A stretch of 64,000 nt of DNA, from contig JACPGH010000006.1 in NCBI GenBank assembly GCA_016182485.1, positions 90,461 through 154,460 of the forward strand, read 5' to 3'. Numbering within the stretch: position 1 is the stretch's first letter; each line of letters begins with the position of its first letter. The notes under the pieces are model-generated. The model had not been told where the DNA came from. It saw only the letters and a program-made list of their open reading frames with translations, and searched no databases. Below are positions 1-64,000 of the stretch, one piece after another. The translations under genes and the position numbers were made by a program. The DNA is from Candidatus Kaiserbacteria bacterium (GTDB lineage Bacteria; Patescibacteriota; Minisyncoccia; Phycocordibacterales; Phycocordibacteraceae).

Positions 1-108
1 CTAATTCCTATAACTTGATTCCGAATCTATTTATTTCCAATTATTCACTATAGGATGGAATTGGAAAATCAACTTGTTTGCTATTTGCGATACAGTCCCT
101 CAATGACT

Positions 109-2268
109 TTACGACAGCGCCCGGCGCTTCCTAGCCTTGCGAACCGGCTTCGTGCCCTCGAGCCGGTAGATCTCGTCGCGGATGAGCGCGGCCGTCTCGA
201 AGTCGAGCTGCTCCACCGCCTCCGCCATTTCCCGCCGCTTGCGCTTGATGAACGCGGTGGGATCGTCTTTATACGCGACCGTGTCGAGCGCGAGCAGCTC
301 GTCTACGGTCTTCTGGTGCTCCGTACGCATAGAAGCGGCGATGTCGCGGATCTCTTTTTGAATGGTCCTCGGCGTGATGCCGTGCTCTTTGTTATATGCC
401 AACTGTTTTTCCCGACGCCGCTGCGTCTCCCCTATCGCCTTCTCGAGCGAGCCGGTCATCACATCGGCATAAAGGATGACGCGCCCGAGCACGTTTCTCG
501 CCGCTCTCCCAATGGTTTGAATGAGCGATGTTTCGCTGCGCAAGAACCCTTCCTTATCCGCATCGAGGATTCCCACGAGCTCCACCTCCGGCAAGTCGAG
601 CCCTTCGCGCAAAAGATTTACGCCGACTAAAATATCGAATTCGCCTTTCCTGAAATTGGTGAGTATGTCTATGCGCTCGATTGTTTTTACGTCCGAATGC
701 AGATATTCGGCCTTCATACCGCGCTGGCGCAAAAATTCCGCTAGATCCTCGGCCATGCGTTTCGTGAGGGTCGTCGCGAGCGCCCTTCCATTCCTACGGA
801 TCACTTTCTCCGCTTCATTGATAAAATCGGCAATTTGCCCCCCGTATTTTCCATTTTCCTGCTGTACCTTAGTATCGCCTATAGGCCACATTAAGGTGCT
901 CCTTGTTTGCACGGAAACCGGATGAACGAGAAGCTCCGGATCCACCAATCCAGTCGGCCGAATAACTTGCTCCACGATTTGTTCGGAGTGTTTTCGCTCA
1001 TACGGTCCCGGGGTCGCGCTCGTGTAAATCGTCTGTCCCACGCGCTCCTCGAATTCCTCGAACGTGAGCGGCCGGTTGTCGCGCGCCGAAGGGAGACGGA
1101 AGCCGTACTGGACGAGGTTATCTTTGCGCGAGCGATCGCCTTCGAACATGCCGCCGATCTGCGGCACGGTTACGTGCGACTCGTCTATCACGGTTAGAAA
1201 GCCCGCGTCCGAGATCGAACCTTGAGAATTCGGATTTAAGGTTCGACCTTGGGTACCGAAAAGTTCAGAATTTTTACGGAAATAGCTCAATAAAGTATAC
1301 GGCGGCTGCCCGGCCTTTCGCCCGTCGAAATGCCGCGAATAATTCTCGATGCCGCTCGTATACCCGAGCTCGCGGATAAGCGCGATGTCGTGGAGCGTCC
1401 GGCGCTTCAAGCGTTCAGCTTCGAGCGGTTTCTCCTCGCGCTTGAATTTCGCGAGCTGTTCCTCGAGCTCGAGCTTTATGTCTTCGATAGCCCGGTTGCG
1501 CTCATCCTCGCTCGTGACGAAATGCTTCGCGGGATATACGAATATCACGCTCGGCTCCTCGAGCTTCGAGCGCGAGACCGGATCGAGTTTGTCAATGCTA
1601 GAGACGGAATCTCCCGCGAAAGCGATACGGTACAGCACCCGCTCGTTGACCGGCATGAATTCGAGCGAGTTCCCGATCGCGCGCAGCTGACCGGGATTCA
1701 GGTCCGCCGTCGTCCGTTCGAAATAGATGCCGATAAGCTTCCGTATTAACTGGCCTCTGGTTTCTGGCCGGCCGGTTTCTAGTTTTACGTGCACTTTTTC
1801 GTATTCTTCCGGCGAACCAAGGCCATAAATCGCTGAGACAGAGGCAACGATAATGACATCGCGGCGCGTTAGAAGCGCTTGCGTCGCGGCGTGGCGCAGG
1901 CGATCTATCTCCTCGTTGATCATCGCCTCTTTCTCGATATAAGTATCCGAATGCGCGATGTAGGCCTCCGGCTGATAGTAATCGTAGTATGAAACGAAAT
2001 AATGCACGGCGTTTTCTGGAAAGAATTCCCGATACTCCTGCGCGAGCTGGGCGGCGAGCGTCTTGTTATGCGCGAGCACCAAGGTCGGCGCATCGCGGCG
2101 CGCGATTACGTTCGCGACGGTATACGTCTTCCCGGTCCCGGTGGCGCCGAAAAGCGTTTGATGCCTGTAGTCCTTGTCGAGGCCTTCGGCGAGCTTCTCG
2201 ATCGCCTGCGGCTGATCGCCCGCCGGCGGATAAGGGGTGTGCAATTTGAAATTAGCCATTGTTGCCAT
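109..2268 (-). CDS. uvrB: Excinuclease ABC subunit B (UvrB)
   Basis: 744-aa ORF. The likely start is the internal MATMANF (ATG at 2266-2268). Walker A GATGTGKT is present, with helicase motifs and a C-terminal UVR domain (ALIRDEIYRLEG). Confidence 0.9.
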   Translation of the reverse strand: MATMANFKLHTPYPPAGDQPQAIEKLAEGLDKDYRHQTLFGATGTGKTYTVANVIARRDAPTLVLAHNKTLAAQLAQEYREFFPENAVHYFVSYYDYYQPEAYIAHSDTYIEKEAMINEEIDRLRHAATQALLTRRDVIIVASVSAIYGLGSPEEYEKVHVKLETGRPETRGQLIRKLIGIYFERTTADLNPGQLRAIGNSLEFMPVNERVLYRIAFAGDSVSSIDKLDPVSRSKLEEPSVIFVYPAKHFVTSEDERNRAIEDIKLELEEQLAKFKREEKPLEAERLKRRTLHDIALIRELGYTSGIENYSRHFDGRKAGQPPYTLLSYFRKNSELFGTQGRTLNPNSQGSISDAGFLTVIDESHVTVPQIGGMFEGDRSRKDNLVQYGFRLPSARDNRPLTFEEFEERVGQTIYTSATPGPYERKHSEQIVEQVIRPTGLVDPELLVHPVSVQTRSTLMWPIGDTKVQQENGKYGGQIADFINEAEKVIRRNGRALATTLTKRMAEDLAEFLRQRGMKAEYLHSDVKTIERIDILTNFRKGEFDILVGVNLLREGLDLPEVELVGILDADKEGFLRSETSLIQTIGRAARNVLGRVILYADVMTGSLEKAIGETQRRREKQLAYNKEHGITPRTIQKEIRDIAASMRTEHQKTVDELLALDTVAYKDDPTAFIKRKRREMAEAVEQLDFETAALIRDEIYRLEGTKPVRKARKRRALS

Positions 2269-3532
2269 AGTAGGTGCGCACGAAATCCTCGCGGAATTCT
2301 TCGAACCGTCCGTCGAAGATCGCCTCCCGAGCTTGTGATACAAGATCCAGGATGAAGCCGAGGTTATGCATCGAGCAGATTATGGCGCCGAGCATTTCAC
2401 CAGAGCGAACGAGGTGCGCGACGTAGGCCTTCGAAAAACTCGATATGTAGGACATCGTAAGTCCATCATCTGATGATGGACTTACGATGTCCAGACTTTC
2501 AGGATCGAGGGATGAAAAATCAGAGCGGTACTTCTCGCTCTTCAAGTGAATGATGCCGCGCCTCGTGTAAATGCTGCCGTGTCGGCCGATGCGGGTCGGC
2601 GCGACACAGTCGAACAGGTCGACTCCGGCGGCGATGCTCGCCAGAATATCGCCCGGCTCGCCGATACCGAGGCCGTGCACCGGCATTGTCTCCGGCAACT
2701 CCTTGAGCATCGCGAGCGCCGATTCAAGCGAATCCTCCCCGTACTTCTTGCTGAAGGAGCCGCCGAGCCCGAAGCCGTCGAATCCCATCTCCGCGATGGT
2801 TCGCGCGCTGACTCGCCGCAAATCGTCGAACTGCCCGCCCTGAGCAATGCCGAAAACAGCTTGCTGGTTTCTGGCGACTAGATTCTGGCGGTGCGCTTTT
2901 AGCGAACGCCCGGCCCATCGATGCGTGCGTTCCATCGCCTCTCTTTGGTATTCATATGTCTCCGTCGGAGCGGTGCATTCATCAAACGCGAAGAATATGT
3001 CTGCTCCGAGCGCGTGCTGGATCTCCACCGACCGCTCGGGCGTGAAGCGGTGGAGCGAGCCGTCGAGATGCGAAGTGAACGAGACGCCCTCGTCATCGAT
3101 TATGGCGAGCTGGCCGTGCTGGCTCGCCACGTGCTCGTCGTAGACGGCGACCTGATCCGTTTTCTCGGATATTTCTCCTTCTACGGTCGAGAACTTCGAC
3201 ACCTTCCGATTGAACGCCGCGCCGAGCGAGAATACTTGAAATCCGCCCGAGTCAGTCACAGTGGGCCCATCCCAATGCATGAATTTCGCGAGACCGCCGG
3301 CCGCCTGAACGATAGCTTCTCCCGGCGAGAGGTACAGGTGATACGTGTTCGCGAGCACCGCTTGCGCCCCGAGTGCCGCCAGCTGCCCGGGCAATATTCC
3401 CTTCACATCCGCCTTGGTCCCGACCGGGACGAAAGCGGGAGTCAGGATCGGCCCGTGCGAAGTCGTGAGAATGCCGGCACGCGCGCCGCTCCGCGGCGCG
3501 CGTGCCTCTATCGTGAACGAAAGCGCGCTCAT
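2252..3532 (-). CDS. tgt: Queuine tRNA-ribosyltransferase (tRNA-guanine transglycosylase) with a C-terminal extension
   Basis: The N-terminus resembles Tgt (FTIEARAPRSGARAGILTTSHGPILTPAFVPVGTKADVKG) over a TIM-barrel fold. The 3' end overlaps the uvrB start by 17 nt. Confidence 0.85.
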   Translation of the reverse strand: MSALSFTIEARAPRSGARAGILTTSHGPILTPAFVPVGTKADVKGILPGQLAALGAQAVLANTYHLYLSPGEAIVQAAGGLAKFMHWDGPTVTDSGGFQVFSLGAAFNRKVSKFSTVEGEISEKTDQVAVYDEHVASQHGQLAIIDDEGVSFTSHLDGSLHRFTPERSVEIQHALGADIFFAFDECTAPTETYEYQREAMERTHRWAGRSLKAHRQNLVARNQQAVFGIAQGGQFDDLRRVSARTIAEMGFDGFGLGGSFSKKYGEDSLESALAMLKELPETMPVHGLGIGEPGDILASIAAGVDLFDCVAPTRIGRHGSIYTRRGIIHLKSEKYRSDFSSLDPESLDIVSPSSDDGLTMSYISSFSKAYVAHLVRSGEMLGAIICSMHNLGFILDLVSQAREAIFDGRFEEFREDFVRTYYGNNG

Positions 3533-3548
3533 CGACCCATGATACCCT

Positions 3549-4289
3549 CTAGGACCCCAGAATGGTCAATTGGGCGAAGATGACGTTATTGACCGTATTC
3601 GATTCGACAACCGCGTTGTCGAAGTTCGCTCGCAGCGTAATGGTCCTACCCGCGCCGGGAATCGGCTGATCGAAGCCCAGAGTGTACTCAATTCTGTCTC
3701 CGGGATTAAGAGATTGCTGCGGCGCGGATTGGAACACGAAATTGGTCTGGGTCGGGATTGTTGCGCTGAAACGCCACGACCCAGTCGAGTTCGTGCCCGC
3801 ATTATGTATCGTGAAGCGCACGGCAGGACGGCCGCCAACCGGAACGGTGGTACTGGCGATAAACGAGTCCGTCGTCGGACCGACCAGGTATCCCACCTCC
3901 TGTATGGTTATGGCGAGATCCGGGAGGCCGTGGAGAACGGGAGTAGTAGTCCCGCTTATCAGCGTATTAGTGCCGGTGCGCGGACCGGCCACATAACCTC
4001 CGCCCCCAAGAGGCGTTTGACGGGGCGGGGTCGAGGTCGCCGTCGAAGTCGCAGAACCGTTGCCTAACCCTGCGCCCGGCGGTGTCGTGGTCGCGACTGT
4101 TCCCGGCGGCGGAGTATCGAGAGACGACCCGAGATAAATGGCGGCCAGTCCCGTGCGGTCCACGATTTCCGGCACGTATCGCGCACCGAGAACAGCGAGC
4201 CATACGCCAGCGCCGACTAAGGAGACGAATCCGACGATCGCCAAGCCGCTCATCACTCCGGGATTCACGCGAATGTTGTTTTGATCCAT
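3549..4289 (-). CDS. Membrane-anchored protein with a CARDB-like (cell-adhesion) beta domain
   Basis: N-terminal TM helix, then a Thr/Pro-rich linker and a C-terminal beta-rich domain (NAGTNSTG...VNNV). It lies 11 nt downstream of the giant surface-protein gene on the same strand. Confidence 0.55.
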   Translation of the reverse strand: MDQNNIRVNPGVMSGLAIVGFVSLVGAGVWLAVLGARYVPEIVDRTGLAAIYLGSSLDTPPPGTVATTTPPGAGLGNGSATSTATSTPPRQTPLGGGGYVAGPRTGTNTLISGTTTPVLHGLPDLAITIQEVGYLVGPTTDSFIASTTVPVGGRPAVRFTIHNAGTNSTGSWRFSATIPTQTNFVFQSAPQQSLNPGDRIEYTLGFDQPIPGAGRTITLRANFDNAVVESNTVNNVIFAQLTILGS

Positions 4290-4300
4290 AAGCCTGTGTA

Positions 4301-7078
4301 TTAATGGTTTACTCTTCCCACAACCGAGAGCGCCCGCACGAGCGCGAGCTTGGCGCCCGTCACGCCGGAGGCGTAACTCGAGTCGATGGCAGTTGTGAGC
4401 GAGGAGATAAGATTCTCAAGGATGGGAGTCGGGAATTGCTGCGCCCTGCGCGCGATGTCAGGATCGCAAGGGGTGCCGTCGATGCGCGCGCGATATGCGT
4501 CGTCTAATAGACAGGCGATCGACGTGAGCAAGTCCTCCGGCGCGCCGCCACCGCGCATATGCTGGCGAAGGCCCGAGAAGACCGCTTCCCTATCGCCTTC
4601 TAGAAGCGAGAGCGCGAAGCCTTTGAGAGATGCGGGGGCCGGGGCCGCGGGAGATGGCTCGGCCGCTTGCATGAGGGGCTCGACGCGCGGCTCCGGAGCA
4701 GGCTCCGCGTACGGGTCGCGCGTAAGGCCCTTGACGATATCCTCTACCGTGAGGGCTCCGTCATTCGCGAACGATTTGAAGCCCTCGTAGGAGGAATATC
4801 CGCGGGAGGTCTCTGGCGTCTCCCTCGACGTAGAGATCGCGGCGGGAGCTGGAGCGGCGGTGGCGGTGGCGGTGGCGGTGGCGGGAACGACGAGTGGTCC
4901 GGGAGTGGTCATGATCATCTCTTTAACACGCTGAATGAATTCCCGCATCTGGCGGTTCACGAACGGGGCGACGTGGAATAGCATCAGATACGCCGCCACG
5001 AGAGCCCAGCCGATGACCGCTAGCCAATACAGTGTTGTTCCCAGAGGGCCGAGATCGAGACCGGTGAAGGGGATCTGCGAGAGAAAGACGAAAGCCAAGG
5101 GCTGCTCTGCCGCCCGCGGAAGCGCGGAAACTACGACAGTCGGCGGCGGCGCAACCGGGGCGCTGGGCGCTCCTGCGCCTCCGCCTGGTTGGGAGAGACC
5201 GACCGCCGCAAAGCATGTGGCCGTCCGGCCGGATGCGTCTCTCGCGGTGCCGGTAAAGGTCGTGCCAGTCGTAATGGGTGGCGTGGTAGTCGAGCCGCTC
5301 TCCACCGGAAACACCGGGCCGATACCCCGGTCGATGGCAAATGCGACCGCGCTTACTGTCGTCCAGAAGAGCCTGGACGTCCCTCCGACATTCACCGTGT
5401 CCGGAGAAGCGGAGAGCGTGCACGCTAGTGCCGGTATAACGACTACGACTGCGGAGCAAGTCACCGAGCCGCCCCTGCCGGTTGCCGTTCCAGTAAATGT
5501 CGTAGTGGCCGTGGGAGAAACGGAAAGCGAGCCGGCCGCGACCGGCGTAACCGAGCCTATTCCGTTGTCGAGGACGAAAGACGTCGCTTCTGTCGACGTC
5601 CAGGAGAGCGTAGAGGAAAGACCTCTTTGAATAGTCGCCGGGGCCGCCGTGAGCGTACAGGTAGGCACCGGGGGAGGCACGACCGATATGGCGGCGGAAC
5701 AATTCACCGAACCGCCCGGACCGGTCGCTGTTCCCGTAAACGTGACGTTGACCGTCGGAGAAACGGAAAGCGAGCCGGCCGCGACCGGCGTTACCGAGCC
5801 GATCCCGTTGTCGATGACGAACGACGTGGCATTTGTCGTTGCCCAAGAAAGGGTTGCCGAGGTCCCCGTCTCGATTGTTGTTGGAGCCGCCGTAAGCGTA
5901 CAGGTAGGCGCCGGCGGAGGAGGGGGCGGCGGCGGCGGAGGCGGGGGTGGAGGAGGAGGGGGCGGCGGCGGAGGGGCGCCTCCATCCGCTTGTACTCCAG
6001 GACCAGCGGGTCCTACGCCTGCGTCTCCGCCGACGCCGCCGGCGTCCCCAGCATCTCCGCCGACACCGCCGGCGTCTCCCGCGTCTCCACCTGCGCCGCC
6101 ACCGTCACCTCCGTCGCCTCCCGCACCTCCACCATCGCCCCCATCCCCGCCGGCACCACCGCCGTCACCGCCGTCACCTCCCGCACCACCGCCGTCGGTT
6201 CCGTAATATCTGATTTGAAATTGAATATGTTCTTTGTCGTCAGCGCCAACATGGCCCAATGGGATCGAGAATGTGTACACCTTATGCTGCCAGGAAACTT
6301 TGTCCGTATACGTGAAGGCGCTCTCCCCCCACGCGGTCTCGCTTCCGTTTATCATGAACGTCTTTACGCCACTATCCGTGACGATGCCGATCTCTGCCCA
6401 ATCTCCTCCCTCGCCGATATCGAGCGTATTGTCGGATGTCCAGTCGAGCGTAATATAGAGATTCTTCTTGTCCGCGCTCACGTGCGCATATCTCACGGCG
6501 AACGGATGGCTAGAGACCGGGATCTCGGCGAAGGTATAAGTACGAGTATCGCCTATGGCGTAATCGAGGAATCCGTTCCTCGGCCATCGATAGGGCTCTC
6601 CTTTAAAATCTTCGGCTACGCCAGTGATCGTGAACGACGCTCCTTTGGCCTTCCATGCGAATTCCAGGCTGCGGTCGCGCGCTTCTATGACGTCATAATC
6701 CGCGCGCGCAAGCTTCTGTATCTGCACGCGGTCCCCCGTCGAGTCTCTCGCGGAAGCGGGAGCCAGTCCGTTCAACGCTACCGTGTCTAGATGCGCCGAC
6801 TGCGTCCCTCCGTTGTGCGTTATCCGTATACGGTCGCTTGACTCTCGCAGCGTGAAAGTTCTCGTAGCGTATCGATCCGGATGCGGGCGACCTGGAAAAG
6901 ATTCGCTTGCCACGAATTCCCAAGAGCCGTTCACGTATGCCTCGATAGTAAATGAATCTGAATCCGCCTGCGCGCTCGGCGTTTGGAAAAGAGAATCGCC
7001 GGATAGCGTAAAACTGCCTCCGAGCGCAAGAAGCATAACTATAACCATTCCTGTTGTATAAATATGCGTCCAGCGCAT
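4301..7078 (-). CDS. Large cell-surface protein: signal peptide, three tandem Ig-like ~70-aa repeats, poly-Pro and Gly-Asp linkers, an IPFTG motif, a single TM helix and a 230-aa cytoplasmic C-terminal domain
   Basis: 925-aa ORF. The signal peptide is MRWTHIYTTGMVIVMLLALGGSFTLSG...AQA. A run of more than 20 prolines is encoded by a GGN tract on the + strand (about 5900-5990), with (GGDGG)n repeats. Three repeats resemble CTLTAAPxTIxxGxSxTLSWxxTxATSFVxDNGIGSVTPVAAGSLSVSPT, matching a ~210-bp DNA tandem repeat at about 5380-5900. The motif LSQIPFTG is followed by the hydrophobic segment LGTTLYWLAVIGWALVAAYLMLF and then NRQMRE. Confidence 0.7.
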   Translation of the reverse strand: MRWTHIYTTGMVIVMLLALGGSFTLSGDSLFQTPSAQADSDSFTIEAYVNGSWEFVASESFPGRPHPDRYATRTFTLRESSDRIRITHNGGTQSAHLDTVALNGLAPASARDSTGDRVQIQKLARADYDVIEARDRSLEFAWKAKGASFTITGVAEDFKGEPYRWPRNGFLDYAIGDTRTYTFAEIPVSSHPFAVRYAHVSADKKNLYITLDWTSDNTLDIGEGGDWAEIGIVTDSGVKTFMINGSETAWGESAFTYTDKVSWQHKVYTFSIPLGHVGADDKEHIQFQIRYYGTDGGGAGGDGGDGGGAGGDGGDGGGAGGDGGDGGGAGGDAGDAGGVGGDAGDAGGVGGDAGVGPAGPGVQADGGAPPPPPPPPPPPPPPPPPPPPPAPTCTLTAAPTTIETGTSATLSWATTNATSFVIDNGIGSVTPVAAGSLSVSPTVNVTFTGTATGPGGSVNCSAAISVVPPPVPTCTLTAAPATIQRGLSSTLSWTSTEATSFVLDNGIGSVTPVAAGSLSVSPTATTTFTGTATGRGGSVTCSAVVVVIPALACTLSASPDTVNVGGTSRLFWTTVSAVAFAIDRGIGPVFPVESGSTTTPPITTGTTFTGTARDASGRTATCFAAVGLSQPGGGAGAPSAPVAPPPTVVVSALPRAAEQPLAFVFLSQIPFTGLDLGPLGTTLYWLAVIGWALVAAYLMLFHVAPFVNRQMREFIQRVKEMIMTTPGPLVVPATATATATAAPAPAAISTSRETPETSRGYSSYEGFKSFANDGALTVEDIVKGLTRDPYAEPAPEPRVEPLMQAAEPSPAAPAPASLKGFALSLLEGDREAVFSGLRQHMRGGGAPEDLLTSIACLLDDAYRARIDGTPCDPDIARRAQQFPTPILENLISSLTTAIDSSYASGVTGAKLALVRALSVVGRVNH

Positions 7079-7120
7079 AGTCAGTTCCTATTTCCGACGC
7101 ACCTCGCAGAGATGCGCCGG

Positions 7121-7164
7121 AAAAGAGAACCGCCGGTGTGCCTAGCGAGCTCGCTAGGCACACC
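7121..7164 (-). terminator. Intrinsic terminator
   Basis: Perfect 30-nt palindrome GGTGTGCCTAGCGAGCTCGCTAGGCACACC (7135-7164). On the minus-strand RNA it is followed by UCUCUUUU. It lies 24 nt downstream of the stop of the 7188..8441 gene. Confidence 0.55.
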
Positions 7165-7187
7165 CAACGATCCGTACTGCGGCAGCG

Positions 7188-8441
7188 TTACGGCATGTCT
7201 TTCCGCCAGTATGCTGCCGCCGCGTGCTTAAGGCACCACAACTTCCCTCCGGCCTTGCCCTCCCACTCGCGTGGCAGGACGCGGATGCGGCGTTCGCCCC
7301 CTGACTCAGCCGGCGATTGGAAGTAGCGGGGAAAGATAATCTCGATTACCTGCCGCTTCTGACTATCTGACAGCGGAATTGTCGCGCGCCCATTTTGCAG
7401 GCTGAGTGTCCCGAGGTCCTGCGCGAGCTGGAGCGTTCCGGGGTGACGAAGGTATACACGTACATTCTCGTTGAACGGCGCACGTGTTTGCACTACTTTG
7501 TCGAGTTGGTCATACAGCGTTCGCGAAACAGCATCTCCCTCGTATGCTGCCAGGATACTCCCCCCATCGCTGTTACGGCCCTTTGCGACGTCGATAAGCG
7601 CCTTGACGCGATCGAGGAGCTCGGGATGCTTCTCGATATCGTCCATTAGAAACGCGTTGACGTCGAGACCGCTCACGATGGGGCAGTCTGCAGTTGAACC
7701 GGGCTCAGGCGAAGGGGCCGGACGCGCGACCTCGGCTGGCGGGGACGGAGGAGCTGGCGGAGGCGGCGTGTAGCGCTGCACCAGATCCATGGTGTAGGTC
7801 CTGACGCAGAGATTGTGGCAGACTGCCGGCTCATACAGTACCGTACCGACGTTGCCCACTCGATGGTGAAACGCGTACGTTACCAGCGACTTCCCGTCCG
7901 CGTGAAGATAGACCGGATTCAGACGCTCGAGCGAGCCCGTACTCGGCCTATACGTCACCTTCTCGACCTGCTTGTAGAGGCCGAACTGCATCCACGTGCA
8001 AGTGTCGCCGACGGCCATCGTCTTGCGGTAGATCTGGAGCGCGCTGGCGTCGATCTGCTCCCGCTCGATCTTGGCCGCAATTTCTCTCCATCCCGGGACT
8101 TGCGCGGCGGAGAGGACTGCCTGGACGTTCTCGATGTACAGACGACTCTTGTCATACCCGAGCCGGCGCGCTTCCGCGAGAACCTTATCCCGCTGCGCAC
8201 CTCTCGGCAGATAGCCGTCGACCGTTGCGAGCGAGACGGTGACCTTGTTGCGCTCCACGAGTATCGATTCGCGAGCTACCCGGTCGATCGGCATTCGCGC
8301 GAGAGCGACGCTTGGGTCTCCGACGAACGGATTCCCGGCAATGTCAGTCCACGCACGGCCGGAGACGGGAGTCTCCTGAGCGAGTGCAGGGCGGAAGGGC
8401 AGCAGTACTAGGAGCAGGACGAAGAGAACGAGTCTGTGCAC
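7188..8441 (-). CDS. Secreted hypothetical protein with a Pro-rich segment
   Basis: The ORF runs to 8516, but AAAGGAGAG lies 5 nt before a GTG at 8439-8441, giving a signal peptide (V/M)HRLVLFVLLLVLLPFRPALAQETP. The segment PPPPAPPSPP sits in the middle. Confidence 0.6.
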   Translation of the reverse strand: MHRLVLFVLLLVLLPFRPALAQETPVSGRAWTDIAGNPFVGDPSVALARMPIDRVARESILVERNKVTVSLATVDGYLPRGAQRDKVLAEARRLGYDKSRLYIENVQAVLSAAQVPGWREIAAKIEREQIDASALQIYRKTMAVGDTCTWMQFGLYKQVEKVTYRPSTGSLERLNPVYLHADGKSLVTYAFHHRVGNVGTVLYEPAVCHNLCVRTYTMDLVQRYTPPPPAPPSPPAEVARPAPSPEPGSTADCPIVSGLDVNAFLMDDIEKHPELLDRVKALIDVAKGRNSDGGSILAAYEGDAVSRTLYDQLDKVVQTRAPFNENVRVYLRHPGTLQLAQDLGTLSLQNGRATIPLSDSQKRQVIEIIFPRYFQSPAESGGERRIRVLPREWEGKAGGKLWCLKHAAAAYWRKDMP

Positions 8442-8715
8442 GGGACTCTCCTTTGGCGCTCTTTTTCGGCGCCAGTTTCTGTTCTGCGCAATTGCATGAA
8501 CAGCTTGCCGAGACACTCGGCTGTGCAGCGGGTACTGCTGGAGCTTGCGGTTGTGCGGGTGCAGGCGGCGTTACAGCAGCCGTTACGACGGGCGGATGCC
8601 GCACATCCCACCACCGCATGAGTCCGCCGCCGGCGAGCATGCCGAGCACGAACGCTCCGACGATTACCGCCAAAACCCCTTTCGAAATTCCGGCGAGAAA
8701 TGCGCCTATACTCAT
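8344..8715 (-). CDS. Small membrane protein (N-terminal TM, Pro/Ala-rich, Cys-rich CSCNC segment)
   Basis: The ATG at 8713-8715 is preceded by a strong SD AGGAGG with a 5-nt spacer. There is one predicted TM helix. The ORF overlaps the downstream secreted-protein gene by about 98 nt in another frame. Confidence 0.45.
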   Translation of the reverse strand: MSIGAFLAGISKGVLAVIVGAFVLGMLAGGGLMRWWDVRHPPVVTAAVTPPAPAQPQAPAVPAAQPSVSASCSCNCAEQKLAPKKSAKGESRAQTRSLRPAPSTAALPPCTRSGDSRLRPCVD

Positions 8716-8799
8716 CGCTACCTCCTGGGTCTAGTGGTGTTGGAAAGAGCAGTCCCTCCCGTCAATTCTCCATTGCGGAGAGACATGCGCCTTCTACCG

Positions 8800-9453
8800 T
8801 TACGTAGAAAGCGCGTGTCTCTCAACAAAATCGGCGACTACTACAAATCGGTCTGTCTTCTTGGCGAACGAGTCGCACGTCGAGAGCGTAAGCACCTGGC
8901 CCGTCACTGAAAGAGGAATTACTCCGTCATTGGCGCTTTGTTTCGTAACGCTGCGCACTTTATATACATAGGCTACGCGAGATGAAGATACGGTTATAGT
9001 GTCTCCCGGCGCGAGTTTCTGGATATCGTTGAATGTCTTATACGCCTGATTCCAGACTACCGGCAGGTAGCTCGAATGCCCGAAAAGAACTACATTGCCC
9101 GTTTCGCCCAACTTCGCGGACGTCGGATATCGGACCGCGCCGGAAAGGAGCGCCTTATCGAGCACTTCGATCTCCGTGGAAGCCGGATTAACCACTTGCG
9201 CGGACATGCCCAGGGCAGGAATTGCTATTCTGACTGGCAACTCCGGAGAGGCGGGAACATCTGCTGTAACCCTTGCAGTGTCAGCAGTGTCTCGGGCGGC
9301 CGCCGGCGCCTCCGGCAAAAGGCCGAGACTACCGAGTATGACACCGGTAGTGAAAAAGACAAGGAGAAAAAGGCCGAGAAAAGGCCATTTCCTCGCCCAC
9401 ACTTTCTGCCCCGCCCTGATCAGGCGGACGGCGACGCGTACCAACGTCTTCAT
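8800..9453 (-). CDS. Sortase (transpeptidase)
   Basis: N-terminal membrane anchor, with a conserved His (VVLFGHSSY), the catalytic TLSTC motif and a downstream conserved Arg (RFVVVAD). Confidence 0.8.
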   Translation of the reverse strand: MKTLVRVAVRLIRAGQKVWARKWPFLGLFLLVFFTTGVILGSLGLLPEAPAAARDTADTARVTADVPASPELPVRIAIPALGMSAQVVNPASTEIEVLDKALLSGAVRYPTSAKLGETGNVVLFGHSSYLPVVWNQAYKTFNDIQKLAPGDTITVSSSRVAYVYKVRSVTKQSANDGVIPLSVTGQVLTLSTCDSFAKKTDRFVVVADFVERHALST

Positions 9454-9492
9454 ATCGTCTTTTTCAGCAATACACTAATATAAAAGCACTGT

Positions 9493-9511
9493 CAATATTT
9501 GACAGTACAAG
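9493..9511. promoter_or_regulatory. 19-bp palindrome ACTGTCAA-TAT-TTGACAGT overlapping a -35-like TTGACA upstream of the sortase gene
   Basis: Perfect 8-bp arms. On the minus strand, TTGACA is followed 17 nt later by TATTGC, 40-58 nt upstream of the sortase ATG. Confidence 0.3.
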
Positions 9512-9530
9512 ACTCTATGTTCTCAGTTGG

Positions 9531-10049
9531 TTATCTGGGCAGTTCCCTTTTCTCGACCTTAACGAGCTCCACTTCGAATACGAGCGTCGAATTGGCCGGA
9601 ATCACATTCCCAATTGCCCGCTCGCCGTACGCAAGTCCTGGAGGTATGACCAGACGGCGCTTCCCTCCTTCTTTCATCCCGACGAGACCCTCGTCCCAGC
9701 CGCGGATAACCTGGCCGACTCCGAGCGCGAATGTGAATCCGGTATCGCCATGATCGGCAGACGCGTCGAAAACGCTCCCGTCGGTGAGCGCGCCGACGTA
9801 GTTCACTGTTACCGTATCTCCCGGAGCCGCAGCTGCTCCCGTACCGACGAGTTCATCTGTTATCTGCAGGTTGGTTGTGGACATAGGAAGGTTCTGTTGA
9901 GTGCTAGTGGCTTGCAATTGCGGGCTTTCGTCAAGCGGCGCCGCTTCCGTACCCGGCATGGGGAGCGGGAGAAGGCCCGGGAATAGGTAAAAGGACGCGA
10001 CGACGGCTAGGGCGAGGGCGGCGGCGATTCCTGTGTGCGTTGGTTTCAT
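9531..10049 (-). CDS. FKBP-type peptidyl-prolyl cis-trans isomerase, membrane-anchored or secreted
   Basis: C-terminal FKBP domain (VNYVGALTDGSVFDAS...GVGQVIRGWDEGLVGMKEGGKRRLVIPPGLAYG...LVFEVELV) with an N-terminal hydrophobic anchor. Confidence 0.85.
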   Translation of the reverse strand: MKPTHTGIAAALALAVVASFYLFPGLLPLPMPGTEAAPLDESPQLQATSTQQNLPMSTTNLQITDELVGTGAAAAPGDTVTVNYVGALTDGSVFDASADHGDTGFTFALGVGQVIRGWDEGLVGMKEGGKRRLVIPPGLAYGERAIGNVIPANSTLVFEVELVKVEKRELPR

Positions 10050-10204
10050 ATGTTGTGTGTAATGAATTTATTTTAACACATCCTGATTTGGCAACCGTTC
10101 TACGAGTTTACGAATTTTTTCCCGCCACTCTTTCGGAGTGCGCTCGTCCGCTTTTTCAAGCGAGTCGGGCGACTCCGCTGGTTTGGGCGCTCGTTCGCTC
10201 ATGG

Positions 10205-13045
10205 TCAATGGGAGAGATACCGCTCGCGGATCATCGTCTCTACGGTAGCACGGTCGCGCCCGTACGTTTGCGCAGAAAGGTGCACAAGCGCGTCGATTTG
10301 CTCCGGATTCCCTTTCTCCGGCGCCGGCGTCTTCAGGTCAAACGGTTTTTGCGGCACGCCGGCGGCGAGGATTTTCACATATGCGTTGAAATTTTCTATA
10401 TTGACGAAATCCAGAGCTTCGAATACCGGCGCGAACTGCTTCGCGAAAAATTCGGCGTCCTCTTCGCCTACGCGGAAAACAGCCATATTGCCGACGTTGC
10501 CGAACACGGCATTGCGCGTCTTTTCGTCGATCTGATTCAGGAATTGGTGCGCCATGGCGAGCGCGAGCTTGTATTTGCGCGCCTCGGAGAGAATGCCGGG
10601 GATCGAATCGGTAGTTACGTTATGGAATTCGTCCATATAGAGATAGAACGGCGCATGCGCGGCGCGCGGAGAATCCGCGCGAGAGAGAGCCGCCATAAAC
10701 AGTTTCCCTACAATTATGAGACCTATGAGATTTGCATTCTTCTCGCCCAAGCGGCCTTTCGAGAGGTTAATGAGAAGTATTTTCCTGGTGTCCATCACCT
10801 CGCGGAACTTGAATGAAGACTGCTGCTGTCCGACGATCGGCCGTATGAAGTCGTTCGCGGTGAAGTCATCGAACTTGTTCGTGATATACGGCACGATATT
10901 GGCGAGCGAAGCCTCCCCTTCCGCCTTCGTCGCTATCTCCTGCCAGAACTGATTGATGATCGGATTCATGCTCCTGCTCAGTTTCAGCCGGCGGAATTCG
11001 CTATTGGAGAGCACTCGCGCGATATCGAGTATCGTAGAGCCGCTCGTCGGGTCCTCGAGTACGAGCTGAGTCGCATTTCGGAAATATTGCTCGAACGCCG
11101 GGCCCATGCTCTCCGGCACATCTCCATAGAGCCGGCGGAAGATCATCAGGAGCTCGTTCACAATGAACGTCTTTTGTTCGGGCCGAGAGAGGTCGTACTC
11201 GAGAAAATTGAGACTGAAGGGGCGCGATAGGTCCGCCGGGTCGAAGTAGATCACATCCTGATAGCGCGCGGGCGGGACGGAGGCGAGGATATCGAGGATA
11301 TCGGAGCCGTGCGGATCGATGAAGCAGCAGCCTTCGCCGTTCTTGATGTCCTGAATGATCATCGACTTCAAGAGGCCGGTCTTGCCGGTGCCGGTCTGAC
11401 CTATGACATATAGGTGGCGCAGGCGGTCCTCGGCCGAAAGATGGATGGGAGTCTCCACGCCTCGGTAGGTATTTTTCCCCAATAGAACCGCCCCGGCAGG
11501 CGCCTGCCCCGTTAGAAATCCGATTTCTAACGGGGCAGGCGCGTGCGTGAAGCGCGCCTGCTTCAAGTGCGGCGCCGATTCGAGACCGGCCGGCGGGAAA
11601 TGATAGAGGCTCGTCAATTCGCGCAGCGATAACGGAAGGGCGGAGGGACTGGGGAGACGAAAAGAAAAATCCTCGCAAACCCCTTGCACATTGCGCGGGC
11701 CGGCCCGTTCGAACGTAAAGCGGTTCCCTTGCGTATTAGCGAATTGATTAAAGGCGGCTTCAAGCTCGCCGAGCGCTTGTTCGGCCTTGCGCTCGTTGCC
11801 AGAAGACACGACTAGCCGAATGGTCGTGCCGACGATCGGCGTCGCGATCTTCTTTTCGACCAGCTCGATGAAAGTCTTGTTCGCGTCTATTTGACGAGTT
11901 TCCGTCTGCTTGGCTTTTTCGACATCTTTCGGTTTGCTGGAAAAGAGCGCGCGCCCCATGTCGCGCGCAAAGGCCCCGAGCGCGGTCTCCGGCATCGAAA
12001 ACGCGCTCGAATGCTTCTCGCCCTTGCGCAAGGCGTTAAGGATCTTTCGATAATGAGCTACGTGGCGCTCCCCGCGCGGCTCGACGATGATCTGAAGCGC
12101 GGCCCCCTCGCCGGTGTGCTCGATCTTGGCGAAGGCATTCGTTATAACGTTGATCGGGTCGTAATCGAACTCTGTGTACATAGTCAGCGGCAAGGCCGGA
12201 TGCGCAGCGAGTTTCGCCGTAGCAGCGAGCGAAGTCCCGCCCTGAGCAAAGATATTGTAGTCGCGCGGCTCCAGAGTCAGATGGGCGTCCGGGAATATGC
12301 CGAGCAGTTGCTTTTCGAAGAGGTCGCGCTTCCCTCGCGGCACGGCCGCATAGAATTGGAGGTGCGGGCTATCGGCCGGGATCGCGAGCTCAAGCGCGAA
12401 ATAGTTCGGTTCTGCTCCGGAAGCGTTTCCGATCGACAGCAGTCCCGCATATAACTGCTCCATGCTTGAGACAAGTTCTTTTAGCGGCTTGTTTCTGGTT
12501 TCTGGTTTCTGGTTGCTCGTTTCCGGCAGCGCGATCGCATAGAGCTCCATTTTAAGAGCTCTGAAGCGGGGCGCTTTCTCATCCGTGTTCGGCACCTGCA
12601 AACCTTCGCCAACGTAGCGTACGAGATAGCGGTGGAAGTCATCCGTCACGTGCGCGTCGTGGAGGCCTTCCATGACCGCCAGCGCGTTCTTGATCCCTTT
12701 CTCTTCGAGCGTTTTTTGTAGCGCCTGAATGGCCCCGTCGCTGCCGCCGAGCTCGAACTCGGCGCGCAGAGTTTCGGCCCTGCTCTTCTGCTCCGAGGCC
12801 GGCAGGCGATACTCTGGCGCGAGAATTTTTTCAGGCGCTGACGTATGCTCATGGATCGTTTCGGATATGATCCGGACGCGTTCCGCTTCTGGCGCTTGGT
12901 CTGCCGCTCCTTGTCGGAGTTCCGCCTCTTTGCGCGCGACTTGCTCGCGCAGATACGCGAGCTCCGCTTCCGGAGTGGTGAGTGGCGGCGTCGCTTCCAT
13001 TCTTTTTAGTATACCCCGCCGAATACTCGGGGAATTCTTTTTCAA
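10205..13045 (-). CDS. TraD/VirD4-like coupling-protein-type ATPase (FtsK-HerA superfamily, T4SS DNA-transfer-like)
   Basis: 946 aa. Walker A is GQTGTGKTG, followed by CFIDPHGSD (the DPxG motif typical of TraD/TrwB/HerA-like ATPases). The N-terminal domain is about 500 aa. No T4SS partner genes are nearby. Confidence 0.65.
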   Translation of the reverse strand: MKKNSPSIRRGILKRMEATPPLTTPEAELAYLREQVARKEAELRQGAADQAPEAERVRIISETIHEHTSAPEKILAPEYRLPASEQKSRAETLRAEFELGGSDGAIQALQKTLEEKGIKNALAVMEGLHDAHVTDDFHRYLVRYVGEGLQVPNTDEKAPRFRALKMELYAIALPETSNQKPETRNKPLKELVSSMEQLYAGLLSIGNASGAEPNYFALELAIPADSPHLQFYAAVPRGKRDLFEKQLLGIFPDAHLTLEPRDYNIFAQGGTSLAATAKLAAHPALPLTMYTEFDYDPINVITNAFAKIEHTGEGAALQIIVEPRGERHVAHYRKILNALRKGEKHSSAFSMPETALGAFARDMGRALFSSKPKDVEKAKQTETRQIDANKTFIELVEKKIATPIVGTTIRLVVSSGNERKAEQALGELEAAFNQFANTQGNRFTFERAGPRNVQGVCEDFSFRLPSPSALPLSLRELTSLYHFPPAGLESAPHLKQARFTHAPAPLEIGFLTGQAPAGAVLLGKNTYRGVETPIHLSAEDRLRHLYVIGQTGTGKTGLLKSMIIQDIKNGEGCCFIDPHGSDILDILASVPPARYQDVIYFDPADLSRPFSLNFLEYDLSRPEQKTFIVNELLMIFRRLYGDVPESMGPAFEQYFRNATQLVLEDPTSGSTILDIARVLSNSEFRRLKLSRSMNPIINQFWQEIATKAEGEASLANIVPYITNKFDDFTANDFIRPIVGQQQSSFKFREVMDTRKILLINLSKGRLGEKNANLIGLIIVGKLFMAALSRADSPRAAHAPFYLYMDEFHNVTTDSIPGILSEARKYKLALAMAHQFLNQIDEKTRNAVFGNVGNMAVFRVGEEDAEFFAKQFAPVFEALDFVNIENFNAYVKILAAGVPQKPFDLKTPAPEKGNPEQIDALVHLSAQTYGRDRATVETMIRERYLSH
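11500..11542. repeat. 43-nt perfect palindrome inside the TraD-like CDS
   Basis: GCGCCTGCCCCGTTAGAAATC-C-GATTTCTAACGGGGCAGGCGC, with 21-bp perfect arms. In frame it encodes ...HAPAPLEIGFLTGQAPAG... Confidence 0.7.
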
Positions 13046-13079
13046 CTAACGATTTTCTGGCAGGGTATACTGTACCGAA

Positions 13080-13688
13080 ATGCTCGAATTCCTGCGCGTG
13101 CTTCTCGATCCCGTTGCAATGGTACAGGCCGGCGGTTATCTCGGCGTCGCGCTTATCGTATTCGCCGAGAGCGGCGTGCTGGTCGGAATGTTTTTGCCGG
13201 GCGATTCCCTGCTCTTCGCCGCAGGGCTTCTAGCGGCCGGGGGATATCTCTCAGTCGGGCCGCTAGCGCTCGTCGTCGTAGTTGCCGCTATCCTCGGGGA
13301 CTCAGTCGGCTACTGGTTCGGCGCCAAGGTGGGGCCGGCGCTTTTCAGGCGTCAGGACTCGCGCTTCTTCAAGCAGGCGCATGTGGAGCGCGCCCAGCAA
13401 TTTTTCCTGAATTACGGGGGCTATGCCATCGTGCTTGCCCGTTTTATACCTATCGTGCGCACGCTCACGCCAATTCTCGCCGGAGTCGGCACGATGCCGT
13501 ATCTCCGGTTCCTCGCATTCAACGTGATCGGCGGAATAATCTGGGGCGCCGGTATAGTATACCTTGGCTATTTCCTTGGTTCTGCCATTCCGGGCCTTGA
13601 ACGCTATTTCCTGCCGCTCACGCTTCTCATAATCCTCGCATCGGTCGCGCCCATTCTCATCAAGACCGTCAGAGCCAGCTCAAAATAA
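13080..13688 (+). CDS. DedA-family membrane protein
   Basis: Carries the DedA signature (FAESGVLVGMFLPGDSLLFAAGLLAAGG) and has multiple TM helices. Confidence 0.85.
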   Translation: MLEFLRVLLDPVAMVQAGGYLGVALIVFAESGVLVGMFLPGDSLLFAAGLLAAGGYLSVGPLALVVVVAAILGDSVGYWFGAKVGPALFRRQDSRFFKQAHVERAQQFFLNYGGYAIVLARFIPIVRTLTPILAGVGTMPYLRFLAFNVIGGIIWGAGIVYLGYFLGSAIPGLERYFLPLTLLIILASVAPILIKTVRASSK

Positions 13689-13689
13689 C

Positions 13690-13758
13690 CCTGTGAAGGT
13701 CTGACCTTCACAGGTGCACATATATACAGTTAGCTTGTGAAGGTCTGACCTTCACAGG
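13690..13758. repeat. Pair of palindromic repeat elements (core TGTGAAGGTC-T-GACCTTCACA), locus A
   Basis: Copies lie at 13690-13714 (12-bp arms CCTGTGAAGGTC/GACCTTCACAGG) and 13734-13758. They sit between the convergent dedA-like and dsbA-like 3' ends. Confidence 0.8.
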
Positions 13759-13769
13759 GATCATCGGGC

Positions 13770-14486
13770 CTATTTCACGACGGTATCGAGCGCGGTCTTG
13801 AAACTCGCGTAGGGATACGCCCCGGCGATTAACTCGTCGCCGATTATGAGCGATGGCGTCGCGTTCACCCCGAGTCTCTGCGCCTCGGCGGTTACCTCTT
13901 GCGCGTGCCGCTCGTACGCGGCACGGTTAGCGTTCACATCGGCCGCGATTCTGGCAGCGTCGAGCCCGGGGATAGTCGCGTTCAACGAGTCGATGGACTG
14001 CGCATTGCCAAACCCGCCTCCCTCCTCGTCCTGCGCGGACATCATTGCTGTGCGCCATTCGAGATACTTTTCCGGATAGAGTTTCCAGACGGCCTGATTA
14101 TAAAGCGCGCCCGTGAGCGAATCCTGTCCCATGCGCGGAGAGAGGAATACGACATCCTTGAAAACGAGCTTCACCTTGCCGGTGTCCACATACTCTCTCA
14201 CTATGTCTGGAAATGCCGGCGGCGTGGGGATTTCCGGATGGCCGACCTCGAACGCTTTGCAGAACGGGCACTGGAAGTCGCTCCAGAATGCGATCGTAAC
14301 CGGGGCGTTTGGGTCCCCGATATACGGCTCTCCCTCCGTCCGCACGTCTTCAATATCCACGCTTGCAGTATCCGCAGTCCCAGGCCCGGGATTAGAGCTA
14401 TTCCACACGACTGCCCCCGCAACTAGCAGTCCGGCGATTATTACGGCGACTGGCAACAGGAACTTGTTTGAAGAAGTGGTGTCCAT
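13770..14486 (-). CDS. DsbA-like thiol:disulfide oxidoreductase (thioredoxin fold), membrane-anchored
   Basis: CPFC active site (FWSDFQCPFCKAF). The likely start is MDTTSSNKFLLPVAVIIAG (ATG at 14484-14486). The longer ORF extension to 14606 is probably spurious. Confidence 0.75.
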   Translation of the reverse strand: MDTTSSNKFLLPVAVIIAGLLVAGAVVWNSSNPGPGTADTASVDIEDVRTEGEPYIGDPNAPVTIAFWSDFQCPFCKAFEVGHPEIPTPPAFPDIVREYVDTGKVKLVFKDVVFLSPRMGQDSLTGALYNQAVWKLYPEKYLEWRTAMMSAQDEEGGGFGNAQSIDSLNATIPGLDAARIAADVNANRAAYERHAQEVTAEAQRLGVNATPSLIIGDELIAGAYPYASFKTALDTVVK

Positions 14487-14544
14487 ATGTTGGCGATGAT
14501 AGCATACGGTCGGATGTACAATAGCGGGATAAAAAGGAGGTCCC

Positions 14545-14619
14545 ATGAAAATCGCCACTCTCGCAATAATCGTAAGAGACGGACAGCTGCTCCTCGGACC
14601 ATTCAACCCCGCACTCTAA
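14545..14619 (+). pseudogene. 24-codon remnant resembling a NUDIX hydrolase N-terminus, or a leader peptide
   Basis: A perfect SD AAGGAGG lies 4 nt before the ATG. The peptide MKIATLAIIVRDGQLLLGPFNPAL resembles NUDIX N-termini. A stop is followed directly by the hairpin GGCCCCGCTTCGTCGGGGCC. Confidence 0.3.
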
Positions 14620-14722
14620 CCGGCCCCGCTTCGTCGGGGCCGTCTGATATAAATAGAAAAAGTACTACTATAAAATTATGCGCTAGTATGATATATCACA
14701 CTGTTGTCATCGTTTTAGTATT

Positions 14723-15046
14723 TTGCAAAATACCATAATCATGAAATCGTTCGCGGGAAAGGTATACGCAATTACAGCGAAGATCCCGAGCGGCAAGGTT
14801 GCGACGTACGGGCAGATAGCTCGGCTCGCCGGCTCTCGGCGAGCCGGGCGCGCCGTCGGCGCGCTCATGCGGCGCAATACGAACAAGAATGTCCCCTGCC
14901 ACCGGGTCGTTTCAAGCGACGGGACGCTCCGCGGCTACGCCTTCGGCGGCATTCTCATAAAGCGCCAACGGCTACTCTCCGAGGGCGTCCTTTTCCTCGG
15001 CTCGCGCGTGAATTTAAGCAAATCGCTCTGGAATTCGAAAACTTGA
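14723..15046 (+). CDS. Methylated-DNA-[protein]-cysteine S-methyltransferase family protein (MGMT DNA-binding domain only, YbaZ/Ogt-like)
   Basis: Carries the PCHRVV active-site motif. At about 100 aa it corresponds to the C-terminal domain only. Confidence 0.7.
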   Translation: MQNTIIMKSFAGKVYAITAKIPSGKVATYGQIARLAGSRRAGRAVGALMRRNTNKNVPCHRVVSSDGTLRGYAFGGILIKRQRLLSEGVLFLGSRVNLSKSLWNSKT

Positions 15047-15146
15047 CCCTTATTTTAAATATAGTATAGTGTGGAAAGGTGGCTAGCTCTGTTCACATAT
15101 AGGACCGCCGCTCGACGGGAATCGGGCACAACGCAAGGAGGCCGCC

Positions 15147-15905
15147 ATGCGGCAGATCGCTATCGCTCTCTCTCTGCTGTGCCTCGTTTCCCTCTCGGCT
15201 CCGCCGGCGAACGCCGAGGAGACGCCTGTGCTCTCGTACTCCTTCGCCACCGAGTGGTGGGCGAAGTACCTGAACCAGGGCGGGTTCGTCATCCATGACG
15301 GTTCGGTGCTCTGGACCAGCCTGTTCGTCACGCACAACCGGAGCGGCTTCTACGCTGGTCTCTGGAACTCGACGCCAATCGACGGGACGGAGTTCAATTC
15401 CGACTTCGGCACCGAGAACGACATCTACCTCGGTTGGCGCGGGCGCACCGGCAACTTCGGCTACACCCTCGGCGTCGCGTACTTCGACCTGTACCGACTC
15501 GGCGGTGACCCTGCTGGGGATCTCATGCAGGCGTACGGCGAAGTGGCCTACCACTTCCCGTTCGGGAAGCACGAGCTCGTACCCTTCGCACGCCTCGAAT
15601 ACTCGATACCGCCGCCCGTGCGGCATACGATGCTCGATGAGAGCGTCCGCGGCCTCGTCGGCGTCCGGTACACGTACGTGTTGACCGAGCAAGTTGGCTT
15701 CTGGGCGAAGCTGTGGCTCATCGGCGATGATGGCCGGAACGCGCCCGAGGCGACCGGCATCGCGCAGCTGGACGGCGGCGTGAAGGTCGTGCTGACGCAG
15801 AACGTCAACATGACCTTCGGGGCAAGGCTGTCGCAGCCGATGACGAAGACGAGTTCGCGCAAGTTCGAGGCGGTGCCGAACGCCGCGCTCAACATCAACT
15901 GGTAG
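15147..15905 (+). CDS. Secreted beta-rich protein, possibly a beta-barrel (C-terminal aromatic residue)
   Basis: Signal peptide MRQIAIALSLLCLVSLSAPPANA. Alternating aromatic and hydrophobic residues, ending in ...NINW. Confidence 0.5.
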   Translation: MRQIAIALSLLCLVSLSAPPANAEETPVLSYSFATEWWAKYLNQGGFVIHDGSVLWTSLFVTHNRSGFYAGLWNSTPIDGTEFNSDFGTENDIYLGWRGRTGNFGYTLGVAYFDLYRLGGDPAGDLMQAYGEVAYHFPFGKHELVPFARLEYSIPPPVRHTMLDESVRGLVGVRYTYVLTEQVGFWAKLWLIGDDGRNAPEATGIAQLDGGVKVVLTQNVNMTFGARLSQPMTKTSSRKFEAVPNAALNINW

Positions 15906-15972
15906 TTCGAACCCCCGGCGCTTCGCGCGCCGAGGGTTCCTTCGTTATGTGATGGACATACGATGTCCATCA

Positions 15973-17034
15973 TTACTGATACTGGATATAAATCGGGATC
16001 GGGTTAAGAGCGAAAACTTCTTGGGGGGTCAGTAGGCCGTTCGCGGGCGGGCGACTATCGTTTTTATAAAACAGTTTTATGCCTGTGAATTGCACGGGTT
16101 CCGGCACGATGACGCGCGCGTAGGTATTTTTCTTCTTTTCCTTCGAACCGAAGCCGTCCATGTCCATTACTATCTGCACCTCCGGCAAGGGCCGTATCTT
16201 TTTGTAATTCGTCACCATGTCCGAGGTGAAACGGTGGATGACGAGCACCTTGGGTGGCAATTTGTTCTCCTGCACGAGTTTCGCGAGATACTCTGCTGCA
16301 AAATTGATATCCGCCGCGTCGAATGTGCCGATGACCGTGCCGGGCCGGTCGCCGAATTTCATCGAGAACTCCGGATCTATGCCCAAGTGCACCTGCGGCA
16401 TCTTCAAATATTTCTCAAGCATCGGCAATTCATACTGAAGCGTGCTCTTCCCTACCTGTACGTCGAGGAAAACGACCCCGTTCACTTTCTCGGCGAGCTC
16501 GAGCGCATGGTCTATTTGGTCGTCAGGCATCCGCAGCACATACTTGCCCTCCCTGCCGGCGCTCGCCTGCGCGACCACGGCGATGTAGTGGATCGCCGGG
16601 ACGACAGGCGTCGTCGGGTCGGCCGCCGCCCACATGGCGGAGGTGGAGGCGAGCATCGAGAGCATTTGGTCGGTCGGGTATTCGCCGAGCACGCCCATGC
16701 CTCTCGAATAGAAATTGCCGTAGTAGGCGACGATGCGCTTGAACGGCAGAATCGCGCCGGGGTTGGGATACGCAGTCTTCACGGGCCAAAGACGCGGGGT
16801 CGTAGAAGCGGCTTGCGGTGAGCTTGTCGAAACCGTTGTCGACGCAACATGCGCTAGAGCCAGAAGCCGCGCATCATACTCTGCCTTATCCAACTTGAGT
16901 ACTGGCGCTTCTTTTACGGACGCTTGGATCGCAGCGGCTTCATATATTCGAATTACCATCGGCGAAAAGCCGAACAGATAAATCAGCATTCCTCCGGCGA
17001 CGCATAGAGCCGCTACCAGGATTTTATGCAGCAT
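15973..17034 (-). CDS. Membrane-anchored hypothetical protein with a large extracytoplasmic domain
   Basis: 353 aa with an N-terminal TM helix. Codon usage is consistent with neighbouring genes. No motif could be assigned with confidence. Confidence 0.5.
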   Translation of the reverse strand: MLHKILVAALCVAGGMLIYLFGFSPMVIRIYEAAAIQASVKEAPVLKLDKAEYDARLLALAHVASTTVSTSSPQAASTTPRLWPVKTAYPNPGAILPFKRIVAYYGNFYSRGMGVLGEYPTDQMLSMLASTSAMWAAADPTTPVVPAIHYIAVVAQASAGREGKYVLRMPDDQIDHALELAEKVNGVVFLDVQVGKSTLQYELPMLEKYLKMPQVHLGIDPEFSMKFGDRPGTVIGTFDAADINFAAEYLAKLVQENKLPPKVLVIHRFTSDMVTNYKKIRPLPEVQIVMDMDGFGSKEKKKNTYARVIVPEPVQFTGIKLFYKNDSRPPANGLLTPQEVFALNPIPIYIQYQ

Positions 17035-17088
17035 GCCGGTATAGTAACAGGATTTAGGCTCTAGGCTCTAGAGTGCCAACGGCTAGCT

Positions 17089-17574
17089 TTACGGACGCAC
17101 CACATGCCACTTTCCCATTCCTTCGCCTCGCGCCTCTCCCGGCTTTACGTCCTTCTTCCAGAAATAAAGCGGCGCGCCCTCATAGGTAACTTGGATGGAG
17201 CCGTCCCGACGCTTCATAGTCCCTACCTTGCCCGCGGCGCCGCCGCCCCCTATAAGAGTCTGTGAGGAAGTCAGCACATACGGAGGCCACGCCAGAACGC
17301 AGGCGCCGGCGCAATTAGATTTGTTCCTGGAATCCTTGTCAGTGCGATACACCGTCATTCCGTTTCTCGCCACCAGATGCGGGCCTACCCCTGTCGTTGT
17401 CGCTACTCTGAGCAAAGGAATCGGCTCGACTTCGCTTCGATATTCTTGCGCCGCATTCGCCTTAGTCTGTCCTTCTGAATAATCCTGCGCGGCGGTTTGG
17501 GTCGTGAACCAAAACCACGCAAGCGCGACGATAAGAATTCCTACAATCGTCCAGATGATCGTCGACGTTTTCAT
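17089..17574 (-). CDS. Secreted or lipoprotein-type protein of the COG4315 'secreted repeat' family
   Basis: N-terminal TM or signal sequence. The motif YFWKKDVKPGEARGEGMGKWHV matches the PF03640-like repeat (...YxxxxDxxPGD/E..G.G....W). Confidence 0.55.
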   Translation of the reverse strand: MKTSTIIWTIVGILIVALAWFWFTTQTAAQDYSEGQTKANAAQEYRSEVEPIPLLRVATTTGVGPHLVARNGMTVYRTDKDSRNKSNCAGACVLAWPPYVLTSSQTLIGGGGAAGKVGTMKRRDGSIQVTYEGAPLYFWKKDVKPGEARGEGMGKWHVVRP

Positions 17575-17702
17575 GGCGCAAATTCATACAACGTGCGGCA
17601 ATCATATCCGCTTTACGGTGAACATAGAGTGAAAATCCGCTAAGTGCTAAAAACGGGCCCTTCGTCGAAGACTCCTCAGGACTGCGTCGCTTCGCTCCTT
17701 GC

Positions 17703-17773
17703 TGCCGGTCAGGGATTCGAACCCCAATTCACGGCTTCAAAGGCCGCTGTCCTACCATTAGACGAACCGGCAA
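17703..17773 (-). tRNA. tRNA-Gln (anticodon UUG)
   Basis: Cloverleaf on the minus strand: acceptor UGCCGGU/ACCGGCA with discriminator G73 (as in E. coli tRNA-Gln), D-arm GUCU-AAUGGUA-GGAC, anticodon loop CU-UUG-AA, and T-arm GGGGU-UCGAAUC-CCCUG. CCA is not encoded. Confidence 0.85.
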
Positions 17774-17805
17774 TGTAACTTATTTTACCACTTTTCATTC
17801 GTTCG

Positions 17806-18627
17806 TTAAGAGCCGCAGAGGGCGCGGAGGGCGGAGAGGTCGGCGGCGGTCGGCACGAGATTCCCGCTCTCGTTCTCGGCGTACATGATGGCGTTCGCAT
17901 CCTCGTTGTGACCGAGGCCGATGGCGTGCCCGAACTCGTGCGCGAGCACCCGCTTAAGCTGCGTGGCGCCGATAAACTCGAAAATGTTTATTCGCACGCC
18001 CCTCGCGTCGCTCACGTATTCTCCTTCGCGGAACGTCTGTCCCGCGAATTGATTGTATTCCGCGACTTTCGCATTAATTACTCGCACGCGGGCATTATAT
18101 TCAGCGACTTTGGCGTTTATGGTATCCGAAAGCGCCGAGAGCGCCGCCTGCTTCGCCTTGAGCGCGGCGGCTTCCTGCTTCTTGGCGCCGCCGCCTGCCT
18201 TGCCGACAGGCAGGCGCGCATTTACCGCCGCAACTTCTCTGACATAGGCCGCCTGCTCGATTTCGTAACGAGCGCGCAGAGTGTCGAGTGCGGCGCGCGC
18301 CGCATCGATCTCCTCCTGTTCCCGCGCGATCTGACTGCCGAGCTTAGCGGTCGCCTCGCGCTCGTCATAAATGAGATTGATCTTGAGCGATGCCTGCGGC
18401 TCATACGCAAGGACAGTCTTGCCGGCTGCGTCGTTCCATATCGCCGCGGATGCTCTCGCGTTCTCTACAAGCGCGGCATTCGATATCTCGAAACGCTTAT
18501 CGATCGCGCCCAAAGCGAATCCTACAGGATGCCTGCATGGGCGCGTGTTCTGATATTCGTAGTATATGACCCCGGTCGACAGGACGAGGGCAACGAGAAG
18601 TATGAGCCAGCGAGAAGCGTCTTTCAT
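17806..18627 (-). CDS. Membrane-anchored zinc metalloprotease (metzincin/matrixin-like)
   Basis: HEFGHAIGLGH (HExxHxxGxxH) plus the Met-turn AIMY. N-terminal TM helix. Internal repeat INAKVAEYNARVRVINAKVAEYNQ. Confidence 0.75.
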   Translation of the reverse strand: MKDASRWLILLVALVLSTGVIYYEYQNTRPCRHPVGFALGAIDKRFEISNAALVENARASAAIWNDAAGKTVLAYEPQASLKINLIYDEREATAKLGSQIAREQEEIDAARAALDTLRARYEIEQAAYVREVAAVNARLPVGKAGGGAKKQEAAALKAKQAALSALSDTINAKVAEYNARVRVINAKVAEYNQFAGQTFREGEYVSDARGVRINIFEFIGATQLKRVLAHEFGHAIGLGHNEDANAIMYAENESGNLVPTAADLSALRALCGS

Positions 18628-19679
18628 TCTTTATATAACTCGAGCACGGCCAGCTCGAGCGGGAGCGCAGGAATAGGCGCATATCGGATGCGCTCTCCTG
18701 CCTCGAGAAATGCCCGTAGCGTCTTATGCGTGATGTGGGAAGTGCTACTTACCACATCATTGCCGGAGATTTTTTCGAGCGCTGCGAATTCGTCCGCCCC
18801 GAGCTCGCTCGCGAGCTCGGGGCGGAGCTCGGGCGCATAGCGGATGAGAAGCACCGAGCGCAATCCTTCGAGCACAAGCTCCAGATAAAGGCGCATATCT
18901 ATGCCGGCTCTGGCCGCTTTTTCTATCGTCTCAAGCGCGCGGCCTTGGCCCCCAGCGGGCGGCGCCTTTGCGAGCGCGGAAAGAAGCGCATGCACCTGCT
19001 CTCGGCGCGGCGCGGCTGTGACTGCTTCTACCGATTCCCGCGAAATAATTTTTCCTGGAGCCGCGACGAGAACCTTCTGCAACACCGAAAGCGCGTCGCG
19101 ATACGAGCCCTCGGCGAGAATGGCGACGAGCTCGGCCGCGGCCGCCTCGAGGGCAACCCCCTCCTTCTTGGCGACCGCGATTGCAGTCTTCGCGAGCACT
19201 GCTCTAGTAGGCTTCTTGAACTCGAACACCTGACAGCGCGATTGCACGGTTTCCGGCACTTTTTCGATTTCGGTTGTTGCAAGTATGAAAACAGCGTGCG
19301 CCGGGGGTTCCTCCAGCGTCTTCAAGAAAGCATTCCAGGCGCCCTTCGAGAGCATGTGCACTTCGTCGAGAATGTACACCTTATAGGACGACTCGAACGG
19401 CAACGTGTACACGCCCTCGGTGAGCGCGCGGATATCTTCTACGCTGTTGTGGCTTGCCGCGTCTATTTCATGCAGATCACGCTCGCTCGTGCCAATCGCG
19501 GCGGCGAAGATGCGCGCTACCGAAGTTTTCCCCAAGCCGCGGCTTCCGGCAAAAAGATAGGCGTGGCCGATCTTTTTTGCTTTGACCGCTTCAGATAACG
19601 GCTTCGTCACCTGTTCTTGCCCTATGACTTCTTCAAATGTCGCCGGCCGATACGTGCGATAGAGAGCCTGATGCGCCAT
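18624..19679 (-). CDS. dnaX: DNA polymerase III subunit gamma/tau (short form)
   Basis: N-terminus YRPATFEEVIGQE, Walker A GSRGLGKTS, and the AAA+ clamp-loader sensor motifs. It is only 351 aa. Confidence 0.8.
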   Translation of the reverse strand: MAHQALYRTYRPATFEEVIGQEQVTKPLSEAVKAKKIGHAYLFAGSRGLGKTSVARIFAAAIGTSERDLHEIDAASHNSVEDIRALTEGVYTLPFESSYKVYILDEVHMLSKGAWNAFLKTLEEPPAHAVFILATTEIEKVPETVQSRCQVFEFKKPTRAVLAKTAIAVAKKEGVALEAAAAELVAILAEGSYRDALSVLQKVLVAAPGKIISRESVEAVTAAPRREQVHALLSALAKAPPAGGQGRALETIEKAARAGIDMRLYLELVLEGLRSVLLIRYAPELRPELASELGADEFAALEKISGNDVVSSTSHITHKTLRAFLEAGERIRYAPIPALPLELAVLELYKE

Positions 19680-19726
19680 TCAATTAGTATAGAGGCGCTA
19701 GGCGCTAGGCGCTAGGCATAAAAAAC

Positions 19727-19765
19727 ATCGCGGCCGGGTCCTCTACCCGGCCGCTTGAGTCGCCC
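19727..19765 (-). terminator. Intrinsic terminator (GCGGCCGGGU...ACCCGGCCGC stem followed by a U6 tract on the minus strand)
   Basis: The + strand reads TAAAAAACATCGCGGCCGGGTCCTCTACCCGGCCGC, which on the minus strand gives a stem followed by GAUGUUUUUUA. It lies 27 nt downstream of the 19792..20487 gene. Confidence 0.65.
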
Positions 19766-19791
19766 GACTACGTACGAATACTCCGATTCGC

Positions 19792-20487
19792 TCAGCACTT
19801 CTTCCGCAGCACTCGTTTCGGCGTCTTGCCGGCCGGTTGAGGGAACATTTTACGGGCCTTGGCTCGCATCTGAGCCCTCAGTGCCTCGATTGAGGCAAGC
19901 ACGCGAGCGATCTCGTCGTTGAGAAGCTCCTGTTCTGTCCGGAGCTCCTCATATTCTCTCTGATGGTATGGAGGGATGTACCGTTCATCGCTTTCGGCAT
20001 CGTACTCTTCTAGTGCATTGCACGCGTCGTCAATGTCAGACTGCAGTTCTTTCAGTCCAGCGAGCACTCCCTGACGAGCGGAGACGATACAGCCGAGGTT
20101 ACCGAACTGGAGCGGCCGTTTTTTGCGCCGCTTTGCCCGCGGCGCAGGCCTCCCGACCTTGACCCATGTTCCTAGCGAGAACTGCTCGTACCCGCCCCCG
20201 ACGACAACCGGGTAGAGCCAGCCGGTCGTCTTCTGCCACTCTAGCTTCGACAGGCCGCAGGCGGACTGGAACTTCTTACCCGCTTCTTCCACTGTCCGCA
20301 CGTCGAGCCGGATCATCTCGACACGGCTCTCCTTCGGTTGGAAAAACTGCAGAATGCAGCGGTAGAGCAGATATCCGACTGTGGCCCCGCTGCACTTCCG
20401 TCTGGCGAGTTCGACGAGGGCTATGAACGAAGCACCCGCCTCGTCCTGTCCAGCAGCGTATTGAAGCTTCCGCGCATAGAGTGCCAT
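19792..20487 (-). CDS. Hypothetical protein with a basic patch and PLQFGNL motif (paralogous segment shared with the 20594 gene)
   Basis: 231 aa, containing KRRKKRPLQFGNLGCIV. The DNA segment GTTACCGAACTGGAG parallels GTTCCCGAACTGAAG in the next gene. Confidence 0.5.
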   Translation of the reverse strand: MALYARKLQYAAGQDEAGASFIALVELARRKCSGATVGYLLYRCILQFFQPKESRVEMIRLDVRTVEEAGKKFQSACGLSKLEWQKTTGWLYPVVVGGGYEQFSLGTWVKVGRPAPRAKRRKKRPLQFGNLGCIVSARQGVLAGLKELQSDIDDACNALEEYDAESDERYIPPYHQREYEELRTEQELLNDEIARVLASIEALRAQMRAKARKMFPQPAGKTPKRVLRKKC

Positions 20488-20593
20488 GCGGCTCTCCTTT
20501 CTTTCTTGGGTGCTGTCCGAAGCTCATAGTACCATTTCGCTAGCTATAGCAGTGGCGGCCGGTCCCGAGATTCGGGACCGGCCGCGCGAACGG

Positions 20594-20857
20594 TCACGCT
20601 GGAGGCGTGAGCCGAAATGGCTTGCGGGCCTGCGCACAAAGCCCGCCGTTGCGGAAGCACGTCTCGCACCTGATTCTCTGGACCTCCGCCATTTCGGAGT
20701 CCACCTCCGCGTCCGTATACGCGAAGGCTTGGTTAAGCGCCGCCAGACGTACTAGCTGAATGTGCACAAGGTTCCCGAACTGAAGAGGCGTCGGGATGTT
20801 CCGCCGTGCGGATTTCCGCAAGCGAAGAAGCGCAGTTCCCATCTTCGGACAGGTCAT
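20594..20857 (-). CDS. Small Cys-containing hypothetical protein with a PLQFGNL motif
   Basis: The ORF runs to 20917 (TTG). The internal ATG at 20855-20857 has the SD-like sequence AAAGGGGG upstream. It contains RRNIPTPLQFGNLVHIQL. It is followed by the hairpin GCGGCCGGTCCCGAGATTCGGGACCGGCCGC (about 20550-20580). Confidence 0.4.
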   Translation of the reverse strand: MTCPKMGTALLRLRKSARRNIPTPLQFGNLVHIQLVRLAALNQAFAYTDAEVDSEMAEVQRIRCETCFRNGGLCAQARKPFRLTPPA

Positions 20858-20973
20858 CGGGCCCCCTTTCGAACGATCGTCTGTCCAGAGTCTATCTGTG
20901 AACAAAAGTATTGGCAATTTCGCATATAAACATCGCGGCCGGGTGGCATGCCACCCGGCCGCTGCTCGTCGCC

Positions 20974-21639
20974 CTACCAGTCCCCGTCTCCGAGGAGGCC
21001 ATCAGCCCTTCTGTAATTCGCTTCGTAGCCGAAGCAGTGACGGGACTCCGCAAGGCGCTCTCCGACAATCATGAGCTCGGTGTACGGGATGGTGTCGTGT
21101 CCGAGGCCATCGCCGTGTATGTCGAACACCATGTTGTCGTGCGTGCCCGCGACGAGCAGGTCGCCGCGCGCGAACTGTGCGTCCAGGTTCTCGAGGCCGC
21201 GACGCAACACCCCCTTGAACTCCTTCTCATACCACACCCGCACCTTGTCCAGGACCATGTCCCGGGAGGCCGGCGAGAGCCCTTGGATGATGCGGGCCGT
21301 CTGTCGCGGCGAGAGCCGCACGACGTTGTCCGGCAAGCTGCACTTGTCGCAGTAGACGACGAAGCGCACGTTGAGCCAGAGGCGAACGTAGTCCGTGCTC
21401 AGAAGTTCGCTCAGACGAATCTCCGTGTTCGCCCGGCTGCCAATGTCGGTGATCCGCCTGATGACTTCGACACCGAATCGGCCGTTCAGACAGGCGTGCG
21501 GGCGATAGCATGGTTCCTCGGCTCTCTCGAGCGCGGCGATTCCGCGGTTCAGCTCCCGCCTGACTGCAGAATCCTCGCCGAGCTTCACCAGCGTCCAGTT
21601 GTCCATGATGTTCCTCCCGAGTTTCGAATCTTTGAACAA
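20974..21639 (-). CDS. Hypothetical protein (Cys-x5-C...CxxC, with an HD-rich GTHDNMVFDIHGDGLGHD segment)
   Basis: 221 aa with a diverse composition. It is preferred over the overlapping + strand ORF 20911..21660, which is Ala/Arg/Val-rich and typical of antisense. It is followed by the terminator-like hairpin GCGGCCGGGTGGCATGCCACCCGGCCGC at 20931-20962. Confidence 0.5.
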   Translation of the reverse strand: MFKDSKLGRNIMDNWTLVKLGEDSAVRRELNRGIAALERAEEPCYRPHACLNGRFGVEVIRRITDIGSRANTEIRLSELLSTDYVRLWLNVRFVVYCDKCSLPDNVVRLSPRQTARIIQGLSPASRDMVLDKVRVWYEKEFKGVLRRGLENLDAQFARGDLLVAGTHDNMVFDIHGDGLGHDTIPYTELMIVGERLAESRHCFGYEANYRRADGLLGDGDW

Positions 21640-21654
21640 ACTTCCGAGCGTACA

Positions 21655-22710
21655 CTATAATTTAACTCGTAAAGCGTCAATCGCCGCAATCAGTTCATCG
21701 GCGCACACGCTTCGCATCAAAGTTGCTCGCATGTCAGCGGCGCCGTCGAAACCGGAGACGAACGCTTTGATGTGCTTCTTTAGGACGTCGAAATGCTTCG
21801 GCGGTGAAAGACTTTCAAAGCCGTGCGCAAGCTCGCCAAGCGCCCGTAATTTCTCCTCGAGCCTATGTTCGGACATCGCATGTCCAACTTCACGGGAGGA
21901 CATCCGATGTCCTGCAATGCCTTCAAATAGCCACGGATTACCGAACAGCGCGCGGCCGAGCATGACGCCGTCACAGCCGGACTCCTCCGCCTTCATTCGC
22001 GCGTCCTCCAGTCCGCGCACGTCGCCGTTGCCGATGAGGAGCACGCGCGGATTCACCCGGTTGCGGATCGAGACGGCTTTTTTCATCAGTTCCCAGTCAG
22101 CCGGCGCTTTTGACATCTGTTTGCGCGTGCGCAGATGAAGCGTGATCGCCGCAGGTTCCGCTTCGAGCAGGACCGGCAGCCATTCATCGAGCGACTCCTT
22201 GCTATACCCCACGCGCGTTTTCACCGAAACCGGCATCCGTACCAATTTCGTCCTATAGGCTGGATTTGGTACGGAAGCTCGCCAGGCTTCTTGCGCCGCG
22301 CGAATAAGCGCGGCGGCATGTTTCGGATTTTTTATGAGCGCGGCTCCGGCTTCTTGTTTCTCGATAGATTTGTCCGGGCAGCCCATGTTGAGATCCACGC
22401 CGTCGAATCCGAGCTCCGCTACAAGTTTTGTCGCATAGGCGATCATTTCCGGCTTGCTCGAAAATATCTGCGCGACGATCGGATGCTCTTCGGCAGAAAA
22501 CTGCAGGTCGCGTATGAGAGGATTCTCAGCATCCGGGATTCTCTGCACTTCGCCCGTGTGATACAAGCCGTCCGCCGAAACGAATTCGGTCCATATGACG
22601 TCCGGCTTGCCGTAACGAACGAGCAGCCCCCGAAAGGCCGCGTCCGTCACATCCGCCATCGGCGCGGAAGCGAAAAACGGCCTCGGCAGCTTGTTCCAAA
22701 ACGATTCCAT
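21655..22710 (-). CDS. tRNA-dihydrouridine synthase (Dus family)
   Basis: The N-terminus (FFASAPMADVTDAAFRGL) and PVSVKTRVGY match the Dus FMN TIM-barrel. The C-terminal segment resembles a helical Dus domain. Confidence 0.85.
   Translation of the reverse strand: MESFWNKLPRPFFASAPMADVTDAAFRGLLVRYGKPDVIWTEFVSADGLYHTGEVQRIPDAENPLIRDLQFSAEEHPIVAQIFSSKPEMIAYATKLVAELGFDGVDLNMGCPDKSIEKQEAGAALIKNPKHAAALIRAAQEAWRASVPNPAYRTKLVRMPVSVKTRVGYSKESLDEWLPVLLEAEPAAITLHLRTRKQMSKAPADWELMKKAVSIRNRVNPRVLLIGNGDVRGLEDARMKAEESGCDGVMLGRALFGNPWLFEGIAGHRMSSREVGHAMSEHRLEEKLRALGELAHGFESLSPPKHFDVLKKHIKAFVSGFDGAADMRATLMRSVCADELIAAIDALRVKL
22237..22274. repeat. 38-nt imperfect palindrome inside the dus CDS (encodes VPNPAYRTKLVR); near-identical to an intergenic copy at 32864-32905
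   Basis: The sequence is CCGTACCAATTTCGTCCTATAGGCTGGATTTGGTACGG. The copy at 32864-32905 matches it at about 34 of 38 positions. Confidence 0.6.
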
Positions 22711-22741
22711 AGCTTCACCCTACCAAAATGGGTTGCTAGCG

Positions 22742-23563
22742 CTAGCGCCTCTTCAAATACACCTTTCCGTTAAAGCGCAAATCTACGTATTCGAAAGATC
22801 CGTCTGCGAGGTTCACGTTCGGACTCGCTGAAACGAGCTCCGTGTACGCATTCTGCTCCTGGCCGAATAGATACGTGACGCGAGTGCCGCTCGCGAGCAT
22901 GTCATCCACCTCATCATCGCGTATGTGTATGTAGGTCACCGGTGAACCCAACGTTCCCAACCGGCGCGCGAAATCGAAAGTGCCGGGCAACTTCTCGGCA
23001 AGAAGGACCGTCGCTCGCAGCGGGAGAGCTGGACTGCCTTCAAGAGGCGCGTATACAGTGAAATCCTGTACCGTCTGCGTAGTGGTCGCATACGGCGCAT
23101 ACAGGTAACCGTTCGCGTCAAAGATGTAGCACTGTTCCTCCGCAAGCGGAGACAGCCCGCACCAACGCGCTATCGGGACTCTCTCAGAGATCGTGACTGA
23201 CAGGCTCGTCAAGCTGCGAGAAATCGAGACGGCGGCTATATCGGGACGCGCCGCCATAACGCGCGCGCGTACGCGAGACGCGGAGAAGAAAAAAGCGGAA
23301 TCCCGGGGAATAATGCCCGCATAATACCCGTCAAGCGCGGCGCGTACGATGGATTCTGTCGAAGGATCGGCGGTCTCGATGCGGGAGATGCGGACCGCAC
23401 TTTGCCGCAAGCCCGTTATGATCACGAGCGAAGCGAGAAGGAGGAAAATGCCGAAGGCGGCGAGGACCCGGCGGCGCCCTCGGCGCCGCCGGGCCGCGAG
23501 ACTCTGCCTCCCGCCCTGGCCGGGCAAGCTATCCCGCTCCCCCGATGACGGCCTTGCCAACAT
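22742..23563 (-). CDS. Cell-division FtsQ/DivIB-like protein (POTRA domain)
   Basis: Arg-rich cytoplasmic N-terminus, one TM helix and an extracytoplasmic POTRA-like region (VRISRIETADPSTESIVRAAL...). It overlaps serS by 35 nt. Confidence 0.5.
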   Translation of the reverse strand: MLARPSSGERDSLPGQGGRQSLAARRRRGRRRVLAAFGIFLLLASLVIITGLRQSAVRISRIETADPSTESIVRAALDGYYAGIIPRDSAFFFSASRVRARVMAARPDIAAVSISRSLTSLSVTISERVPIARWCGLSPLAEEQCYIFDANGYLYAPYATTTQTVQDFTVYAPLEGSPALPLRATVLLAEKLPGTFDFARRLGTLGSPVTYIHIRDDEVDDMLASGTRVTYLFGQEQNAYTELVSASPNVNLADGSFEYVDLRFNGKVYLKRR

Positions 23564-24842
23564 ACGGGACCAATGCTTCCGGCACTTTCACCGTACCATC
23601 CGCCTGCTGATAATTCTCTACGATAGCTATCAGTGTCCGCCCGATCGCGAATGCGGTCGCGTCATTCATATGCACATGTGTAAGATCTCCACTCTTGCTC
23701 CGAACGCGCGTATTGAGCCTCCGCGCCTGATAGCCGCCCATGTAATCAGATGTCTGAGTTTCTCGGTAGGTATCCTGACCCGGCATCCAGGTTTCAATAT
23801 CGAACTGCCGCTGATCCGGTTTCCCCATGTCGCCGGTACAGATCGCTACGACTTGGTACGGCAATTTAAGCGATTGCATGAGGTGTTCTTGAATCGCAAC
23901 GAAAAAATCTTGTTCTTGATATCCGTTTTCCGGCCGAGAGAAGCTTTCGAGTTCGAGCTTATCGAATTGGTGTTGTCTAAGAATACCGCGCGTGTCCTTG
24001 CCCGCCGCGCCTGCCTCCCGCCGAAAGGCCGTTGAATACCCAACATACCTGATCGGCAAAGACTCGTCCCCAAGGATCTCATTCATGTGGAGTGGTCCCA
24101 AGGTGTGCTCTGCGCTGCCGACAAGCACGAGGTCGTCTTTTTCAAAGAAGTACCGCTCTTCGATCGGTTGCAGACGTGCCATGCGGCCCATAACATCGCT
24201 CCGCATGAGGACGGGCGGAATGATCGGAATGAACGGCGTTGCCGCCACGGGGAGATTGGCTTTCTGTGCGATCCCAGCAAGCTCTTCGCGCGACGTAAGA
24301 ACTTTAAGCGCGAAAGCTATTAGCCCGAACTGCATGAGAACTGCATCTCCTTTAAGATATGAGAAACGTGCGCCAGACACTGCTGCCGCCCGTTCCGTAT
24401 CTATTATGTCCAATTCTCTGCCGATGTCCCAATGCGCTTTGGGCTTGAAATCGAAAGTCGGCCGCTCGCCCCATTTTCGCACAACCACATTGCCCGATTC
24501 ATCCGGACCTACCGGCGTATCGGGCGAAGGAATGTTTGGAACGGAAAGAAGCAATTTGGTCCATCTTTGCAACAATTCCTGATACCGCCCTTCAGCCTCG
24601 GTCATTCCGATTTTCAAATGCTGCATTGCTTCGATCACCTTCTCTCGCTCGAAACCCTTAAAAGTCTGGATTTCTTGGCTTCTTCGGTTCTGTTCGGCCC
24701 GCTTGGCGTCTAATTCTTGGCGTATCTTTTTACGCTCATCGTCCAATTTCAAAAGTTCGTCAAGGTCCACATCAACCCCTTTCTTCGCGGCGGCGTCTTT
24801 CACTACTTCCAGATTCTCCCGTATGAAATGTATGTCGAGCAT
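23529..24842 (-). CDS. serS: Seryl-tRNA synthetase
   Basis: N-terminal coiled-coil region (MLDIHFIRENLEVVKDAAAKKGVDVDLDELLKLDDERK), followed by the class II aaRS core motifs. Confidence 0.9.
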   Translation of the reverse strand: MLDIHFIRENLEVVKDAAAKKGVDVDLDELLKLDDERKKIRQELDAKRAEQNRRSQEIQTFKGFEREKVIEAMQHLKIGMTEAEGRYQELLQRWTKLLLSVPNIPSPDTPVGPDESGNVVVRKWGERPTFDFKPKAHWDIGRELDIIDTERAAAVSGARFSYLKGDAVLMQFGLIAFALKVLTSREELAGIAQKANLPVAATPFIPIIPPVLMRSDVMGRMARLQPIEERYFFEKDDLVLVGSAEHTLGPLHMNEILGDESLPIRYVGYSTAFRREAGAAGKDTRGILRQHQFDKLELESFSRPENGYQEQDFFVAIQEHLMQSLKLPYQVVAICTGDMGKPDQRQFDIETWMPGQDTYRETQTSDYMGGYQARRLNTRVRSKSGDLTHVHMNDATAFAIGRTLIAIVENYQQADGTVKVPEALVPYVGKAVIGGAG

Positions 24843-24864
24843 TGCCGCCTAGTATACTGCATTC

Positions 24865-25746
24865 ATGGACGTACGTGAGCTCAAACGCACAGAGTGGCCC
24901 ACGCAGCTCCTAGAAATTCCGCAGCCGCCGGAGAAATTATGGCTTCGCGGAACATTACCGCCCGAAGGCACAAAATATTTGACGGTTGTCGGCAGTCGCG
25001 CGATGACGCGCTACGGCGACGAAGCGTGCCGAAAGCTTATAGCTGGTTTGGCTGGTTATCCTGTTTCTATAGTTTCCGGTTTGGCGCTCGGCGTGGATAC
25101 CTGCGCGCATAAGGCCGCGCTCGGCGCAGGCTTGCACACGCTGGCGGTGCCGGGCTCGGGACTTGACGATTCGATCCTCTATCCGCGGAGCAATCGGGCA
25201 TTCGCGAAGGAGATTCTCGCGAAAGGCGGCGGGATGATATCCGAGTACGACCCGCAAACGCCCTCGCATGTGCGCTACTTCCCTGAACGCAACCGGATCA
25301 TGGTCGGCCTGGCCGATGCGGTGCTCGTCGTTGAGGCGGGCGAGAAGTCCGGCACGCTTATCACTGCGCGCTTGGCTTCCGAGTACAACCGCGACCTGCT
25401 CTGTATCCCGCATCGCATCGGCGACCCGCATTCCTTCGGGCCGCACCTTTTCATCCGGCTCGGCGCGGCGCTCGTGACCGACCCGATCCATATACTCGAA
25501 GCCCTGCATATCACGCCTAGAGAAACCGCCTCTGTCGAAGCGCCGAGCAACCTTGAGGCCGCCGAGCTGGTTGTCTGGAATATGCTCGCAGAGCCGCAAA
25601 CGCGCGACGAAATACTGCGCGCTTCGACTTCCCTCGACTTTGCTCGGGATAAATCGCTCGACGCCGGAGAAGTTTTGACGGCTCTCGTCGCGCTCGAATT
25701 GCGCGGCTTGATCAAAGAAGAATTCGGCGCCTGGCGCCGCGCCTAA
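24865..25746 (+). CDS. dprA: DNA-processing protein DprA (Smf)
   Basis: Rossmann-like DprA core (VVGSRAMTRYGDEACRKL...GLALGVDTCAHKAAL...YFPERNRIMVGLADAVLVVEAGEKSGTLITARLA). Confidence 0.85.
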   Translation: MDVRELKRTEWPTQLLEIPQPPEKLWLRGTLPPEGTKYLTVVGSRAMTRYGDEACRKLIAGLAGYPVSIVSGLALGVDTCAHKAALGAGLHTLAVPGSGLDDSILYPRSNRAFAKEILAKGGGMISEYDPQTPSHVRYFPERNRIMVGLADAVLVVEAGEKSGTLITARLASEYNRDLLCIPHRIGDPHSFGPHLFIRLGAALVTDPIHILEALHITPRETASVEAPSNLEAAELVVWNMLAEPQTRDEILRASTSLDFARDKSLDAGEVLTALVALELRGLIKEEFGAWRRA

Positions 25747-25776
25747 TAAAGCCAGTTTAAGTCTGACTTAAGCAAA

Positions 25777-26556
25777 ATGACTATCTATTCCTGGAACATG
25801 CTCTTTCGCAACCGCGAGCTGGAACGCGCCTTCGCCTTCATTCGCGACGCGGACTTCGATATTTTCTGCCTGCAGGAAGTGCCGGACAATTTTCTCACAC
25901 GACTGCATACGCTCCCATGCCATATTGCGTACCGCATCGATGTGGAGAGGCATTTGCGCAACCGGGTCGAACATAATTTTGCCGTCATACTTTCCAAGCA
26001 CCCCATCGAATCCGGAGGCCGCATACCGTTTCCCGATTACTGGCCGCTCTTGCCCTTGCGCGCGCGTCTTTTTATCCGCATCATGCGTCCGCTCGCTTTT
26101 TCGGAAATGCGTAACCGCGGCGGCCTGTACGCCGACATTCGCATTCCCGGCAGCGCGGCTCTCGTGCGCATCTTCAACCTGCATCTTATTCTCATACATC
26201 CGACTTGGCGATTGAAGGAATTCGAGACGGCAATGACCGAGCGCGATAAATCCCGACCGACGATCGTCTGCGGCGATTTCAACACGCTCGAATCGCCGCA
26301 CATCGCGCCGCTTAACTGGCTAATGGGCGGCACGCTCGGGGACGCCGCGCGCTACAACCGCGAGCGCACGCATATTAATCATCGCTTCGTCGAACACGAG
26401 CTGACAAATGCTCTCAACGGCTCGATCACGCATCCGCTCTCGCGTTCCCAACTCGACCACATCCTAGTCTCGCACGCATTCGCTATCAAATCCGCCGAAG
26501 TCCTCCCCGACCGCGTCGGCTCCGATCATCATCCCATCCGGGTCGAGATAACTTAA
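25777..26556 (+). CDS. Endonuclease/exonuclease/phosphatase (EEP) family protein
   Basis: DIFCLQEV near the N-terminus, CGDFNT in the middle and GSDHHPIRV at the C-terminus. Confidence 0.8.
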   Translation: MTIYSWNMLFRNRELERAFAFIRDADFDIFCLQEVPDNFLTRLHTLPCHIAYRIDVERHLRNRVEHNFAVILSKHPIESGGRIPFPDYWPLLPLRARLFIRIMRPLAFSEMRNRGGLYADIRIPGSAALVRIFNLHLILIHPTWRLKEFETAMTERDKSRPTIVCGDFNTLESPHIAPLNWLMGGTLGDAARYNRERTHINHRFVEHELTNALNGSITHPLSRSQLDHILVSHAFAIKSAEVLPDRVGSDHHPIRVEIT

Positions 26557-26674
26557 TTTGTGATTTCGGAAGTTTATGGTATCATTGTAGTAGGTGGCTA
26601 CTGGGGCGTGAGATTGTCTTACGCACTGGAAATAGCCTGATCTTTTGGTCGCCTCGTACAGGGGGAATAAGACG

Positions 26675-27415
26675 ATGGCACGTACCATCCTCGAACGCGC
26701 ACCGATCCGCATCCCCGACACGCCGGAACTGCTCGGCCAGGAAATGTTCGCGCTTGCGAAGGAAGCGCACTCGGTGCTCGGCTACGCTGGCCTCATGACG
26801 GCCGACGGCGTCGTGCAGACGCTCCGACGCCAGTGTCTCGCCACGGCCGCCGAGGCGCTCGAGTCGCTCGGCATCGAGCCGTTCACAATCGAGTCCGTCG
26901 AGGCCTACAAGAAGGAAGAGCGCGAGCGCGTCATCGCCGAGGAGATCGCCAAGATCGATCCCGGGGTCCTGCGACGTCGCGCGAGGGCCGGGCACATCGC
27001 CCTCTCCGGCTGCGTCGCCGCTGCACTCGGCAGTTTCAGTCTGTTGCTGTTCGGCAACACGATCTCAGTCGGATTCCTCGTCGGCGGGATCGTGACGGCT
27101 GCGTGTTCCGGCTGGTTCTGGACCGTGTTCGGCTTTAACTACGCCGTGGCTGTCGCGCGGGCGGAGAGCTGGAGCTGGGTCAGCCGTCCGATAGACATGT
27201 ACAACAACCCGCAGGTTCCGACGGCAGCCGTGCGGACGGCCATCGCGCTCAAGAAGCTCCTGCCAGAGTGCGTGGTCGAGATCGAAAGCCTCGAACACAT
27301 GATGAACCGCGCCGGCGACCCGTTCCTGCGCATCGGCTTTCCAATGCCGGTCGAAGACAAGCTCTACATCCACATCGTTTGGGGCGAGCCGAACTACTCG
27401 GCGAAGTTCGAGTAA
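26675..27415 (+). CDS. Hypothetical membrane protein (2 TM helices)
   Basis: The start is taken at MARTILERAP, which has GGGGGAATAAGACG upstream. Two hydrophobic helices lie in the middle. It is followed by a terminator. Confidence 0.5.
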   Translation: MARTILERAPIRIPDTPELLGQEMFALAKEAHSVLGYAGLMTADGVVQTLRRQCLATAAEALESLGIEPFTIESVEAYKKEERERVIAEEIAKIDPGVLRRRARAGHIALSGCVAAALGSFSLLLFGNTISVGFLVGGIVTAACSGWFWTVFGFNYAVAVARAESWSWVSRPIDMYNNPQVPTAAVRTAIALKKLLPECVVEIESLEHMMNRAGDPFLRIGFPMPVEDKLYIHIVWGEPNYSAKFE

Positions 27416-27436
27416 TGAACGACCCCCCGAACGATT

Positions 27437-27475
27437 CAACGGGCCCGCGCCTCGCGCGGGCCCGTTCACTTTTTG
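27437..27475 (+). terminator. Intrinsic terminator
   Basis: GGGCCCGCGCCTCGCGCGGGCCC stem followed by GTTCACTTTTT. Confidence 0.7.
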
Positions 27476-27544
27476 AATGTTAATCCCTTCTTCGCACTTG
27501 ACCATATATAGGTATCCGCGGTATGTGTGAACACATACATTTAT

Positions 27545-29980
27545 ATGGGTAAACGACTTCTCATTGTCGAGTCGCCTACGAAGGCGCGCACTATCGGGCA
27601 CTACCTCGAAGGCAATTACGAGGTGGTGGCCTCGGTCGGCCACATCCGTGATTTGCCGAAAAGCAATAAGGACGCCGTCGATATCGAAGGCGGCTTCGTG
27701 CCGCGTTACGTCGTATCCGCTGAGAAGCGCGAGGTCATCGAGAGGATACGACGCGCTGCTGAGAAAGCTGAGGGGATCTATCTTGCGACTGACCCCGATC
27801 GGGAAGGAGAGGCCATCGCCTGGCACATCGCCCAAATCCTGAAAGAGGATTCGGGAAGCACGAAGCACGCGGCACGAAGCACGAAACCAATAAAGCGAGT
27901 AGTGTACTACGAGGTGACAAAGGAGGCGGTAAATGAGGCGCTCGCTCATCCGCGCGACATAGACCAAAATCTGCGGAAAGCGCAGGAGGCTCGGCGGGTG
28001 CTCGACCGCATCGTCGGCTACGATCTTTCCGGCCTGATCTGGAAGAAAGTGCGCTACGGCCTATCCGCGGGACGCGTACAGTCGCCGGCGCTGCGCATCC
28101 TCGCCGAGCGCGAGCGGGAAATCAAGGCTTTCATACCCGAGACGTATTTCGTACTGTCTGCCCTTTTCTCGACAAAAAATGGCGGGAAATTAGCGACAAC
28201 TTGCACCGAAGAACCGAGGACAAAAGAAGAAGCCGATCGAATCGTACAAGAGGGCAGAACCGCCTCGTGGAGCGTCGCGGACACGAAAGAAAAAGCCGAG
28301 GAGCGGAATCCGCGGCCTCCTTTCACGACCTCCACGCTCCAGCAGACGGCTTCGACGCGCCTCGGCTTCGCGCCCTCGCGTACGATGCGCGCCGCGCAGA
28401 AACTCTACGAAGCCGGACATATCACGTATATGCGTACCGACTCGGTGAATCTGGCGCAAGACGCGGTCGCGAGGATGGCCGGCGTTATCGAGAAGCAATT
28501 CGGCAAGGAATACTTACACGTGCGCGCGTATAAGACGACGAGCAAGAACGCCCAGGAAGCGCATGAGGCCATCCGGCCGACCGACCCGGATAAATCGAGT
28601 GCGGGCGCCACGCCCGATGAAGTCGCGCTCTATAAGCTGATCCGCGCGCGCGCGCTCGCCTCGCAGATGAGCGCGGCGCGGCTTCTGCGCACGACAGTCG
28701 CGGCAAAAGCTAACGTAGACATTCCTCTGTTCACCGCGAGCGGCGCGCGCACGCTCTTCCCGGGTTGGCTCGCCCTTGATACTGCGGCGAAGGGAGAGGA
28801 TGTCGAATTGCCGAAGCTCTCCGTCGGGGAATCCCTTGACCTGCTCTCGCTCAGCGGGCAGGAGAAGCAGACCGAGCCGCCGAACCGTTATACCGAAGCG
28901 GGCCTCATCCGGGAGCTCGAGAAACGCGGCATCGGCCGGCCGTCCACCTATGCCTCGATAATGAAAACGATCGTAGACCGCGGATACGTCGAGAAGAACG
29001 GCCGCACGCTCGTGCCGACTGCGACCGGTATGGTGGTCTCCGGCTGGCTCGAAGAGCACTTTCCGACGTACGTGAGCGACACGTTCACCGCCGAGATGGA
29101 AGAAGAGCTCGACGAGATAGCGCGCGGCGAACGCGGGTATACCGAGACTCTCGCCGCGTTCTACGCTCCCTTTGAAAAGGCGATCCGCGCGAAAGACAAA
29201 CTTCCGAAGGCCACGTCGCTCGGCGACGTTCCGCCCGAATTCCCGTGCCCGGTCTGCGGCGGGCCGATGGAATACAAACTCGGACGCGGCGGCGTCTTTA
29301 TGAGTTGCAAGAAATATCCGAAATGTCTTGGCGCGCGGACCGAAAATGGGGCGGAATTGAAAGGCGATGAGCCGCTCGGCAATGACCCCAAGACCGGCGC
29401 GCCGATCTATGTGAAGACAGGCAGATTCGGACCGTACGTAGAGATGCTGTGGCCCTCCGGAGCTTCAGCGGAGGGGGCGCAAGGTAATGAACAACCCCAC
29501 TCCGCCAAGGCTCCGCGGGGTGGCGGCAAACGTGGCAGACCACGAATAGCCGCCAAACGAGTCAGCCTGCCGCCAGGTACCGACGTCGCGCAGGTCTCTC
29601 TCGCAGACGCGCTCAAGTATCTCTCTCTCCCCCGCGAACTGGGCATACATCCATCGACCGGCAAACCGGTCACGGCATCCGTCGGCCGATTCGGACCGTA
29701 TGTCGGATCGGACGGCGAATTTCGCTCGATCAAAATCGGGGATCCGTATACGATCTCTCTAGACGAGGCGCTCACGCTCTTGGCTCAGCCCAAACGGCAA
29801 TCCCGCGGCGTCGCGATCGTTCGCGAGCTCGGGAAACACCCGAAAAGCGGCAAGACCGTTACTCTCTATAAATCCAAACAGGGATATTTCCTGAAGAAGG
29901 GATTACGCCGCATTTATCTGCCCGAGTCGGTGCCGGTAGACTCGCTTACGAGCGCCGAAGCCGCCGAATACCTCAAATAA
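27545..29980 (+). CDS. topA: DNA topoisomerase I
   Basis: Toprim N-terminus (LLIVESPTKARTI), followed by the type IA cleavage-religation domain, a C4 zinc ribbon (CPVCGGPMEYKLGRGGVFMSCKKYPKC) and a basic C-terminal tail. Confidence 0.9.
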   Translation: MGKRLLIVESPTKARTIGHYLEGNYEVVASVGHIRDLPKSNKDAVDIEGGFVPRYVVSAEKREVIERIRRAAEKAEGIYLATDPDREGEAIAWHIAQILKEDSGSTKHAARSTKPIKRVVYYEVTKEAVNEALAHPRDIDQNLRKAQEARRVLDRIVGYDLSGLIWKKVRYGLSAGRVQSPALRILAEREREIKAFIPETYFVLSALFSTKNGGKLATTCTEEPRTKEEADRIVQEGRTASWSVADTKEKAEERNPRPPFTTSTLQQTASTRLGFAPSRTMRAAQKLYEAGHITYMRTDSVNLAQDAVARMAGVIEKQFGKEYLHVRAYKTTSKNAQEAHEAIRPTDPDKSSAGATPDEVALYKLIRARALASQMSAARLLRTTVAAKANVDIPLFTASGARTLFPGWLALDTAAKGEDVELPKLSVGESLDLLSLSGQEKQTEPPNRYTEAGLIRELEKRGIGRPSTYASIMKTIVDRGYVEKNGRTLVPTATGMVVSGWLEEHFPTYVSDTFTAEMEEELDEIARGERGYTETLAAFYAPFEKAIRAKDKLPKATSLGDVPPEFPCPVCGGPMEYKLGRGGVFMSCKKYPKCLGARTENGAELKGDEPLGNDPKTGAPIYVKTGRFGPYVEMLWPSGASAEGAQGNEQPHSAKAPRGGGKRGRPRIAAKRVSLPPGTDVAQVSLADALKYLSLPRELGIHPSTGKPVTASVGRFGPYVGSDGEFRSIKIGDPYTISLDEALTLLAQPKRQSRGVAIVRELGKHPKSGKTVTLYKSKQGYFLKKGLRRIYLPESVPVDSLTSAEAAEYLK

Positions 29981-30005
29981 GACCGCCGGTGTATAGTATC
30001 TGTCT

Positions 30006-31586
30006 ATGACTACCGTCAAAGAAATCCTTGACGCGATGTCAAACCCTTCCGACGAGGACAAGGCGCTCGTCGAGAAGGCGTACGAATATTCTAAAAAGGC
30101 GCACGACGGGCAGGAGCGCTACTCCGGCGAGCCGTATTTTATCCACCCCGCAGGCGCGGCCAAGGCGCTCGCCGAATACGACATGGACGCCGTCTCCATA
30201 GCGGCGGGACTCCTCCATGACGCGGTAGAGGACGGACGAGCCACGCGGGAGGATATCGAGAAGGAGTTCGGGAAGGAGGTGCTCTTCATCGTCGACGGAG
30301 TCACCAAGCTCGGCAAGCACCGCTATCACGGAGCCGAGCGGCACGCGGAGAGCCTGCGGCGGCTCCTAGTCGCCACGGCAAGCGACATTCGAGTGCTTAT
30401 CGTGAAGCTCGCTGATCGCTACCACAATATGCGCACCCTGGACCACGTGCCGGAGCCGAAGCGCAGACGCATCGCGCTCGAAACGCTCGAGATATACGCG
30501 CCGATCGCGGACCGCCTCGGCATGGGAAAGATGCGAAGCGGCTTGGAAGACCTCGCTTTCCCCTACGTCGACCCGGACGCCGCGCACCACACCGCCGAAC
30601 TGCGCAAGCTGAAGACGAAGGAAACTGAGGTGAGTCTCACCAATGTGCAAAAGGAGCTGAAGCACGAGCTAGCCAAAAAAGGGATTACGACGTTCCGAAG
30701 CGATATCCGCATGAAGGGCCTCTGGAGCCTGCACAAGAAGCTGAGGCGCAAGCAGGATGACATCAACCAGATCCACGACATCGCCGCGCTGCGTATTATC
30801 GTCCCATCGATCGAGGACTGCTATTCGACCCTGGGCATCGTGCATTCTCTCTACCGGCCCTTGCCTGGCGAATTCAAGGATTACATCGCGTTCCCGAAGC
30901 CGAACGGCTACCAATCGCTGCACACCACGGTAGTAACGCATGACGCGGGAATTGTAGAGATACAGATCCGTTCCGAGGCGATGCATCGCGAAGCGGAATT
31001 CGGCATTGCGTCGCACATGTCCTACAAACAGCTCGGTAAGGGCGTGGAGAAGCTCGACAAGCAGGCCCAAAAAAGCATGTTCTCCGCCCTCTCTTTGTCA
31101 TGGATACGCTCATTCATCCCCTCTCTGATGAAAGTTTCGAAAAAGGAGGGAGGCGAGACGCACGGGCCCGTGAAGATCCCGAACTGGCTCGAAGAGCTCG
31201 CCGCGGCGCACAACGAGGTGGCTAACTCCAAGGAATTCGTGGAGGGTCTTAAGGAGGACTTCTTCTCGCATCGCGTGTTCGTCTTCACTCCGAAGGGCGA
31301 CGTGATAGACCTGCCGGTCGCCTCAACGCCGATCGATTTCGCCTACGCGATACACAGCGACCTCGGCAACCATCTCTCGGGCGCGAAGGTGAACGGCAAG
31401 CTCGTTTCCTTCGAAAGCACGCTCGGCAACGGAGATGTCGTAGAGATTATCCGGAAAGATTCCGCGCGGCCGACCAAAAAATGGCTCGAGATCGCCCGCA
31501 CATCGCTCGCGCGCCGCCATATCCGCACCGCTCTCGGCATGGGAGAAAACGAAAAATCTCCCTCCCGCAAGAATTTCAAAAAATAA
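30006..31586 (+). CDS. Bifunctional (p)ppGpp synthetase/hydrolase Rel/SpoT homologue (short, no ACT domain)
   Basis: HD domain (HPAGAAKAL...LLHDAVED), then a synthetase domain (ALRIIVPSIEDCYSTLGIVHSLYRPLPGEFKDYIAFPKPNGYQSLHTTV), then a TGS domain (VFVFTPKGDVIDLP). Confidence 0.85.
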   Translation: MTTVKEILDAMSNPSDEDKALVEKAYEYSKKAHDGQERYSGEPYFIHPAGAAKALAEYDMDAVSIAAGLLHDAVEDGRATREDIEKEFGKEVLFIVDGVTKLGKHRYHGAERHAESLRRLLVATASDIRVLIVKLADRYHNMRTLDHVPEPKRRRIALETLEIYAPIADRLGMGKMRSGLEDLAFPYVDPDAAHHTAELRKLKTKETEVSLTNVQKELKHELAKKGITTFRSDIRMKGLWSLHKKLRRKQDDINQIHDIAALRIIVPSIEDCYSTLGIVHSLYRPLPGEFKDYIAFPKPNGYQSLHTTVVTHDAGIVEIQIRSEAMHREAEFGIASHMSYKQLGKGVEKLDKQAQKSMFSALSLSWIRSFIPSLMKVSKKEGGETHGPVKIPNWLEELAAAHNEVANSKEFVEGLKEDFFSHRVFVFTPKGDVIDLPVASTPIDFAYAIHSDLGNHLSGAKVNGKLVSFESTLGNGDVVEIIRKDSARPTKKWLEIARTSLARRHIRTALGMGENEKSPSRKNFKK

Positions 31587-31589
31587 TTT

Positions 31590-32639
31590 TCAGACCGAAA
31601 AATTGCTGACGGAGTAAAGCTCGTCGTCGGTCGGTTCTTCGGGCGCGGCGCGAGCGATCGGATCGTCGAGCTGCGTAGTGTTGGGATGCACGGGAAATTC
31701 GGCCGCAGAATGCCCCTCCCCTTCTGTCTGCTGACCTTCGGCGAGAAGCCGTTGCGTAGTCAACGATTCAACTAGGAACGTAAGGTCTTCGGGCGAGAAG
31801 AAGTCGATCAGGAGACGTCCGCCCTCGGCGTTAGTCTCGATGATGACGCGCGTGCCGAGCGTATCGGTCAATGATTTCTCTAGCTCGACCAGCTCGGGCG
31901 TCTTGCGGTGATACTTGCGCACGCGCTCCTGCGCAATAGATCGCGCGATGCGCTCGGCGGCGCGCACCGAAAGCCGCTTGAGAGTGATCTCCTTGAAAAG
32001 CGTCTCGCGCTGTTCGGGCCGCTCATTGAGCGCGAGCAGGGTGCGCGCGTGGCCCTCGGAAATCTCCTTATCTACCACGGCCTGCTGCATGTGCTCCGGC
32101 AGAGACAGGAGGCGCAAGCTGTTCGAGATGAATTCACGGCTTCGGCCTATCTTGGACGCGGCCTCGCCATGCGTGATCCCGAATTCGTCGATCAGTTTCT
32201 GGAGCGCTCTCGCCCGGTCGATAGCATTCAGATCCTCCCGCTGGAGGTTTTCTATGATGGCGAGCTCTAGCTTAGTGAGATTGCTTTCTCCGTGACGAAT
32301 TACGGCTGGCACTTGGGTCAACCCGGCTAGCTTGCTCGCCCGTAGACGCCGCTCCCCGGCGATAAGCTCGTACTCGCTCTCGAGGCCGCCGCCGGGCTTC
32401 TCCACATCTTTCCTGCTCACTACCAACGGCTGAAGCACGCCATACTGCCGAATGCTCTCTGCGAGCGAAGCGAGACCCGCCTCGCTGAATTCGCGGCGCG
32501 GCTGGTAGGGATTAGGCTTGATGCGCTCCACATCAATCCAAAAAATGGAGTCGTATTTGGTCGGCACGTAGCGGGCATCGTCCTGCATCACATGCATTTT
32601 AACATGATGAAAATTGGAGGGCGAGATGGTAGTGTACAT
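31590..32639 (-). CDS. parB: Chromosome partitioning protein ParB/Spo0J
   Basis: ParB box (PNPYQPRREFSEAGLASLAESIRQYGVLQPLVVSR...ELIAGERRLRASKLAGL) and an HTH. The start is trimmed to an internal Met at 32639, because the longer ORF (to 32822) overruns the tRNA-Leu gene. Confidence 0.7.
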   Translation of the reverse strand: MYTTISPSNFHHVKMHVMQDDARYVPTKYDSIFWIDVERIKPNPYQPRREFSEAGLASLAESIRQYGVLQPLVVSRKDVEKPGGGLESEYELIAGERRLRASKLAGLTQVPAVIRHGESNLTKLELAIIENLQREDLNAIDRARALQKLIDEFGITHGEAASKIGRSREFISNSLRLLSLPEHMQQAVVDKEISEGHARTLLALNERPEQRETLFKEITLKRLSVRAAERIARSIAQERVRKYHRKTPELVELEKSLTDTLGTRVIIETNAEGGRLLIDFFSPEDLTFLVESLTTQRLLAEGQQTEGEGHSAAEFPVHPNTTQLDDPIARAAPEEPTDDELYSVSNFSV

Positions 32640-32655
32640 ACTGACCGTACAAAAC

Positions 32656-32740
32656 GCTGGAGTGGCGGAATTGGTATACGCGCACGACTCAAAATCGTGT
32701 CCCGCAAGGGTTGTGGGTTCGACTCCCACCTCCAGCACCA
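32656..32740 (+). tRNA. tRNA-Leu (anticodon CAA), class II with a long variable arm; CCA encoded
   Basis: Acceptor GCTGGAG/CTCCAGC, 3-bp D-stem with an 11-nt loop, anticodon stem CACGA/TCGTG with loop CU-CAA-AA, variable arm CCC-GCAA-GGG, T-arm GTGGG-TTCGACT-CCCAC, discriminator A, then CCA. Confidence 0.85.
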
Positions 32741-32748
32741 GCGTTTTG

Positions 32749-32848
32749 TGCTGGGGCGCAACGGATTCCCCGTAAAAAGCGGACTTTAAACGGGGCGGGC
32801 AAAACCCATCGCCGCAAGGCATGAGAGTTCGATTCTCTCTCCCGGCAC
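32749..32848 (+). other. tRNA-like element (T-arm plus acceptor and class II-type variable hairpin) with a non-canonical or over-long interior
   Basis: The variable hairpin GCC-GCAA-GGC, the T-arm GAGAG-TTCGATT-CTCTC and the 3' acceptor TCCCGGC-A parallel the adjacent tRNA-Leu. A 5' strand GCTGGGG (32750-32756) can pair with the acceptor, but the intervening 52 nt cannot be folded into a standard D-arm and anticodon arm; the closest fit is a 4-bp ACGG/CCGT stem with a 5-nt loop and no 5-bp/7-nt anticodon arm. Confidence 0.3.
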
Positions 32849-32863
32849 TAGCTTCTAAAGTCG

Positions 32864-32905
32864 TAACAATACCGGGCGTACCAAAATCGTCCTATAGGAC
32901 GGATT
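32864..32905. repeat. Long imperfect palindrome GGGCGTACCAAAATCGTCCTATAGGACGGATTTGGTACGCCC (intergenic copy of the dus-internal palindrome)
   Basis: About 20-bp arms around CCTATAGG. It matches 22237-22274 at about 34 of 38 positions. Confidence 0.6.
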
Positions 32906-33249
32906 TGGTACGCCCGTCCTCTAGCCCAAAGCAACCACTTAACTTTTGCGCGGTTCTTGCTACCATACTCGCATGCTGAAACGAATATTTGCCACGGCTA
33001 TTGTCCTTTTGCTCGCCCTCGGGATGATAGGCCTGTTCTTCCCTACTCTCGTCGGAGGTCAGTATTAATAGCGCAAATCGCGCGAGTGCCGTACAGAGAT
33101 CTGGGTATTCATTATCCACACTTGCGCATAACTGGCATTTCTGTCATACTTGCGCCACTCGCAGAGTATTCGAGCTTCTTCAACCCTTCGATTTACTCAG
33201 GGCAAGCAAGCGTTCAGTTTCGGCGAGGTTAATCGTTCAAAAATCCACA

Positions 33250-33621
33250 ATGGATCAAGCATCAGTCCAGGGGAACAAGCTCTATGTGGGCGGCATCCCC
33301 TACCGCTCGACGGAAGACGATCTCAAGAAGGCCTTTAGCGAGGCCGGTACGGTCGTGTCCGCGAGCATTATCAGCGATCGTATGACCGGTCGTTCGCGCG
33401 GCTTCGGCTTCGTCGAAATGGCGAGCGAGGCGGAAGCGCAGGCGGCTATCGATCGTCTCGATGGCAAGGAGTTCGACGGGCGCACGCTCTCGGTCTCCTT
33501 CGCCCGCCCGCAAGGCGAGCGCCCGGCCCGTCGCGAAGGCGGCTTCGGCGGTAACCGTGGCGGCTTCGGCGGCGGCCGCGGCGGCTACGGCGGCGGCTAC
33601 AGTGATCGCGGCGGCTACTAA
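33250..33621 (+). CDS. RNA-binding protein (RRM domain) with a Gly-rich C-terminal tail
   Basis: RNP-2 KLYVGGIPY and RNP-1 RGFGFVEM, then GGFGGNRGGFGGGRGGYGGGY. It is followed by a hairpin at 33630-33665. Confidence 0.8.
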   Translation: MDQASVQGNKLYVGGIPYRSTEDDLKKAFSEAGTVVSASIISDRMTGRSRGFGFVEMASEAEAQAAIDRLDGKEFDGRTLSVSFARPQGERPARREGGFGGNRGGFGGGRGGYGGGYSDRGGY

Positions 33622-33780
33622 TTTCGCATCTCGCTTGCAAGACGCCCGCGCCTCCGGCGCGGGCGTCTTGCAATTACCTCCCCTTTGGAGAGCCTTCGCT
33701 TAGATAGTTCATAAAAGCTTAATCTTAGTTTCAGTAGCCTTTACTTTGGAGATGTTTATTCCTCACTGGGAGGTGTTCTT

Positions 33781-34413
33781 TTGACCGATTTGGGCGCGAA
33801 AGAGGCGAAGCTTGATGTGCGAACCCTTACGACCTGGGGCGGCAAGGAATTCATGGCGTTGCCGGAAGAGACGGTGCGTCTCCTGGGATGCCGGAGTTTC
33901 GAGCAGTTCTGCTCGACGCTCCGTGCTCTGCTAGACCCGGCGTTCTGCCCTTTCTGTCCCCGCCAGTACGATCCTGCCCTCGACCTAGCCCCACACCTTA
34001 GAGGCCGATGGTGGCTAAGGAAGAATGCTTTTCCACGGCCGGGTACGCAACACATGTCGCTCATTATTCCATGGGAACACGTCGAGGACATCCAGAAACT
34101 CACGGCAGAGGACTGGATATGGATAGGCCGGCTGTTCAGCTACGCAGTCGATAAGCTCGGTCTCCCAGGCGGAGGGCTCGCGTCACGTTTCGGCGATGCG
34201 CACTACCATTCCGGAACGATCCAGCATTTGCATTTCAATGTCATTGTTCCGGTGCCGGAGTCGGGGCAGGACTGCTTCGTGCCTCTTTCGGATAACCATG
34301 AGGTCCGCTTCGAGAGCCGCCTGTCCCTCTTTTTGCACGGAGAGGAACTTAAGCGGCGCGGCGGGCCTGACTGGCTCTTTTCAAAGGAGAGTATCGCCTC
34401 CACAAGAGTCTAG
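33781..34413 (+). CDS. HIT-like/GalT-like nucleotidyl-transferase superfamily protein (putative)
   Basis: A TTG start is preceded by the SD GGGAGGTG with a 5-nt spacer. His-rich motifs AHYHSGTIQHLHFNVIVP and a CPFCP pair. It is followed by a terminator-like hairpin at 34425-34470. Confidence 0.45.
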   Translation: MTDLGAKEAKLDVRTLTTWGGKEFMALPEETVRLLGCRSFEQFCSTLRALLDPAFCPFCPRQYDPALDLAPHLRGRWWLRKNAFPRPGTQHMSLIIPWEHVEDIQKLTAEDWIWIGRLFSYAVDKLGLPGGGLASRFGDAHYHSGTIQHLHFNVIVPVPESGQDCFVPLSDNHEVRFESRLSLFLHGEELKRRGGPDWLFSKESIASTRV

Positions 34414-34511
34414 TTCCCCGCAGTTTTCGATTCAAGGGCGCCGACCTTCGGGTACGGCGCCCTTCCTTTTGGACCCTTTACATTTACCGCCAAATTATTC
34501 ATAATCAGCCT

Positions 34512-36551
34512 ATGGCACGCAGGACTGCCCTGGCCAGGCGCAACACGAAGGGCGGAGCTAAAAAATCCGAGCGTCTCCCCCAACAAAAGTATCGTCTAGC
34601 ACTTGATAACGCCTCCGACCATATCGTCATTACCGACCCGAACGGCAAGGTCGTTTTCGCCAACAAGGCGGTAGAGCGCGTTACCGGTTACTCGGTACGC
34701 GAAGTCGTCGGCAAGAAAGCCGGCAAGCTCTGGGGCGGACAGATGGGGCAGGATTTTTACAAGAAGCTATGGCACACTATCAAGAAACGCAAAAAGGTGT
34801 TCCGCGGCGAACTGGTGAACCGCAGGAAAAACGGCGAGCTGTACACCGCGCAAGCCACGATTTCTCCGGTCTTGAATGGAAAGAGTGAGGTACTTTTTTT
34901 CATCGGCGTCGAACGCGACATTACCGAATCGAAAAAGTACCTGAATAAGATCCGAGCTCATGCGGAGCAGTTAAAGAAAGGGAAAGCCAGGACCGACGCG
35001 CTCAATCAAGAACTTGAGAAATTCCGCGTCGCTCTTGAGCATACGTCCGATCACGTTACGATCATCAACCCGAGAGGCGCTATCGTGTACGCAAACCAGG
35101 CGGTCAAGCGCATTACCGGGTACTCAAAAGAGGAAGTCATGGGGAAGAAACCGGGCGATCTCTGGGGCCGTGAGCTGGGTCAATCCTTCTACAGCGGCAT
35201 ATGGGAAACGATTACCAAGGATAAAAAACCATTCCAGGGCGAAGTCGTGAACCGACGCAAGAACGGCGAGCTTTATGAAGCGCGCGTCACGATCGTGCCG
35301 GTACTTGATGAGGAGGAGCGGATCCTTTTTTTCATCCGCACCGAGTCCGACGTGAGCGATCTGAAGAAATATGCCCGGCGGCTCGAGGAGGGGAAGGCTC
35401 TGGATGACGCCCTTCTCCTCTCTATCGTGGACGGCATTCTCGTGACCGATATGACCGGCAAGATCATCTTCGTGAATGAGGCCTTGAACACGCTCACCGG
35501 CCTCGCCCCGAGAGAGCTGATCGGCTACAATTTATACGAAACCATACCGCTCTACTTTGCCAACGGGACGCGGGTTCCGAAAGACACGCGACCGATATAC
35601 ATAGCCTTGAATGCGGCGATACATAAGCAAAAACCGGTCTTCGATACGGATACCTGCTATGTTCTCAATCGGGAAACCGGGCGTAAAATCCCGCTCGACA
35701 TACGGGCTGCTCCCTTTCTTCTTCATAAAAAAATACACGGAGCCGTAGCGGTGTGGCGTGATATCACGCGCATCGTCGAGATGGATCGCGCCAAGAACGA
35801 GTTCATCTCCTTCGCGTCCCATCAGCTGCGCACGCCGCTCACGAGCGTGCGGCTTGCTATCGACATGCTCATGCATTCGGATCCACTCGCGAAGGATCAA
35901 GAGAAGTATCTGCGCATAGCCCGGAGCGGCGTGAGAGAGATGATCGACATTATAGAATCTCTGCTAAATATTTCCCGGATCCAGATGGGCACGCTCGTAG
36001 TGAATCCCGAGCCGGTCAGCCTTTCAAAATTCATCGACAAAATACTTCAGGAAATGGCCCTCCCGCTCAGGAAGAAGCAAGTATCGGTAAAGCGAACGTA
36101 TGCGAAGGATATTCCGCTCCTCAACATAGACCAGCGCCTGATGAAGATAGTTCTTGAAAATCTTATCTCGAACGCGGTCAAATTCAGCCCGCCGAAGAGC
36201 ATTATAGCTATTGATATCAGCAAGAACGGGGACGAGGTTTTAATCGGCATCTCCGATATGGGGATCGGTATCCCGAAGGATCAACAGCCCAAGATCTTCG
36301 AGCGGCTCTTCCGCGCTCACCCGGAAGTAAAAGGAACCGGAATAGGCTTGTATATGGTTAAAATGGCGGTCGAGCAATACGGCGGCCGCGTGTGGTTCGA
36401 ATCCCCTTCTTCGCGGGCTTTCCCCAATCATCGGCCTAACAAGAGCCAGAAGAATCAGGGGACGACATTTTACGTCACTATCCCTTTACGGGGCATGGAG
36501 ACTCGCGACAAGAAGCGCGGTACGCCCTTCTATGCCTCCGGCGAGATTTGA
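34512..36551 (+). CDS. Cytoplasmic multi-PAS sensor histidine kinase
   Basis: At least 3 PAS repeats (TGYSxxEVxGKKxGxLWG...NRRKNGELY recurring), a HisKA H-box (EFISFASHQLRTPLTSV) and HATPase_c G-boxes. No TM segment. Confidence 0.85.
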   Translation: MARRTALARRNTKGGAKKSERLPQQKYRLALDNASDHIVITDPNGKVVFANKAVERVTGYSVREVVGKKAGKLWGGQMGQDFYKKLWHTIKKRKKVFRGELVNRRKNGELYTAQATISPVLNGKSEVLFFIGVERDITESKKYLNKIRAHAEQLKKGKARTDALNQELEKFRVALEHTSDHVTIINPRGAIVYANQAVKRITGYSKEEVMGKKPGDLWGRELGQSFYSGIWETITKDKKPFQGEVVNRRKNGELYEARVTIVPVLDEEERILFFIRTESDVSDLKKYARRLEEGKALDDALLLSIVDGILVTDMTGKIIFVNEALNTLTGLAPRELIGYNLYETIPLYFANGTRVPKDTRPIYIALNAAIHKQKPVFDTDTCYVLNRETGRKIPLDIRAAPFLLHKKIHGAVAVWRDITRIVEMDRAKNEFISFASHQLRTPLTSVRLAIDMLMHSDPLAKDQEKYLRIARSGVREMIDIIESLLNISRIQMGTLVVNPEPVSLSKFIDKILQEMALPLRKKQVSVKRTYAKDIPLLNIDQRLMKIVLENLISNAVKFSPPKSIIAIDISKNGDEVLIGISDMGIGIPKDQQPKIFERLFRAHPEVKGTGIGLYMVKMAVEQYGGRVWFESPSSRAFPNHRPNKSQKNQGTTFYVTIPLRGMETRDKKRGTPFYASGEI

Positions 36552-37048
36552 AAAACATGATTATTCCCGCACATCGATTAGGAGACGTACGGCGGCGGCA
36601 TGCGGGCGAGACCATAGTCTTCGCTAACGGCATCTTCGACCTTTTTCATCTCGGCCATCTGCTATTTCTACAGCAAGCGCGCCGCTTGGGAGATGTACTT
36701 GTAGTGAACGTCCTCGCCGACAAGCACGCCGCGCATTTGAAGGGAGTGAACCGCCCCATAATGAACCAGCGAGAGCGGGTAGCGTTCATCGATGCCCTCG
36801 GGCTCGCAGATTATGTCGTGCGCAGTTCGACCTCCAGAGAAACCCCTTTCCATCCCGCGCAGGATATAAAGCGACTCAAGCCGGACGTCTTCGCCTCACG
36901 ACCCGATATTTTTATCCCGCACACTGCTGCCGAGTATTACAATGAGATAAAGCGTTTTAGTCCGAAAACAAGGTTCGTCGCAATTCCCGAGACGCGCAGC
37001 ATCTCGACTTCGAAAATCATCGCTCGTATCTTGAAACGCGAGCGCTAA
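36548..37048 (+). CDS. Cytidylyltransferase-like nucleotidyltransferase (HxGH family; TagD/RfaE-domain-II-like)
   Basis: GIFDLFHLGH (HxGH) motif. At about 160 aa it is a single Rossmann domain. Its start overlaps the kinase stop (ATGA). Confidence 0.65.
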   Translation: MKNMIIPAHRLGDVRRRHAGETIVFANGIFDLFHLGHLLFLQQARRLGDVLVVNVLADKHAAHLKGVNRPIMNQRERVAFIDALGLADYVVRSSTSRETPFHPAQDIKRLKPDVFASRPDIFIPHTAAEYYNEIKRFSPKTRFVAIPETRSISTSKIIARILKRER

Positions 37049-37063
37049 AGAAAAGTGCGTCTG

Positions 37064-37762
37064 TTAAGCTGCGGCGGATTCGTCGGCGGTGGAGTTGATC
37101 CGGTAGCCGACGCCGCGTATCGTCTCGAGAAAATTCCCCCGCTTCTTGTTATTTATCTTCTTGCGTAAGTGGTTGATATGGACATCTACCACGTTGCTGA
37201 AAGAATCGAAATGAAAATCCCAAACGTTGAACAGAACGTCGTCCCGGGTCACGACCTTATTCGGATAACGCATTAGATATTCAAGGATCCCGAATTCCTT
37301 GAGCGTCAACTTGATCTCTTTTCCGTCGAGAAAGACCTTGCGCGACACGGGGTTCAGGACGATTCCTCCGCTGCGCAATTCTGTCGTGAGTTTCTCCTTC
37401 GGCCGGCGCATAAGCGTCCGGATGCGTGAGAGCAATTCCTTGAAATCGAACGGCTTGGTGAGGTAATCGTCGGCGCCGCTATCGAGCGCGGTCACTTTGT
37501 CGTCCACGTAGCTTTTTGCCGTCAGAACTAGAATCGGGACGGTGATGCCCTTGGCACGCACGCTCTTGCAGATCTCAAGCCCATCCTTTCCCGGGAGCAT
37601 GAGGTCGAGAATGACTAGATCGTAATCGGCGTGATATAGCTCGATCCGCTTCTCCCCCCCCACTCCGTCTGCGACCCAGTCGGCGGCGTAGCCTTCGCGC
37701 TCAAGGCCCGCTTTGAGCAAATTCGCTATCTGCGGCTCGTCTTCGATAAGAAGTAATTTCAT
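37064..37762 (-). CDS. OmpR-family response regulator (receiver plus winged-helix)
   Basis: Receiver with the D-D-K pattern (LLIEDEP...DLVILDLMLPGKDG...LTAK) and an OmpR-type wHTH in the C-terminal trans_reg_C domain. Convergent with the cytidylyltransferase gene (15-bp gap). Confidence 0.85.
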   Translation of the reverse strand: MKLLLIEDEPQIANLLKAGLEREGYAADWVADGVGGEKRIELYHADYDLVILDLMLPGKDGLEICKSVRAKGITVPILVLTAKSYVDDKVTALDSGADDYLTKPFDFKELLSRIRTLMRRPKEKLTTELRSGGIVLNPVSRKVFLDGKEIKLTLKEFGILEYLMRYPNKVVTRDDVLFNVWDFHFDSFSNVVDVHINHLRKKINNKKRGNFLETIRGVGYRINSTADESAAA

Positions 37763-37822
37763 AGTCTAGCTTTGATTATAATGCATCAAACTCACGCTAT
37801 CAACTGCTACATTAAAGCTTAA

Positions 37823-37863
37823 TTAAGGACTCTTCATGTCCTTGATCTGGGGCCTGTCCTTAA
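37823..37863. promoter_or_regulatory. Three TTAAGGAC-type half-sites (TTAAGGAC / GTCCTTGA / GTCCTTAA) in the response-regulator/prmC divergent intergenic region
   Basis: Direct and inverted octamers at about 37823-37830, 37838-37845 and 37856-37863. This arrangement is typical of winged-helix regulator boxes. Confidence 0.3.
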
Positions 37864-37991
37864 TCTCCATTTCATATGCGACCTGGTAGCGTGGCTTGTG
37901 TGCAGGCGTCAGTACTGTAGGTTTTTGTAGGTTCTCGGGCGACGTTTATTAGCCAGACGTAACGAATGGCTATGCGAGAGAACAAATAATT

Positions 37992-38040
37992 GGCCGGGGG
38001 GAATCGCACGGAAAAGCGATTCCCCCCGGCCGCTTTTTAT
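37992..38040 (+). terminator. Strong intrinsic terminator immediately upstream of prmC
   Basis: 16-bp stem GGCCGGGGGGAATCGC/GCGATTCCCCCCGGCC with an 8-nt loop, followed by GCTTTTTAT. It lies 29 nt before the prmC start. No + strand CDS lies upstream. Confidence 0.6.
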
Positions 38041-38068
38041 ACACCTCCCGGCGGGCTATTATTTCCAG

Positions 38069-38884
38069 ATGACAAAGGATGAGCGGACGCTTCTCGAAGA
38101 GAAATACTGGGGAAAACGTTCTGCGGCATATGAGGAGGATCGCGAGCGGCTCGCCCTCGGCGAGCCGCTCGCGTACGTCATCGGCTGGCAGCCGTTCCTC
38201 GGATTGAAGATATACCTTGATTCCAAGCCGCTCATCCCCCGCCCGGAGACGGAATGGTGGACGGAGCTGGCGCTACACGAGGCACAGCGGCGTTCGTTCG
38301 AGGACGTGTCGCAGCGCGACGGCGCGAGACACAGCAAATTTTCAGCAGAAAATTATGCGCGTCCGAGAGCGGACGCCGCTGTGCCTCTCACATTCCTCGA
38401 TCTTTGCTCCGGCTCGGGAGCGATAGGCTGTGCCGCACTCGCACAGTTGCCGCAGGCTCGCGTCTTTTTCGGAGAGATCGACGAGGCACATCGCGACACG
38501 ATCCTGAAAAATATCCGCAAAAACGGCTTGGACCAATCGAGGGCCGATGTCCGTATCGGCGACTTGTTGGAACCGTTCGCCAGCCTGAAGTTCGATATCA
38601 TTGCCGCTAATCCGCCGTATATCCCGAGCGGACGCGCCCTATCGCCGAGCGTGTCCGCGCACGAACCTAAAGGGGCGCTCTACGCGGGAGGGGACGGCCT
38701 CGCTGTCATTCGCCGTATCGCCCGGGAACTTCCCCGATACCTCGCTCCCGGCGGCATGACGTGGATCGAGTGCGATTCGGAATATGCCGAAACTGCCGGC
38801 TCCTTGTTTGCGAGTCAGGGGTTGCAGTTTGAAATACGCACAGACCAGTACGGCCGCCCTCGCATTATCCGCGTGACTCTCTAA
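38069..38884 (+). CDS. prmC: Release-factor glutamine N5-methyltransferase (HemK/PrmC)
   Basis: NPPY motif (IAANPPYIP) and a SAM-binding motif (DLCSGSGAIG). Confidence 0.8.
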   Translation: MTKDERTLLEEKYWGKRSAAYEEDRERLALGEPLAYVIGWQPFLGLKIYLDSKPLIPRPETEWWTELALHEAQRRSFEDVSQRDGARHSKFSAENYARPRADAAVPLTFLDLCSGSGAIGCAALAQLPQARVFFGEIDEAHRDTILKNIRKNGLDQSRADVRIGDLLEPFASLKFDIIAANPPYIPSGRALSPSVSAHEPKGALYAGGDGLAVIRRIARELPRYLAPGGMTWIECDSEYAETAGSLFASQGLQFEIRTDQYGRPRIIRVTL

Positions 38885-38887
38885 AAT

Positions 38888-40036
38888 CTATCTGTCGCCT
38901 GAGATAAAGAAAGAGCCGCTGGTTGTGGATGTATATACTGTTGGTTGCTTGCTAGCAGTTTTAAGTGAGCCGCCCGGTAGCAAATCAATTTTAAGATGAT
39001 ACGAGCCAGGTGGTATGCCAAAAAATGATACTGGCATTTGTACATCGCTTCCAGCCGCAGACATAGATATTCCGCCTCTGTCATACCCTCCTCGAACTTC
39101 GTCATAATATGGCCCATCTTCTTTTGTTGTCGGGGTCTTCTCTTCCGGAACGAGCGTGCTTCGCAGATCGTAGATATCAATCGGGGAAATAAGGACACTA
39201 ATTACAAGTTGTGTATTCCCTTCGTACGATTGCCCTGTTTTGATACCTGAAATACGGATGGTTGTTGTCGCAACGCGGACTGGAACCCGCGGCTGTATCT
39301 TTGCGTCGCAAAAATATGAGGTATCTAACGCTTGCGATGGGCTTACGTCCCCGCGCGCCTCCACTGCAAGACTCTCATGTGTTGCCGGATATCCCACGAC
39401 GCCGGTGCAGAAGAAATTACCTGAGATATCACATCGTTTAAGAAAGACTGCAAGTATCTGACCGTCGGGCGATACATGATATTGAGGTTTTTCACCGCAG
39501 GGAAGAGCTTTTACATTTCTCTGATACCAGCTTTGAAGCCATCTGTCATTCTCTAAATCGGTTTGAAAAGTTTGGAAGTTGAAGCGTGATCCAGCCGCCG
39601 TGTTAATAAACTGAACCAAGAAAAACTTCTGCTTGATGATACTGTTAGAGTCGCCATTGTCTGCAGAAAGCGCTCCCTGCACGTGCGTAGAGAGGAAATC
39701 TCTCTTATCTGCAGTATCCACCCACTCAGCTCGTAAATTCAGTAACGGATATATGCTCATGGCAGGAACAGCAATTACCAAAATTGCCTTCCCGAATGCA
39801 AGGCCTTGTTTTTTCCATCGGGCGAAATAAAAAGCGACGTAGAAAAGAAACGATAAGCCGCAAATTGCCATTCCGCCAATAGAAAAAGGCCCTAATACCC
39901 CTGCTACGATAAGACCTGTTGCCCAATTTGTTTGGGCCAGTAAGATTATTACAGTTGTGACTATCGAGATGCCTCCGGAGGCAAGAACGGCTGTCCTAAG
40001 GACCCTATAGACTTTAGGCAGTTGTTGGCGTGTCAT
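38888..40036 (-). CDS. Membrane protein (4 N-terminal TM helices plus a large extracytoplasmic domain), encoded on a low-GC island
   Basis: 382-aa ORF. The region at about 38890-40040 is visibly AT-richer (about 45% GC) than its flanks (about 60%). No recognisable catalytic motif. Confidence 0.55.
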   Translation of the reverse strand: MTRQQLPKVYRVLRTAVLASGGISIVTTVIILLAQTNWATGLIVAGVLGPFSIGGMAICGLSFLFYVAFYFARWKKQGLAFGKAILVIAVPAMSIYPLLNLRAEWVDTADKRDFLSTHVQGALSADNGDSNSIIKQKFFLVQFINTAAGSRFNFQTFQTDLENDRWLQSWYQRNVKALPCGEKPQYHVSPDGQILAVFLKRCDISGNFFCTGVVGYPATHESLAVEARGDVSPSQALDTSYFCDAKIQPRVPVRVATTTIRISGIKTGQSYEGNTQLVISVLISPIDIYDLRSTLVPEEKTPTTKEDGPYYDEVRGGYDRGGISMSAAGSDVQMPVSFFGIPPGSYHLKIDLLPGGSLKTASKQPTVYTSTTSGSFFISGDR

Positions 40037-40060
40037 GTGTAAATTGTATCAGGACAACGA

Positions 40061-40357
40061 GTGCGATTGTATACTGTTAATATGATTGACCAGCCTCTTA
40101 CGCCCTTCGCGCCTCCCGCCCTCTTCGCGGAGTGGAATGTGTCGGCCATTGCGGTCGGCCCGGCTATCGTGTGGGCGTTCGGGATAGTGGCGGCCTTCTG
40201 GGGGATATACACGCTCATCGCCATATACCACTGGCTCAAGTACTCGCATGCATCTTGGGTCGCAGTTCCCGCGATAGCCGCACATCTGGTGATATCATTT
40301 TCGCTCTTTACCTTCGCAGTTTCCGGAACGCTTCCCGCATTTATCCCGTTTATATGA
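40061..40357 (+). CDS. Small polytopic membrane protein
   Basis: 98 aa with 3 hydrophobic helices. Its stop TGA overlaps the ATG of the next gene (ATATGA). Confidence 0.45.
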   Translation: MRLYTVNMIDQPLTPFAPPALFAEWNVSAIAVGPAIVWAFGIVAAFWGIYTLIAIYHWLKYSHASWVAVPAIAAHLVISFSLFTFAVSGTLPAFIPFI

Positions 40358-40908
40358 AAGAATTCGAACTTGAACCGGGGGAGCACGTGGTGTGGGAAGC
40401 GCGGCGGCATTGGTTCCTGTTCCTCGCAGATCTGTTACCTTACGCCATCCTGGCGATCCTGCCTTTCGCCACTGCGAACGTTATTCCGTTCGTCCCGCCG
40501 CTCGCTCCGTATCAGAAATATTTCGACTATGCCGAGCCGCTCGAACGCGCCCTTCTCGGACTATGGTTCCTGATCGTTTGGACCAGCGCCTGGGGCAGGT
40601 TTACCAAATATTTCCTGAACGCTTGGGTCCTCACGAATCAACGCATCGTGAATATCAAGCAACGCGCTTATTTTAACCGAGAGGTTTCCTCGCTTTTTCT
40701 TTCGCGCGTCCAGGATGCGACGACCGAAGTTGCGGGCATACTGCCTTCTCTCCTTAATATCGGCAACATCAACGTGCAGACCGCCGGCGCTACCGAGAAA
40801 TTCGATATGCGCGGCATTCCCCGCCCCGAACAAATGCGCGATCTCATCCTCAAATACGTTCCTAGCGAGCGGCACAGCGGGCCTGACCAAATAAGCGCGT
40901 CTCGATAG
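40354..40908 (+). CDS. Bacterial PH-domain (bPH_2/YdbT-like) membrane protein
   Basis: The start is MKEFELEPGEHVVWEARRHWFLF at 40354. Two TM helices are followed by a PH-like segment (VLTNQRIVNIKQRAYFNREVSSLFLSRVQD). The longer ORF from 40132 is not supported. Confidence 0.6.
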   Translation: MKEFELEPGEHVVWEARRHWFLFLADLLPYAILAILPFATANVIPFVPPLAPYQKYFDYAEPLERALLGLWFLIVWTSAWGRFTKYFLNAWVLTNQRIVNIKQRAYFNREVSSLFLSRVQDATTEVAGILPSLLNIGNINVQTAGATEKFDMRGIPRPEQMRDLILKYVPSERHSGPDQISASR

Positions 40909-40944
40909 TGCGCTGATTGGTTGGTGTAGTGATACAATAATGCC

Positions 40945-42201
40945 ATGGACGAGCCGCTTTCGACCGACTCATACAAGGGTGTGCGAGATTTTTACCCTGC
41001 CGATTGGGCGCGGCTTTCCGCTATTTTCGCGCGCATCCGCGAGACGCTTTCGCACTACGGCTACGAAGAATACAATGCCTCGCCCTTGGAACGCGCGGAA
41101 CTCTACGAATCGAAAACTTCGGAAGAGATCGTGAACGAGCAGACATACACGTTCATGGACCGCGGAGACCGGCGCGTAACTCTGCGGCCCGAGATGACGC
41201 CGACCTTGGCGCGCATGGTGGCGGCGAAGCGCCGCGAACTCGCCTTCCCTTTGCGGTGGTTCTCCATCCCGAATGTCTTCCGCTACGAGCGGCCCCAGCG
41301 GGGGCGTCTGCGCGAGCACTACCAGCTGAATGTGGACCTGCTAGGCGTGGCGGATTCTAAGGCCGATGGCGAAATAATCGTCATTGGCTGCGAGCTGCTG
41401 AAAGCGCTTGGCGCGGCCGATAAAGATTTCGTTATCCGCGTAAATTCGCGCGCACTGCTTGACAATGCCTGCGAGGCGGCAGGCGTAACTGCTAAGAAAC
41501 GGTATATGCATCTCTTAGACCGTAAAGCCAAGATGACTCCGGAGGAATATTCGGCCGCGCTCGCCGCAATAACCCAGCGCGATCCTCTTGAGCTCATTAA
41601 CGGCAATGCCGAACCTATCCGGGACGAAAAGAAGAAATTGGATGACTTCATCGCCGCTTTAGCGGCCAGCGGCATATCGAATGTGGTGTTCGATCCGCTC
41701 ATTGTGCGTGGCTTCGATTACTACACTGGCATTATCTTCGAATTCTTCGATACAAGTCCGGCGAATCCTCGATCCCTCTTCGGCGGCGGTCGTTATGACA
41801 ATTTGGTCGCTTTGTTCGGCGGCGAACCCGTACCCGCGGTCGGCTTCGGCATGGGAGACGTAACGCTTCTCGATTTTCTGACTACCCACAATCTCCCGAT
41901 TGATACGAGAGCGAGCCGCCCACAGCTCTATGTCGGAACACCGAACGTCAACGATCTCCCGGCGGCGCAAAAGTTTGCCGACTCGCTCAGGAAAGAAGGC
42001 TGCCGTATTTTCGTGAACCTTTCTGATCGTTCCCTCGGCGATCAAATAAAGGATGCGGTGAAGCGGAATATTCCTCTTTTCATCGCATACGGCTCAGACG
42101 AAGTCGCAAATCAGACTGTCCGCATGAAGATACTTGCCACAGGAGAAGAAATGGGACTGCCTGTTTCAGAACTTCCGAGCCATCTGCGTTCGGGCAGCTA
42201 A
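40945..42201 (+). CDS. hisS: Histidyl-tRNA synthetase
   Basis: Class II motifs (RWFSIPNVFRYERPQRGRLREHYQLNVDLLG) and an anticodon-binding domain. Confidence 0.9.
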   Translation: MDEPLSTDSYKGVRDFYPADWARLSAIFARIRETLSHYGYEEYNASPLERAELYESKTSEEIVNEQTYTFMDRGDRRVTLRPEMTPTLARMVAAKRRELAFPLRWFSIPNVFRYERPQRGRLREHYQLNVDLLGVADSKADGEIIVIGCELLKALGAADKDFVIRVNSRALLDNACEAAGVTAKKRYMHLLDRKAKMTPEEYSAALAAITQRDPLELINGNAEPIRDEKKKLDDFIAALAASGISNVVFDPLIVRGFDYYTGIIFEFFDTSPANPRSLFGGGRYDNLVALFGGEPVPAVGFGMGDVTLLDFLTTHNLPIDTRASRPQLYVGTPNVNDLPAAQKFADSLRKEGCRIFVNLSDRSLGDQIKDAVKRNIPLFIAYGSDEVANQTVRMKILATGEEMGLPVSELPSHLRSGS

Positions 42202-42227
42202 CGCCTAGAGCCTAGCGCCTAATTCCT

Positions 42228-42809
42228 ATGAGATCCATCACCTTCGATATCGAGTCCGTCTCCAATTCCGCCGTTCGCGGGCATGTAGACTTGGCAGAAC
42301 AGGAACTCACGGTAGTCGCTATCCATGATTCGCTCACGGGCGAGTATTCTTCCTATTTCAGGGAAGACCTGCCGAAGCTCTGGCCGATCTTAGAGCGTAC
42401 CGACCTTCTTATTGGATTCAATTCAGACGCGTTCGATATTCCCCTCTTAAATCGTTATTACCCGGGCAATTTGATACACATTCGCTCGCTCGATCTCTTG
42501 TCCGAAGTACAGAAAACGCTTGGCCGGCGGCTCCGGCTCCAATCTCTGGCCGAGGCGACGCTCGGCCGGGGGAAAGCGGGCGACGGGCTCAAGGCCGGCG
42601 AGTGGTGGAAGGAGGGCCGGAAAAACGAGGTCGCGGCATACTGCATCGAGGACGTACGGCTGACCCGGGAGCTTTTCGACTATGCTCTCGAGCATGGCAG
42701 TCTCAAATATAAAGATTTGCGCGATATCCGCGACATCAAGCTCGACACCTCCGCTTGGATTACGGCAACGATAGAGATCCCCTCGCTCACGCACGCACTA
42801 CCGTTATGA
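42228..42809 (+). CDS. DEDDy-type 3'-5' exonuclease (RNase H-like fold)
   Basis: Exo I FDIES, Exo II FNSDAFDIPLL and Exo III YCIEDVRLTRELF. Confidence 0.6.
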   Translation: MRSITFDIESVSNSAVRGHVDLAEQELTVVAIHDSLTGEYSSYFREDLPKLWPILERTDLLIGFNSDAFDIPLLNRYYPGNLIHIRSLDLLSEVQKTLGRRLRLQSLAEATLGRGKAGDGLKAGEWWKEGRKNEVAAYCIEDVRLTRELFDYALEHGSLKYKDLRDIRDIKLDTSAWITATIEIPSLTHALPL

Positions 42810-43495
42810 AATCCTCATTCACGATACCCATCGCGATCATAGCGGGTGGGCTCATCGTGGCGGGGGCGGTGTATGTCTCGTCCTACCGGTCAAAAGTGAC
42901 GGGCGGAAATCCCGCGCTAGTGCGACCCGTAAGCGCGTCGGACCATATCTTCGGGAATCCGGCGGCTCGCGTCATGATCGTCGAATATTCGGACTTCGAC
43001 TGCATTCCCTGCAAGGAATTCGAGGTGATTTTGCGTCAAGTAGTCGCGAGCGAAGCGGCAAGCGGGAGCGTCGCGCTGGTATTCCGCCATTTTCCGCTCA
43101 CGGAGCTGCACCCCAACGCGCTTGCGCTCGCCAAAGCCGCGGAATGCGCAGGAGAAGCCGGCGGCAACGAGGCTTTCTGGCGCTTTGCCGACGCGCTCTT
43201 TGCGAATCAGCCGGTCTCTCCGTCTGGGCTAGGCGCTCTCGCGATGCAAGCTCGAATTCCTGGCAGCGGCGCGGATACTGATGGAAATACGTTCGCGACC
43301 TGTTACGCGAGCGAATCGGCATCCAAACCGCTCGTGGAGCGCATTATGAGAGACCGTCAAAATGCCCTGGACATGGGCGCGCAAGGCGCGCCGTACACGG
43401 TCATTTTGAGAAGCGGAATGGCTCCGATCGTCATGAACGGCGCCTACTCCTACTACGCCGTAAAAGAGCTCGTCAACCGCGCGCTCGGCAAGTGA
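42806..43495 (+). CDS. DsbA-like thiol:disulfide oxidoreductase, membrane-anchored
   Basis: CIPC active site (YSDFDCIPCKEF). The start at MKSSFTIPIAIIAGGLIVAG (ATG 42806) overlaps the upstream stop (ATGA). Confidence 0.7.
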   Translation: MKSSFTIPIAIIAGGLIVAGAVYVSSYRSKVTGGNPALVRPVSASDHIFGNPAARVMIVEYSDFDCIPCKEFEVILRQVVASEAASGSVALVFRHFPLTELHPNALALAKAAECAGEAGGNEAFWRFADALFANQPVSPSGLGALAMQARIPGSGADTDGNTFATCYASESASKPLVERIMRDRQNALDMGAQGAPYTVILRSGMAPIVMNGAYSYYAVKELVNRALGK

Positions 43496-43537
43496 AAACC
43501 CTGACACTAAGCCACGGATCCGGGAGTCGACTCCGGA

Positions 43538-44076
43538 AAGATTGACAAAAATCAAGCGCTGTGCTAGCGTACACCTAGATTGTACTTAATAAGGAGGTCT
43601 TTAAGCCTCGGCCAACGGAGGCTAGCGTTTAGGCGCTGGCAATAGTTGGCCAACGAGAAGTAGCTTCCGGAGCAAATGCCCCACCTAACCGTGACTGATC
43701 GAAGCAGCTTGCTTTCTGAGCGGCGAGAGAAATCGTCTTCTGCCAGGACAGTATTTGCCAGAAGATGAGCCTACGCCCCGAGGGAAGGCCAGTATGGGCT
43801 GCGAACTGAAAGTCATTCGGGCATCCTCATGAAGCGACAGAGTTTCTCGTACAGGCTCGGGATGTGCTGAGAAGAGCCGGGATAGCGGAGGCCATCGATG
43901 TCTGATGGTAATAAGCGTCCCTCGTATTGGGTGAGTTCGATCCGGCGACCTCAACGTGGTGGAGAACATCGCCATTCGCCGGGGTAGAATACTGCCCGAA
44001 ACGTAGAAAGCTCGGCCTGCAGAAGGCCCTCGGCAAAATCGGAAGGGCCCTCGACATCGTCGAGGGCCCTTTTTCA
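43538..44076 (+). ncRNA. Candidate non-coding transcript (promoter-like TTGACA, orphan SD AAGGAGGT, canonical terminator, no ORF of 15 aa or more)
   Basis: TTGACA at 43538, then TAGCGT 17 nt later. AAGGAGGT has no start codon within 15 nt. The terminator is GGGCCCTCGACATCGTCGAGGGCCC plus TTTTTCA at 44046-44076. All ORFs in the region are short or antisense-like. Confidence 0.25.
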
Positions 44077-44201
44077 TTCCTCTGCCAACTCAAAGCCTGT
44101 GGTTAGGAAATTCACATTAACCGTGATAGAAATAAAGCGGATGTGCTCGCAAGTCGAACAGTTCGACTTGCGAATTAAATCATGCCACAGCGGAGGACCG
44201 A

Positions 44202-44783
44202 GTGAACAAGCGGATCGCGGTGCTCGTATCCGGTACTGGCTCACTACTCGATGCGATGATCAAGGACGGTCTCCCGATCGACCTGGTCGTGGCTGATCGC
44301 CCCTGCCGCGGGATCGACGTGGTGACGCTAAGCGCCCAGCCGGCGATACCTGCAGCTGTTCTCTACCGCGCTAGCTACGGAAAGGGGCTAGCCTTCAAGC
44401 GGGAACTCTACACGGCCTGGCTCACGGACTTCCTGGAGCGGTTTGGCATCGACATCGTGGTGATGGCGGGCTTCATGACCGTGCTGTCCCCAATGATCTT
44501 CGAGCCAAGGCACTATGGTGGACGGATCTTGAACAGCCACCCGTCCCTGTTGCCGTTGTTCAAGGGAGATCGCGCGGTTCGAGACGCACTCGCTTCCGGC
44601 GTGCAGATCACCGGGACCACGATCCATGTCGCGACACCCGAAGTTGACAGCGGTCCCATTCTCGCTCAGGAGGAGGTGCCCATCCTCGATGGAGATACCG
44701 AGGGAACGCTCCATGAGCGTATCAAGCAGGTGGAGCGGGTCCTGTACCCCAAGACCATCCGCGCCTTCGCAGCTCACCTGTAA
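44202..44783 (+). CDS. purN: Phosphoribosylglycinamide formyltransferase (PurN)
   Basis: GTG start with GGAGGA upstream. Motifs IAVLVSGTGS and NSHPSLLPLFKGDRAVRDALASGVQITGTTIHVATPEVDSGPI. Confidence 0.85.
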   Translation: MNKRIAVLVSGTGSLLDAMIKDGLPIDLVVADRPCRGIDVVTLSAQPAIPAAVLYRASYGKGLAFKRELYTAWLTDFLERFGIDIVVMAGFMTVLSPMIFEPRHYGGRILNSHPSLLPLFKGDRAVRDALASGVQITGTTIHVATPEVDSGPILAQEEVPILDGDTEGTLHERIKQVERVLYPKTIRAFAAHL

Positions 44784-44798
44784 CCGCCAAGAGGAAAC

Positions 44799-44969
44799 AT
44801 GAGTTCTCCACAGACGGGACTCGAGGGCGAGATCTGCTCGGACTGTCACGACAAGGGATTCGTCTGGACAGGGCCTAGGAATGACCCCAAGAACCGGATT
44901 CCCTGTGATTCCAGCGGCTGTCCCTTCCGCAAGTCGCTTCAGGAGTTGCAGGACCTTCGGCCGCGATAA
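44799..44969 (+). CDS. Small Cys-rich (CxxC...Cx4C) zinc-ribbon-like protein, 56 aa
   Basis: AAGAGGAAAC precedes the ATG at 44799. The peptide is MSSPQTGLEGEICSDCHDKGFVWTGPRNDPKNRIPCDSSGCPFRKSLQELQDLRPR. It was not in the ORF track because it is under 60 aa. It is followed by a terminator. Confidence 0.45.
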   Translation: MSSPQTGLEGEICSDCHDKGFVWTGPRNDPKNRIPCDSSGCPFRKSLQELQDLRPR

Positions 44970-44988
44970 CAAGGCCATCCTCGAGAGA

Positions 44989-45038
44989 CGGAGAAAGTGG
45001 CCGTCTCTCGGGACGGCCTTTCTTTTTTACATATCCAG
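44989..45038 (+). terminator. Intrinsic terminator with an overlapping alternative hairpin
   Basis: GGCCGTC-TCTCGG-GACGGCC followed by TTTCTTTTTT. An alternative stem CGAGAGACGG...CCGTCTCTCG shares the 3' arm. Confidence 0.6.
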
Positions 45039-45157
45039 GCAAATCAACAGCGAGCCTTATCTCAGTATTTTTGCGAAATACTACATTAATAATATGAAGT
45101 AGTTATAGCCGTATGTTCCTTAATAGTAACGGTCGTATGTATTATGGAACACCTTGA

Positions 45158-45982
45158 TCATTCTTTCATTTCTTCTATCAAACCGAGTCGATAAATATCG
45201 AACGAGTGGTCGCCCTCGAACATGTCGGAGGGGTTCGGCAGCCAGATACGCCGGCGGGAGATCTCGGCGGTAGCATCCTCGATAAGCCGGCGGAAGACTA
45301 CGAAGTCGCGCTCGAGCGTCTGATAATCGAGCACGTAGCGTTTGAGCTGAGCGGACCCGTCGGCGTTCCTCGTTTTCTTGCATTCATAGACGATGAACCG
45401 CCGCACCGGCTTCTCAAAGAGCTTCCCGACCGTGTAGTAATTGAATAGCGCCTGAAGGACGAAAAGCGTTTTGGCCGAGCCGCCTTTGCTGAACGCAGTG
45501 ACGAACTTGTGATCCACTATATCCACCGCGCCCGATTCTGCTCGCGACGCCACCACAAGATCGGAGACGGCCTTCAAGGGCAGTGCCAATCCCTCCACTT
45601 CTACTACTCCCTTCACTTCCACCCCGAGAATTTTATGCCGCGGCGGCCGCGCAAGATAAAACGAGACCGCCTGCGCATATTCCCGCTCCATCGCCGCTCG
45701 CTTCTCTTTCTTCGCCTTGCGCGACTTCAACTTGCCAAAATCGAGCTCGAAATCCGCAATGTTCCGAAGGTACGCGAGCCCTTTAGCGGTGGCCGCCTCC
45801 TTGGAATCTCCACGGTAGAAATTCTCGAGAGCCAAGTGCCCGGCGCGGCCGACTACCGACGCTGGCGATGTCGGCGTATCATAAACTTCTTCGACATACC
45901 GCTTGTACCAAGCTAAGGGATTACGCAAGAACGCGACGAGGGACGAATGGCTCCAATGCTTGATCGGCGGCTTCCTCCCCAT
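45158..45982 (-). CDS. RecB-family PD-(D/E)XK nuclease (Cas4-like core without the Fe-S cysteines)
   Basis: N-terminal WSHSSLVAFLRNPLAWYKRY, then GRAGHLALE, IVDHK (D/ExK) and QALFNYY (QxxxY). There is no C-terminal Cys cluster. Confidence 0.6.
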   Translation of the reverse strand: MGRKPPIKHWSHSSLVAFLRNPLAWYKRYVEEVYDTPTSPASVVGRAGHLALENFYRGDSKEAATAKGLAYLRNIADFELDFGKLKSRKAKKEKRAAMEREYAQAVSFYLARPPRHKILGVEVKGVVEVEGLALPLKAVSDLVVASRAESGAVDIVDHKFVTAFSKGGSAKTLFVLQALFNYYTVGKLFEKPVRRFIVYECKKTRNADGSAQLKRYVLDYQTLERDFVVFRRLIEDATAEISRRRIWLPNPSDMFEGDHSFDIYRLGLIEEMKE

Positions 45983-46040
45983 TACCGCTATATTACGCTA
46001 TCCCGCAAGGGAATTCGCTAAATCTTCATTATGATTTCAG

Positions 46041-46110
46041 AGTGTGAAGGTCTGACCTTCACAGAATGAGTTGGGGATAACATAGCTTGTGAAGGTCAGA
46101 CCTTCACAGC
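46041..46110. repeat. Pair of palindromic repeat elements, locus B (cores 46043-46063 and 46088-46108)
   Basis: TGTGAAGGTCTGACCTTCACA, and TGTGAAGGTCAGACCTTCACA with a central T-to-A change. They lie in the divergent promoter region between the RecB-like nuclease and a receiver gene. Confidence 0.8.
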
Positions 46111-46216
46111 GGCTACTCCTCCGCCTCGTAGAAGGCGAGCGGGAGGGTTGCTGGACAAAATTGAATGAAGTGATATATTGGGCACAGATTCGCACATCAA
46201 CCTCAAGGAGAGAAGG

Positions 46217-46582
46217 GTGTCCAAAAAAATTCTGTTGGCCGAAGACGAGCCGGACGTGCGCGACGTAGTGGTCGAACTCCTCGAAGCTGAGGGGTACGAG
46301 GTCGTCGCCGTGGGAAACGGCTTCGAACTTCTCGATCGGCTCGCCGTCGAACGTTTCGATCTGGTGGTGACAGACAACGACATGCCGCGCATGAGCGGCC
46401 TCGCGGCGCTCGAACAGATCCGAGAGGACGAAGTCCTTCGAGACCTGCCGGTCATCGTGTACACGACTCCTCGAGGAGAACTGGTGTGGGAGCATGTCGC
46501 GATGCTCAACGGCGTGCTTGTCGAGAAGGGCTCTCACGGGAATCTTCTCGAGATCGTCGCGACGCTCCTGTTGTCGAAATGA
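46217..46582 (+). CDS. Single-domain response regulator (CheY-like receiver)
   Basis: GTG start with the SD AAGGAGAG. Motifs KILLAEDEPDVRD...DLVVTDNDMPRMSG...IVYT. No output domain. Confidence 0.7.
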   Translation: MSKKILLAEDEPDVRDVVVELLEAEGYEVVAVGNGFELLDRLAVERFDLVVTDNDMPRMSGLAALEQIREDEVLRDLPVIVYTTPRGELVWEHVAMLNGVLVEKGSHGNLLEIVATLLLSK

Positions 46583-46649
46583 TGGAAGTTAGCAGGCCCG
46601 GGCGGATTACCGCCCGGGCCTGCATTGCTTTACGCAATTGTTGTTTGCA

Positions 46650-47876
46650 TCAGTATGATTTCAAATGCCGCGCTTTGTCGTGCGTGCGGATCTTCTCAAG
46701 CGCCTTAGCTTCGATCTGGCGGATGCGCTCGCGGGTCACCGAGAATTCCCTGCCCACCTCCTCGAGCGTGTGATAGACGCCGTCCATGAGCCCGTGGCGC
46801 ATCTCGAGGATCTTGCGCTCCTTCGGCGAGAGGTCGTTAAGGATCGCCCGCACTTGTTCGGCGAGAATGCGCTCCGAGGATTCCTGCACCGGAGAAGGGA
46901 TCTTATCATCCGGGATGAAATCTCCCAAAGTTGACTTCTCATCATCATCCGAGCCCACCGGATTCTCGAGTGAGAGCGTATCCTGATTTATTTTTTCTAT
47001 CTGATAGATCTTCTCCGGCTCTACTCCCATTTCGACGGCGATCTCTTCGGCGTGCGGATCCCGGCCCAAAGCCTGCGCGAGGCGGCGGGATATCTGCTTA
47101 TATTTGGCGATCGTCTCGACCATGTGCACAGGGATGCGGATCGTGCGCGACTGGTCAGCAAGCGCGCGGGTGATCGCCTGTCGGATCCACCAGGTCGCGT
47201 AGGTAGAAAACTTGTAGCCCTTGCGCCAATCGAATTTGTCCACTGCGCGGAACAGGCCCAAGTTCCCTTCCTGGATGAGGTCGAGCAAGGTGAGATCGGG
47301 CGACCGGCCGACGTATTTCTTGGCGATGGAGACAACTAGGCGCAGGTTCGAGCGCGCAAGTATATTGCGCGCCTCTGCATCGCTTTTCTCGATGCGCTTG
47401 GCTAGTTCGCGCTCTTCGGCGGCGGTAAGGAGTGGGTACTGGCCGATCTCCCGCAAGTAGATCTGTATTGAGTCGTAACTGGCCGAATGGTGATCTTTGA
47501 TGTTGCGCGTGGCGAGATACTCATCCGTGGCATCTTCAAGCATGCCGCCCTCGAGCACGTCGACTCCGGCAGTCGCGAACCGCTCATACAGGGACTCGAG
47601 AAAATTCACGTCATCCTCGACATGCGGGAAGGACTTCAGGATCTCGTTGTATGTGACATATCCTCGCTCCTTTCCCTTCTCGATGAGCTGTTCCGCGGAG
47701 AGAGATTTGGCGAGCGAAGCCTTATCGCCATGAGCGCGCGCCGCTACTCGTACGATCTGCTTTTTTGTGCGCAGAGAACGCCGGCGAACGGATTTCGCCT
47801 TTATTTTTGCGCGACGCTTCCCCGCCCCTTTTGGGCGTCGCGATTTCACCGATTTTTTGTTCCTCGGCGTAGCCAT
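46650..47876 (-). CDS. rpoD: RNA polymerase sigma factor RpoD (sigma-70)
   Basis: Region 2 ([39 protein letters not shown]) and region 4 HTH. The start is taken at MATPRNKK (ATG 47874-47876). Confidence 0.9.
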
Positions 47877-47910
47877 ATACGTATTAGAGAGTTGGAAGAT
47901 AAAGAGAAAA

Positions 47911-49599
47911 TTAAGAACGTAGCGCACCGAGTCGCGTAAGCAGAAGCGCGCACGCTTCTTCTCCCCGCTTCACCGCTTCGGCGTCGCCGCTTGCTTCAGC
48001 CCTGCGCAAATCGAGAACCGCTTCTTTGTGTGCCTTGCGGATAACCGCTTCTTCGAAGGCATTCAAAAGCTCATCGGCCGCGCCTTCCGCCGGAAGCTCC
48101 CCAAAAATGGCCTCGATCTCAAACAGGGCCGATTCTGGGGGAGGGTCGACTGGCAGCTCTCGAGCTTCAGTGATCCGACAATACTCCGATTTGACACGAA
48201 GCGCAAGCGGTGTTTCGGGATAGGCGTGGAGAACGGCAAGGAGCTGATTTTCGCGCGCGAGGACATGTGAGAGACGCGCCTGCTCAGGTTCTCTTACCGG
48301 ACGCGCAGCAACCTCGACGCTGCCCGCCCTCTTGATCCTTGCGAGCGACTCTCGTACCGCCTCATCCGACAGACCGAGCGTTCTGGCAGTGGCCTGGACG
48401 AAATGGTCGCGCTCCATAGGGCTCTGCATCGCGGCGATGAGCGGCAGCACGACTGCTTCCGCGAAACGCAAAAGGCGGTGAGAATCCTTCTCCCGCTCAG
48501 CCAACTCTGCAAGGAAAAAATCTACGACCGGCTTGCCTGTCGCGATTCGACGAGCGAATTCTTTCGGGTCTTCGCTCACCATATCGGCGGGATCCGTACC
48601 CTTTGGCAAGCGCGCCGCCTTTACCCGCAGGCCTTGTCCGAGTGCTAATTCTGCAGAACGTGCGGTCGCCTTGAGTCCGGCCGCGTCGGCGTCGAGCACG
48701 AGCATCAGATTCTCACTGAATCGCTTCATAAGAGCTAGATGCTTCTCAGTGAGAGCCGTCCCCGAGAGCGCGACCGCATTGCCGAATCCCGCTTGCTGGA
48801 CCAAGAGCACGTCCATCTGGCCCTCGACGAGCATCGTGAACCCCCTCTGACGGATAAATTCCTTGGCCTTATCCATTCCGAAAAGAATTTCTGATTTATG
48901 GTAGAGATCCGTTTCCGGGCTATTCAAGTACTTCGCGGGATCGTCGGGAGCCAAAGCTCGGCCGGTGAAGCCGACCACTCGTCCGGCAATATCCCTGATA
49001 GGGAACATGAGCCGGTGGCGGAAGCGGTCATAGTAAGTACCGGGCTTGCCGTCTGCTTCTTTCACAAGCCCGGCGGCGAGGAGCTCCGCGACCGTGAAGC
49101 CTTCTGCGGAAAGGGCTTCGAGGAGCATCCGCCATCCTTCGGGCGCATAGCCTAGTCGCCAATTTTTTATCGTGTCGTCCGAGAGGCCGCGCTTCTTTGC
49201 ATATGCGTGAGCCGGACTGCCCGCGAGCTTGCCGGCATACCATTCAGAAGCGCGAGAAAGCAACGCGCGCAAACGTTCCTTTTTTTCAGTTTCCGCATGG
49301 CTCTGGCCGCCGTGTCCCGAAATGATCTTAACTCCCGCTTTGTCGGCGAGAATTTTCAGCGCGCCCTTGAAATCGACGCCTTCGATCTTTTCAATGAACG
49401 AGAAGCCGTCGCCGCCCTCTCCGCAGCCGAAACAGTGCCACGTGCCGCGCTCAAGCGACACATGAAATGAACCGGTCTTTTCCTTATGGAACGGGCACAG
49501 GCCGACGAGCGACCTCCCTGCCCGCTTCAGCTTCACATACGGCGCGATGATGTCTTGAATGGATAGCCGCTCCTTAATTTGCTGCACGGTATCGGACAT
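47911..49599 (-). CDS. dnaG: DNA primase
   Basis: CHC2 zinc finger ([26 protein letters not shown]) and a Toprim domain. The classic dnaG-rpoD order is preserved. The ATG at 49599 is preferred over the upstream TTG at 49623. Confidence 0.9.
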
Positions 49600-49720
49600 A
49601 ATTTGAAGTTTATCGCGCTTCAAGAGATTTGACTAACTACGCGTGAGAATGTCAAAATTAAGGCAGGATTAACGAACGCTCTTTCACCGGCCAACGGGCC
49701 CGGCCCAAGAGGAGGACGCG

Positions 49721-49933
49721 ATGGCCACTATCCTTCCGAGGAAACTTACTGGACTGAGCGAGGAAGAAATACAGGAACTGGTTCCTGGTCTTGCTCGTCT
49801 CGGTCTGTTCCTCGAGTTCGCCGACCGGCAAACCGGCATCGTTAAGCGATCTCGAGACCTGCCGACGAACGCGCGGGACACTCGCGTGAGCGATCCGGGA
49901 GCGGAGAGTCGATGGCGACACATCGACTTCTGA
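49721..49933 (+). CDS. Small hypothetical protein (70 aa) with a strong SD and its own terminator
   Basis: AGAGGAGGA lies 4 nt before the ATG. It is followed by the hairpin ACGGGCGCGACC-TCTC-GGTCGCGCCCGT at 49938-49969. It sits opposite-strand between the dnaG start and the rpoC end. Confidence 0.35.
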   Translation: MATILPRKLTGLSEEEIQELVPGLARLGLFLEFADRQTGIVKRSRDLPTNARDTRVSDPGAESRWRHIDF

Positions 49934-49975
49934 CGTAAACGGGCGCGACCTCTCGGTCGCGCCCGTTCTCTATCT

Positions 49976-50050
49976 GCATGGATGTGAAGGTCTGACCTTC
50001 ACATCCATGCGCGACTATCGTTGTACCTGTGAAGGTCTGACCTTCACAGG
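49976..50050. repeat. Pair of palindromic repeat elements, locus C (35-nt perfect palindrome 49976-50010; 25-nt copy 50026-50050 abutting the rpoC stop)
   Basis: The first copy is GCATGGATGTGAAGGTC-T-GACCTTCACATCCATGC and the second is CCTGTGAAGGTCTGACCTTCACAGG. The rpoC stop codon is at 50051-50053. Confidence 0.85.
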
Positions 50051-53000
50051 TTACTTTGCGCGGGTTGGCGGGGTACCCGCTCCGCCGGAGCCCACGCGAG
50101 ACGAGAAACTGGTCGAGCGGGTCGGCGCGGAAGGAGCCGGACGCGAAGCCTGGAGCTTCGCGATGTGCGCGAATTTCTTGCTGCCGGAAAAGCCGGTGCC
50201 AGCCGGAATCAGGCGCCCCAGAATGACATTCTCTTTCAATCCGCGCAGGCGATCCACGCTTCCGCGCAATGCCGCGTTGATTAGTATCTTCGTCGTCTGC
50301 TCGAAGGAAGCCGCGGAGAGGAAGGAGCGCCGCGAGAGCGCGCTCTCTTTAATGCCGAGCACTATCTCCTTCGCATGCGGCGGCATTCGATTAGCCGCTT
50401 CCGCATCCTTGACCGCCTTTGCGAATTCCCAATCTTCGACGATATCTCCGACCGAATAGTCGGTGTCGCCGGCGTCTGTTATCTTCACGCGCGAGAACAT
50501 TTGCTTCACTACAACCTCGAAGTGCTTGCGCGCCACCGAGGCGCCCTGCATTTCATAGATCTTCGACGCCTCGGCGATTATATACTCTTGAACCGCCGCG
50601 CGCCCCGCGTATTCGAAGAGTTCATCGAGATCCACGGAGCCGTCCGTGAGGATCTGGCCCTTGGACACCAGATCGCCTTCTTTAACGAGCGCGACGCGCG
50701 GGTACGGAGCCAGATACTCATAGACCGAGCCGTCCTTCTTGCCCTGCCCCGCTTCGGGAGCTACGACGATTATCTTCTCGCGGCCCTGCTCCTTGACCTC
50801 GATCACGATGCCATCGGTCTTAGAGACGACTGCCGGATTTTTCGGCGAGCGCTTCTCGAAGACTTCTTCCACGCGCGGCAGACCGCTCGTGATATCGCCT
50901 CCGATCGAAGCCACGCCGCCGGCATGGAACGTACGCATCGTGAGCTGCGTGCCCGGCTCGCCGATCGCCTGCGCCGCTACCGTACCGACCGCTTCTCCCA
51001 GATCAACGAGCTCCTGGCTCGTGAGATCCATGCCGTAGCAGGTCTGGCAGATGCCGTAGCGCGTCTCGCAGGACATCGGGGAACGCGCGACGATTGAAGC
51101 GACTCTCGAGGCCGCCAGTGTTTCAGCGTCCTGCGCAGAGAGATAGTGTCCTTTTTTCCAGCCCGAGGCGGGGCCGCCTGCGGCGGAAAAGTCTCCTTCG
51201 ACAGATTCTGCCAAAACGCGGCCACGGAGCGCTTCAGCGAAGTTTATCTGGATGCCCGAGGCGCTCACGCGATTAATTTTCACTCCGCGCTTCGTGCCGC
51301 AATCCTTCTCGGTCACTATGGAGTCCTGCGCCACGTCAAAGAGGCGGCGCGTGAGGTAGCCCGCCTTCGCAGTGCCGAGCGCCGTGTCGGCCAATCCTTT
51401 GCGGGCGCCGTGCGTCGCGATGAAATACTCAATTGGATTGAATCCTTCGATGAACGAGGAGACAATGGGGACTTCGATGGTTTCGCCGGCCGTGTTCTGG
51501 ATGAGGCCTTTCATGCCGGCCATCTGCGTGACCTGCCCCATCGAGCCGCGGGCGCCGGAGAGCACCATGTCGGCGATGGAGCCCATCGGATTCAAGTTTT
51601 CCGCGACCTTTTTCTCGATGTCTTGACGAGAGGCCTGCCACACTTCGATAGCCATGCGGCGCTTCTCGTCTTCGGCGAGAAGACCGTTCTGATAATCCTC
51701 TTCTATCTTCGCGACCTTCGCCGAGGCGTCCTCGATTATTTGCTGCTTATCGGCCGGGACGGACACTTCGTCGAGCGACCAGGTGACGCCGGACTTCGTC
51801 GCGTAGTCGAAGCCGAAGCGCTTCACTTTGTTCACGATAGCCGGGATGGCGTCCAGGCCGTAGCGCTCAATGCAGTCGTTCACGATGCGCGCGAGCACTT
51901 TGCGCGTTATGGTCTCGTTAACGAACGGATAATCTCCGGGCAAGACGGTATTGAAGAGGAGGCGGCCGACTGTCGTCTCGAACGGACGGTTCTCGAACTG
52001 CTCATACTTTTTCTTGCCGGAGACCGGCAACACCTTGATCTTCGCTCGGATATCTATCGCGCCATACTCTGAGACTAGAATGGCGGCGTTTGGCGACGCG
52101 AAATATTCGCCCTCTCCCTTCAGTTTATCTACCGCCTTGGTAAGCCAGTAGACTCCGAGAACGATGTCGAGCGGCTTGCCAGTAAGCACTATCATATCGC
52201 CGGAACCGGGCTTCAATATATTCTTGTTGGCGCTCATGATGTTGGCCGCTTCCCACTGCGCTTCCTCCGAGAGCGGGACGTGCACGGCCATTTGATCGCC
52301 GTCGAAGTCCGCGTTGAAGGCGTTGCAGACGAGCGGATGAAGCTGGATGGCATCGCCTTCGATAAGGCGGGGCCGGAATGCCTGGATGCCCTGGCGATGG
52401 AGGGTTGGCGCGCGGTTCAGGAGCACGTATTTGTCCTTAATTGCTTCTTCGAGGATCTCCCACACTTCCGGCACGCCATCTTCGATAAGACGGCCTGCGC
52501 CGCGGATATTGAAGGCCAGCTCGCGGTCAAGAAGTCCGGCTATGACGAACGGGCGGAATAGTTCAAGCGCCATGTGCTTGGGCAGACCGCACTCATCAAG
52601 CTCGAGATCCGGACCGACGACTATCACCGAACGGCCGGAATAGTCGACGCGCTTGCCGAGGAGGTTCTGGCGGAAGTATCCCTGCTTCCCTTTCAGATAA
52701 TCGGCGAGCGATTTGAGCGGACGGCGCTGCGCCATCGTGAGCGCGCCGGAGGCGCCGCTCTTTCTGATCGAATTGTCGAGGAGCGCGTCCACCGCCTCTT
52801 GCAGGATGCGCTTCTCGTTGCGAAGGATGACTTCCGGCGCATGAATATCGATAAGTTTCTTCAATCGGTTATTGCGGTTGATGACGCGGCGGTAGAGGTC
52901 GTTTACGTCGGAAGTCGCATGGCGGCCTCCCTCAAGCGCCACCATCGGGCGGAGCGCCGGCGGAATGACCGGGATGCGCGTAAGGAACAGCCATTCGGGA

Positions 53001-53812
53001 CGGATGCCGGCCGAAATAAGTCCCGCGACGAGCGAGAGGCGCTTCGCGAGTTTCTCGCGCTCGGCCGCGCTCGCTTTCTCATAGCGAGCGGAGAGCGTCT
53101 TCTCGAGCGCCTTCAGATCGAGCGCTCGAAAGATGTCGTAGATGGATTCTGCGCCGATGCGAGCTTCGAAGAGCCCCCCGTATTTTACTGAGAAGCGATG
53201 ATATTCGAGCTCGTCGAGTACCTTGCCGACGACTAGACTCTCTATCTCGGCCTTCGCTAGCGTCATTTTCTCTTTGAGCGCGTCCCGCTCCTTATCCGAG
53301 GCGAGCGACTTGTACTTCGACTTGAATTCGCTCTCGAGTTCCGCGATGAGCCTTTTCTTCTCTTCCTCGACGACCTTGGAAACGATGTAGCCGGCAAAAT
53401 ATACGACCTTCTCGATATCCGCAGCGGACGCGCCCAGAAGCAGCGCCATCCTAGAAGGAACGCTTCGGAGGAACCAGATATGCGCGACCGGCGTACAGAG
53501 TTCGATATGGCCCATGCGCTCGCGCCGCACTATGGAACGGGTGATCTCGACGCCGCACTTATCGCAGATGATTCCCTTGTAGCGAATGCCCTTGTACTTG
53601 CCGCAGTAGCACTCGTAGTCCTTCTCGGGCCCGAAGATCTTTTCATCGAAGAGGCCGTGCTTTTCAGACCGCTGCGTGCGGTAGTTAATGGTCTCGGGTT
53701 TGGTAATTTCTCCGTGGCTCCAGGCCAGAATGCGCTCGGGCGAGGCGAGAGTGAGGCGCAGGCCGTTCCAGATATCGTGCGGAGAGGTAGCTTTGCGTGG
53801 AATGAATGCCAT
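50051..53812 (-). CDS. rpoC: DNA-directed RNA polymerase subunit beta'
   Basis: 1253 aa. Zn-binding CYCGKYKGIRYKGIICDKCGVE, the NADFDGD catalytic loop, and trigger-loop and bridge-helix motifs. Confidence 0.95.
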   Translation of the reverse strand: MAFIPRKATSPHDIWNGLRLTLASPERILAWSHGEITKPETINYRTQRSEKHGLFDEKIFGPEKDYECYCGKYKGIRYKGIICDKCGVEITRSIVRRERMGHIELCTPVAHIWFLRSVPSRMALLLGASAADIEKVVYFAGYIVSKVVEEEKKRLIAELESEFKSKYKSLASDKERDALKEKMTLAKAEIESLVVGKVLDELEYHRFSVKYGGLFEARIGAESIYDIFRALDLKALEKTLSARYEKASAAEREKLAKRLSLVAGLISAGIRPEWLFLTRIPVIPPALRPMVALEGGRHATSDVNDLYRRVINRNNRLKKLIDIHAPEVILRNEKRILQEAVDALLDNSIRKSGASGALTMAQRRPLKSLADYLKGKQGYFRQNLLGKRVDYSGRSVIVVGPDLELDECGLPKHMALELFRPFVIAGLLDRELAFNIRGAGRLIEDGVPEVWEILEEAIKDKYVLLNRAPTLHRQGIQAFRPRLIEGDAIQLHPLVCNAFNADFDGDQMAVHVPLSEEAQWEAANIMSANKNILKPGSGDMIVLTGKPLDIVLGVYWLTKAVDKLKGEGEYFASPNAAILVSEYGAIDIRAKIKVLPVSGKKKYEQFENRPFETTVGRLLFNTVLPGDYPFVNETITRKVLARIVNDCIERYGLDAIPAIVNKVKRFGFDYATKSGVTWSLDEVSVPADKQQIIEDASAKVAKIEEDYQNGLLAEDEKRRMAIEVWQASRQDIEKKVAENLNPMGSIADMVLSGARGSMGQVTQMAGMKGLIQNTAGETIEVPIVSSFIEGFNPIEYFIATHGARKGLADTALGTAKAGYLTRRLFDVAQDSIVTEKDCGTKRGVKINRVSASGIQINFAEALRGRVLAESVEGDFSAAGGPASGWKKGHYLSAQDAETLAASRVASIVARSPMSCETRYGICQTCYGMDLTSQELVDLGEAVGTVAAQAIGEPGTQLTMRTFHAGGVASIGGDITSGLPRVEEVFEKRSPKNPAVVSKTDGIVIEVKEQGREKIIVVAPEAGQGKKDGSVYEYLAPYPRVALVKEGDLVSKGQILTDGSVDLDELFEYAGRAAVQEYIIAEASKIYEMQGASVARKHFEVVVKQMFSRVKITDAGDTDYSVGDIVEDWEFAKAVKDAEAANRMPPHAKEIVLGIKESALSRRSFLSAASFEQTTKILINAALRGSVDRLRGLKENVILGRLIPAGTGFSGSKKFAHIAKLQASRPAPSAPTRSTSFSSRVGSGGAGTPPTRAK

Positions 53813-53851
53813 AGTTAAAAATTTAAATATTTAAACATTTAAATATCATTT

Positions 53852-57037
<3,186 letters not shown>

Positions 57038-57454
57038 GATGCTTTAACGTGAAGTGTTTATAAATATATAAACTGCAACGCACGGAACCCCTTCCGCTTT
57101 TGCGTTTCTTTAATTTCTCATGAACCCCGCCCCGCCGCTACTCAGTCGTATCTTGAACCGCACTGTATCAGACTACTGTCCCGGACGCAAGAGCCTCTGG
57201 GGACAAACGTTGCGCAAGGGGGCTAATGAGTCTGCTTAGAGAGGCTTGGTACTCTGCCAATCCATCTGGCAAAAGACGCGCCAGTTCCAGACCGCGGAGC
57301 ATGAGAAGGCCTTCTTCATATGCTTCCGGGCGCTTCGCTTCCCGCAAGTATTCAAGAGTCCTGTGTGCCCGCGCGAGAGACTCAATATACCGTCCCTCAT
57401 TGCTATCCCGTGCGGCGCGAATGCACCTGAAAACATCCGCTCCTAAGTTTGCGA

Positions 57455-57512
57455 AATAAAAAACCGCGTCTCGCTTCATAAGTCGAGAAAAGGAAGGGCA
57501 AGCGAGACAATT
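57455..57512 (-). terminator. Terminator-like hairpin followed by a U7 run on the minus strand (end of the rpsP-KH-trmD transcript)
   Basis: GTCTCGCTT...AAGCGAGAC (9 bp) with a 24-nt loop. On the minus strand it is followed by GCGGUUUUUUUAUUU. Confidence 0.4.
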
Positions 57513-57661
57513 TTGCGCACGGCACGGCGGATCTCCTCGTCTGCGATTTCCATGCTTCTGTTCCCCTGCATCGGCCTGATATTGATGAGCGATGTGTATT
57601 CGATCGCCGCATCCCCCTTCTCTTTCGGATATAGATTGCCCATGCAGTAATTGTACCTCAT
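57476..57661 (-). CDS. Small hypothetical ORF (61 aa) translationally coupled to trmD
   Basis: Its ATG overlaps the trmD TGA (ATGA). It occupies the position where rplS usually follows trmD, but it has no L19 similarity. Coding status is uncertain. Confidence 0.3.
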   Translation of the reverse strand: MRYNYCMGNLYPKEKGDAAIEYTSLINIRPMQGNRSMEIADEEIRRAVRKIVSLALPFLDL

Positions 57662-58326
57662 CGCTTCTTGCGCCAGGCGTCAATGCGAGCGTGATGGCCC
57701 GTCTGGAGGACTTTAGGGACGCGATATTTTTTGCCTTTGAATTCTATTATCTCGGGACGGGTGTAAACGGCGCGGGAGGCGATGCGGCGTTCTTCGACTG
57801 ACTCATCCTTGCCGAGAACGCCGGGCAGGCGGCGCGTCACGGCATCGACGATTGCGAGCGCCGGCACTTCTCCCCCTGTATACACTGCTTCGCCAACTGC
57901 AAATTCTTTTACGGGCGCGAGCGTTTTCAGGATCGTCTTCGCGCGTTCATCAATGCCCTCGTAGCGGCCGCAGACTAAGACGATGTGGTCATATTTCGCC
58001 AGTGCATCGGCATCTTTGTTCGTGAATTGCTTGGCTGAGGGAGAGAACCAGATCACGATGGACTTTTTTACAGTCCCTCGTCGAGGACTTCTCGGGATCC
58101 GCAATGCCCTTTCCGCTGCGCGGACGATTGGCATTGCCTGCATCACCATCCCGGGGCCGCCGCCATATGGACGCTCATCAACTTTTCCCCATTTGTTCGA
58201 AACGAAATCGCGCGGGTTCTGGAACGAAATTGTTATTTTCTTGTCTTTGCGTGCCCGCCCAATGATAGAGGCAGAGAGATATGCGTCGCACGCGTCCGGG
58301 AAAAGGGTCAGGAGATGGAATTTCAC
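57658..58326 (-). CDS. trmD: tRNA (guanine37-N1)-methyltransferase
   Basis: SPOUT fold with N-terminal MKFHLLTLFPDACDAYLSASIIGRA, then GGGPGMVM in the middle. Confidence 0.9.
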   Translation of the reverse strand: MKFHLLTLFPDACDAYLSASIIGRARKDKKITISFQNPRDFVSNKWGKVDERPYGGGPGMVMQAMPIVRAAERALRIPRSPRRGTVKKSIVIWFSPSAKQFTNKDADALAKYDHIVLVCGRYEGIDERAKTILKTLAPVKEFAVGEAVYTGGEVPALAIVDAVTRRLPGVLGKDESVEERRIASRAVYTRPEIIEFKGKKYRVPKVLQTGHHARIDAWRKKR

Positions 58327-58622
58327 AGCTCGTCCACGATCTGGTCGACGGACTTGTTCTCGGGGTCCCGCTTGCCGCCGATCGGCTCGTTTATCTTGAG
58401 ATTCACGCGCGCGTTCTCTTTCATCCCCACAACTCTAAGAAGGATCCGGAGAGCCTCGGCGGTTTTACCGCTCTTGCCGATAATCTTGCCCATATCTTCA
58501 GGATGCACCGTGAGCGTGAGCAAAACTCCCATTTGATCTATGGTGCGCGTAGTCTCGACCGATTCGGGATGGTCGGCGAGCGCTTTGACTACATATTCGA
58601 GAAATGCCTGATCCGGTTCCAT
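58323..58622 (-). CDS. KH-domain RNA-binding protein (UPF0109/YlqC-like)
   Basis: KH GxxG motif (IIGKSGKTAEALRILLRVVG). It sits in the usual position between rpsP and trmD. It overlaps trmD by 4 nt. Confidence 0.8.
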   Translation of the reverse strand: MEPDQAFLEYVVKALADHPESVETTRTIDQMGVLLTLTVHPEDMGKIIGKSGKTAEALRILLRVVGMKENARVNLKINEPIGGKRDPENKSVDQIVDEL

Positions 58623-58645
58623 TTATGTTGAGCAGGGTCGATTCA

Positions 58646-59011
58646 TTATTCAGCTGCGGCCTCTTCAGTTTGCTCTGTAGCGGGAGTTTCTGCTGGCGCC
58701 TTTTCAGTTCTAGGAGTTTCAGCTATTACTTTATTCTCTAAGACCTTCGAAGGTATGACATTAACCTTCTTCCCAGAGAGTACTCCCTTATCGATAAGGA
58801 GATTATGAACAGAGTCGGTAGCCTGTGCGCCCTTCGCTAGCCATTCCTTCACACGCTCTCCGTTTATTGTTGCCACTTTACTCTTCGGGTTATACGTGCC
58901 GAGAAGCTCTACGACGTTCCCTGCCTTGGCGGCTCGCTCTTTCTCGAGAACGACTATACGAAACGCCGGGTCGTTCCTGCGGCCGGTTCTCTGGAATCGG
59001 ATCATTAGCAT
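58646..59011 (-). CDS. rpsP: 30S ribosomal protein S16
   Basis: MIRFQRTGRRNDPAFRIVV aligns with S16 (IRLxRxGxKKRPFYxIVV). The ORF runs to 59020; the start is ambiguous between M4 (59011) and M6 (59005). Confidence 0.85.
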   Translation of the reverse strand: MLMIRFQRTGRRNDPAFRIVVLEKERAAKAGNVVELLGTYNPKSKVATINGERVKEWLAKGAQATDSVHNLLIDKGVLSGKKVNVIPSKVLENKVIAETPRTEKAPAETPATEQTEEAAAE

Positions 59012-59043
59012 GACCCGCAAACTATAGCAGAACTCGAAATATA

Positions 59044-61080
59044 TTGCTAGAGTACAACAAAATGCCGACAGGCAAGACGTACGAGGGCCCTATCACGATA
59101 ACCCGCAGCGGGATAGGATTTTTCCCGTTGTCGGGCGGGACTAGCCGGGATAAGAGTACGGATCTTATTATCCCGGCGGAGTGGACTGGGCATGCTCTCT
59201 CTGGCGATATCGTGAAGATCGTCCCAGCAGGTACCTACCGCGATCCAGCCGGACGAATGCCTCCGCGCGCGGCCGGAAAGGTCGCAGAGATCGTTTCGCG
59301 CGCCCGCGAAACGTTTGTGGGCACGCTCATTGAGCAGGAAGGAGCGGTATTGCTTTCCCCGGATTACAAAAAAATGCACCTGCCGATCGAGGTGCGTCCC
59401 TCGCAAAAGCTCGGGACGATCGGCGATGCGCCGATCGGATACAAAGTGCTCGTGCGGATGAGGGGCTGGGACGCAAATGCGCCCTACCCTTGGGGCGTGG
59501 TCGAAGAAGTAATCGGCAAGGCAGGCGTACACGAGACCGAAATGCGGGCCCTCGCGCTCGGGCAAGGGTTTTCGTCTGACTTCCCTCCCGGCGTTCTCGC
59601 GGATGTCAAATATCTTGAAGAGCACGGGCGCGCGATACTGGAAAAAGAAGCGCAAAATTCGAAACGCCGTGATTTCAGGGATATTCCCACTTGCACTATC
59701 GACCCGTTCGATGCGAAGGATTTCGACGACGCGCTCTCCGTGCGCCCGCTCGCGGGCGGGAATATCGAGGTGGGCATCCATATCGCGGATGTCTCCTTTT
59801 TCGTTACTCCCGAAAGCGCGCTCGACAAGGAAGCTCGCGAGCGGGCGACCTCAGTCTACCTGGTCGACCGTACCATTCCGATGCTTCCGGAAGTGCTGTC
59901 GAATGATCTATGTTCGCTAAAGCCGAACGAAGACCGCCTCGCCGTCTCTGCGGTGTTCACCCTCGACGCCGAGGCTCACATCGTAGAAAGCTGGTTCGGC
60001 GAGACGGTTATACATTCGAACAAGCGCTTCACGTACGAGGAAGCGCAGGAAGTTCTCGATCGCGGGGACGGTACGATGCATAGAGAGCTGTCGCTCCTGC
60101 TCGCTCTCTCGAAGAAAATCCGCGCGAAGCGCCAGGCCAAAGGCGCGATCGAATTCGATACCGCCGAGGTGAAAGTGGAGCTCGATGCCGACGGCCGGCC
60201 GATAGCGATCCGTCTCAAGGAACGGAAAGCGACGAACCTCTTGATCGAGGATTTCATGCTGTTGGCTAACGAAGCTGTAGCGAAGCATCTGGCCGCGCTG
60301 ACCGAAAACGGCGGCCCGCACTTCTATTCGCTCTATCGCATCCACGACGCGCCGGACGCCGATCGCATCGAAAATCTTTCCCACCTTCTGCGAATCATGG
60401 GCTACCAGCTGAAAACAGCCGGGGGGAAAGTTTCGGGAGCCGAGCTGAACAGACTGCTCGAGTCGGTGAAGGGCAAGCCCGAAGAATACCTCGTCAAGAC
60501 GGCAACGCTGCGCTCAATGAGCAAAGCAGTATACGCGACGCAGAATATCGGTCACTTCGGGCTCGCCTTCGATTTCTACACGCACTTCACCTCTCCGATC
60601 CGCCGCTATCCCGATCTGGTCATACACCGCCTGCTCAAAGCGCACGCGGGCCTTCGCCTCGCCGGAGCGGGCTTCGGCCACGCGCAGGCGGGCGGCGCGC
60701 CGATCTCGGAAGAAGAAATGCGGGACTTTGACGCGCTCGCCCTGCACGCTTCCGAACGCGAAGTCGCGGCGGCGGAGGCGGAGCGCGATTCTATAAAGAT
60801 GAAGCAGGTAGAGTTTCTCGCCGGGCGCATCGGCGAGGAATTTGACGCAGTTATTTCCGGCGTCACCGACCGGGGTTTGTATGTGGAAGAGAAAGAAACG
60901 CACGCCGACGGCATGATACGCATCCAAAACGTCGGAGACGATTATTTCGAATACGACGAGAAGCACTACCGACTCGTCGGCCGCCGCACGAAGAAGGCAT
61001 TTCAGCTCGGAGACCCCATCCGCGTTAAATTGATCGCCGCGCGCGTCCCTGAAAAAGAACTGGATTTCGTCCCAGTGTGA
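59044..61080 (+). CDS. rnr: Ribonuclease R (RNB family 3'-5' exoribonuclease)
   Basis: Cold-shock/OB N-terminus, an RNB catalytic domain (DPFDAKDFDDALSV...HIADVSFFV) and a C-terminal S1 domain. Confidence 0.9.
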   Translation: MLEYNKMPTGKTYEGPITITRSGIGFFPLSGGTSRDKSTDLIIPAEWTGHALSGDIVKIVPAGTYRDPAGRMPPRAAGKVAEIVSRARETFVGTLIEQEGAVLLSPDYKKMHLPIEVRPSQKLGTIGDAPIGYKVLVRMRGWDANAPYPWGVVEEVIGKAGVHETEMRALALGQGFSSDFPPGVLADVKYLEEHGRAILEKEAQNSKRRDFRDIPTCTIDPFDAKDFDDALSVRPLAGGNIEVGIHIADVSFFVTPESALDKEARERATSVYLVDRTIPMLPEVLSNDLCSLKPNEDRLAVSAVFTLDAEAHIVESWFGETVIHSNKRFTYEEAQEVLDRGDGTMHRELSLLLALSKKIRAKRQAKGAIEFDTAEVKVELDADGRPIAIRLKERKATNLLIEDFMLLANEAVAKHLAALTENGGPHFYSLYRIHDAPDADRIENLSHLLRIMGYQLKTAGGKVSGAELNRLLESVKGKPEEYLVKTATLRSMSKAVYATQNIGHFGLAFDFYTHFTSPIRRYPDLVIHRLLKAHAGLRLAGAGFGHAQAGGAPISEEEMRDFDALALHASEREVAAAEAERDSIKMKQVEFLAGRIGEEFDAVISGVTDRGLYVEEKETHADGMIRIQNVGDDYFEYDEKHYRLVGRRTKKAFQLGDPIRVKLIAARVPEKELDFVPV

Positions 61081-61153
61081 AGGTCTGACCTTCACACGCA
61101 TTTTATCCTTATAAATGCTCAAAAACAGCCTGTGAAGGTCTGACCTTCACAGG
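61075..61153. repeat. Pair of palindromic repeat elements, locus D (61075-61097 overlapping the rnr stop; 61129-61153)
   Basis: GTGTGAAGGTCTGACCTTCACAC includes the rnr TGA (61078-61080). CCTGTGAAGGTCTGACCTTCACAGG follows 31 nt later. They sit between the convergent rnr and smc-like 3' ends. Confidence 0.85.
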
Positions 61154-61171
61154 CTCGTCGGTCGTTTGAAA

Positions 61172-63382
61172 TCATTTCGCCACCGCGACCGCTTCGTCGA
61201 ATTTGACGGATAATAACTTGCTGACGCCGTCGTTGCCCATCGTTACGCCGTAGAGGATATTCGTGCGGCTCATGGTCTCGCGGTTGTGCGTAATGACGAT
61301 AAGCTGCGATTTCCTCGCTAAGTTTTCGATCATGTCGCCGTAGCGGCGGCTATTCGCTTCGTCGAGTGCCGCGTCGGTCTCGTCGAGTATGAGGAACGGG
61401 GGCGGGTTCACCTGGCTCATCGCGAATATGAGAGCGATGGAGGTAAGCGCGCGCTCTCCGCCGGAGAGTTGCATTAGCGAGCGTATCTTCTTTTTAGGAA
61501 GGTTCACTGCTATCTCGATGCCCGGCCTAATTTTTTCTACTTCCATTCCCTCGTCGTATGGCTCCTCGGGATCTCCGCCTTCGGCTTCGACTTCCGGTTC
61601 TTCGAGCGCGAGCCGCGCACCGCCTCCGCCGAACATGAGCGCGAAGTATTCGCTGAACGAAGCGTTCACTTTTGAGAGGCCTTCGGAGAAGTGCTTCGTT
61701 AGCTCCGTATCCAAGTCGTCGATCAACGCCTTCAGCGCGGCCGCCGACCGAGACAAGTCCTCTAGTTCGCGCGCAAGGAACGTCTCGCGCGCAGAGACTT
61801 CTTTGTGCTCTTGGCGAATTTCTTCCCCAGTGCCGCCCGCCTCTTCAAGGCGTATCTTCAAGCGCTCGAGCGACTTCTTACGCTCTTCCTGCACCTTCCG
61901 CTCTTCAGGCGGCAGCTCCGCAACCGGCCTATACGAGACTGCTGCCGGACCGGCGAGGGCGAGTACCTCCGCCTTATCTCGTTCGAGCGTTTCGGACAGC
62001 ATAGAAAATTCGAACTCGCGTGCCTCTGCGCGCGCAATTTCTGTTTCTTCACGCGCCTTCGCTTGCGCCGAATCGAGGATCCGGCGCCGTACCTCGCGAT
62101 CGGTTTCCTCAACGGCAACCATTGCGTCTCGCACCCGCGCGCGCGCCGCTTCCGCCCTTTCGAGCGATTCGGAGATCTCCGTATATTTATTATTGAGCGA
62201 ATCGCGTTCCGCTTCGAGCTTAAGCGCCGATTCTTCTTCGTCCGAAAAGACATCGCTCTGCGAAGCGCCGTGCCGCAGGAAGAACGACTTGATGGCCGTC
62301 CGCACAGCCTCTAGTGCGGCACCAATGCTTTCAACCGTCATGCCGGCGCGTTCTGCCTGCCGCTCGCTCTCGTCGCGAAGCGCGACGATCTCTTCACGCG
62401 GCACCTTTGCATATGGCTCGCGGGCAATAGCCTGCGCGCGGCGCTTTACTTCGACGAGGGCGCCTTCCACGCGCCCCATCTCCCGAGAAAGTGCCGCGCG
62501 TTCGCTCGACAGCACGGATACGTCGCTTTCCGCTTTGCGCAGCGCTTCCGCGCGTTCGATGGTTTCTTTATCCGCGAGCTTAGGGTCGGCAACCCGGTCC
62601 AGTTCGGCGCTTACGATCGCGAGCCGTTCGGAAGCGCCGCGCTTCTCGAACTGCGTTTGCTCCTTTCCCTTGGACAGGAACGCATCTTCTATCGCGAAAT
62701 ATGTCTGGCAAAGGGCGGCGAGGTCGGCGCGGAGCGCGTCCGTGCGCTCGAGCTTCTTTACCTGACTCTCGAGAAACCGCAAATGCGGCGCGAGCTCGCG
62801 ACGGAGCGACTCCACTTGGGCGATATTCGCATCAGTCTTCTCCAGCTTTTTTTCGGCCTCTTGCTTCTTAAATTCATAGATCTTCAGCCCGAGCGCGTCC
62901 TCGAGCATTTCGCGGCGCTCGCGAGGCGAGGCCAAGAGAATGCGGTCCGCCTCGCCCTGCGAGATGATGTGGTGCCCGGTCTCGCCGATGTTCGCGCCGG
63001 CCAGAAGCTCCTCAATGTCGCGCAGGCGCACCTTCGAGCCGTTGATCGCGTAATCGCTCGTCCCGTCCCGGAACACAGTCCGCTCAATTGCCACTTCGTT
63101 GAAATCTATATTGAAAAAATGCCCGGAATTATCAAAAACGATAGTCACTGACCCGCGCGAAGCGCGCGGAGAGACATTCGAGCCATTCCAGATGAGGTCC
63201 TCCGCCCGCTTGCCGCGCATACTCTTCATCGACTGCTCGCCCAAGGCGAAACGGAATGCTTCGGCAACGTTCGATTTGCCTGACCCGTTCGGTCCTACGA
63301 TTGCCGTTGTCGCATTCGAAAAGTCCAAGACCGTTTTTTTGGCGAACGATTTAAATCCGACTATCTCAAGCCGCTTGAGCAT
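61172..63382 (-). CDS. smc: SMC-family chromosome segregation ATPase (shortened, 736 aa)
   Basis: N-terminus MLKRLEIVGFKSFAKKTVLDFSNATTAIVGPNGSGKSN, a long coiled coil, and C-terminal LSGGERALTSIALIFA...LILDETDAALD. Confidence 0.75.
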   Translation of the reverse strand: MLKRLEIVGFKSFAKKTVLDFSNATTAIVGPNGSGKSNVAEAFRFALGEQSMKSMRGKRAEDLIWNGSNVSPRASRGSVTIVFDNSGHFFNIDFNEVAIERTVFRDGTSDYAINGSKVRLRDIEELLAGANIGETGHHIISQGEADRILLASPRERREMLEDALGLKIYEFKKQEAEKKLEKTDANIAQVESLRRELAPHLRFLESQVKKLERTDALRADLAALCQTYFAIEDAFLSKGKEQTQFEKRGASERLAIVSAELDRVADPKLADKETIERAEALRKAESDVSVLSSERAALSREMGRVEGALVEVKRRAQAIAREPYAKVPREEIVALRDESERQAERAGMTVESIGAALEAVRTAIKSFFLRHGASQSDVFSDEEESALKLEAERDSLNNKYTEISESLERAEAARARVRDAMVAVEETDREVRRRILDSAQAKAREETEIARAEAREFEFSMLSETLERDKAEVLALAGPAAVSYRPVAELPPEERKVQEERKKSLERLKIRLEEAGGTGEEIRQEHKEVSARETFLARELEDLSRSAAALKALIDDLDTELTKHFSEGLSKVNASFSEYFALMFGGGGARLALEEPEVEAEGGDPEEPYDEGMEVEKIRPGIEIAVNLPKKKIRSLMQLSGGERALTSIALIFAMSQVNPPPFLILDETDAALDEANSRRYGDMIENLARKSQLIVITHNRETMSRTNILYGVTMGNDGVSKLLSVKFDEAVAVAK

Positions 63383-63460
63383 TCTTTATATTGTATCAAA
63401 ACGAAACGTTCGCGACTTGCCTACAAACAGAGGACGCCGACCGGAAGACCGGTCGGCGCG

Positions 63461-64000
63461 TTACCACCCCATCTTGTCAAGCCCTGCAACTGCGGCTTTC
63501 TGCTCGGCTTCCTGCTTGCTCGCCCCCTCTCCGCGCGCGACTTCCTCGCGTCCGACAAAGAGACCGACGGTGAAAAGCTTCGCGTGATCGGGGCCTTCTT
63601 CCGACAGGGTCTCGTAATTGGGCGTGACGCCGCGCTTATCCTGCGCCATTTCTTGAAAACGGCTCTTGGCGTCCTGGTAAGCGCGCGTCGTGATCACTTC
63701 GTCAATCTTCGGAAACAGGTTCTGCACGATAAAAGCTTCGGCCGCGGCATACCCTTGATCCAAATATATCGCTCCGATGACCGCCTCAAACGCGTCTGCG
63801 AGGATGACGTCGCGCGCGCGCCCCGTATCCCGCGCTTCTCCCTTGGAGAGCAGGAGGCACTCGTTCAAGTCGAGCGCCCGGGCGCTCTCCGCGAGCGAAG
63901 ACGTATTTACGAGCGCAGCGCGGTAGCTCGTAAGCTCGCCTTCCGGCTTCGCCGGGAATTTCTTGAATAGAAAATCCGTGGCCGCGAGCTCGAGGACGGC
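63461..64000 (-). CDS. rnc: Ribonuclease III (partial; N-terminus beyond the window edge)
   Basis: Catalytic signature (...LELAATDFLFKKFPAKPEGELTSYRAALVNTSSLA...) and a C-terminal dsRBD (KDAKSRFQEMAQ...ASKQEAEQKAA). The frame stays open to position 64000. Confidence 0.8.
   Translation of the reverse strand, partial: AVLELAATDFLFKKFPAKPEGELTSYRAALVNTSSLAESARALDLNECLLLSKGEARDTGRARDVILADAFEAVIGAIYLDQGYAAAEAFIVQNLFPKIDEVITTRAYQDAKSRFQEMAQDKRGVTPNYETLSEEGPDHAKLFTVGLFVGREEVARGEGASKQEAEQKAAVAGLDKMGW

What the first reader, a model, noticed from the sequence alone, without database searches (positions are those of the whole stretch)
4301..10049. Cell-envelope locus: giant surface protein with an IPFTG-TM junction and a long cytoplasmic tail, plus sortase, extracytoplasmic FKBP, a CARDB-like protein and a secreted Pro-rich protein
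Within about 6 kb on the minus strand lie, in order: (i) a sortase with the intact TLSTC, His and Arg triad; (ii) a membrane-anchored FKBP PPIase; (iii) a small SD-driven membrane protein; (iv) a secreted 417-aa protein; (v) a 925-aa surface protein; and (vi) a CARDB-like membrane protein 11 nt downstream of it. The 925-aa protein has a cleavable signal peptide, three tandem Ig-like repeats, a poly-Pro run of more than 20 residues and (GGDGG)n linkers. The sequence LSQIPFTG sits immediately before its only TM helix, followed by NRQMRE. This is the architecture of a sortase sorting signal ([LI]PxTG, then a hydrophobic segment, then basic residues). However, instead of ending there, the protein continues for about 230 cytoplasmic residues with no recognisable domain. 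If the sortase cleaves at IPFT|G, the ectodomain would be transferred to the wall or the S-layer, leaving a TM plus cytoplasmic stub. A sorting signal embedded mid-protein is not a described arrangement.
Basis: partly seen in the sequence, partly recalled or inferred. Interest (0 to 1): 0.7.

Follow-up and report, generated by a model that had tools for sequence, protein, structure and literature searches.

The report
Sortase partner with mid-protein sorting motif
In an uncultured ultra-small bacterium (Kaiserbacteria/Paceibacteria group), a sortase gene is always paired with a surface protein whose sortase-type cleavage motif sits in the middle of the protein, and the inner half is a conserved membrane-anchored domain folded like part of the DNA clamp loader that some lineages keep on its own.

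Summary
ORF 4301-7078(-) encodes one continuous 925-aa protein: signal peptide, beta-rich head, Gly/Asp linker, 21-Pro run, three 80-aa repeats, IPFTG (aa 669-673), one TM helix (683-707), NRQMRE, then a 218-aa cytoplasmic tail.

The protein belongs to a large Paceibacteria family, found in at least 187 species-level genomes. Ectodomains vary from 173 to 1204 aa. The juxtamembrane motif, the TM helix and the tail are the conserved parts. P, T and G of [I/V/M]P[Y/Q/F]TG are invariant in 68 of 68 full-length members.

A sortase lies upstream on the same strand in 45 of 45 loci with enough flank. The reverse holds in 17 of 17 sortase-anchored loci. A diverged subfamily also has the sortase directly upstream.

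Some lineages lost the sortase and the ectodomain together but kept TM plus tail under purifying selection (dN/dS 0.24).

Best reading (about 0.6): a dedicated sortase cleaves at T|G, wall-anchors the variable ectodomain and leaves a functional stub. Cleavage is untested. FKBP is not part of the conserved module.

The parts
8800..9453 (-). Membrane-anchored sortase, 217 aa, from a divergent CPR clade that fits no curated class.
   Evidence: PF04203, E 7.6e-22. The best class model is class E, at 56 bits against a cut-off of 160. H126, C193 and R202 are invariant in alignment A2. The closest solved structure is B. anthracis SrtA 2kw8, E 7e-6. A sortase is present upstream on the same strand in 45 of 45 relatives' loci.
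8344..8715 (-). Small 123-aa ORF with an N-terminal hydrophobic segment. Its status is uncertain and it is not a conserved member of the module.
   Evidence: AGGAGG lies 6 nt before the ATG. The ORF overlaps the next gene's start. tblastn finds no counterpart in 85 loci, and there is none between the sortase and the secreted protein in L025, L034, L057 or L005.
7188..8516 (-). Secreted, fast-evolving protein. It is 442 aa from the first GTG; the likely start is the GTG at 8441, which gives 417 aa with a signal peptide.
   Evidence: No Pfam or NCBIfam hit. An SD-like AAGGAG precedes the GTG at 8441. Homologues with 30-43% identity lie between the sortase and the motif protein in many loci. The gene is absent in the diverged subfamily loci L169 and L170.
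4301..7078 (-). 925-aa type I membrane protein: variable ectodomain, IPFTG, TM helix and conserved cytoplasmic tail.
   Evidence: The family has 131 hits and is found in 187 species-level genomes. Full-length homologues of 438-1475 aa share this architecture.
6965..7078 (-). Signal peptide, aa 1-38, with an AQA|DS-type cleavage site.
   Evidence: Hydropathy profile. The cleavage site is inferred from the sequence.
6191..6964 (-). Beta-rich head domain, aa 39-296. It is rare and possibly a carbohydrate-binding-type beta-sandwich.
5912..6190 (-). Low-complexity stalk: a Gly/Asp-rich linker with six GGD[GA]G units (aa 297-368) and a 21-residue poly-Pro run (aa 369-389).
   Evidence: Relatives carry comparable poly-Pro and poly-Gly tracts, where gene callers break the ORF.
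5189..5908 (-). Three tandem repeats of about 80 aa (aa 391-630), each with two conserved Cys. An Ig-like fold is presumed.
   Evidence: The same repeat occurs in many family members and in other CPR surface proteins. Some relatives carry SpaA_2, CLIPPER or VWA domains instead or in addition.
5030..5134 (-). Juxtamembrane block, aa 649-683. It is the most conserved segment of the family (consensus TLxxLPHVxxQPLAYLYLSQIPYTGLDLGPxGT).
   Evidence: Mean pairwise identity is 69% here, against 42% for the adjacent ectodomain.
5060..5074 (-). IPFTG pentapeptide, aa 669-673. This is the candidate sortase site, with cleavage predicted between T672 and G673.
   Evidence: P, T and G are at 100%, I at 95%, and X is Y87/Q10/F1 in 64 proteins. 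Homology in the stub-only fusions begins at G673.
4958..5032 (-). Single TM helix, aa 683-707, followed by the basic NRQMRE.
   Evidence: Hydropathy profile. AF2 predicts a helix with pLDDT above 94. Mean pairwise identity is 61%.
4634..4957 (-). Cytoplasmic linker, aa 708-815. It is mostly disordered but contains the conserved GYSSY[DE]GFKSF...GAL[ST][IV][ED]DIVKGL motif.
   Evidence: Alignment A1 shows nearly invariant columns. AF2 pLDDT is 46-67.
4304..4633 (-). C-terminal six-helix cytoplasmic domain, aa 816-925, resembling clamp-loader gamma/tau domain III (the collar domain).
3549..4289 (-). CARDB-like protein with an N-terminal TM anchor, 246 aa, containing no Lys. It is a conserved module member.
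   Evidence: PF07705, 25.9 bits against a cut-off of 22.7. Present in 43 of 45 loci: divergent from the sortase in 39 and downstream, as here, in 4. Its N-terminal anchor is the fusion partner in the stub-only variants.
9531..10049 (-). Extracytoplasmic FKBP-type PPIase. It is a neighbour only and not part of the conserved module.
   Evidence: PF00254. It accompanies the module in only the three loci with the window-type arrangement, L025, L034 and L057. It remains in loci that have lost the sortase and the ectodomain.
9477..9508 (-). Terminator-like hairpin overlapping a promoter-like site between FKBP and the sortase. This is a possible start of the module's transcription unit.
   Evidence: Pattern scan only.

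Best explanation
This is a dedicated sortase-substrate module of Kaiserbacteria-type Paceibacteria. Its conserved members are a divergent membrane-anchored sortase, one cognate type I membrane protein and a CARDB-like membrane protein. A fast-evolving secreted protein usually accompanies them.

Shown:
- The cognate protein is a single ORF.
- Its ectodomain is hypervariable in length and domain content.
- The ectodomain is joined by an invariant [I/V/M]-P-x-T-G pentapeptide to a TM helix and a conserved cytoplasmic tail of about 250 aa.
- The terminal domain of the tail has the fold of clamp-loader gamma/tau domain III.

Inferred:
- After Sec export, the TM helix and tail hold the pentapeptide at the outer membrane face.
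- The neighbouring sortase cleaves between T672 and G673 and transfers the ectodomain, most likely to peptidoglycan.
- The fragment G673-925 stays behind as a membrane-anchored cytoplasmic protein with a function of its own. By analogy with the collar domain, this function probably involves oligomerisation or partner binding. The same fragment is encoded as a stand-alone gene, under purifying selection, in lineages that lost the sortase and the ectodomain.
For: 1. The architecture matches a sorting signal: pentapeptide, 9-residue spacer, 25-residue TM helix, then Arg residues.
2. The pattern of constraint mirrors LPXTG. P, T and G are at 100%, position 1 is hydrophobic (I95/M3/A1), and X is free (Y87/Q10/F1).
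3. Gene coupling is tight. A sortase lies 1.5-4.7 kb upstream on the same strand in 45 of 45 loci. Conversely, 17 of 17 sortase-anchored metagenome loci carry the tail gene downstream. In a diverged subfamily the sortase stop is 2-34 nt from the start of the motif protein. The module keeps its members in two different genomic locations.
4. No other LPxTG-plus-TM candidate exists in the window or in the neighbouring DNA of the relatives. None of the 133 representative hits has a short canonical tail.
5. Natural deletions are informative. L172, L173, L176 and L177 retain the flanking genes but lack the sortase, the secreted protein, the ectodomain and the CARDB domain. They keep TM plus tail fused to another anchor, and homology starts exactly at G673. 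dN/dS for this stub is 0.24, and 0.19 in the C-terminal domain.
6. The pentapeptide has decayed (ATSTG, ISYAG, FPYSG or absent) in variants without an ectodomain.
7. Relatives' ectodomains contain SpaA_2, CLIPPER and VWA domains. From general knowledge, these are typical of sortase-anchored adhesins.
8. AF2 gives the motif region low to moderate confidence, as expected for a flexible linear site.
Against: - Cleavage has not been observed.
- Residues flanking the pentapeptide are as invariant as P, T and G: L-3, S-2, Q-1, L+5, L+7 and G+8. This is unusual for sorting signals and could mean a structural or binding role.
- No curated sorting-signal model hits the protein, and the sortase fits no curated class.
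- Much of the synteny is inherited vertically, so 45 of 45 overstates the number of independent observations.
- The loss of sortase and ectodomain in the CARDB-anchor fusion lineage can be explained by a single deletion of adjacent DNA.
- One stub-only variant, P0099, keeps an intact SQIPYTG without a sortase catalytic domain next to it.
Confidence: 0.6

Rival explanations
1. The protein is a stable, uncleaved type I membrane protein, either an adhesin or a receptor with a cytoplasmic domain. The SQIPYTGLDLG block is a structural or protein-binding juxtamembrane element. The neighbouring sortase serves other substrates or is merely syntenic.
For: The conserved block extends well beyond the pentapeptide on both sides. 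The long conserved tail is unprecedented for sortase substrates. No sorting-signal HMM hits the protein. Synteny is largely vertical, since most loci share the same gyrB...proS/dnaE neighbourhood. P0099 keeps the motif without a sortase domain nearby.
Against: The pattern of P, T and G invariant with X free is what a sortase site predicts. The pentapeptide decays when the ectodomain is absent, while the following G-L...G..T..YW block and the tail persist. Sortase adjacency survives rearrangement of gene order and relocation of the module. No other candidate substrate lies nearby.
Confidence: 0.27
2. The sortase acts as a regulated sheddase. Cleavage at T|G releases or relocates the ectodomain in response to a surface cue, and the stub then signals to the cytoplasm. 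It might do so after further intramembrane proteolysis, through its clamp-loader-like domain.
For: The cytoplasmic domain is conserved and has an autonomous function. Its fold is related to a replication-factor interaction domain. From memory of the streptococcal literature (not checked here), leftover sorting-signal peptides can be sensed.
Against: No site-2 protease or regulator is conserved in the module. Stub-only lineages show that the tail works without any cleavage event. The tail has no DNA-binding or enzymatic domain.
Confidence: 0.08
3. The module builds a sortase-polymerised pilus, in which the ectodomain is joined to a Lys of another subunit as in class C sortase systems.
For: From general knowledge, IPQTG-type motifs occur in Gram-positive pilins. 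SpaA-like and VWA domains occur in some relatives. A second secreted protein is present in the cluster.
Against: 22 of 68 mature ectodomains contain no Lys at all and 35 of 68 contain two or fewer. The CARDB-like neighbour in the window has no Lys (sequence). The class C sortase model scores 24 bits against a cut-off of 160. Each module has only one motif-bearing protein.
Confidence: 0.03
4. The arrangement is an artefact. Two genes, a surface protein with a normal C-terminal signal and a separate cytoplasmic protein, have been joined by a sequencing or assembly error in the low-complexity region.
For: Public gene calls of relatives are mostly short fragments of 190-500 aa. Poly-Pro and poly-Gly tracts are error-prone, and L001 has an N-run inside the repeats.
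Against: The short calls are gene-caller truncations. The frames stay open back to a signal peptide in all four loci examined by hand (L001, L003, L004, L005), and 68 distinct full-length ORFs could be reconstructed from independent assemblies. The junction of motif, TM helix and tail contains no low-complexity DNA. Representative proteins of 500-1400 aa show the same architecture.
Confidence: 0.01

Closest known systems
LPXTG cell-wall sorting signal processed by a housekeeping sortase (the S. aureus SrtA paradigm)
   Same: There is an [I/L]PxTG pentapeptide, a short spacer, a hydrophobic membrane-spanning segment and basic residues on the cytoplasmic side. A membrane-anchored Cys-His-Arg sortase is encoded nearby.
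   Different: The signal is not C-terminal. About 218 residues follow the TM helix here (241-332 residues follow the pentapeptide across the family), and they are conserved and partly folded. The flanks of the pentapeptide are invariant. No TIGR01167-type hit is found, and the sortase is outside the curated classes A-F.
Dedicated one-sortase, one-target pairs, for example the class GN 'marine' sortase with its VWA-domain target (general knowledge of the NCBIfam/TIGRFAMs definitions)
   Same: There is one sortase gene adjacent to one cognate motif-bearing protein. The pair is conserved across many genomes and moves as a unit.
   Different: The class GN model scores 19.5 bits against a cut-off of 158. 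The motif and the lineage differ, and the target here carries a large cytoplasmic domain.
Pilin-type sorting motifs of class C sortase systems, such as the IPQTG of streptococcal pilins (general knowledge)
   Same: IPxTG with Ile in position 1. Several family members have exactly IPQTG. Some ectodomains contain SpaA-like and VWA domains.
   Different: Many ectodomains lack a Lys nucleophile. Each cluster has a single motif protein, and the class C HMM is not met.
Domain III (collar domain) of the bacterial clamp-loader subunits gamma/tau, delta and delta', and of RFC
   Different: There are no AAA+ domains I and II. The domain is tethered to the membrane behind a TM helix. The window protein itself has no Pfam hit. 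hhalign against E. coli DnaX and the window's own DnaX is not significant. The window has a normal dnaX elsewhere.
Other prokaryotic C-terminal sorting domains: PEP-CTERM/exosortase, PGF-CTERM/archaeosortase, GlyGly-CTERM/rhombosortase and MYXO-CTERM/myxosortase
   Same: The design is tripartite: a signature motif, a TM helix and basic residues, paired with a dedicated processing enzyme. This is how the abstracts listed describe these systems.
   Different: All of these are described as small C-terminal domains. Here the tripartite signal is internal and is followed by a conserved protein module.

Membership tests
Sortase (PF04203 transpeptidase) | Match to the sortase domain model above its curated cut-off | tested here: met
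   77.8 bits against a cut-off of 26.6, E 7.6e-22.
Sortase (PF04203 transpeptidase) | Catalytic His, Cys (TLxTC) and Arg residues | tested here: met
   H126, C193 (TLSTC) and R202 are invariant in A2 across seven sequences, including the diverged L086.
Sortase (PF04203 transpeptidase) | Assignment to a curated class (A-F or GN) | tested here: not met
   Best is class E at 56.4 bits against a cut-off of 160. Class D scores 34, F 30, C 24, GN 19.5 and B 14, all far below their cut-offs.
Sortase (PF04203 transpeptidase) | Transpeptidase activity on the neighbouring motif | not testable with these tools
   This needs an enzyme assay or proteomics.
LPXTG-type cell-wall sorting signal | [LI]PxTG-like pentapeptide with conserved P, T and G | tested here: met
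   IPFTG at aa 669-673. P, T and G are invariant in 64 aligned relatives.
LPXTG-type cell-wall sorting signal | Hydrophobic membrane segment shortly after the motif, followed by basic residues | tested here: met
   TM helix 683-707, 9 residues after G673, then NRQMRE. AF2 predicts a helix with pLDDT above 94.
LPXTG-type cell-wall sorting signal | Location at the extreme C-terminus, with a tail of only a few residues | tested here: not met
   218 residues follow the TM helix here, and 241-332 residues follow the pentapeptide in 68 relatives. None of 133 representative hits has a tail shorter than 60 residues.
LPXTG-type cell-wall sorting signal | Match to a curated anchor model in NCBIfam | tested here: not met
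   No NCBIfam family at E up to 0.1 for the 925-aa protein.
LPXTG-type cell-wall sorting signal | Cleavage between T and G and linkage to the wall | not testable with these tools
   There is indirect support only: homology in the stub-only fusions begins at G673, and the motif decays where there is no ectodomain.
Sortase-assembled pilin | Lys nucleophile (pilin motif) in the ectodomain | tested here: not met
   22 of 68 ectodomains have no Lys.
Clamp-loader gamma/tau domain III (PF12169) | Fold of the collar domain | tested here: met
Clamp-loader gamma/tau domain III (PF12169) | Sequence match above the Pfam gathering score | tested here: not met
   The window tail has no hit at E up to 10. 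8 of 19 relatives hit at best E 2.2e-4; the one score recorded, for P0179, is 15.9 bits against 24.4. hhalign against two DnaX sequences is not significant.
Clamp-loader gamma/tau domain III (PF12169) | Preceded by AAA+ domains I and II | tested here: not met
   The domain follows a TM helix and a disordered linker, and no AAA+ hit is found.
CARDB domain protein (PF07705) | Match above the gathering score | tested here: met
   25.9 bits against a cut-off of 22.7 for ORF 3549-4289.
FKBP-type PPIase (PF00254) | Match above the gathering score | tested here: met
   111.5 bits against a cut-off of 21.1. It is not a conserved member of the module.

The most novel reading that the evidence does not exclude
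The family is a bifunctional precursor. A dedicated sortase splits it into two products. One is a wall-anchored, rapidly diversifying adhesin or stalk. The other is a membrane-anchored cytoplasmic protein carrying a clamp-loader collar-type domain, which either oligomerises into a ring at the inner membrane face or docks onto the DnaX/HolA/HolB collar.

Sorting signals would then be more than disposable C-terminal tags. In these minimal cells, surface-protein maturation would be physically coupled to a cytoplasmic assembly, possibly the replisome.
Probability: 0.15. Interest if true: 0.85.

Novelty: new variant of a known kind. Interest (0 to 1): 0.66.

Why it matters
Sortase and related sorting signals are defined as short C-terminal tags that are discarded after cleavage. 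This family is found in at least 187 species-level genomes of a major uncultured bacterial group. It places the signal in the middle of the protein and conserves what follows better than what precedes.

If cleavage is confirmed, three things follow:
- The rules used to predict sortase substrates would need widening, because current predictors and HMMs require a C-terminal position and miss this family.
- It would be the first case in which the 'leftover' fragment is itself a conserved functional protein.
- It would identify the main dedicated sortase substrate, and hence a likely host-contact structure, of Kaiserbacteria-type CPR bacteria, whose envelopes are essentially uncharacterised.

The membrane-tethered clamp-loader-like domain is an unexplained module in its own right and worth structural study.

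There is also a practical point. Public protein databases hold mostly truncated versions of these genes, because gene callers break at the poly-Pro and poly-Gly tracts.

Tried and rejected
1. Pfam and NCBIfam on the whole 925-aa protein, and Pfam on the tail alone, gave no hits.
2. A profile search of PDB sequences with A1 returned only a designed helical protein at E 1.8, which is meaningless.
3. hhalign of the tail-domain alignment A3 against E. coli DnaX and against the window's own DnaX was not significant. The E. coli alignment fell in the wrong region. The alignment to the window's DnaX fell at the start of domain III but with E 0.47. Homology with clamp loaders therefore rests on the fold and on recurrent weak Pfam hits, not on a significant pairwise profile match.
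4. Literature searches found no description of this family or of an internal sortase signal. The terms were sortase plus CPR, Patescibacteria or Kaiserbacteria; IPYTG; the fate of cleaved sorting signals; and dedicated sortase. The Pam pilus preprint concerns an unrelated chaperone-usher-like system.
6. I first took the many 250-300-aa homologues to be stand-alone 'motif plus tail' genes. I rejected this: in the loci I checked, the frames stay open upstream to a signal peptide.
7. I used the scan for other canonical substrates in 1.18 Mb of relatives' DNA only as evidence about the neighbourhood, because the loci are syntenic copies of one region and not a genome sample.
8. I rejected FKBP, the small ORF and the VirD4-like ATPase as module members on the basis of synteny.
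9. The contexts of P0071, P0221 and P0211 could not be checked because look-ups were exhausted, and P0219's contig is only 1.3 kb. For P0071, P0221 and P0211 the stub-only status is therefore unverified, and for all four, P0219 included, the absence of a sortase is unknown.

Full report
OBSERVATION

- ORF 8800-9453 is a sortase (PF04203, E 7.6e-22). Its His126, Cys193 (TLSTC) and Arg202 are invariant in an alignment with six homologues.
- ORF 9531-10049 is an FKBP-type isomerase with an N-terminal hydrophobic segment.
- ORF 3549-4289 passes the CARDB model (25.9 bits against 22.7) and starts 11 nt after the stop of the large gene.
- ORF 4301-7078 is the large gene. It is an uninterrupted 925-codon frame.

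The layout of the large protein is as follows:
- a signal peptide;
- a beta-rich head (aa 39-296);
- six GGD[GA]G units;
- a run of 21 prolines (aa 369-389);
- three tandem 80-aa repeats with paired cysteines;
- IPFTG at aa 669-673;
- a single transmembrane segment at aa 683-707;
- NRQMRE, then 218 further residues.

IPFTG is the only LPxTG-like motif followed by a hydrophobic segment in any long ORF of the 64-kb window. The window has no second sortase and no paralogue of the tail.

The 123-aa ORF (8344-8715) has a good Shine-Dalgarno sequence, but it overlaps the next gene and has no counterpart in close relatives. The 'Ig-like' label for the repeats is an inference.

A CONSERVED FAMILY, NOT A ONE-OFF

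A search with the last 288 residues returned 131 proteins, all from Kaiserbacteria, Paceibacteria or 'Minisyncoccia' metagenome bins. A scan of one genome per species found relatives in 187 genomes.

Most database entries are only 190-500 aa long, which at first suggested stand-alone 'motif plus tail' genes. Reading the DNA showed otherwise. In all four loci examined by hand, the frame stays open upstream through poly-Pro and poly-Gly tracts to a signal peptide. From the loci fetched I reconstructed 68 distinct full-length proteins. An exhaustive HMM search also returned full-length representatives of 500-1400 aa with the tail at the C-terminus.

WHAT IS CONSERVED AND WHAT IS NOT

Ectodomains range from 173 to 1204 residues. 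Some are nothing but a Pro-rich stalk with PPCC motifs, as in L003 and L005. Others carry up to a dozen repeats, SpaA-like prealbumin domains, CLIPPER/DUF11 or VWA domains. The segment after the pentapeptide stays within 241-332 residues.

Mean pairwise identity by segment:

| Segment | Identity |
|---|---|
| 35 residues around the motif | 69% |
| TM helix | 61% |
| Last 115 residues | 64% |
| Adjacent ectodomain | 42% |
| Cytoplasmic linker | 42% |

Within the pentapeptide, P, T and G are invariant. Position 1 is I95/M3/A1 and the X position is Y87/Q10/F1. This is the constraint pattern expected of an LPXTG site. However, L-3, S-2, Q-1, L+5, L+7 and G+8 are equally fixed, which is not typical of sorting signals.

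COUPLING TO THE SORTASE

- In all 45 loci with at least 5.5 kb of upstream sequence, a homologous sortase lies 1.5-4.7 kb upstream on the same strand.
- 43 of the 45 also have the CARDB-like gene, which is divergent from the sortase in 39 and downstream, as in the window, in 4.
- In the reciprocal test I scanned metagenome contigs with a sortase alignment. All 17 loci with enough downstream DNA carry the tail gene.
- Much of this synteny is inherited, because most loci sit between gyrB and proS/dnaE. Even so, the module appears intact at a second location in the window and in L004, L025, L034 and L057, next to tgt; in the window, L025, L034 and L057 it also lies next to FKBP and a VirD4-like ATPase.
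- A diverged subfamily has the motif SQ[IV]PYTGF[EA]AG and an extra tail domain. There the intervening secreted protein is absent, or in L086 and L087 a 696-aa gene lies upstream of the sortase instead, and the sortase stop is 2-34 nt from the start of the motif protein.
- FKBP is not a conserved member. It accompanies the module only in the window-type arrangement. A terminator-like and promoter-like site separates it from the sortase.

THE TAIL

AlphaFold2, run with the 121-sequence alignment, gave the following:
- a long, confident TM helix;
- a mostly disordered linker containing the conserved GYSSY[DE]GFKSF...GALS[IV][ED]DIVKGL motif;
- a six-helix C-terminal domain (aa 816-925) with pLDDT above 95.

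At the sequence level the window protein has no Pfam hit. Among 19 family tail domains scanned one by one, 8 hit DNA_pol3_gamma3 (best E 2.2e-4), one hit Rep_fac_C and one hit DNA_pol3_delta_C. hhalign against single DnaX sequences is not significant.

I conclude that the domain has the collar (domain III) fold and is probably a remote homologue. It is not a member of PF12169 by that family's own threshold, and it lacks the AAA+ domains. In clamp loaders this domain mediates subunit-subunit contacts (general knowledge). Oligomerisation or partner binding is therefore the most economical guess for its role here.

NATURAL DELETIONS

Loci L172, L173, L176 and L177 have the window's neighbourhood: tgt, FKBP and the VirD4-like ATPase at 72% identity. 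In place of the four-gene module they carry a single 315-319-aa gene.
- Its first 59 residues are the N-terminal anchor of the CARDB-like protein (49% identity, E 4e-14).
- The rest is the TM helix and tail of the large protein. The BLAST alignment begins exactly at G673, the residue that would head the stub after cleavage at T|G.
- Two members of this lineage are 69% identical. dN/dS is 0.24 overall and 0.19 in the C-terminal domain, so the stub alone is under purifying selection.

A second, independent variant, P0099, joins the N-terminal anchor of the sortase itself to SQIPYTGLDLG, the TM helix and the tail (hhalign probability 80%, E 1.4e-5).

Other short variants have degenerate pentapeptides: P0219 has ATSTG, P0071 has ISYAG and P0221 has FPYSG. 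P0219 is verified as a genuinely short ORF. In the CARDB-anchor fusions the pentapeptide is absent. Thus P and T are fixed in 68 of 68 proteins that have an ectodomain, and they are mostly lost where there is none.

Two caveats apply. The fusion lineage is one event. The contexts of P0071, P0211 and P0221 could not be checked, and P0219's 1.3-kb contig shows nothing about a sortase.

MECHANISM

The best-supported reading is a dedicated sortase-substrate pair.

Shown:
- the architecture;
- the LPXTG-like constraint pattern;
- the persistent gene coupling;
- the autonomous, selected stub;
- the collar-like fold.

Inferred:
- the sortase cleaves at T672|G673 and attaches the variable ectodomain to the wall;
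- G673-925 remains as a functional membrane-anchored cytoplasmic protein.

Attachment to another protein through a Lys, as in pili, is unlikely as a general mechanism. 22 of 68 ectodomains have no Lys, and the CARDB-like neighbour has none (sequence).

The main rival, at about 0.27, is that the block is a structural juxtamembrane element of an uncleaved receptor or adhesin. The extended flanking conservation supports this, as does P0099, which retains the motif without a sortase domain.

COMPARISON WITH KNOWN SYSTEMS

The system works like LPXTG/sortase anchoring, and like the one-sortase, one-target pairs known from other lineages. It fails the defining 'C-terminal' feature of sorting signals, and it matches no curated anchor or sortase-class model. 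Prokaryotic sorting signals are described in the literature as small C-terminal domains. I found no report of an internal one followed by a conserved domain, and none of this family. I therefore rate it a new variant of a known kind. The membrane-tethered clamp-loader-like domain is an additional unexplained element.

Noticed in passing
L172:10001-10960, L173:2382-3341, L176:4816-5763, L177:1839-2786 (proteins P0095, P0111; also P0108, P0211): A lineage in which the whole module is replaced by one gene. That gene fuses the N-terminal anchor of the CARDB-like protein to the post-motif TM helix and tail. Homology to the window protein starts exactly at G673 of IPFT|G. dN/dS between two members is 0.24.
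   Followed up: yes
L174:1660-2940 (P0099): A second kind of deletion-fusion: the N-terminal membrane anchor of the sortase is joined directly to SQIPYTGLDLG, the TM helix and the tail. It also has a tandem duplication of about 90 aa in the cytoplasmic linker. No sortase catalytic domain is present on the 5-kb contig.
   Followed up: partly
P0153, P0238; L086:4094-7138, L169:8001-11828, L170:1803-5612: The tails are modular. A diverged subfamily inserts an extra conserved cytoplasmic domain (ESRAHAAGVLMSPEA...PREDGW...SDR) before the collar-like domain. P0153 and P0238 end after that extra domain and have no collar-like domain.
   Followed up: partly
window 10205-13045 (-): A 946-aa VirD4/TraD-like coupling-protein ATPase lies directly upstream of FKBP. 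It has subthreshold to borderline DUF87, TraG-D_C and TrwB hits; its homologue in L172 carries DUF8128. It is 70-73% identical in L025, L034, L057 and L172. Its function in these tiny genomes is unknown.
   Followed up: no
window 8344-8715 (-) against 7188-8516 (-): A small ORF with a strong Shine-Dalgarno sequence overlaps the start of the secreted-protein gene by about 98-170 nt in another frame. It is not conserved in close relatives. L001 has an unrelated 169-aa TM protein at that position.
   Followed up: partly
L003:9350-10861, L005:9380-10852 and many database entries (P0007, P0019, P0027, P0057 and others): Gene callers truncate family members at the poly-Pro and poly-Gly tracts and call spurious opposite-strand ORFs there, so public protein sets contain mostly fragments. 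Some ectodomains are only a Pro-rich stalk with repeated LPPCCVIPPPP motifs, reminiscent of disulfide-linked hinges.
   Followed up: partly
window 6191-6964 (-), head domain; P0254, P0255: The head domain of the window protein is a rare module. It is shared only with L025 and with two unrelated secreted proteins, where it is fused to other repeats (precomputed Pfam PF18885 in one, Calx-beta PF03160 in the other). A conserved FTSDNT[LM]D...WG..AFTYTDKVS[WY]QHK.Y.FSIP signature is present.
   Followed up: partly
ectodomains of 68 family members: The ectodomains are strikingly depleted in Lys: none in 22 of 68 and two or fewer in 35 of 68. Cys counts are almost always even. The CARDB-like neighbour in the window also has no Lys.
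   Followed up: partly
window 18624-19679 (-): The window encodes its own DnaX: 351 aa, 37.5% identical to E. coli DnaX residues 1-299. The clamp-loader-like tail domain is therefore an additional copy of the fold, not the cell's only one.
   Followed up: partly
L001:~9900-10000: An N-run (assembly gap) lies inside the tandem repeats of the L001 homologue. This illustrates that repeat number in these genes is unreliable in short-read assemblies.
   Followed up: no

Follow-up and report, generated by a model that had tools for sequence, protein, structure and literature searches.

How a perfect palindrome of 43 nt could come to lie, in frame, within a protein-coding gene is the question raised by a locus in a Candidatus Kaiserbacteria genome, which we analysed within a window of 64,000 nt (the whole stretch of DNA considered here). 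A sequence-only reading had placed this palindrome at 11500-11542, within a TraD/VirD4-like ATPase gene and N-terminal to its Walker A box, had noted two further inverted repeats at its sides, and had likened it to the palindromic element insertions of Rickettsia. Our analysis confirms the palindrome, whose 21-nt arms are fully complementary around a single central base, as well as its in-frame position, where the region encodes HAPAPLEIGFLTGQAPAG, and both flanking inverted repeats, at 11495-11508 and 11535-11561. The features concerned are the following:

10205-13000, minus strand: host gene, single-copy, encoding a 931-aa VirD4/TraG-like P-loop ATPase (DUF8128 and DUF87/TraG-D_C)
11378-11401, minus strand: Walker A box GQTGTGKT, 31 codons downstream of the insert
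11492-11545, minus strand: codons 486-503, HAPAPLEIGFLTGQAPAG, the loop containing the palindrome
11500-11542, no strand: perfect 43-nt palindrome (21/1/21), GCGCCTGCCCCGTTAGAAATC-C-GATTTCTAACGGGGCAGGCGC, with C as central base
11495-11508: 14-nt palindrome GGCAGGCGCCTGCC, one of the two flanking inverted repeats
11535-11561, no strand: host inverted repeat (9/9/9), GCAGGCGCG-N9-CGCGCCTGC, which codes for the conserved KQARFTHAPA and overlaps one palindrome arm

The enclosing open reading frame spans 10205-13045 on the minus strand, with the ATG at 13000 as its true start, and its 931-aa product is identical to a Ca. Kaiserbacteria protein at NCBI; the chromosomal neighbourhood of the gene is conserved in Kaiserbacteria. 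The palindrome cannot be due to chance, as had been suspected from the letters: not one perfect hairpin palindrome with arms of at least 12 nt appeared in 30 Markov-1 simulations of the window. The predicted fold of the region as single-stranded DNA has an energy of -30.1 kcal/mol (z = -10.5). The window also contains a second coding palindrome of 43 nt, in the TGT gene (2450-2492), which exhibits strict compensatory evolution, with G.U in 1 of 105 cells of the TGT alignment (A3), and it holds operator-like paired palindromes of another family. The compensated coding hairpins nearby suggest that a process acting at the DNA level maintains palindromes in these organisms.

Alignment with orthologues, which the sequence-only reading had proposed, supports an in-frame insertion. 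The segment is absent from 118 of 120 VirD4-like orthologues, where APAPLSLPQTG-type loops are found instead. Loop length, measurable in 105 orthologues, ranges from 11 to 23 aa and is 11 aa in 95 of them, as against 18 aa in the window gene. Compared with the 118 orthologues, the net gain amounts to 7 codons (+21 nt) and not to the approximately 14 that had been expected, and it is located in a length-variable linker upstream of the Walker A box. The AlphaFold model of the 931-aa protein is too poor for use (mean pLDDT 48, with low confidence for residues 463-543); its coil at residues 465-481 and 485-504, insert included, is compatible with a flexible linker and no evidence for one.

The VirD4 allele of the window occurs in one other lineage, L001, with five synonymous changes within the arms and none at the protein level, and the palindrome is thereby eroded. 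What selection preserves at the L001 copy is the peptide and not the palindrome. A metagenome scan for the allele returned only the already known P0003 contig, together with copies at rbfA starts. The distribution of insertions is conflicting, as the window has the VirD4 allele in common with L001 and an intergenic insertion, described below, in common with L006. A recent short-patch transfer between the window and L001 is unsupported: synonymous identity near the site is not raised, and the identical run of 26 nt at the site is within expectation, a run of 29 nt occurring elsewhere in the gene. A sister relationship of P0001 and P0003 appears doubtful: they have no rare residues in common, whereas TGT identities point the other way.

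The core of the palindrome recurs far beyond this gene. A genome-wide search with the arm sequence, as had been suggested, covered 185,579 species genomes and returned 60 loci, about 35 of them in Patescibacteria, which carry the same palindrome with an extended consensus and with target-site duplications. The family consensus is 29 nt long, CCCCGTTAGAAATC-N-GATTTCTAACGGGG (arm pair in short form CCCCGTTAGA...TCTAACGGGG), and about 40 copies are present in Patescibacteria genomes, with up to six in a single Kaiserbacteria genome; copy number is low in the window, whose 64 kb contain one intact copy and a degenerate one. Among 37 copies, the 14-nt arms are 98.6% paired, and the element ends are CCCCG. 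A perfect, abutting direct repeat of 4 nt flanks 22 of the 32 canonical copies, for a chance rate of 1 in 256 per copy; the consensus of the targets reads G|CNNG|C, and TATA, TGAA and CTCG serve as well. Longer relatives, of 58, 60-63, 114 and 117 nt, share these termini and likewise show duplications of 4 nt; none of these 58-117 nt forms has an open reading frame of transposase size. Unit and duplication together comprise 29 + 4 = 33 nt, that is 11 codons, and either strand of the unit offers two open reading frames out of three, which encode PVRNxISNG or, unless the central base creates a TGA, PLEI(G/R)FLTG.

Copies of the element are found in frame in RpoB (three), GatB, ComEC, TrxB, a ComF-like protein, Nth and RbfA. 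Those of nth and rbfA sit at start codons, as do about 14 of some 45 copies overall. At the nth start codon of five lineages, the core hardly varies, even at third codon positions, while the flanks differ by about 25%, which hints at a sequence-specific constraint that would not be expected of a purely selfish fossil. The second family member of the window is found in the spacer that separates the divergently oriented DedA and VirD4-like genes:

13010-13069, minus strand: degenerate family member at 13014-13065 (about 52 nt), bounded by duplicated TATA (13010-13013, 13066-13069)

In L006, this spacer holds an intact 58-nt member at the same, duplicated TATA, and in L001, L074 and L076 it is empty (CAGTATACTAGA). 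The GatB loop is similarly empty in L077 and carries in L079 a clean 33-nt insertion with a CTCG duplication, with other members at neighbouring CTCG sites in L059 and L078. Target-site duplications and empty sites show that these sites arose by insertion and not by evolution in place.

In 622 kb of loci, arm pairs 150-5000 nt apart proved to be distinct small copies in every case, and none enclosed an autonomous IS; no transposase for the element was found in these 622 kb. IMG/VR viral contigs contained no copies. Apart from two tRNAs, the window had no Rfam match at gathering thresholds, and the sole sub-threshold match in four element-rich loci was a chance-level sRNA (E = 0.06) away from the elements. 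A literature search on MITEs of CPR/Patescibacteria, on palindromic elements and on the sequence strings retrieved nothing relevant, and the dispersed 29-bp element is apparently undescribed so far.

The window copy departs from the canonical anatomy at its edges, for which these features are needed:

11507-11535, no strand: 29-nt core CCCCGTTAGAAATC-C-GATTTCTAACGGGG, without mismatch to the consensus of the dispersed Patescibacteria element
11500-11506, no strand: 7-nt flank GCGCCTG, complementary to 11536-11542, which lengthens the palindrome past the element
11536-11542, no strand: opposite 7-nt flank CAGGCGC, host codons (H)APA on the minus strand
11497-11500, no strand: CAGG (coding strand CCTG), direct repeat of 11536-11539, similar to a target-site duplication yet 6 nt off the core
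11495-11503, no strand: 9-nt GGCAGGCGC, direct repeat of 11534-11542, so that APA is coded twice on the minus strand

The core consists of two 14-nt terminal inverted repeats placed back to back and a free central base. A canonical abutting duplication is missing, since CCTG faces CAGG; the flanks are inverted and not direct, which adds 7 nt of palindrome on each side. Such complementary flanks occur in only 2 of 37 aligned copies, the window copy and that of L029. The displaced direct repeat is separated from the core by 6 additional nt, 11501-11506, which form the reverse complement of the host flank on the other side; this relation holds for the outer 6-7 nt only and not for the 29-nt core. 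Only the central 29 nt are the element, and the outer 7 nt of each arm are junction or host sequence. Simple insertions of 33 nt or 39 nt are ruled out by the net gain of 21 nt. Because there is no abutting duplication and the net gain is 21 nt instead of 33 nt, at least two further events would be needed for this copy.

We consider it quite probable that the palindrome represents one copy, fixed and translated, of a non-autonomous, palindromic MITE-like element that has spread through Patescibacteria genomes. Its minimal unit would comprise two 14-bp terminal inverted repeats and one free base (29 bp) and would integrate at G|CNNG|C with a 4-bp duplication, presumably mobilised in trans by a putative DDE-type transposase that makes 4-bp staggered cuts. 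Each insertion would add 33 bp, and thus never shift the frame; with two of three frames open, such a frame-neutral unit could survive selection in tolerant loops or just after start codons. The copy in the VirD4-like gene would be read in the PLEIGFLTG frame, in the length-variable linker ahead of the P-loop domain. For its junction we infer a remodelling after integration, in which a hairpin-templated template switch, as the simplest mechanism, added 6 nt reverse-complementary to the flank on the other side, yielding the 21-nt arms, and in which about 18 nt of the host loop were lost, leaving the net gain of 7 codons. Points against this reading are the extra events that the window copy requires, the negative result for an autonomous element or transposase in 622 kb, the low copy number, the nearly constant core at the nth start codon and the conflicting distribution of insertions.

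A wider form of this explanation appears possible but doubtful. Here, the 29-bp palindrome would be a frame-neutral transposable unit whose sequence is held constant by a cause other than recent transposition, for example a conserved host or transposase-derived binding protein, and which has been co-opted at start codons and in essential genes (rpoB, gatB, nth, rbfA). In parallel, symmetrisation of hairpins at the DNA level would let coding palindromes (TGT, the RpoB SALGPGGLTR motif) arise, become perfect and extend up to a hard limit of 21-bp arms, and the VirD4 palindrome would be a product of both, a mobile core with a host-driven extension.

Whatever its origin, the element could now function in cis, as a putative operator or nucleoid/segregation site to which a dimeric host protein binds, both inside genes and at their starts. 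A core far better conserved than its flanks at orthologous sites, the frequent position on start codons, the few copies per genome and the other family of paired, operator-like palindromes in the window would all fit such a role, which is itself compatible with a mobile origin. We nevertheless regard it as unlikely, because target-site duplications and empty sites indicate insertion, intragenic positions are scattered, and the L001 copy in the VirD4-like gene is decaying in its DNA while the peptide is kept; sites of the dif, parS or operator type have a defined number and placement and no insertion signature, whereas the copies lie at unrelated positions. It is quite improbable that the palindrome acts in the mRNA, as a very stable hairpin for translational pausing, RNase III cleavage or initiation control. 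The predicted fold of its 83-nt mRNA context (-53.3 kcal/mol, z = -6.6, with a 20-bp stem) and the enrichment of copies directly after start codons would agree with such a function, but both the family and the TGT hairpin pair strictly by Watson-Crick rules, with hardly any G.U, a signature of DNA symmetry and not of selection for RNA structure, and the outer stem has been lost in L001 with the protein unchanged. Neither the protein-binding site nor the RNA pausing structure, which had both been proposed from the letters, is needed to account for the palindrome, although both may be secondary roles.

The whole palindrome might instead have been made in place, without a mobile element, by inverted duplication of host coding sequence through a template switch or snap-back synthesis. 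Quasipalindromes are known to be corrected by template switching (PMC7202029), the conserved host residues APAPL overlap with one arm, and such an event best accounts for the outer 7 nt. In other genomes, however, dozens of unrelated loci carry a repeat identical to the central 29 nt, which makes creation of the core in place not credible; for these 29 nt such an origin is already refuted on sequence grounds, and for the entire palindrome we deem it very improbable. An artefact of assembly or sequencing, either a hairpin chimera or a k = 21 effect that would produce 21-nt arms, is hardly conceivable. Its appeal is that the sequence set examined contains four perfect palindromes with arms of exactly 21 nt and none with longer arms. 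Against this, five independent assemblies (ENA, JGI, MEGAHIT) agree on the VirD4 allele, MAGs from numerous studies and assemblers contain the family, the reading frame is preserved, and there is, by reasoning only, no de Bruijn graph route to an internal 43-nt palindrome amid unique sequence. This reasoning and the agreement of independent assemblies led us to reject a k-mer origin of the 21-nt arms.

If the MITE-like reading holds, we know of no smaller transposon-like element that duplicates its target than this 29-bp unit, whose family would also be the first of its kind from the candidate phyla radiation (CPR, Patescibacteria). CPR genomes are small and gene-dense and are thought to have few mobile elements. 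The stop-free design of 33 bp would account for the persistence of a selfish element where almost all DNA codes, and peptide modules of 11 residues would have been added to the core proteins RNA polymerase beta, GatB, thioredoxin reductase, ComEC and the VirD4-like ATPase. The peptides PLEI(G/R)FLTG and PVRNxISNG, together with the 29-mer, are easy markers for such insertions in CPR annotations and alignments; without these markers, they look like lineage-specific loops.

Several known systems resemble this element in part. The RPEs are dispersed palindromic repeats that lie in frame in unrelated and often essential genes, where their translation adds peptide segments to the proteins of a bacterium with a reduced genome; they comprise about ten families of approximately 100-150 bp (30-50 aa) and are restricted to Rickettsia (PMC10969869). 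The Patescibacteria element likewise lies in frame in long open reading frames (RpoB, GatB, TrxB, ComEC, VirD4-like), with predicted translation. The comparison made by the sequence-only reading thus holds for the in-frame insertion of a dispersed element but not for membership in the RPEs, since size (29 bp, 11 codons with duplication), the clear 4-bp target duplication, the unrelated sequence and the host all differ.

Prokaryotic MITEs (Correia/NEMIS, ERIC, QMITE, Nezha) are likewise short, without coding capacity for a transposase, and have terminal inverted repeats and target-site duplications. The family agrees with them in its lack of a transposase gene, its shared termini, its size series with common ends, its multiple dispersed copies and its empty sites in related genomes; flanking duplications are found in the family (22/32) but not in simple form at the window copy. 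Described MITEs typically measure 50-400 bp, to our knowledge always far more than 29 bp, and the Patescibacteria element differs further in a minimal form of two terminal repeats alone, in its low copy number per genome and in having no parent IS in the 622 kb of loci. IS1380 elements have repeats starting with CC and duplications of 4-5 bp, and the piggyBac terminal repeat CCCTAGAAAGATA is loosely like CCCCGTTAGAAATC. As in piggyBac, which has a 4-bp target duplication and terminal repeats starting with CCC (PMC10813416), both traits are present in the Patescibacteria element, whereas its target is G|CNNG|C and not TTAA; kinship with piggyBac/IS1380 is only a lead.

REP/BIME repeats, mobilised by RAYT, are also palindromes of 20-40 nt in many copies, but REPs have a GTAG or CGTC head, are extragenic and show no target duplication (PMC3733652), in contrast to CCCCG ends, many intragenic copies and a 4-nt duplication. 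Template switching turns imperfect palindromes perfect (PMC7202029), and such mutagenesis fits both the 7-nt flank extension of the window copy and the compensated TGT hairpin at 2450-2492. Perfect inverted repeats in functional coding sequence, with both arms translated, are known from mitochondrial genes of Nematomorpha (PMC6649704); there the repeats are host sequence of up to 284 bp, whereas the window palindrome has a mobile core and arms of at most 21 nt.

The 43-nt palindrome GCGCCTGCCCCGTTAGAAATC-C-GATTTCTAACGGGGCAGGCGC is genuine and non-random. As the sequence-only reading had described, its 21-nt arms are perfectly complementary around a single central base, and it lies in frame in the ATPase gene, where it encodes HAPAPLEIGFLTGQAPAG, 31 codons upstream of the Walker A box (GQTGTGKT). 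A chance origin, already judged very unlikely there, finds no support in 30 Markov-1 simulations of the window, none of which gave a perfect hairpin palindrome with arms of at least 12 nt. The region folds at -30.1 kcal/mol as DNA (z = -10.5 versus shuffles) and at -53.3 kcal/mol across 83 nt as mRNA (z = -6.6 versus shuffles). The host product is identical to an NCBI protein from a Candidatus Kaiserbacteria MAG, and its domain matches (P-loop, DUF87, TraG-D_C, TraD-type) are all weak. The AlphaFold model, with a mean pLDDT of 48 and the insert within low-confidence coil, is too poor to inform. The features concerned are:

13000 to 10205, minus strand: host ORF, ATG start at 13000, stop at 10205, 931-aa product
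11500-11542: 43-nt palindrome
11507-11535: its central 29 nt (core)
11497-11500 and 11536-11539: direct CAGG repeat, with 6 nt (11501-11506) between its first copy and the core
13010-13069: degenerate member of the family, about 52 nt long and flanked by duplicated TATA, in the DedA/VirD4-like spacer, at the same TATA as in comparison locus L006

We explain the palindrome as a copy, lying in frame and with a remodelled junction, of an ultra-short palindromic element that is MITE-like, occurs in Patescibacteria and had not been described before. Its membership in this family and its mobile origin we consider highly probable; the type of transposase and the history of the window junction are put forward with far less confidence.

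The arm sequence does recur elsewhere: a search for TTAGAAATCNGATTTCTAA in one genome per species, covering 185,579 species, matched 60 loci. Patescibacteria account for about 35, spread over Kaiserbacteria, Paceibacterota, Parcubacteria, Saccharibacteria and Staskawiczbacteria. Some genomes hold multiple copies, with six in Kaiserbacteria RIFCSPLOWO2_02_FULL_54_13. In the Patescibacteria loci the matching stretch is longer, CCCCGTTAGAAATC-N-GATTTCTAACGGGG, and corresponds exactly to the core. A perfect 4-nt direct repeat abuts the 29-mer in 22 of 32 canonical copies and varies between them (CTTG, CAAG, CTCG, CCCG, CAAA, TGAA, TAAA, CTGG); since chance would yield such repeats at a rate of 1/256 per copy, we regard them as target-site duplications. 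Across an alignment of 37 copies, the target consensus is G|CNNG|C, pairing over the 14 arm pairs reaches 98.6%, with both-side changes in six pairs, and the two middle duplication columns are non-complementary in 33-34 copies. Longer members with the same termini and 4-nt duplications measure 58 nt (L006), 60-63 nt (L014, L078) and 114 and 117 nt (L012, L061), and nested and variant copies occur in L028, L048 and L052. The 4-bp duplication and the CCC-type ends are a point of likeness to IS1380 elements.

Empty and occupied sites could be compared directly. The 23-nt divergent spacer between the DedA and VirD4-like genes is empty in L001, L074 and L076, reading CAGTATACTAGA, and contains the intact 58-nt member with duplicated TATA in L006. 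In the window, the insertion at 13010-13069 splits the TATACT motif of this divergent-promoter spacer. A loop of GatB is empty in L077 (NDERTLAVLAANY), carries a clean 33-nt insertion with duplicated CTCG and an intact host loop in L079, a canonical 29-mer at a neighbouring CTCG in L059, where the host loop lacks 18 nt, and a 62-nt member in L078, where it lacks 24 nt; at least three independent insertions have entered this one loop. Taken with the terminal repeats, the duplications and the size series, these sites show the anatomy of a MITE family. No autonomous element or transposase with matching ends was found in 622 kb of loci, Rfam has no family for the element, IMG/VR viral contigs contain no copy, and the searchable literature describes neither its sequence nor any CPR MITE.

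Among the 120 best VirD4-like orthologues (74-77% identity), the loop was measurable in 105: in 95 it has 11 residues and is of the APAPLSLPQTG type, in eight its length differs and reaches up to 23 aa, and APAPLEIGFLTGQAPAG is carried only by the window protein and by P0003, the VirD4-like protein of L001-L005. As loop lengths differ and are mostly 11 residues, the site is a length-variable linker with 7 extra codons in the window; the insertion suspected earlier is thus present, at half the expected size of about 14 codons. The flanks abutting the window copy are inverted instead of direct (CCTG...CAGG on the coding strand), which is why its arms reach 21 nt rather than 14-15 nt. Inverted abutting flanks occur elsewhere only in L029, which also reaches exactly 21 nt. 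The 6 nt at 11501-11506 read as the reverse complement of those that flank the core on its opposite side. Core, 6 nt and 4 nt add 39 nt, with a net gain of 21 nt, the host loop being 18 nt short; the GatB insertions show a similarly variable deficit. In the simplest reading, a canonical insertion at G|CCTG|C within the APA codons would have been followed by a hairpin-templated template switch, with the flank on the other side as the copied sequence, and then by a deletion that shortened the host loop. Template switching is an established mechanism for quasipalindromes (PMC7202029).

The same complex allele is present in P0003, which is represented by five assemblies independent of one another. 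Its arms differ from those of the window at five positions, all synonymous, and its 18-residue peptide does not differ. The L001 copy is the only one to have lost pairing, with 17 of 21 arm positions still matching; the protein segment is kept even where the palindrome is not. This sharing may reflect repeated insertion at a hot spot, a precise loss, or old short-patch recombination. P0003 is 85-86% identical to insertion-free orthologues versus 76% to the window protein, with which it has no rare residues in common; the neighbouring tRNA-guanine transglycosylase (TGT) gene groups the window with L001, in conflict with the VirD4-like protein, and synonymous identity between window and L001 is not locally elevated.

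The unit appears well suited to coding regions. With its duplication it adds 33 nt, or 11 codons. One frame contains TAG and TAA, the second reads PVRNxISNG, and the third, PLEI(G/R)FLTG, is open unless the central base yields TGA; the pattern is the same on both strands because the unit is a palindrome. Copies read in one or other of these two open frames occur within long ORFs for GatB, ComEC (two genomes), thioredoxin reductase, a ComF-like phosphoribosyltransferase, a glycerate-kinase-like protein and RpoB. One Saccharibacteria rpoB (L052) has three in-frame element-derived insertions (718-746, 1758-1789, 2707-2735) that are absent from the rpoB genes of the window and L075. Many other copies coincide with a start codon of the form ATGA(A/G), which the duplication regenerates; the genes include nth (endonuclease III) in five lineages (L013, L014, L038, L039, L047), rbfA in four (L067, L070-L072) and several other genes. 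The arms of the nth and rbfA copies are almost invariant, including third codon positions, with flanks about 25% different and duplications partly decayed. One frame-1 copy supplies a new stop close to the DedA C-terminus; an unsystematic look revealed no frame-1 copy splitting a long ORF. In L024 (6862-6990, compared with window 60980-61100), the element sits in a gene's 3' end, and a second, synonymously diverged 3'-end copy lies directly upstream of it; this copy has its own stop codon and so restores the protein before the insertion is reached.

The window contains 28 perfect palindromes with arms of at least 10 nt and loops of up to 6 nt, several of them intragenic, versus 0.63 expected, and 20 with arms of at least 12 nt versus 0 expected. 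Palindromes discussed below are:

2450-2492: second 43-nt palindrome (21/1/21), in frame in the TGT gene (2252-3532, minus strand)
18793-18826: intra-ORF palindrome, 16/2/16
38141-38173: intra-ORF palindrome, 15/3/15
55800-55826: SALGPGGLTR palindrome, 12/3/12, in rpoB (53852-57037, minus strand)
L074, 9941-9980: TPAFVPVGTKAGV of TGT, 18/4/18 (17/18 in L075, 11-13/18 in other lineages)
L001, 11993-12035, and L029, 2111-2153: 21-nt arms, as at window 11500-11542 and 2450-2492
13693-13755, 46044-46107, 49984-50047 and 61077-61150: TGTGAAGGTC-N-GACCTTCACA pairs

The TGT palindrome, the most striking of the set, is inserted sequence when compared with L006, L074 and L076, and its hairpin has homologues in L001 (11993-12035), L080, L081 and L082, making five lineages with the window. 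In the other four, 95% of pairs are kept and 8 of 21 are changed on both sides, none on one side only, with one G.U. Strict Watson-Crick compensation combined with drifting sequence suggests that symmetry is maintained in the DNA itself, and speaks against RNA structure or a sequence-specific binding site. In some lineages, perfect palindromes also encode universally conserved motifs (TPAFVPVGTKAGV of TGT, SALGPGGLTR of RpoB). Together with the TGT compensation, these motifs lend support to the view that the same process gave rise to the 7-nt extension of the VirD4 palindrome. The longest perfect arms in 622 kb of sequence are exactly 21 nt, four times, and none is longer, an apparent ceiling.

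A 14/3/14 perfect palindrome at window 3476-3506 spans TGT codons 8-18 (EARAPRSGARA); L001 (14/3), L074 (13/3) and L006 (10/4) have perfect palindromes there with different sequences. The 21-nt palindrome TGTGAAGGTC-N-GACCTTCACA has eight window copies, grouped between genes into four pairs with a spacing of 44-55 nt. Each pair brackets an A+T-rich, -10-like stretch, and together they resemble paired operators of a single putative regulator. Two of them sit where related genomes carry the CCCCGTTAGAAATC element. Clostridia MAG loci (L010, L021, L022, L027, L066) have in common a 41-nt palindrome, AAAATATCAAGTTAGAAATC-N-GATTTCTAACTTGATATTTT, whose 19-nt centre is that of the CPR element and whose arms are different and lack CCCCG ends; this palindrome is probably a conserved site of separate origin.

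Nematomorpha mitochondria offer a known case of coding palindromes (PMC6649704). Identity with REP/BIME sequences (PMC3733652) was rejected, as the element has no GTAG/CGTC head, is intragenic and makes a duplication. With its 4-bp duplication and CCC-starting ends it recalls piggyBac (PMC10813416), the 622 kb having yielded no transposase for it. Of the proposed resemblance to Rickettsia palindromic elements, the in-frame insertion of a palindromic element stands, and identity is rejected by size, sequence and host. The element resembles a MITE in how it works; as regards what it does to proteins, the parallel is with the Rickettsia palindromic elements (PMC10969869).

Follow-up and report, generated by a model that had tools for sequence, protein, structure and literature searches.

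The closest described relatives of the repeats reported here are the REP/RAYT systems of Proteobacteria, namely E. coli REP/BIME with TnpA-REP (PDB 4ER8) and Pseudomonas REPIN-RAYT (Bertels & Rainey 2011, PMC3116915), which likewise consist of short palindromes located mostly just 3′ of genes and often present as doublets. Classical RAYT substrates carry an unpaired GTAG tag, which is needed by E. coli TnpA-REP. Another class of palindromic repeats, the Rickettsia palindromic elements (RPE), has a length of about 100–150 bp. No published description of REP/RAYT elements in Patescibacteria was found. In a stretch of 64,000 nucleotides from a Candidatus Kaiserbacteria bacterium (the window), eight palindromes occur which are very probably REP elements, arranged as four REPIN/BIME-like doublets and belonging to a Patescibacteria-specific REP/RAYT system. 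They represent a known kind of element that differs from classical REPs: the palindrome is perfect, neither a GTAG nor a CGTC tag is present, and the RAYT clade is divergent.

The Palindrome and Its Four Loci

The window contains eight matches to TGTGAAGGTCNGACCTTCACA, each with 0 mismatches, starting at 13692, 13736, 46043, 46088, 49983, 50028, 61076, and 61131, vs 0 in 100 shuffles. The eight palindromic cores in four pairs that a sequence-only reading of this DNA had described are thus all present. They have the form TGTGAAGGTC-[T/A]-GACCTTCACA, with a central T in seven copies and, as that reading had also seen, a central A in one (46088). The repeat unit is a 21-nt perfect palindrome with a 10-bp stem around a single central base, the consensus including flanks is YY-TGTGAAGGTC-W-GACCTTCACA-RR, and the hairpin is identical whether it is folded from either DNA strand or from an RNA copy. 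The predicted folds of the loci have energies of −43 to −81 kcal/mol (z-scores −5.8 to −13). The spacers between partner cores measure 23, 24, 24, and 34 nt and are only weakly similar in sequence to one another, so that either the doublet or the single hairpin may be the mobile unit; centre to centre, the partners are 44 nt apart at locus 1, 45 nt at loci 2 and 3, and 55 nt at locus 4. A search of the window with up to 3 mismatches gave no further core copy, and the 10-nt half-site was not found alone in the window, except for a 1-mismatch match at 15779 that is at chance level. The features are as follows.

13690–13714, unstranded: candidate REP copy 1a, core 13692–13712, central T, 2-bp CC/GG extension
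13736–13756, unstranded: candidate REP copy 1b, core, central T, TAGCT before core
22534–22554, minus strand: probable decayed in-frame REP relic in the Dus gene (21655–22710, minus strand), GGCGAAGTGCAGAGAATCCCG
46043–46063, unstranded: candidate REP copy 2a, core, central T
46088–46108, unstranded: candidate REP copy 2b, core, central A (opposite orientation), TAGCT before core
49938–49967, unstranded: GC-rich 13-bp hairpin, AACGGGCGCGACC-TCTC-GGTCGCGCCCGTT
49976–50010, unstranded: candidate REP copy 3a, core 49983–50003 with 7-bp complementary extension, a 35-nt perfect palindrome
50025–50051, unstranded: candidate REP copy 3b, core 50028–50048 with 3-bp extension
61075–61097, unstranded: candidate REP copy 4a, core 61076–61096 with 1-bp extension
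61127–61155, unstranded: candidate REP copy 4b, core 61131–61151 with 4-bp extension

Three of the loci had been described as convergent, which holds for loci 1 and 4. At locus 1, copy 1a begins 3 nt past the stop codon of a VTT/DedA gene (13080–13688, plus strand), and copy 1b ends 13 nt short of the stop codon of a thioredoxin/DsbA-like gene (13770–14606, minus strand). Locus 4 lies between RNase R (59044–61080, plus strand), whose TGA stop codon forms core positions 3–5 of copy 4a, and smc (61172–63382, minus strand). Terminator-like sequences come after both copies: GCATTTTATC after copy 4a on the plus strand and, for smc, GTTTTTGAGC after copy 4b on the minus strand. Locus 3 is located directly 3′ of rpoC (50051–53812, minus strand), and the extension of copy 3b runs as far as the first base of that gene's stop codon. 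The convergent label is unverified at this locus, since no family matches the small ORF there and the first real genes beyond it, dnaG and rpoD, share the strand of rpoC. The hairpin at 49938–49967 is likely the rpoC terminator, which would place the doublet between the stop codon and the terminator. Locus 2 is divergent, as originally described, being a 195-nt region between a PD-(D/E)XK gene (45158–45982, minus strand) and a receiver-domain gene (46178–46582, plus strand). The sequence-only reading had drawn attention to this RecB-family nuclease as the one adjoining a pair; it has no link to the repeats, and no homologue of it occurs at any other repeat locus.

Complementary Flanks beyond the Core

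The complementary flanks noticed earlier are real: CC..GG at 13690–13714, the 35-nt perfect palindrome at 49976–50010, ACC..GGT at 50025–50051, G..C at 61075–61097, and AGCC..GGCT at 61127–61155. Perfect extension is absent at both locus 2 copies and at copy 13736. Over 45 copies, comprising those of the window and of 32 other loci, perfect extension averages 2.6 bp vs 0.35 at random positions, and an extension of at least 4 bp is found in 14 of the 45 vs 0.5% in the null; the YY/RR preference at two flanking positions accounts for part of this excess. Four species share an orthologous site at which the flank extensions vary yet remain complementary. It had been argued that such flanks imply selection, but they are not proof alone, as template-switch correction at a strong palindrome would produce the same pattern.

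Transposase Genes Bracketed by the Repeat

No RAYT was found in the window by tblastn, in agreement with the sequence-only reading. The search for a Y1 HUH transposase elsewhere was positive. In the four other Patescibacteria genomes richest in core copies (L010, L018, L022, and L024), two exact cores lie 10–40 bp from the ends of an ORF of 235–242 aa. These ORFs match Pfam Y1_Tnp (PF01797) at 23–34 bits (cut-off 23) and carry invariant N-H-x-H (HUH) and Y-x3-K-N motifs. An AlphaFold model (pLDDT 91.5) is matched best in the PDB by 4er8_A, a complex of the E. coli REP-associated tyrosine transposase with a REP hairpin, and next by ISDra2 and IS608 TnpA; by sequence, 4ER8 was found neither with a single-sequence nor with a profile search. 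Against NCBIfam REP_Tyr_transpos the proteins score at most 29 bits vs an equivalog cut-off of 80, and those that go with identical 21-mers share only about 43% identity. At the five RAYT loci that were read (L118, L122, L123, L113, and L114), no tnpB was seen.

A homologous transposase, MBI2410188.1 (P0305; 236 aa), has the same organism name as the RpoC of the window (MBI2410130.1). It is probably from the same assembly because its accession is 58 numbers away; this assignment is based on accession adjacency and on agreement in GC content rather than on a shared contig. One REP doublet lies on either side of its gene (L118, 2675–3385): upstream, exact cores stand at 2586 and 2631, and downstream at 3395 and 3440, the cores of each pair being 45 nt apart as in window doublets. 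More distant RAYTs of the clade have variant palindromes of their own on their flanks, among them TGGAAGGTCTGACCTTCCA (L113), ATAAAGGTCWGACCTTTAT (L114), TGTGGAAGTTNAACTTCCACA (L122), and TGGGAAGGTCWGACCTTCCCA (L123). Beside RAYTs at 25–46% identity, the perfect palindromes are quite different. Transposase and repeat sequence co-vary across the clade.

Distribution, Mobility, and In-Frame Copies

In a survey set of 185,579 species, with one genome per species, the exact 21-mer was found at 37 places in 32 other loci, all labelled Patescibacteria, with 1–5 exact copies per genome; none was found in viral contigs. In three relatives, no repeat follows rpoC in the syntenic rpoB-rpoC-dnaG-rpoD locus, one of them having only a 3-nt gap there, and relatives keep a comparable hairpin after rpoC without REPs. 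Locus 3 is therefore an insertion, and the insertion polymorphism that had been proposed as a check exists.

About 10 of the 37 copies lie inside ORFs and are translated. The in-frame 21-mer adds 7 codons and occurs within such genes of other genomes as groEL, topA, dus, and ksgA. Relative to L003, KsgA of L032 contains exactly 7 additional residues (CEGQTFT), and the insertions in GroEL of L001 and in TopA of L029 and L030 are absent from homologues. In the window, 22534–22554 is a probable decayed relic: GGCGAAGTGCAGAGAATCCCG agrees with the core at 12 of 21 positions and lies at exactly the site where an intact core, which encodes CEGQTFT, is present in the Dus orthologues from L007 and L017. 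The core is nucleotide-perfect at orthologous sites whose flanks are 67–83% identical. Transposition must be rare, given the few copies per genome and the orthologous sites across species, and the near absence of decayed copies seems to fit purifying selection or homogenisation better than a purely selfish repeat.

Proposed Mechanism and Alternative Explanations

The REP-type identity suggested by the sequence-only reading is supported by the bracketed transposase genes, the further copies, and the insertion polymorphism, whereas its MITE-like label is rejected because terminal inverted repeats plus target duplication are absent. By analogy with E. coli TnpA-REP and IS608 TnpA, a single-strand-specific, RAYT-type Y1 HUH transposase, encoded outside the window and probably in the same genome (MBI2410188.1), is predicted to recognise the hairpin on single-stranded DNA and to cut and rejoin beside it, a biochemical activity that would spread and maintain the copies. 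A host-level role beyond mobility may also exist. Most window copies directly follow stop codons and so would be transcribed into very stable 3′-UTR hairpins, which could block 3′-exonucleases; at locus 4, the hairpins and the following T-runs may terminate both convergent transcripts.

Such a role can hold as an addition to REP/RAYT. That the hairpins are mainly host RNA elements under selection (3′-UTR stabilisers or bidirectional terminators), with an incidental or historical transposase link, is improbable. A stop codon lies within 0–13 nt of six of the eight window copies, very stable RNA hairpins are predicted, and the core stays perfect at orthologous sites despite diverged flanks; nevertheless, locus 2 is a divergent promoter region, in-frame copies are translated, and a terminator would neither need one exact 21-mer across species nor explain its bracketing of transposase genes. 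The terminator option raised earlier stands at most for locus 4, where a T-run follows each hairpin in the direction of the incoming gene and a terminator scan detects both; at loci 1–3 no T-run follows, and at locus 3 a separate GC-rich terminator hairpin is already present, with which alone relatives manage.

The operator pairs also proposed earlier would be bound as double-stranded DNA by a dimeric protein, either a regulator or a nucleoid or segregation protein of the ParB, MatP, or Noc type. This is very unlikely, even though the perfect 21-bp dyad, the pairs at a fixed distance of about 45 bp (some four turns of the helix), and the conservation across species would suit it. The outer TGTGA/TCACA of the core, which resembles CRP half-sites, was counted in its favour, but the spacing is N11 and not the N6 of CRP. 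Three of the four loci are at gene 3′ ends rather than promoters, copies lie in frame inside genes of other genomes, complementarity into variable flanks matters for a hairpin and not for a duplex binding site, and the sole gene repeatedly adjoining the repeat encodes a single-strand HUH transposase. Least probable of all is that the 10-mer serves naturally competent Patescibacteria as a DNA uptake sequence, comparable to Neisseria DUS and Pasteurellaceae USS. DUS form inverted repeats downstream of genes, the repeat here tends to have the same position and arrangement, and one exact oligomer is common to many species of one lineage at a GC content of 37–58%. Uptake sequences are mostly single, whereas the half-site never stands alone in the window; the density of 1–5 exact palindromes per genome elsewhere is low, differences in the arms among related genomes follow the transposase, and the flanking of transposase genes would be left unexplained.

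Comparison with Known Systems

As in the REP/RAYT systems of Proteobacteria, copies of the repeat stand on both sides of a Y1 HUH transposase gene, the repeat sequence co-varies with the transposase lineage, copies persist at orthologous sites, and the modelled fold is closest to TnpA-REP. In contrast to them, the host belongs to the Patescibacteria, whose genomes measure about 1 Mb; the perfect palindrome has a centre of 1 nt and lacks the GTAG tag, and no one-sided tag was found beside the repeats; copy numbers are low; identical 21-mers occur in many species with transposases only about 43% identical; and the 236-aa protein is extended by helices at its C-terminus and scores below the NCBIfam equivalog cut-off.

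The GTAG- and CGTC-tagged REP superfamilies (Di Nocera et al. 2013, PMC3733652) resemble the present repeats in their size class (20–40 bp, with stems of 5–13 bp), their frequent dimers, their preference for sites between convergent or co-directional genes, and their intragenic in-frame copies. In contrast, the present repeats have a symmetric YY/RR preference only, with no unpaired GTAG/CGTC tag or 3-nt tail, and a loop of a single base vs 2–20 there. With IS200/IS605 (IS608, ISDra2), the Pfam Y1_Tnp superfamily and HUH/Tyr chemistry are in common and, by analogy, DNA hairpins would be recognised on single strands; but here there is no sign of the gene moving with its ends as a unit, the same perfect palindrome stands on both sides instead of distinct left and right ends, and the hairpins are mostly without a gene. 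As with RPE (cited in PMC3733652), palindromes lie in frame in essential genes and are tolerated as extra peptide loops; RPE are much longer and have no dedicated transposase, whereas the unit here is 21 nt, equal to 7 codons.

The Palindromic Repeat in the Window

The core of the repeat family is a 21-nt perfect palindrome (YYTGTGAAGGTCWGACCTTCACARR) whose centre is the sole asymmetric base of the unit; this base is T in seven of the eight window copies and A in the remaining one. A search with the pattern TGTGAAGGTCNGACCTTCACA returned eight exact matches in the window versus none in 100 shuffles, in agreement with the eight copies in four pairs described by the sequence-only reading.

Core doublets in the window (core starts from the pattern search; spacing centre to centre)
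Locus 1, 13690..13756, cores at 13692 and 13736, 44 nt: takes up the 81 nt that separate the convergent genes for VTT/DedA and a DsbA-like protein
Locus 2, 46043..46108, cores at 46043 and 46088, 45 nt: flanked by divergently oriented genes for a PD-(D/E)XK nuclease and a receiver-domain protein
Locus 3, 49976..50051, cores at 49983 and 50028, 45 nt: begins 2 nt past the stop codon of rpoC, with a separate GC-rich hairpin after it (49938-49967)
Locus 4, 61075..61155, cores at 61076 and 61131, 55 nt: between convergent RNase R and SMC genes

The convergent setting claimed earlier holds at loci 1 and 4, as does the divergent one at locus 2; at locus 3 the next real genes, dnaG and rpoD, share the strand of rpoC, and no family match was obtained for the small ORF there. 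All eight copies are extragenic or overlap a stop codon, and six lie within 13 nt of a stop. Short (20-40 bp), repeated, and mostly extragenic near gene 3′ ends, the window repeats correspond to the generic definition of REP elements. The stop codon of RNase R (TGA) is formed by core positions 3-5 of copy 4a, the first copy at locus 4 (window 61076-61080), and the insertion therefore defines the end of this reading frame or replaced it.

No additional copy was found in the window at up to three mismatches, and the 10-nt half-site was never seen there outside the palindromes. A DNA uptake sequence, which would need abundant single oligomers in both orientations, was rejected because the half-site occurs in the window inside palindromes only. 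CRISPR had been dismissed already and is indeed ruled out, since the copies form pairs only, at four dispersed loci, with no array of three or more repeats. A scan of the window with Rfam at gathering thresholds gave two tRNAs only and no match at the repeats. The PD-(D/E)XK nuclease, noted earlier as the only nuclease adjacent to a pair, was considered as partner enzyme and rejected, as no homologue occurs at any other repeat locus. In the relative L115, its orthologue directly follows the rpoD-position gene on the same strand after a 15-nt gap, without repeats (8433-9720). In the window (45158-46650), by contrast, the two genes are separated by the REP doublet and by a receiver-domain gene on the opposite strand with its terminator hairpin (46592-46623).

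Long perfect hairpins are unusually many in the window (32 with a stem of at least 9 bp versus 0-1 in shuffles), and the core family is the only one with eight identical members. Several other palindromes were observed.

Other palindromes in the window
2450-2492: 43-nt perfect palindrome GGACATCGTAAGTCCATCATC-T-GATGATGGACTTACGATGTCC, in frame in the queuine tRNA-ribosyltransferase gene (2252-3532, minus strand), encoding LDIVSPSSDDGLTMS
15950-15972: 23-nt palindrome related to the preceding one, at the start of ORF 15548-15973
11500-11542: 43-nt perfect palindrome (21-bp stem) in a 946-aa TraG/VirD4/HerA-like ORF (10205-13045, minus strand), encoding APAPLEIGFLTGQAP
19730-19754, 20555-20585, 20935-20962: three palindromes built on GCGGCCGG...CCGGCCGC within 1.3 kb

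The first of these lies about where TGT enzymes usually have their CxCxxC zinc motif, and together with the palindrome at 15950-15972 it may represent a second palindromic repeat family. Two of the three palindromes on GCGGCCGG...CCGGCCGC have similar preceding sequence (aaaaaacatc, tataaacatc); the three may be related terminators or form one more small repeat family.

The Repeat in Other Genomes

The sequence-only reading had allowed for a core absent elsewhere, with four independent terminators in its place. The exact palindrome was found at 37 places in 32 other loci when one genome per species was searched (185,579 species), in addition to four copies at the transposase locus described below; roughly one match would be expected by chance, on a rough estimate. 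All 32 loci come from metagenome-assembled genomes labelled Patescibacteria, with the labels Paceibacterota, Kaiserbacteria, Minisyncoccia, Nomurabacteria, Parcubacteria, and some Saccharibacteria, and their GC content ranges from 37 to 58%. Near-copies are rare, five with one to four mismatches versus 37 exact ones. The core was absent from the viral contigs searched.

The Transposase Partner

No RAYT (REP-associated tyrosine transposase) is encoded within the window, and the search suggested earlier for a HUH Y1 transposase elsewhere succeeded. In four loci of other genomes (L010, L018, L022, and L024), two cores 750-800 bp apart bracket an ORF of 235-242 aa and lie 10-40 bp from its ends; these four genomes hold the most copies of the core. 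The same bracketing by the exact core is found in L118-L121. The ORFs match the Pfam family Y1_Tnp (PF01797, IS200-like transposase) at 23.0-33.8 bits with a cut-off of 23, one protein being borderline, and the NCBIfam model REP_Tyr_transpos (NF047646) at 17.6-29.1 bits, well under its equivalog cut-off of 80. Some proteins of the clade are already auto-annotated as "RayT".

In an alignment of 119 homologues, N86, H89, Y147, K151, and N152 are invariant and H87 nearly so, giving the N-H-x-H HUH motif and Y-x3-K-N; H87, H89, and Y147 are numbered on the RAYT of the L010/P0001 type, and their equivalents in MBI2410188.1, of the L022 type, are H84, H86, and Y144. The AlphaFold model of one homologue (pLDDT 91.5) has as its best Foldseek match in the PDB 4er8_A (E 7.4e-5, probability 1.00, TM-score (target) 0.58), which is the E. 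coli REP-associated tyrosine transposase with bound REP hairpin, followed by ISDra2 and IS608 TnpA (IS200/IS605). The clade is thus predicted to have a TnpA-REP-like fold. Searches of the PDB with a single sequence and with a 17-sequence profile found no transposase, and the fold search alone did; these misses mark the RAYT clade as divergent, as does its NF047646 score at the level of sequence.

As for the window's own genome, the protein MBI2410130.1 of a Candidatus Kaiserbacteria bacterium, encoded on a 178.8-kb contig, matches the window RpoC at 100% identity, the next relatives being at 86%. A profile search with the second subfamily gave 684 homologues. One of them, P0305, is MBI2410188.1, "transposase [Candidatus Kaiserbacteria bacterium]", which stands 58 accession numbers after the window RpoC under the same organism name. 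Proteins of one GenBank submission are numbered consecutively, and the gene is therefore probably in the same assembly; accession adjacency, organism name, and GC (0.57-0.59 at the transposase locus versus 0.57 in the window) make this a strong inference. The gene is present in four independent short-read assemblies (L118-L121) and is bracketed in all of them by two exact-core doublets. The transposase contig is present in the runs SRR12113385, SRR12113424, SRR12113430, and SRR12113383.

Doublets at the transposase locus L118 (central base in brackets)
2586(A) and 2631(T): upstream of the transposase gene
3395(T) and 3440(A): downstream of the transposase gene

Both doublets of these four further exact cores are spaced 45 nt centre to centre, close to three of the four window doublets (44, 45, and 45 nt). 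REP/RAYT systems are defined by just this picture, in which a transposase gene has its own repeats on both sides. Many transposase contigs are merely about 1 kb long, and the repeats therefore probably fragment metagenome assemblies at this locus.

Covariation of Transposase and Repeat

Variant cores, themselves perfect palindromes, flank RAYT genes in L113, L114, L122 (a complete 993-kb chromosome), and L123, and in many of the loci L033-L112. In closer relatives, the inner AAGGTC-N-GACCTT is retained and the outer arm varies (TGGAAGGTC.. in L113, ATAAAGGTC.. in L114, TGGGAAGGTC.. in L123, and TGTGGAAGTT.. in L122). When metagenomes were scanned with the transposase profile, the relatives found were all distant (25-46% identity) and none had the exact core; their repeats have unrelated arms, a like design, and often a doublet arrangement, such as ACAAAGGTT-T-AACCTTTGT, CTCGAGAAC-A-GTTCTCGAG, and CCAAGGAC-T-GTCCTTGG. 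The L010-type and L022-type subfamilies are about 43% identical, yet the identical 21-mer is common to both. Within 2 kb of the RAYT gene, L123 holds three repeat variants, namely, two copies of TGGACAAGTCTGACTTGTCCA, the TGGGAAGGTCWGACCTTCCCA that flanks the gene, and a single exact TGTGAAGGTCAGACCTTCACA (2068-2088, 2325-2345, 2956-2978, 3737-3763, and 3805-3825), so that several repeat lineages can coexist in one genome.

Insertion, Intragenic Copies, and Persistence

The insertion polymorphism sought among relatives was found after rpoC. Three relatives with RpoC 85-86% identical and the order rpoB-rpoC-dnaG-rpoD have no repeat within 3 kb of rpoC; one has a 3-nt gap to dnaG, and in the other two rpoC is followed by just one ordinary terminator hairpin. 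The doublet at locus 3 was therefore inserted after the stop codon of rpoC, ahead of the terminator of this gene.

About 10 of the 37 copies elsewhere lie in frame inside genes, where the 21 nt add seven codons (CEG[LQ]TFT or VKV[RG]PSQ). Dus and TopA were named through the Pfam matches of their window orthologues, and the other host genes from sequence motifs.

In-frame copies of the core in other genomes
groEL: L001 4298
dus: L007 783 and L017 2191
ung: L009 3820
leuS: L020 89
topA, two copies: L029 109/140 and L030 6011/6042
ksgA: L032 2484
folA (DHFR): L026 6191

Orthologues without the core show clean gaps of 7 residues in KsgA (L003), 6 in GroEL (L021, L028), and 11-13 in TopA of the window. 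The label of MITE, offered earlier beside that of REP, does not fit, as the unit is one hairpin and no direct duplication was seen at the KsgA, GroEL, and Dus insertion sites in comparison with diverged orthologues.

Cores are also found at orthologous positions across species (L012/L013/L023/L027, L002/L004, L007/L017, L021/L028, and L029/L030), where the flanks are 67-83% identical and the core differs at the centre only. In dus of L007 versus L017, none of the 21 core positions has changed versus 9 of 36 neighbouring coding positions; the topA copies are likewise base-perfect between species while adjacent codons change. At the site of the intact dus core, the window gene carries GGCGAAGTGCAGAGAATCCCG (22534-22554, minus strand; GEVQRIP), which agrees with the core at 12 of 21 positions and is probably the decayed relic of an ancient core insertion. 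The orthologous sets were found by exact match, a procedure that under-samples decayed orthologues and allows no rate to be derived.

Many RAYT genes of the clade hold an in-frame copy of their own cognate palindrome, matching the flanking repeats of the locus. In 10 of 40 distant RAYT loci it precedes the HUH motif, at about 140-200 nt into the gene (around residues 50-62), and in the L010/L113 subfamily it occupies residues 188-194, where alone the AlphaFold model drops below pLDDT 50.

Internal palindromes in RAYT genes
Distant loci: L055 1196-1212, L048 6159-6175, L067 1838-1856, L049 465-487, L044 3464-3486, L057 6183-6231, L036 915-933, L046 631-661, L040 2955-2977, L051 2318-2352
L010/L113 subfamily: L010 6284-6304, L113 6558-6582

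These internal palindromes could reflect self-insertion or autoregulation. At L055, the downstream repeat also supplies the stop codon.

Flanks and Doublet Structure

The sequence-only reading had described complementary flanks outside the core and had deduced from them selection for a hairpin. The complementarity is present in the window copies, and over 45 copies the perfect extension averages 2.6 bp versus 0.35 bp at random positions, with 14 copies extended by 4-13 bp. Part of this signal is accounted for by a symmetric base preference, with pyrimidines favoured immediately 5′ of the core and purines immediately 3′, so that the real consensus is a 25-nt unit, YY-core-RR. Among 50 copies oriented by the central base, no one-sided GTAG/CGTC tag was found and no flank position exceeded 0.5 bit; only the symmetric YY/RR preference at positions ±1 and ±2 appeared.

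Selection itself is possible, not proven, as three explanations fit. At the orthologous site of L012/L013/L023/L027 the extensions all differ (gcagaacc, acaatatt, tattt, and agcatccggactc), each pairing with its partner. Complementary flanks may reflect selection for a longer hairpin; they may also arise where a core was inserted into the loop of an older hairpin whose stem covaried. Strong palindromes are also known to mutate by template-switch ("quasipalindrome") correction, which fits as well and needs no selection.

Five of the six doublets in the window and at the transposase locus are spaced 44-45 nt. Their centres are inverted (T/A or A/T) in the two transposase-flanking doublets and at locus 2, and T/T at loci 1, 3, and 4. 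The doublet spacers are weakly alike (2-3 of 15 pairs above chance). The doublets may be REPINs, pairs of inverted REPs that move jointly.

Possible Roles in the Host

The four loci are predicted to fold, as RNA or ssDNA, with energies of -43 to -81 kcal/mol and z-scores between -5.8 and -13. Two hairpins can form, or one long unit-unit hairpin, because each unit is self-complementary. The bidirectional terminators proposed earlier would apply at most to locus 4, where a T-run lies behind each hairpin as read from the gene leading into it; such T-runs are absent at loci 1-3. Enterobacterial REPs serve as 3′-UTR stabilisers or terminators, and by analogy a similar action of the core hairpins is plausible. 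Such a role at 3′ ends would not be the reason why the family exists, because of the copies in a promoter region and inside genes.

A further reading is that the 21-nt hairpin is a domesticated element under nucleotide-level selection across Patescibacteria and not merely a tolerated selfish repeat. It draws on the base-perfect orthologous copies, including coding ones, on the near absence of decayed copies, and on the in-frame copies in RAYT genes, and is considered unlikely. These observations would fit a partnership of RAYT and hairpin that benefits the host, for example by processing ssDNA at the replication fork or in the course of DNA uptake, or one in which the transposase regulates itself via its own hairpin; if this reading is true, no smaller tag-less substrate would be known for a HUH transposase.

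Comparison with Known REP/RAYT Systems

The REP-type reading is supported by the RAYT gene bracketed by the core, by the copies elsewhere, and by the syntenic relatives without repeats. Judged by their arrangement, repeats and transposase would work like a REP/RAYT (REPIN-RAYT) system, whose defining genomic feature is present and in which single-strand binding and cleavage of the hairpin by the RAYT are putative. To our knowledge, nearly all characterised systems of this kind are from Proteobacteria and a few other phyla, and a literature search found no publication on the motif, on RAYT in Patescibacteria, or on REP in Parcubacteria or the candidate phyla radiation; the host phylum is new for them. 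Patescibacteria have genomes of roughly 1 Mb with very little non-coding DNA, and the persistence of a transposase-plus-hairpin system is informative for this reason. The exact 21-mer across species, together with the 7-codon insertions in groEL, topA, and leuS, offers a natural test of selfish versus domesticated elements, and the tag-less perfect palindrome a compact substrate for the biochemistry of HUH enzymes.

Intragenic REPs and long vertical persistence have precedents (PMC3733652; bioRxiv 10.1101/2021.07.10.451892). In contrast to the GTAG/CGTC-tagged REP superfamilies (PMC3733652), the Patescibacteria repeat has no tag at the foot of the stem, and its RAYT clade falls below the threshold of the NCBIfam REP_Tyr_transpos equivalog. 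Unlike described REP families, the repeat is a perfect palindrome with a one-base centre, and one exact sequence is common to many species.
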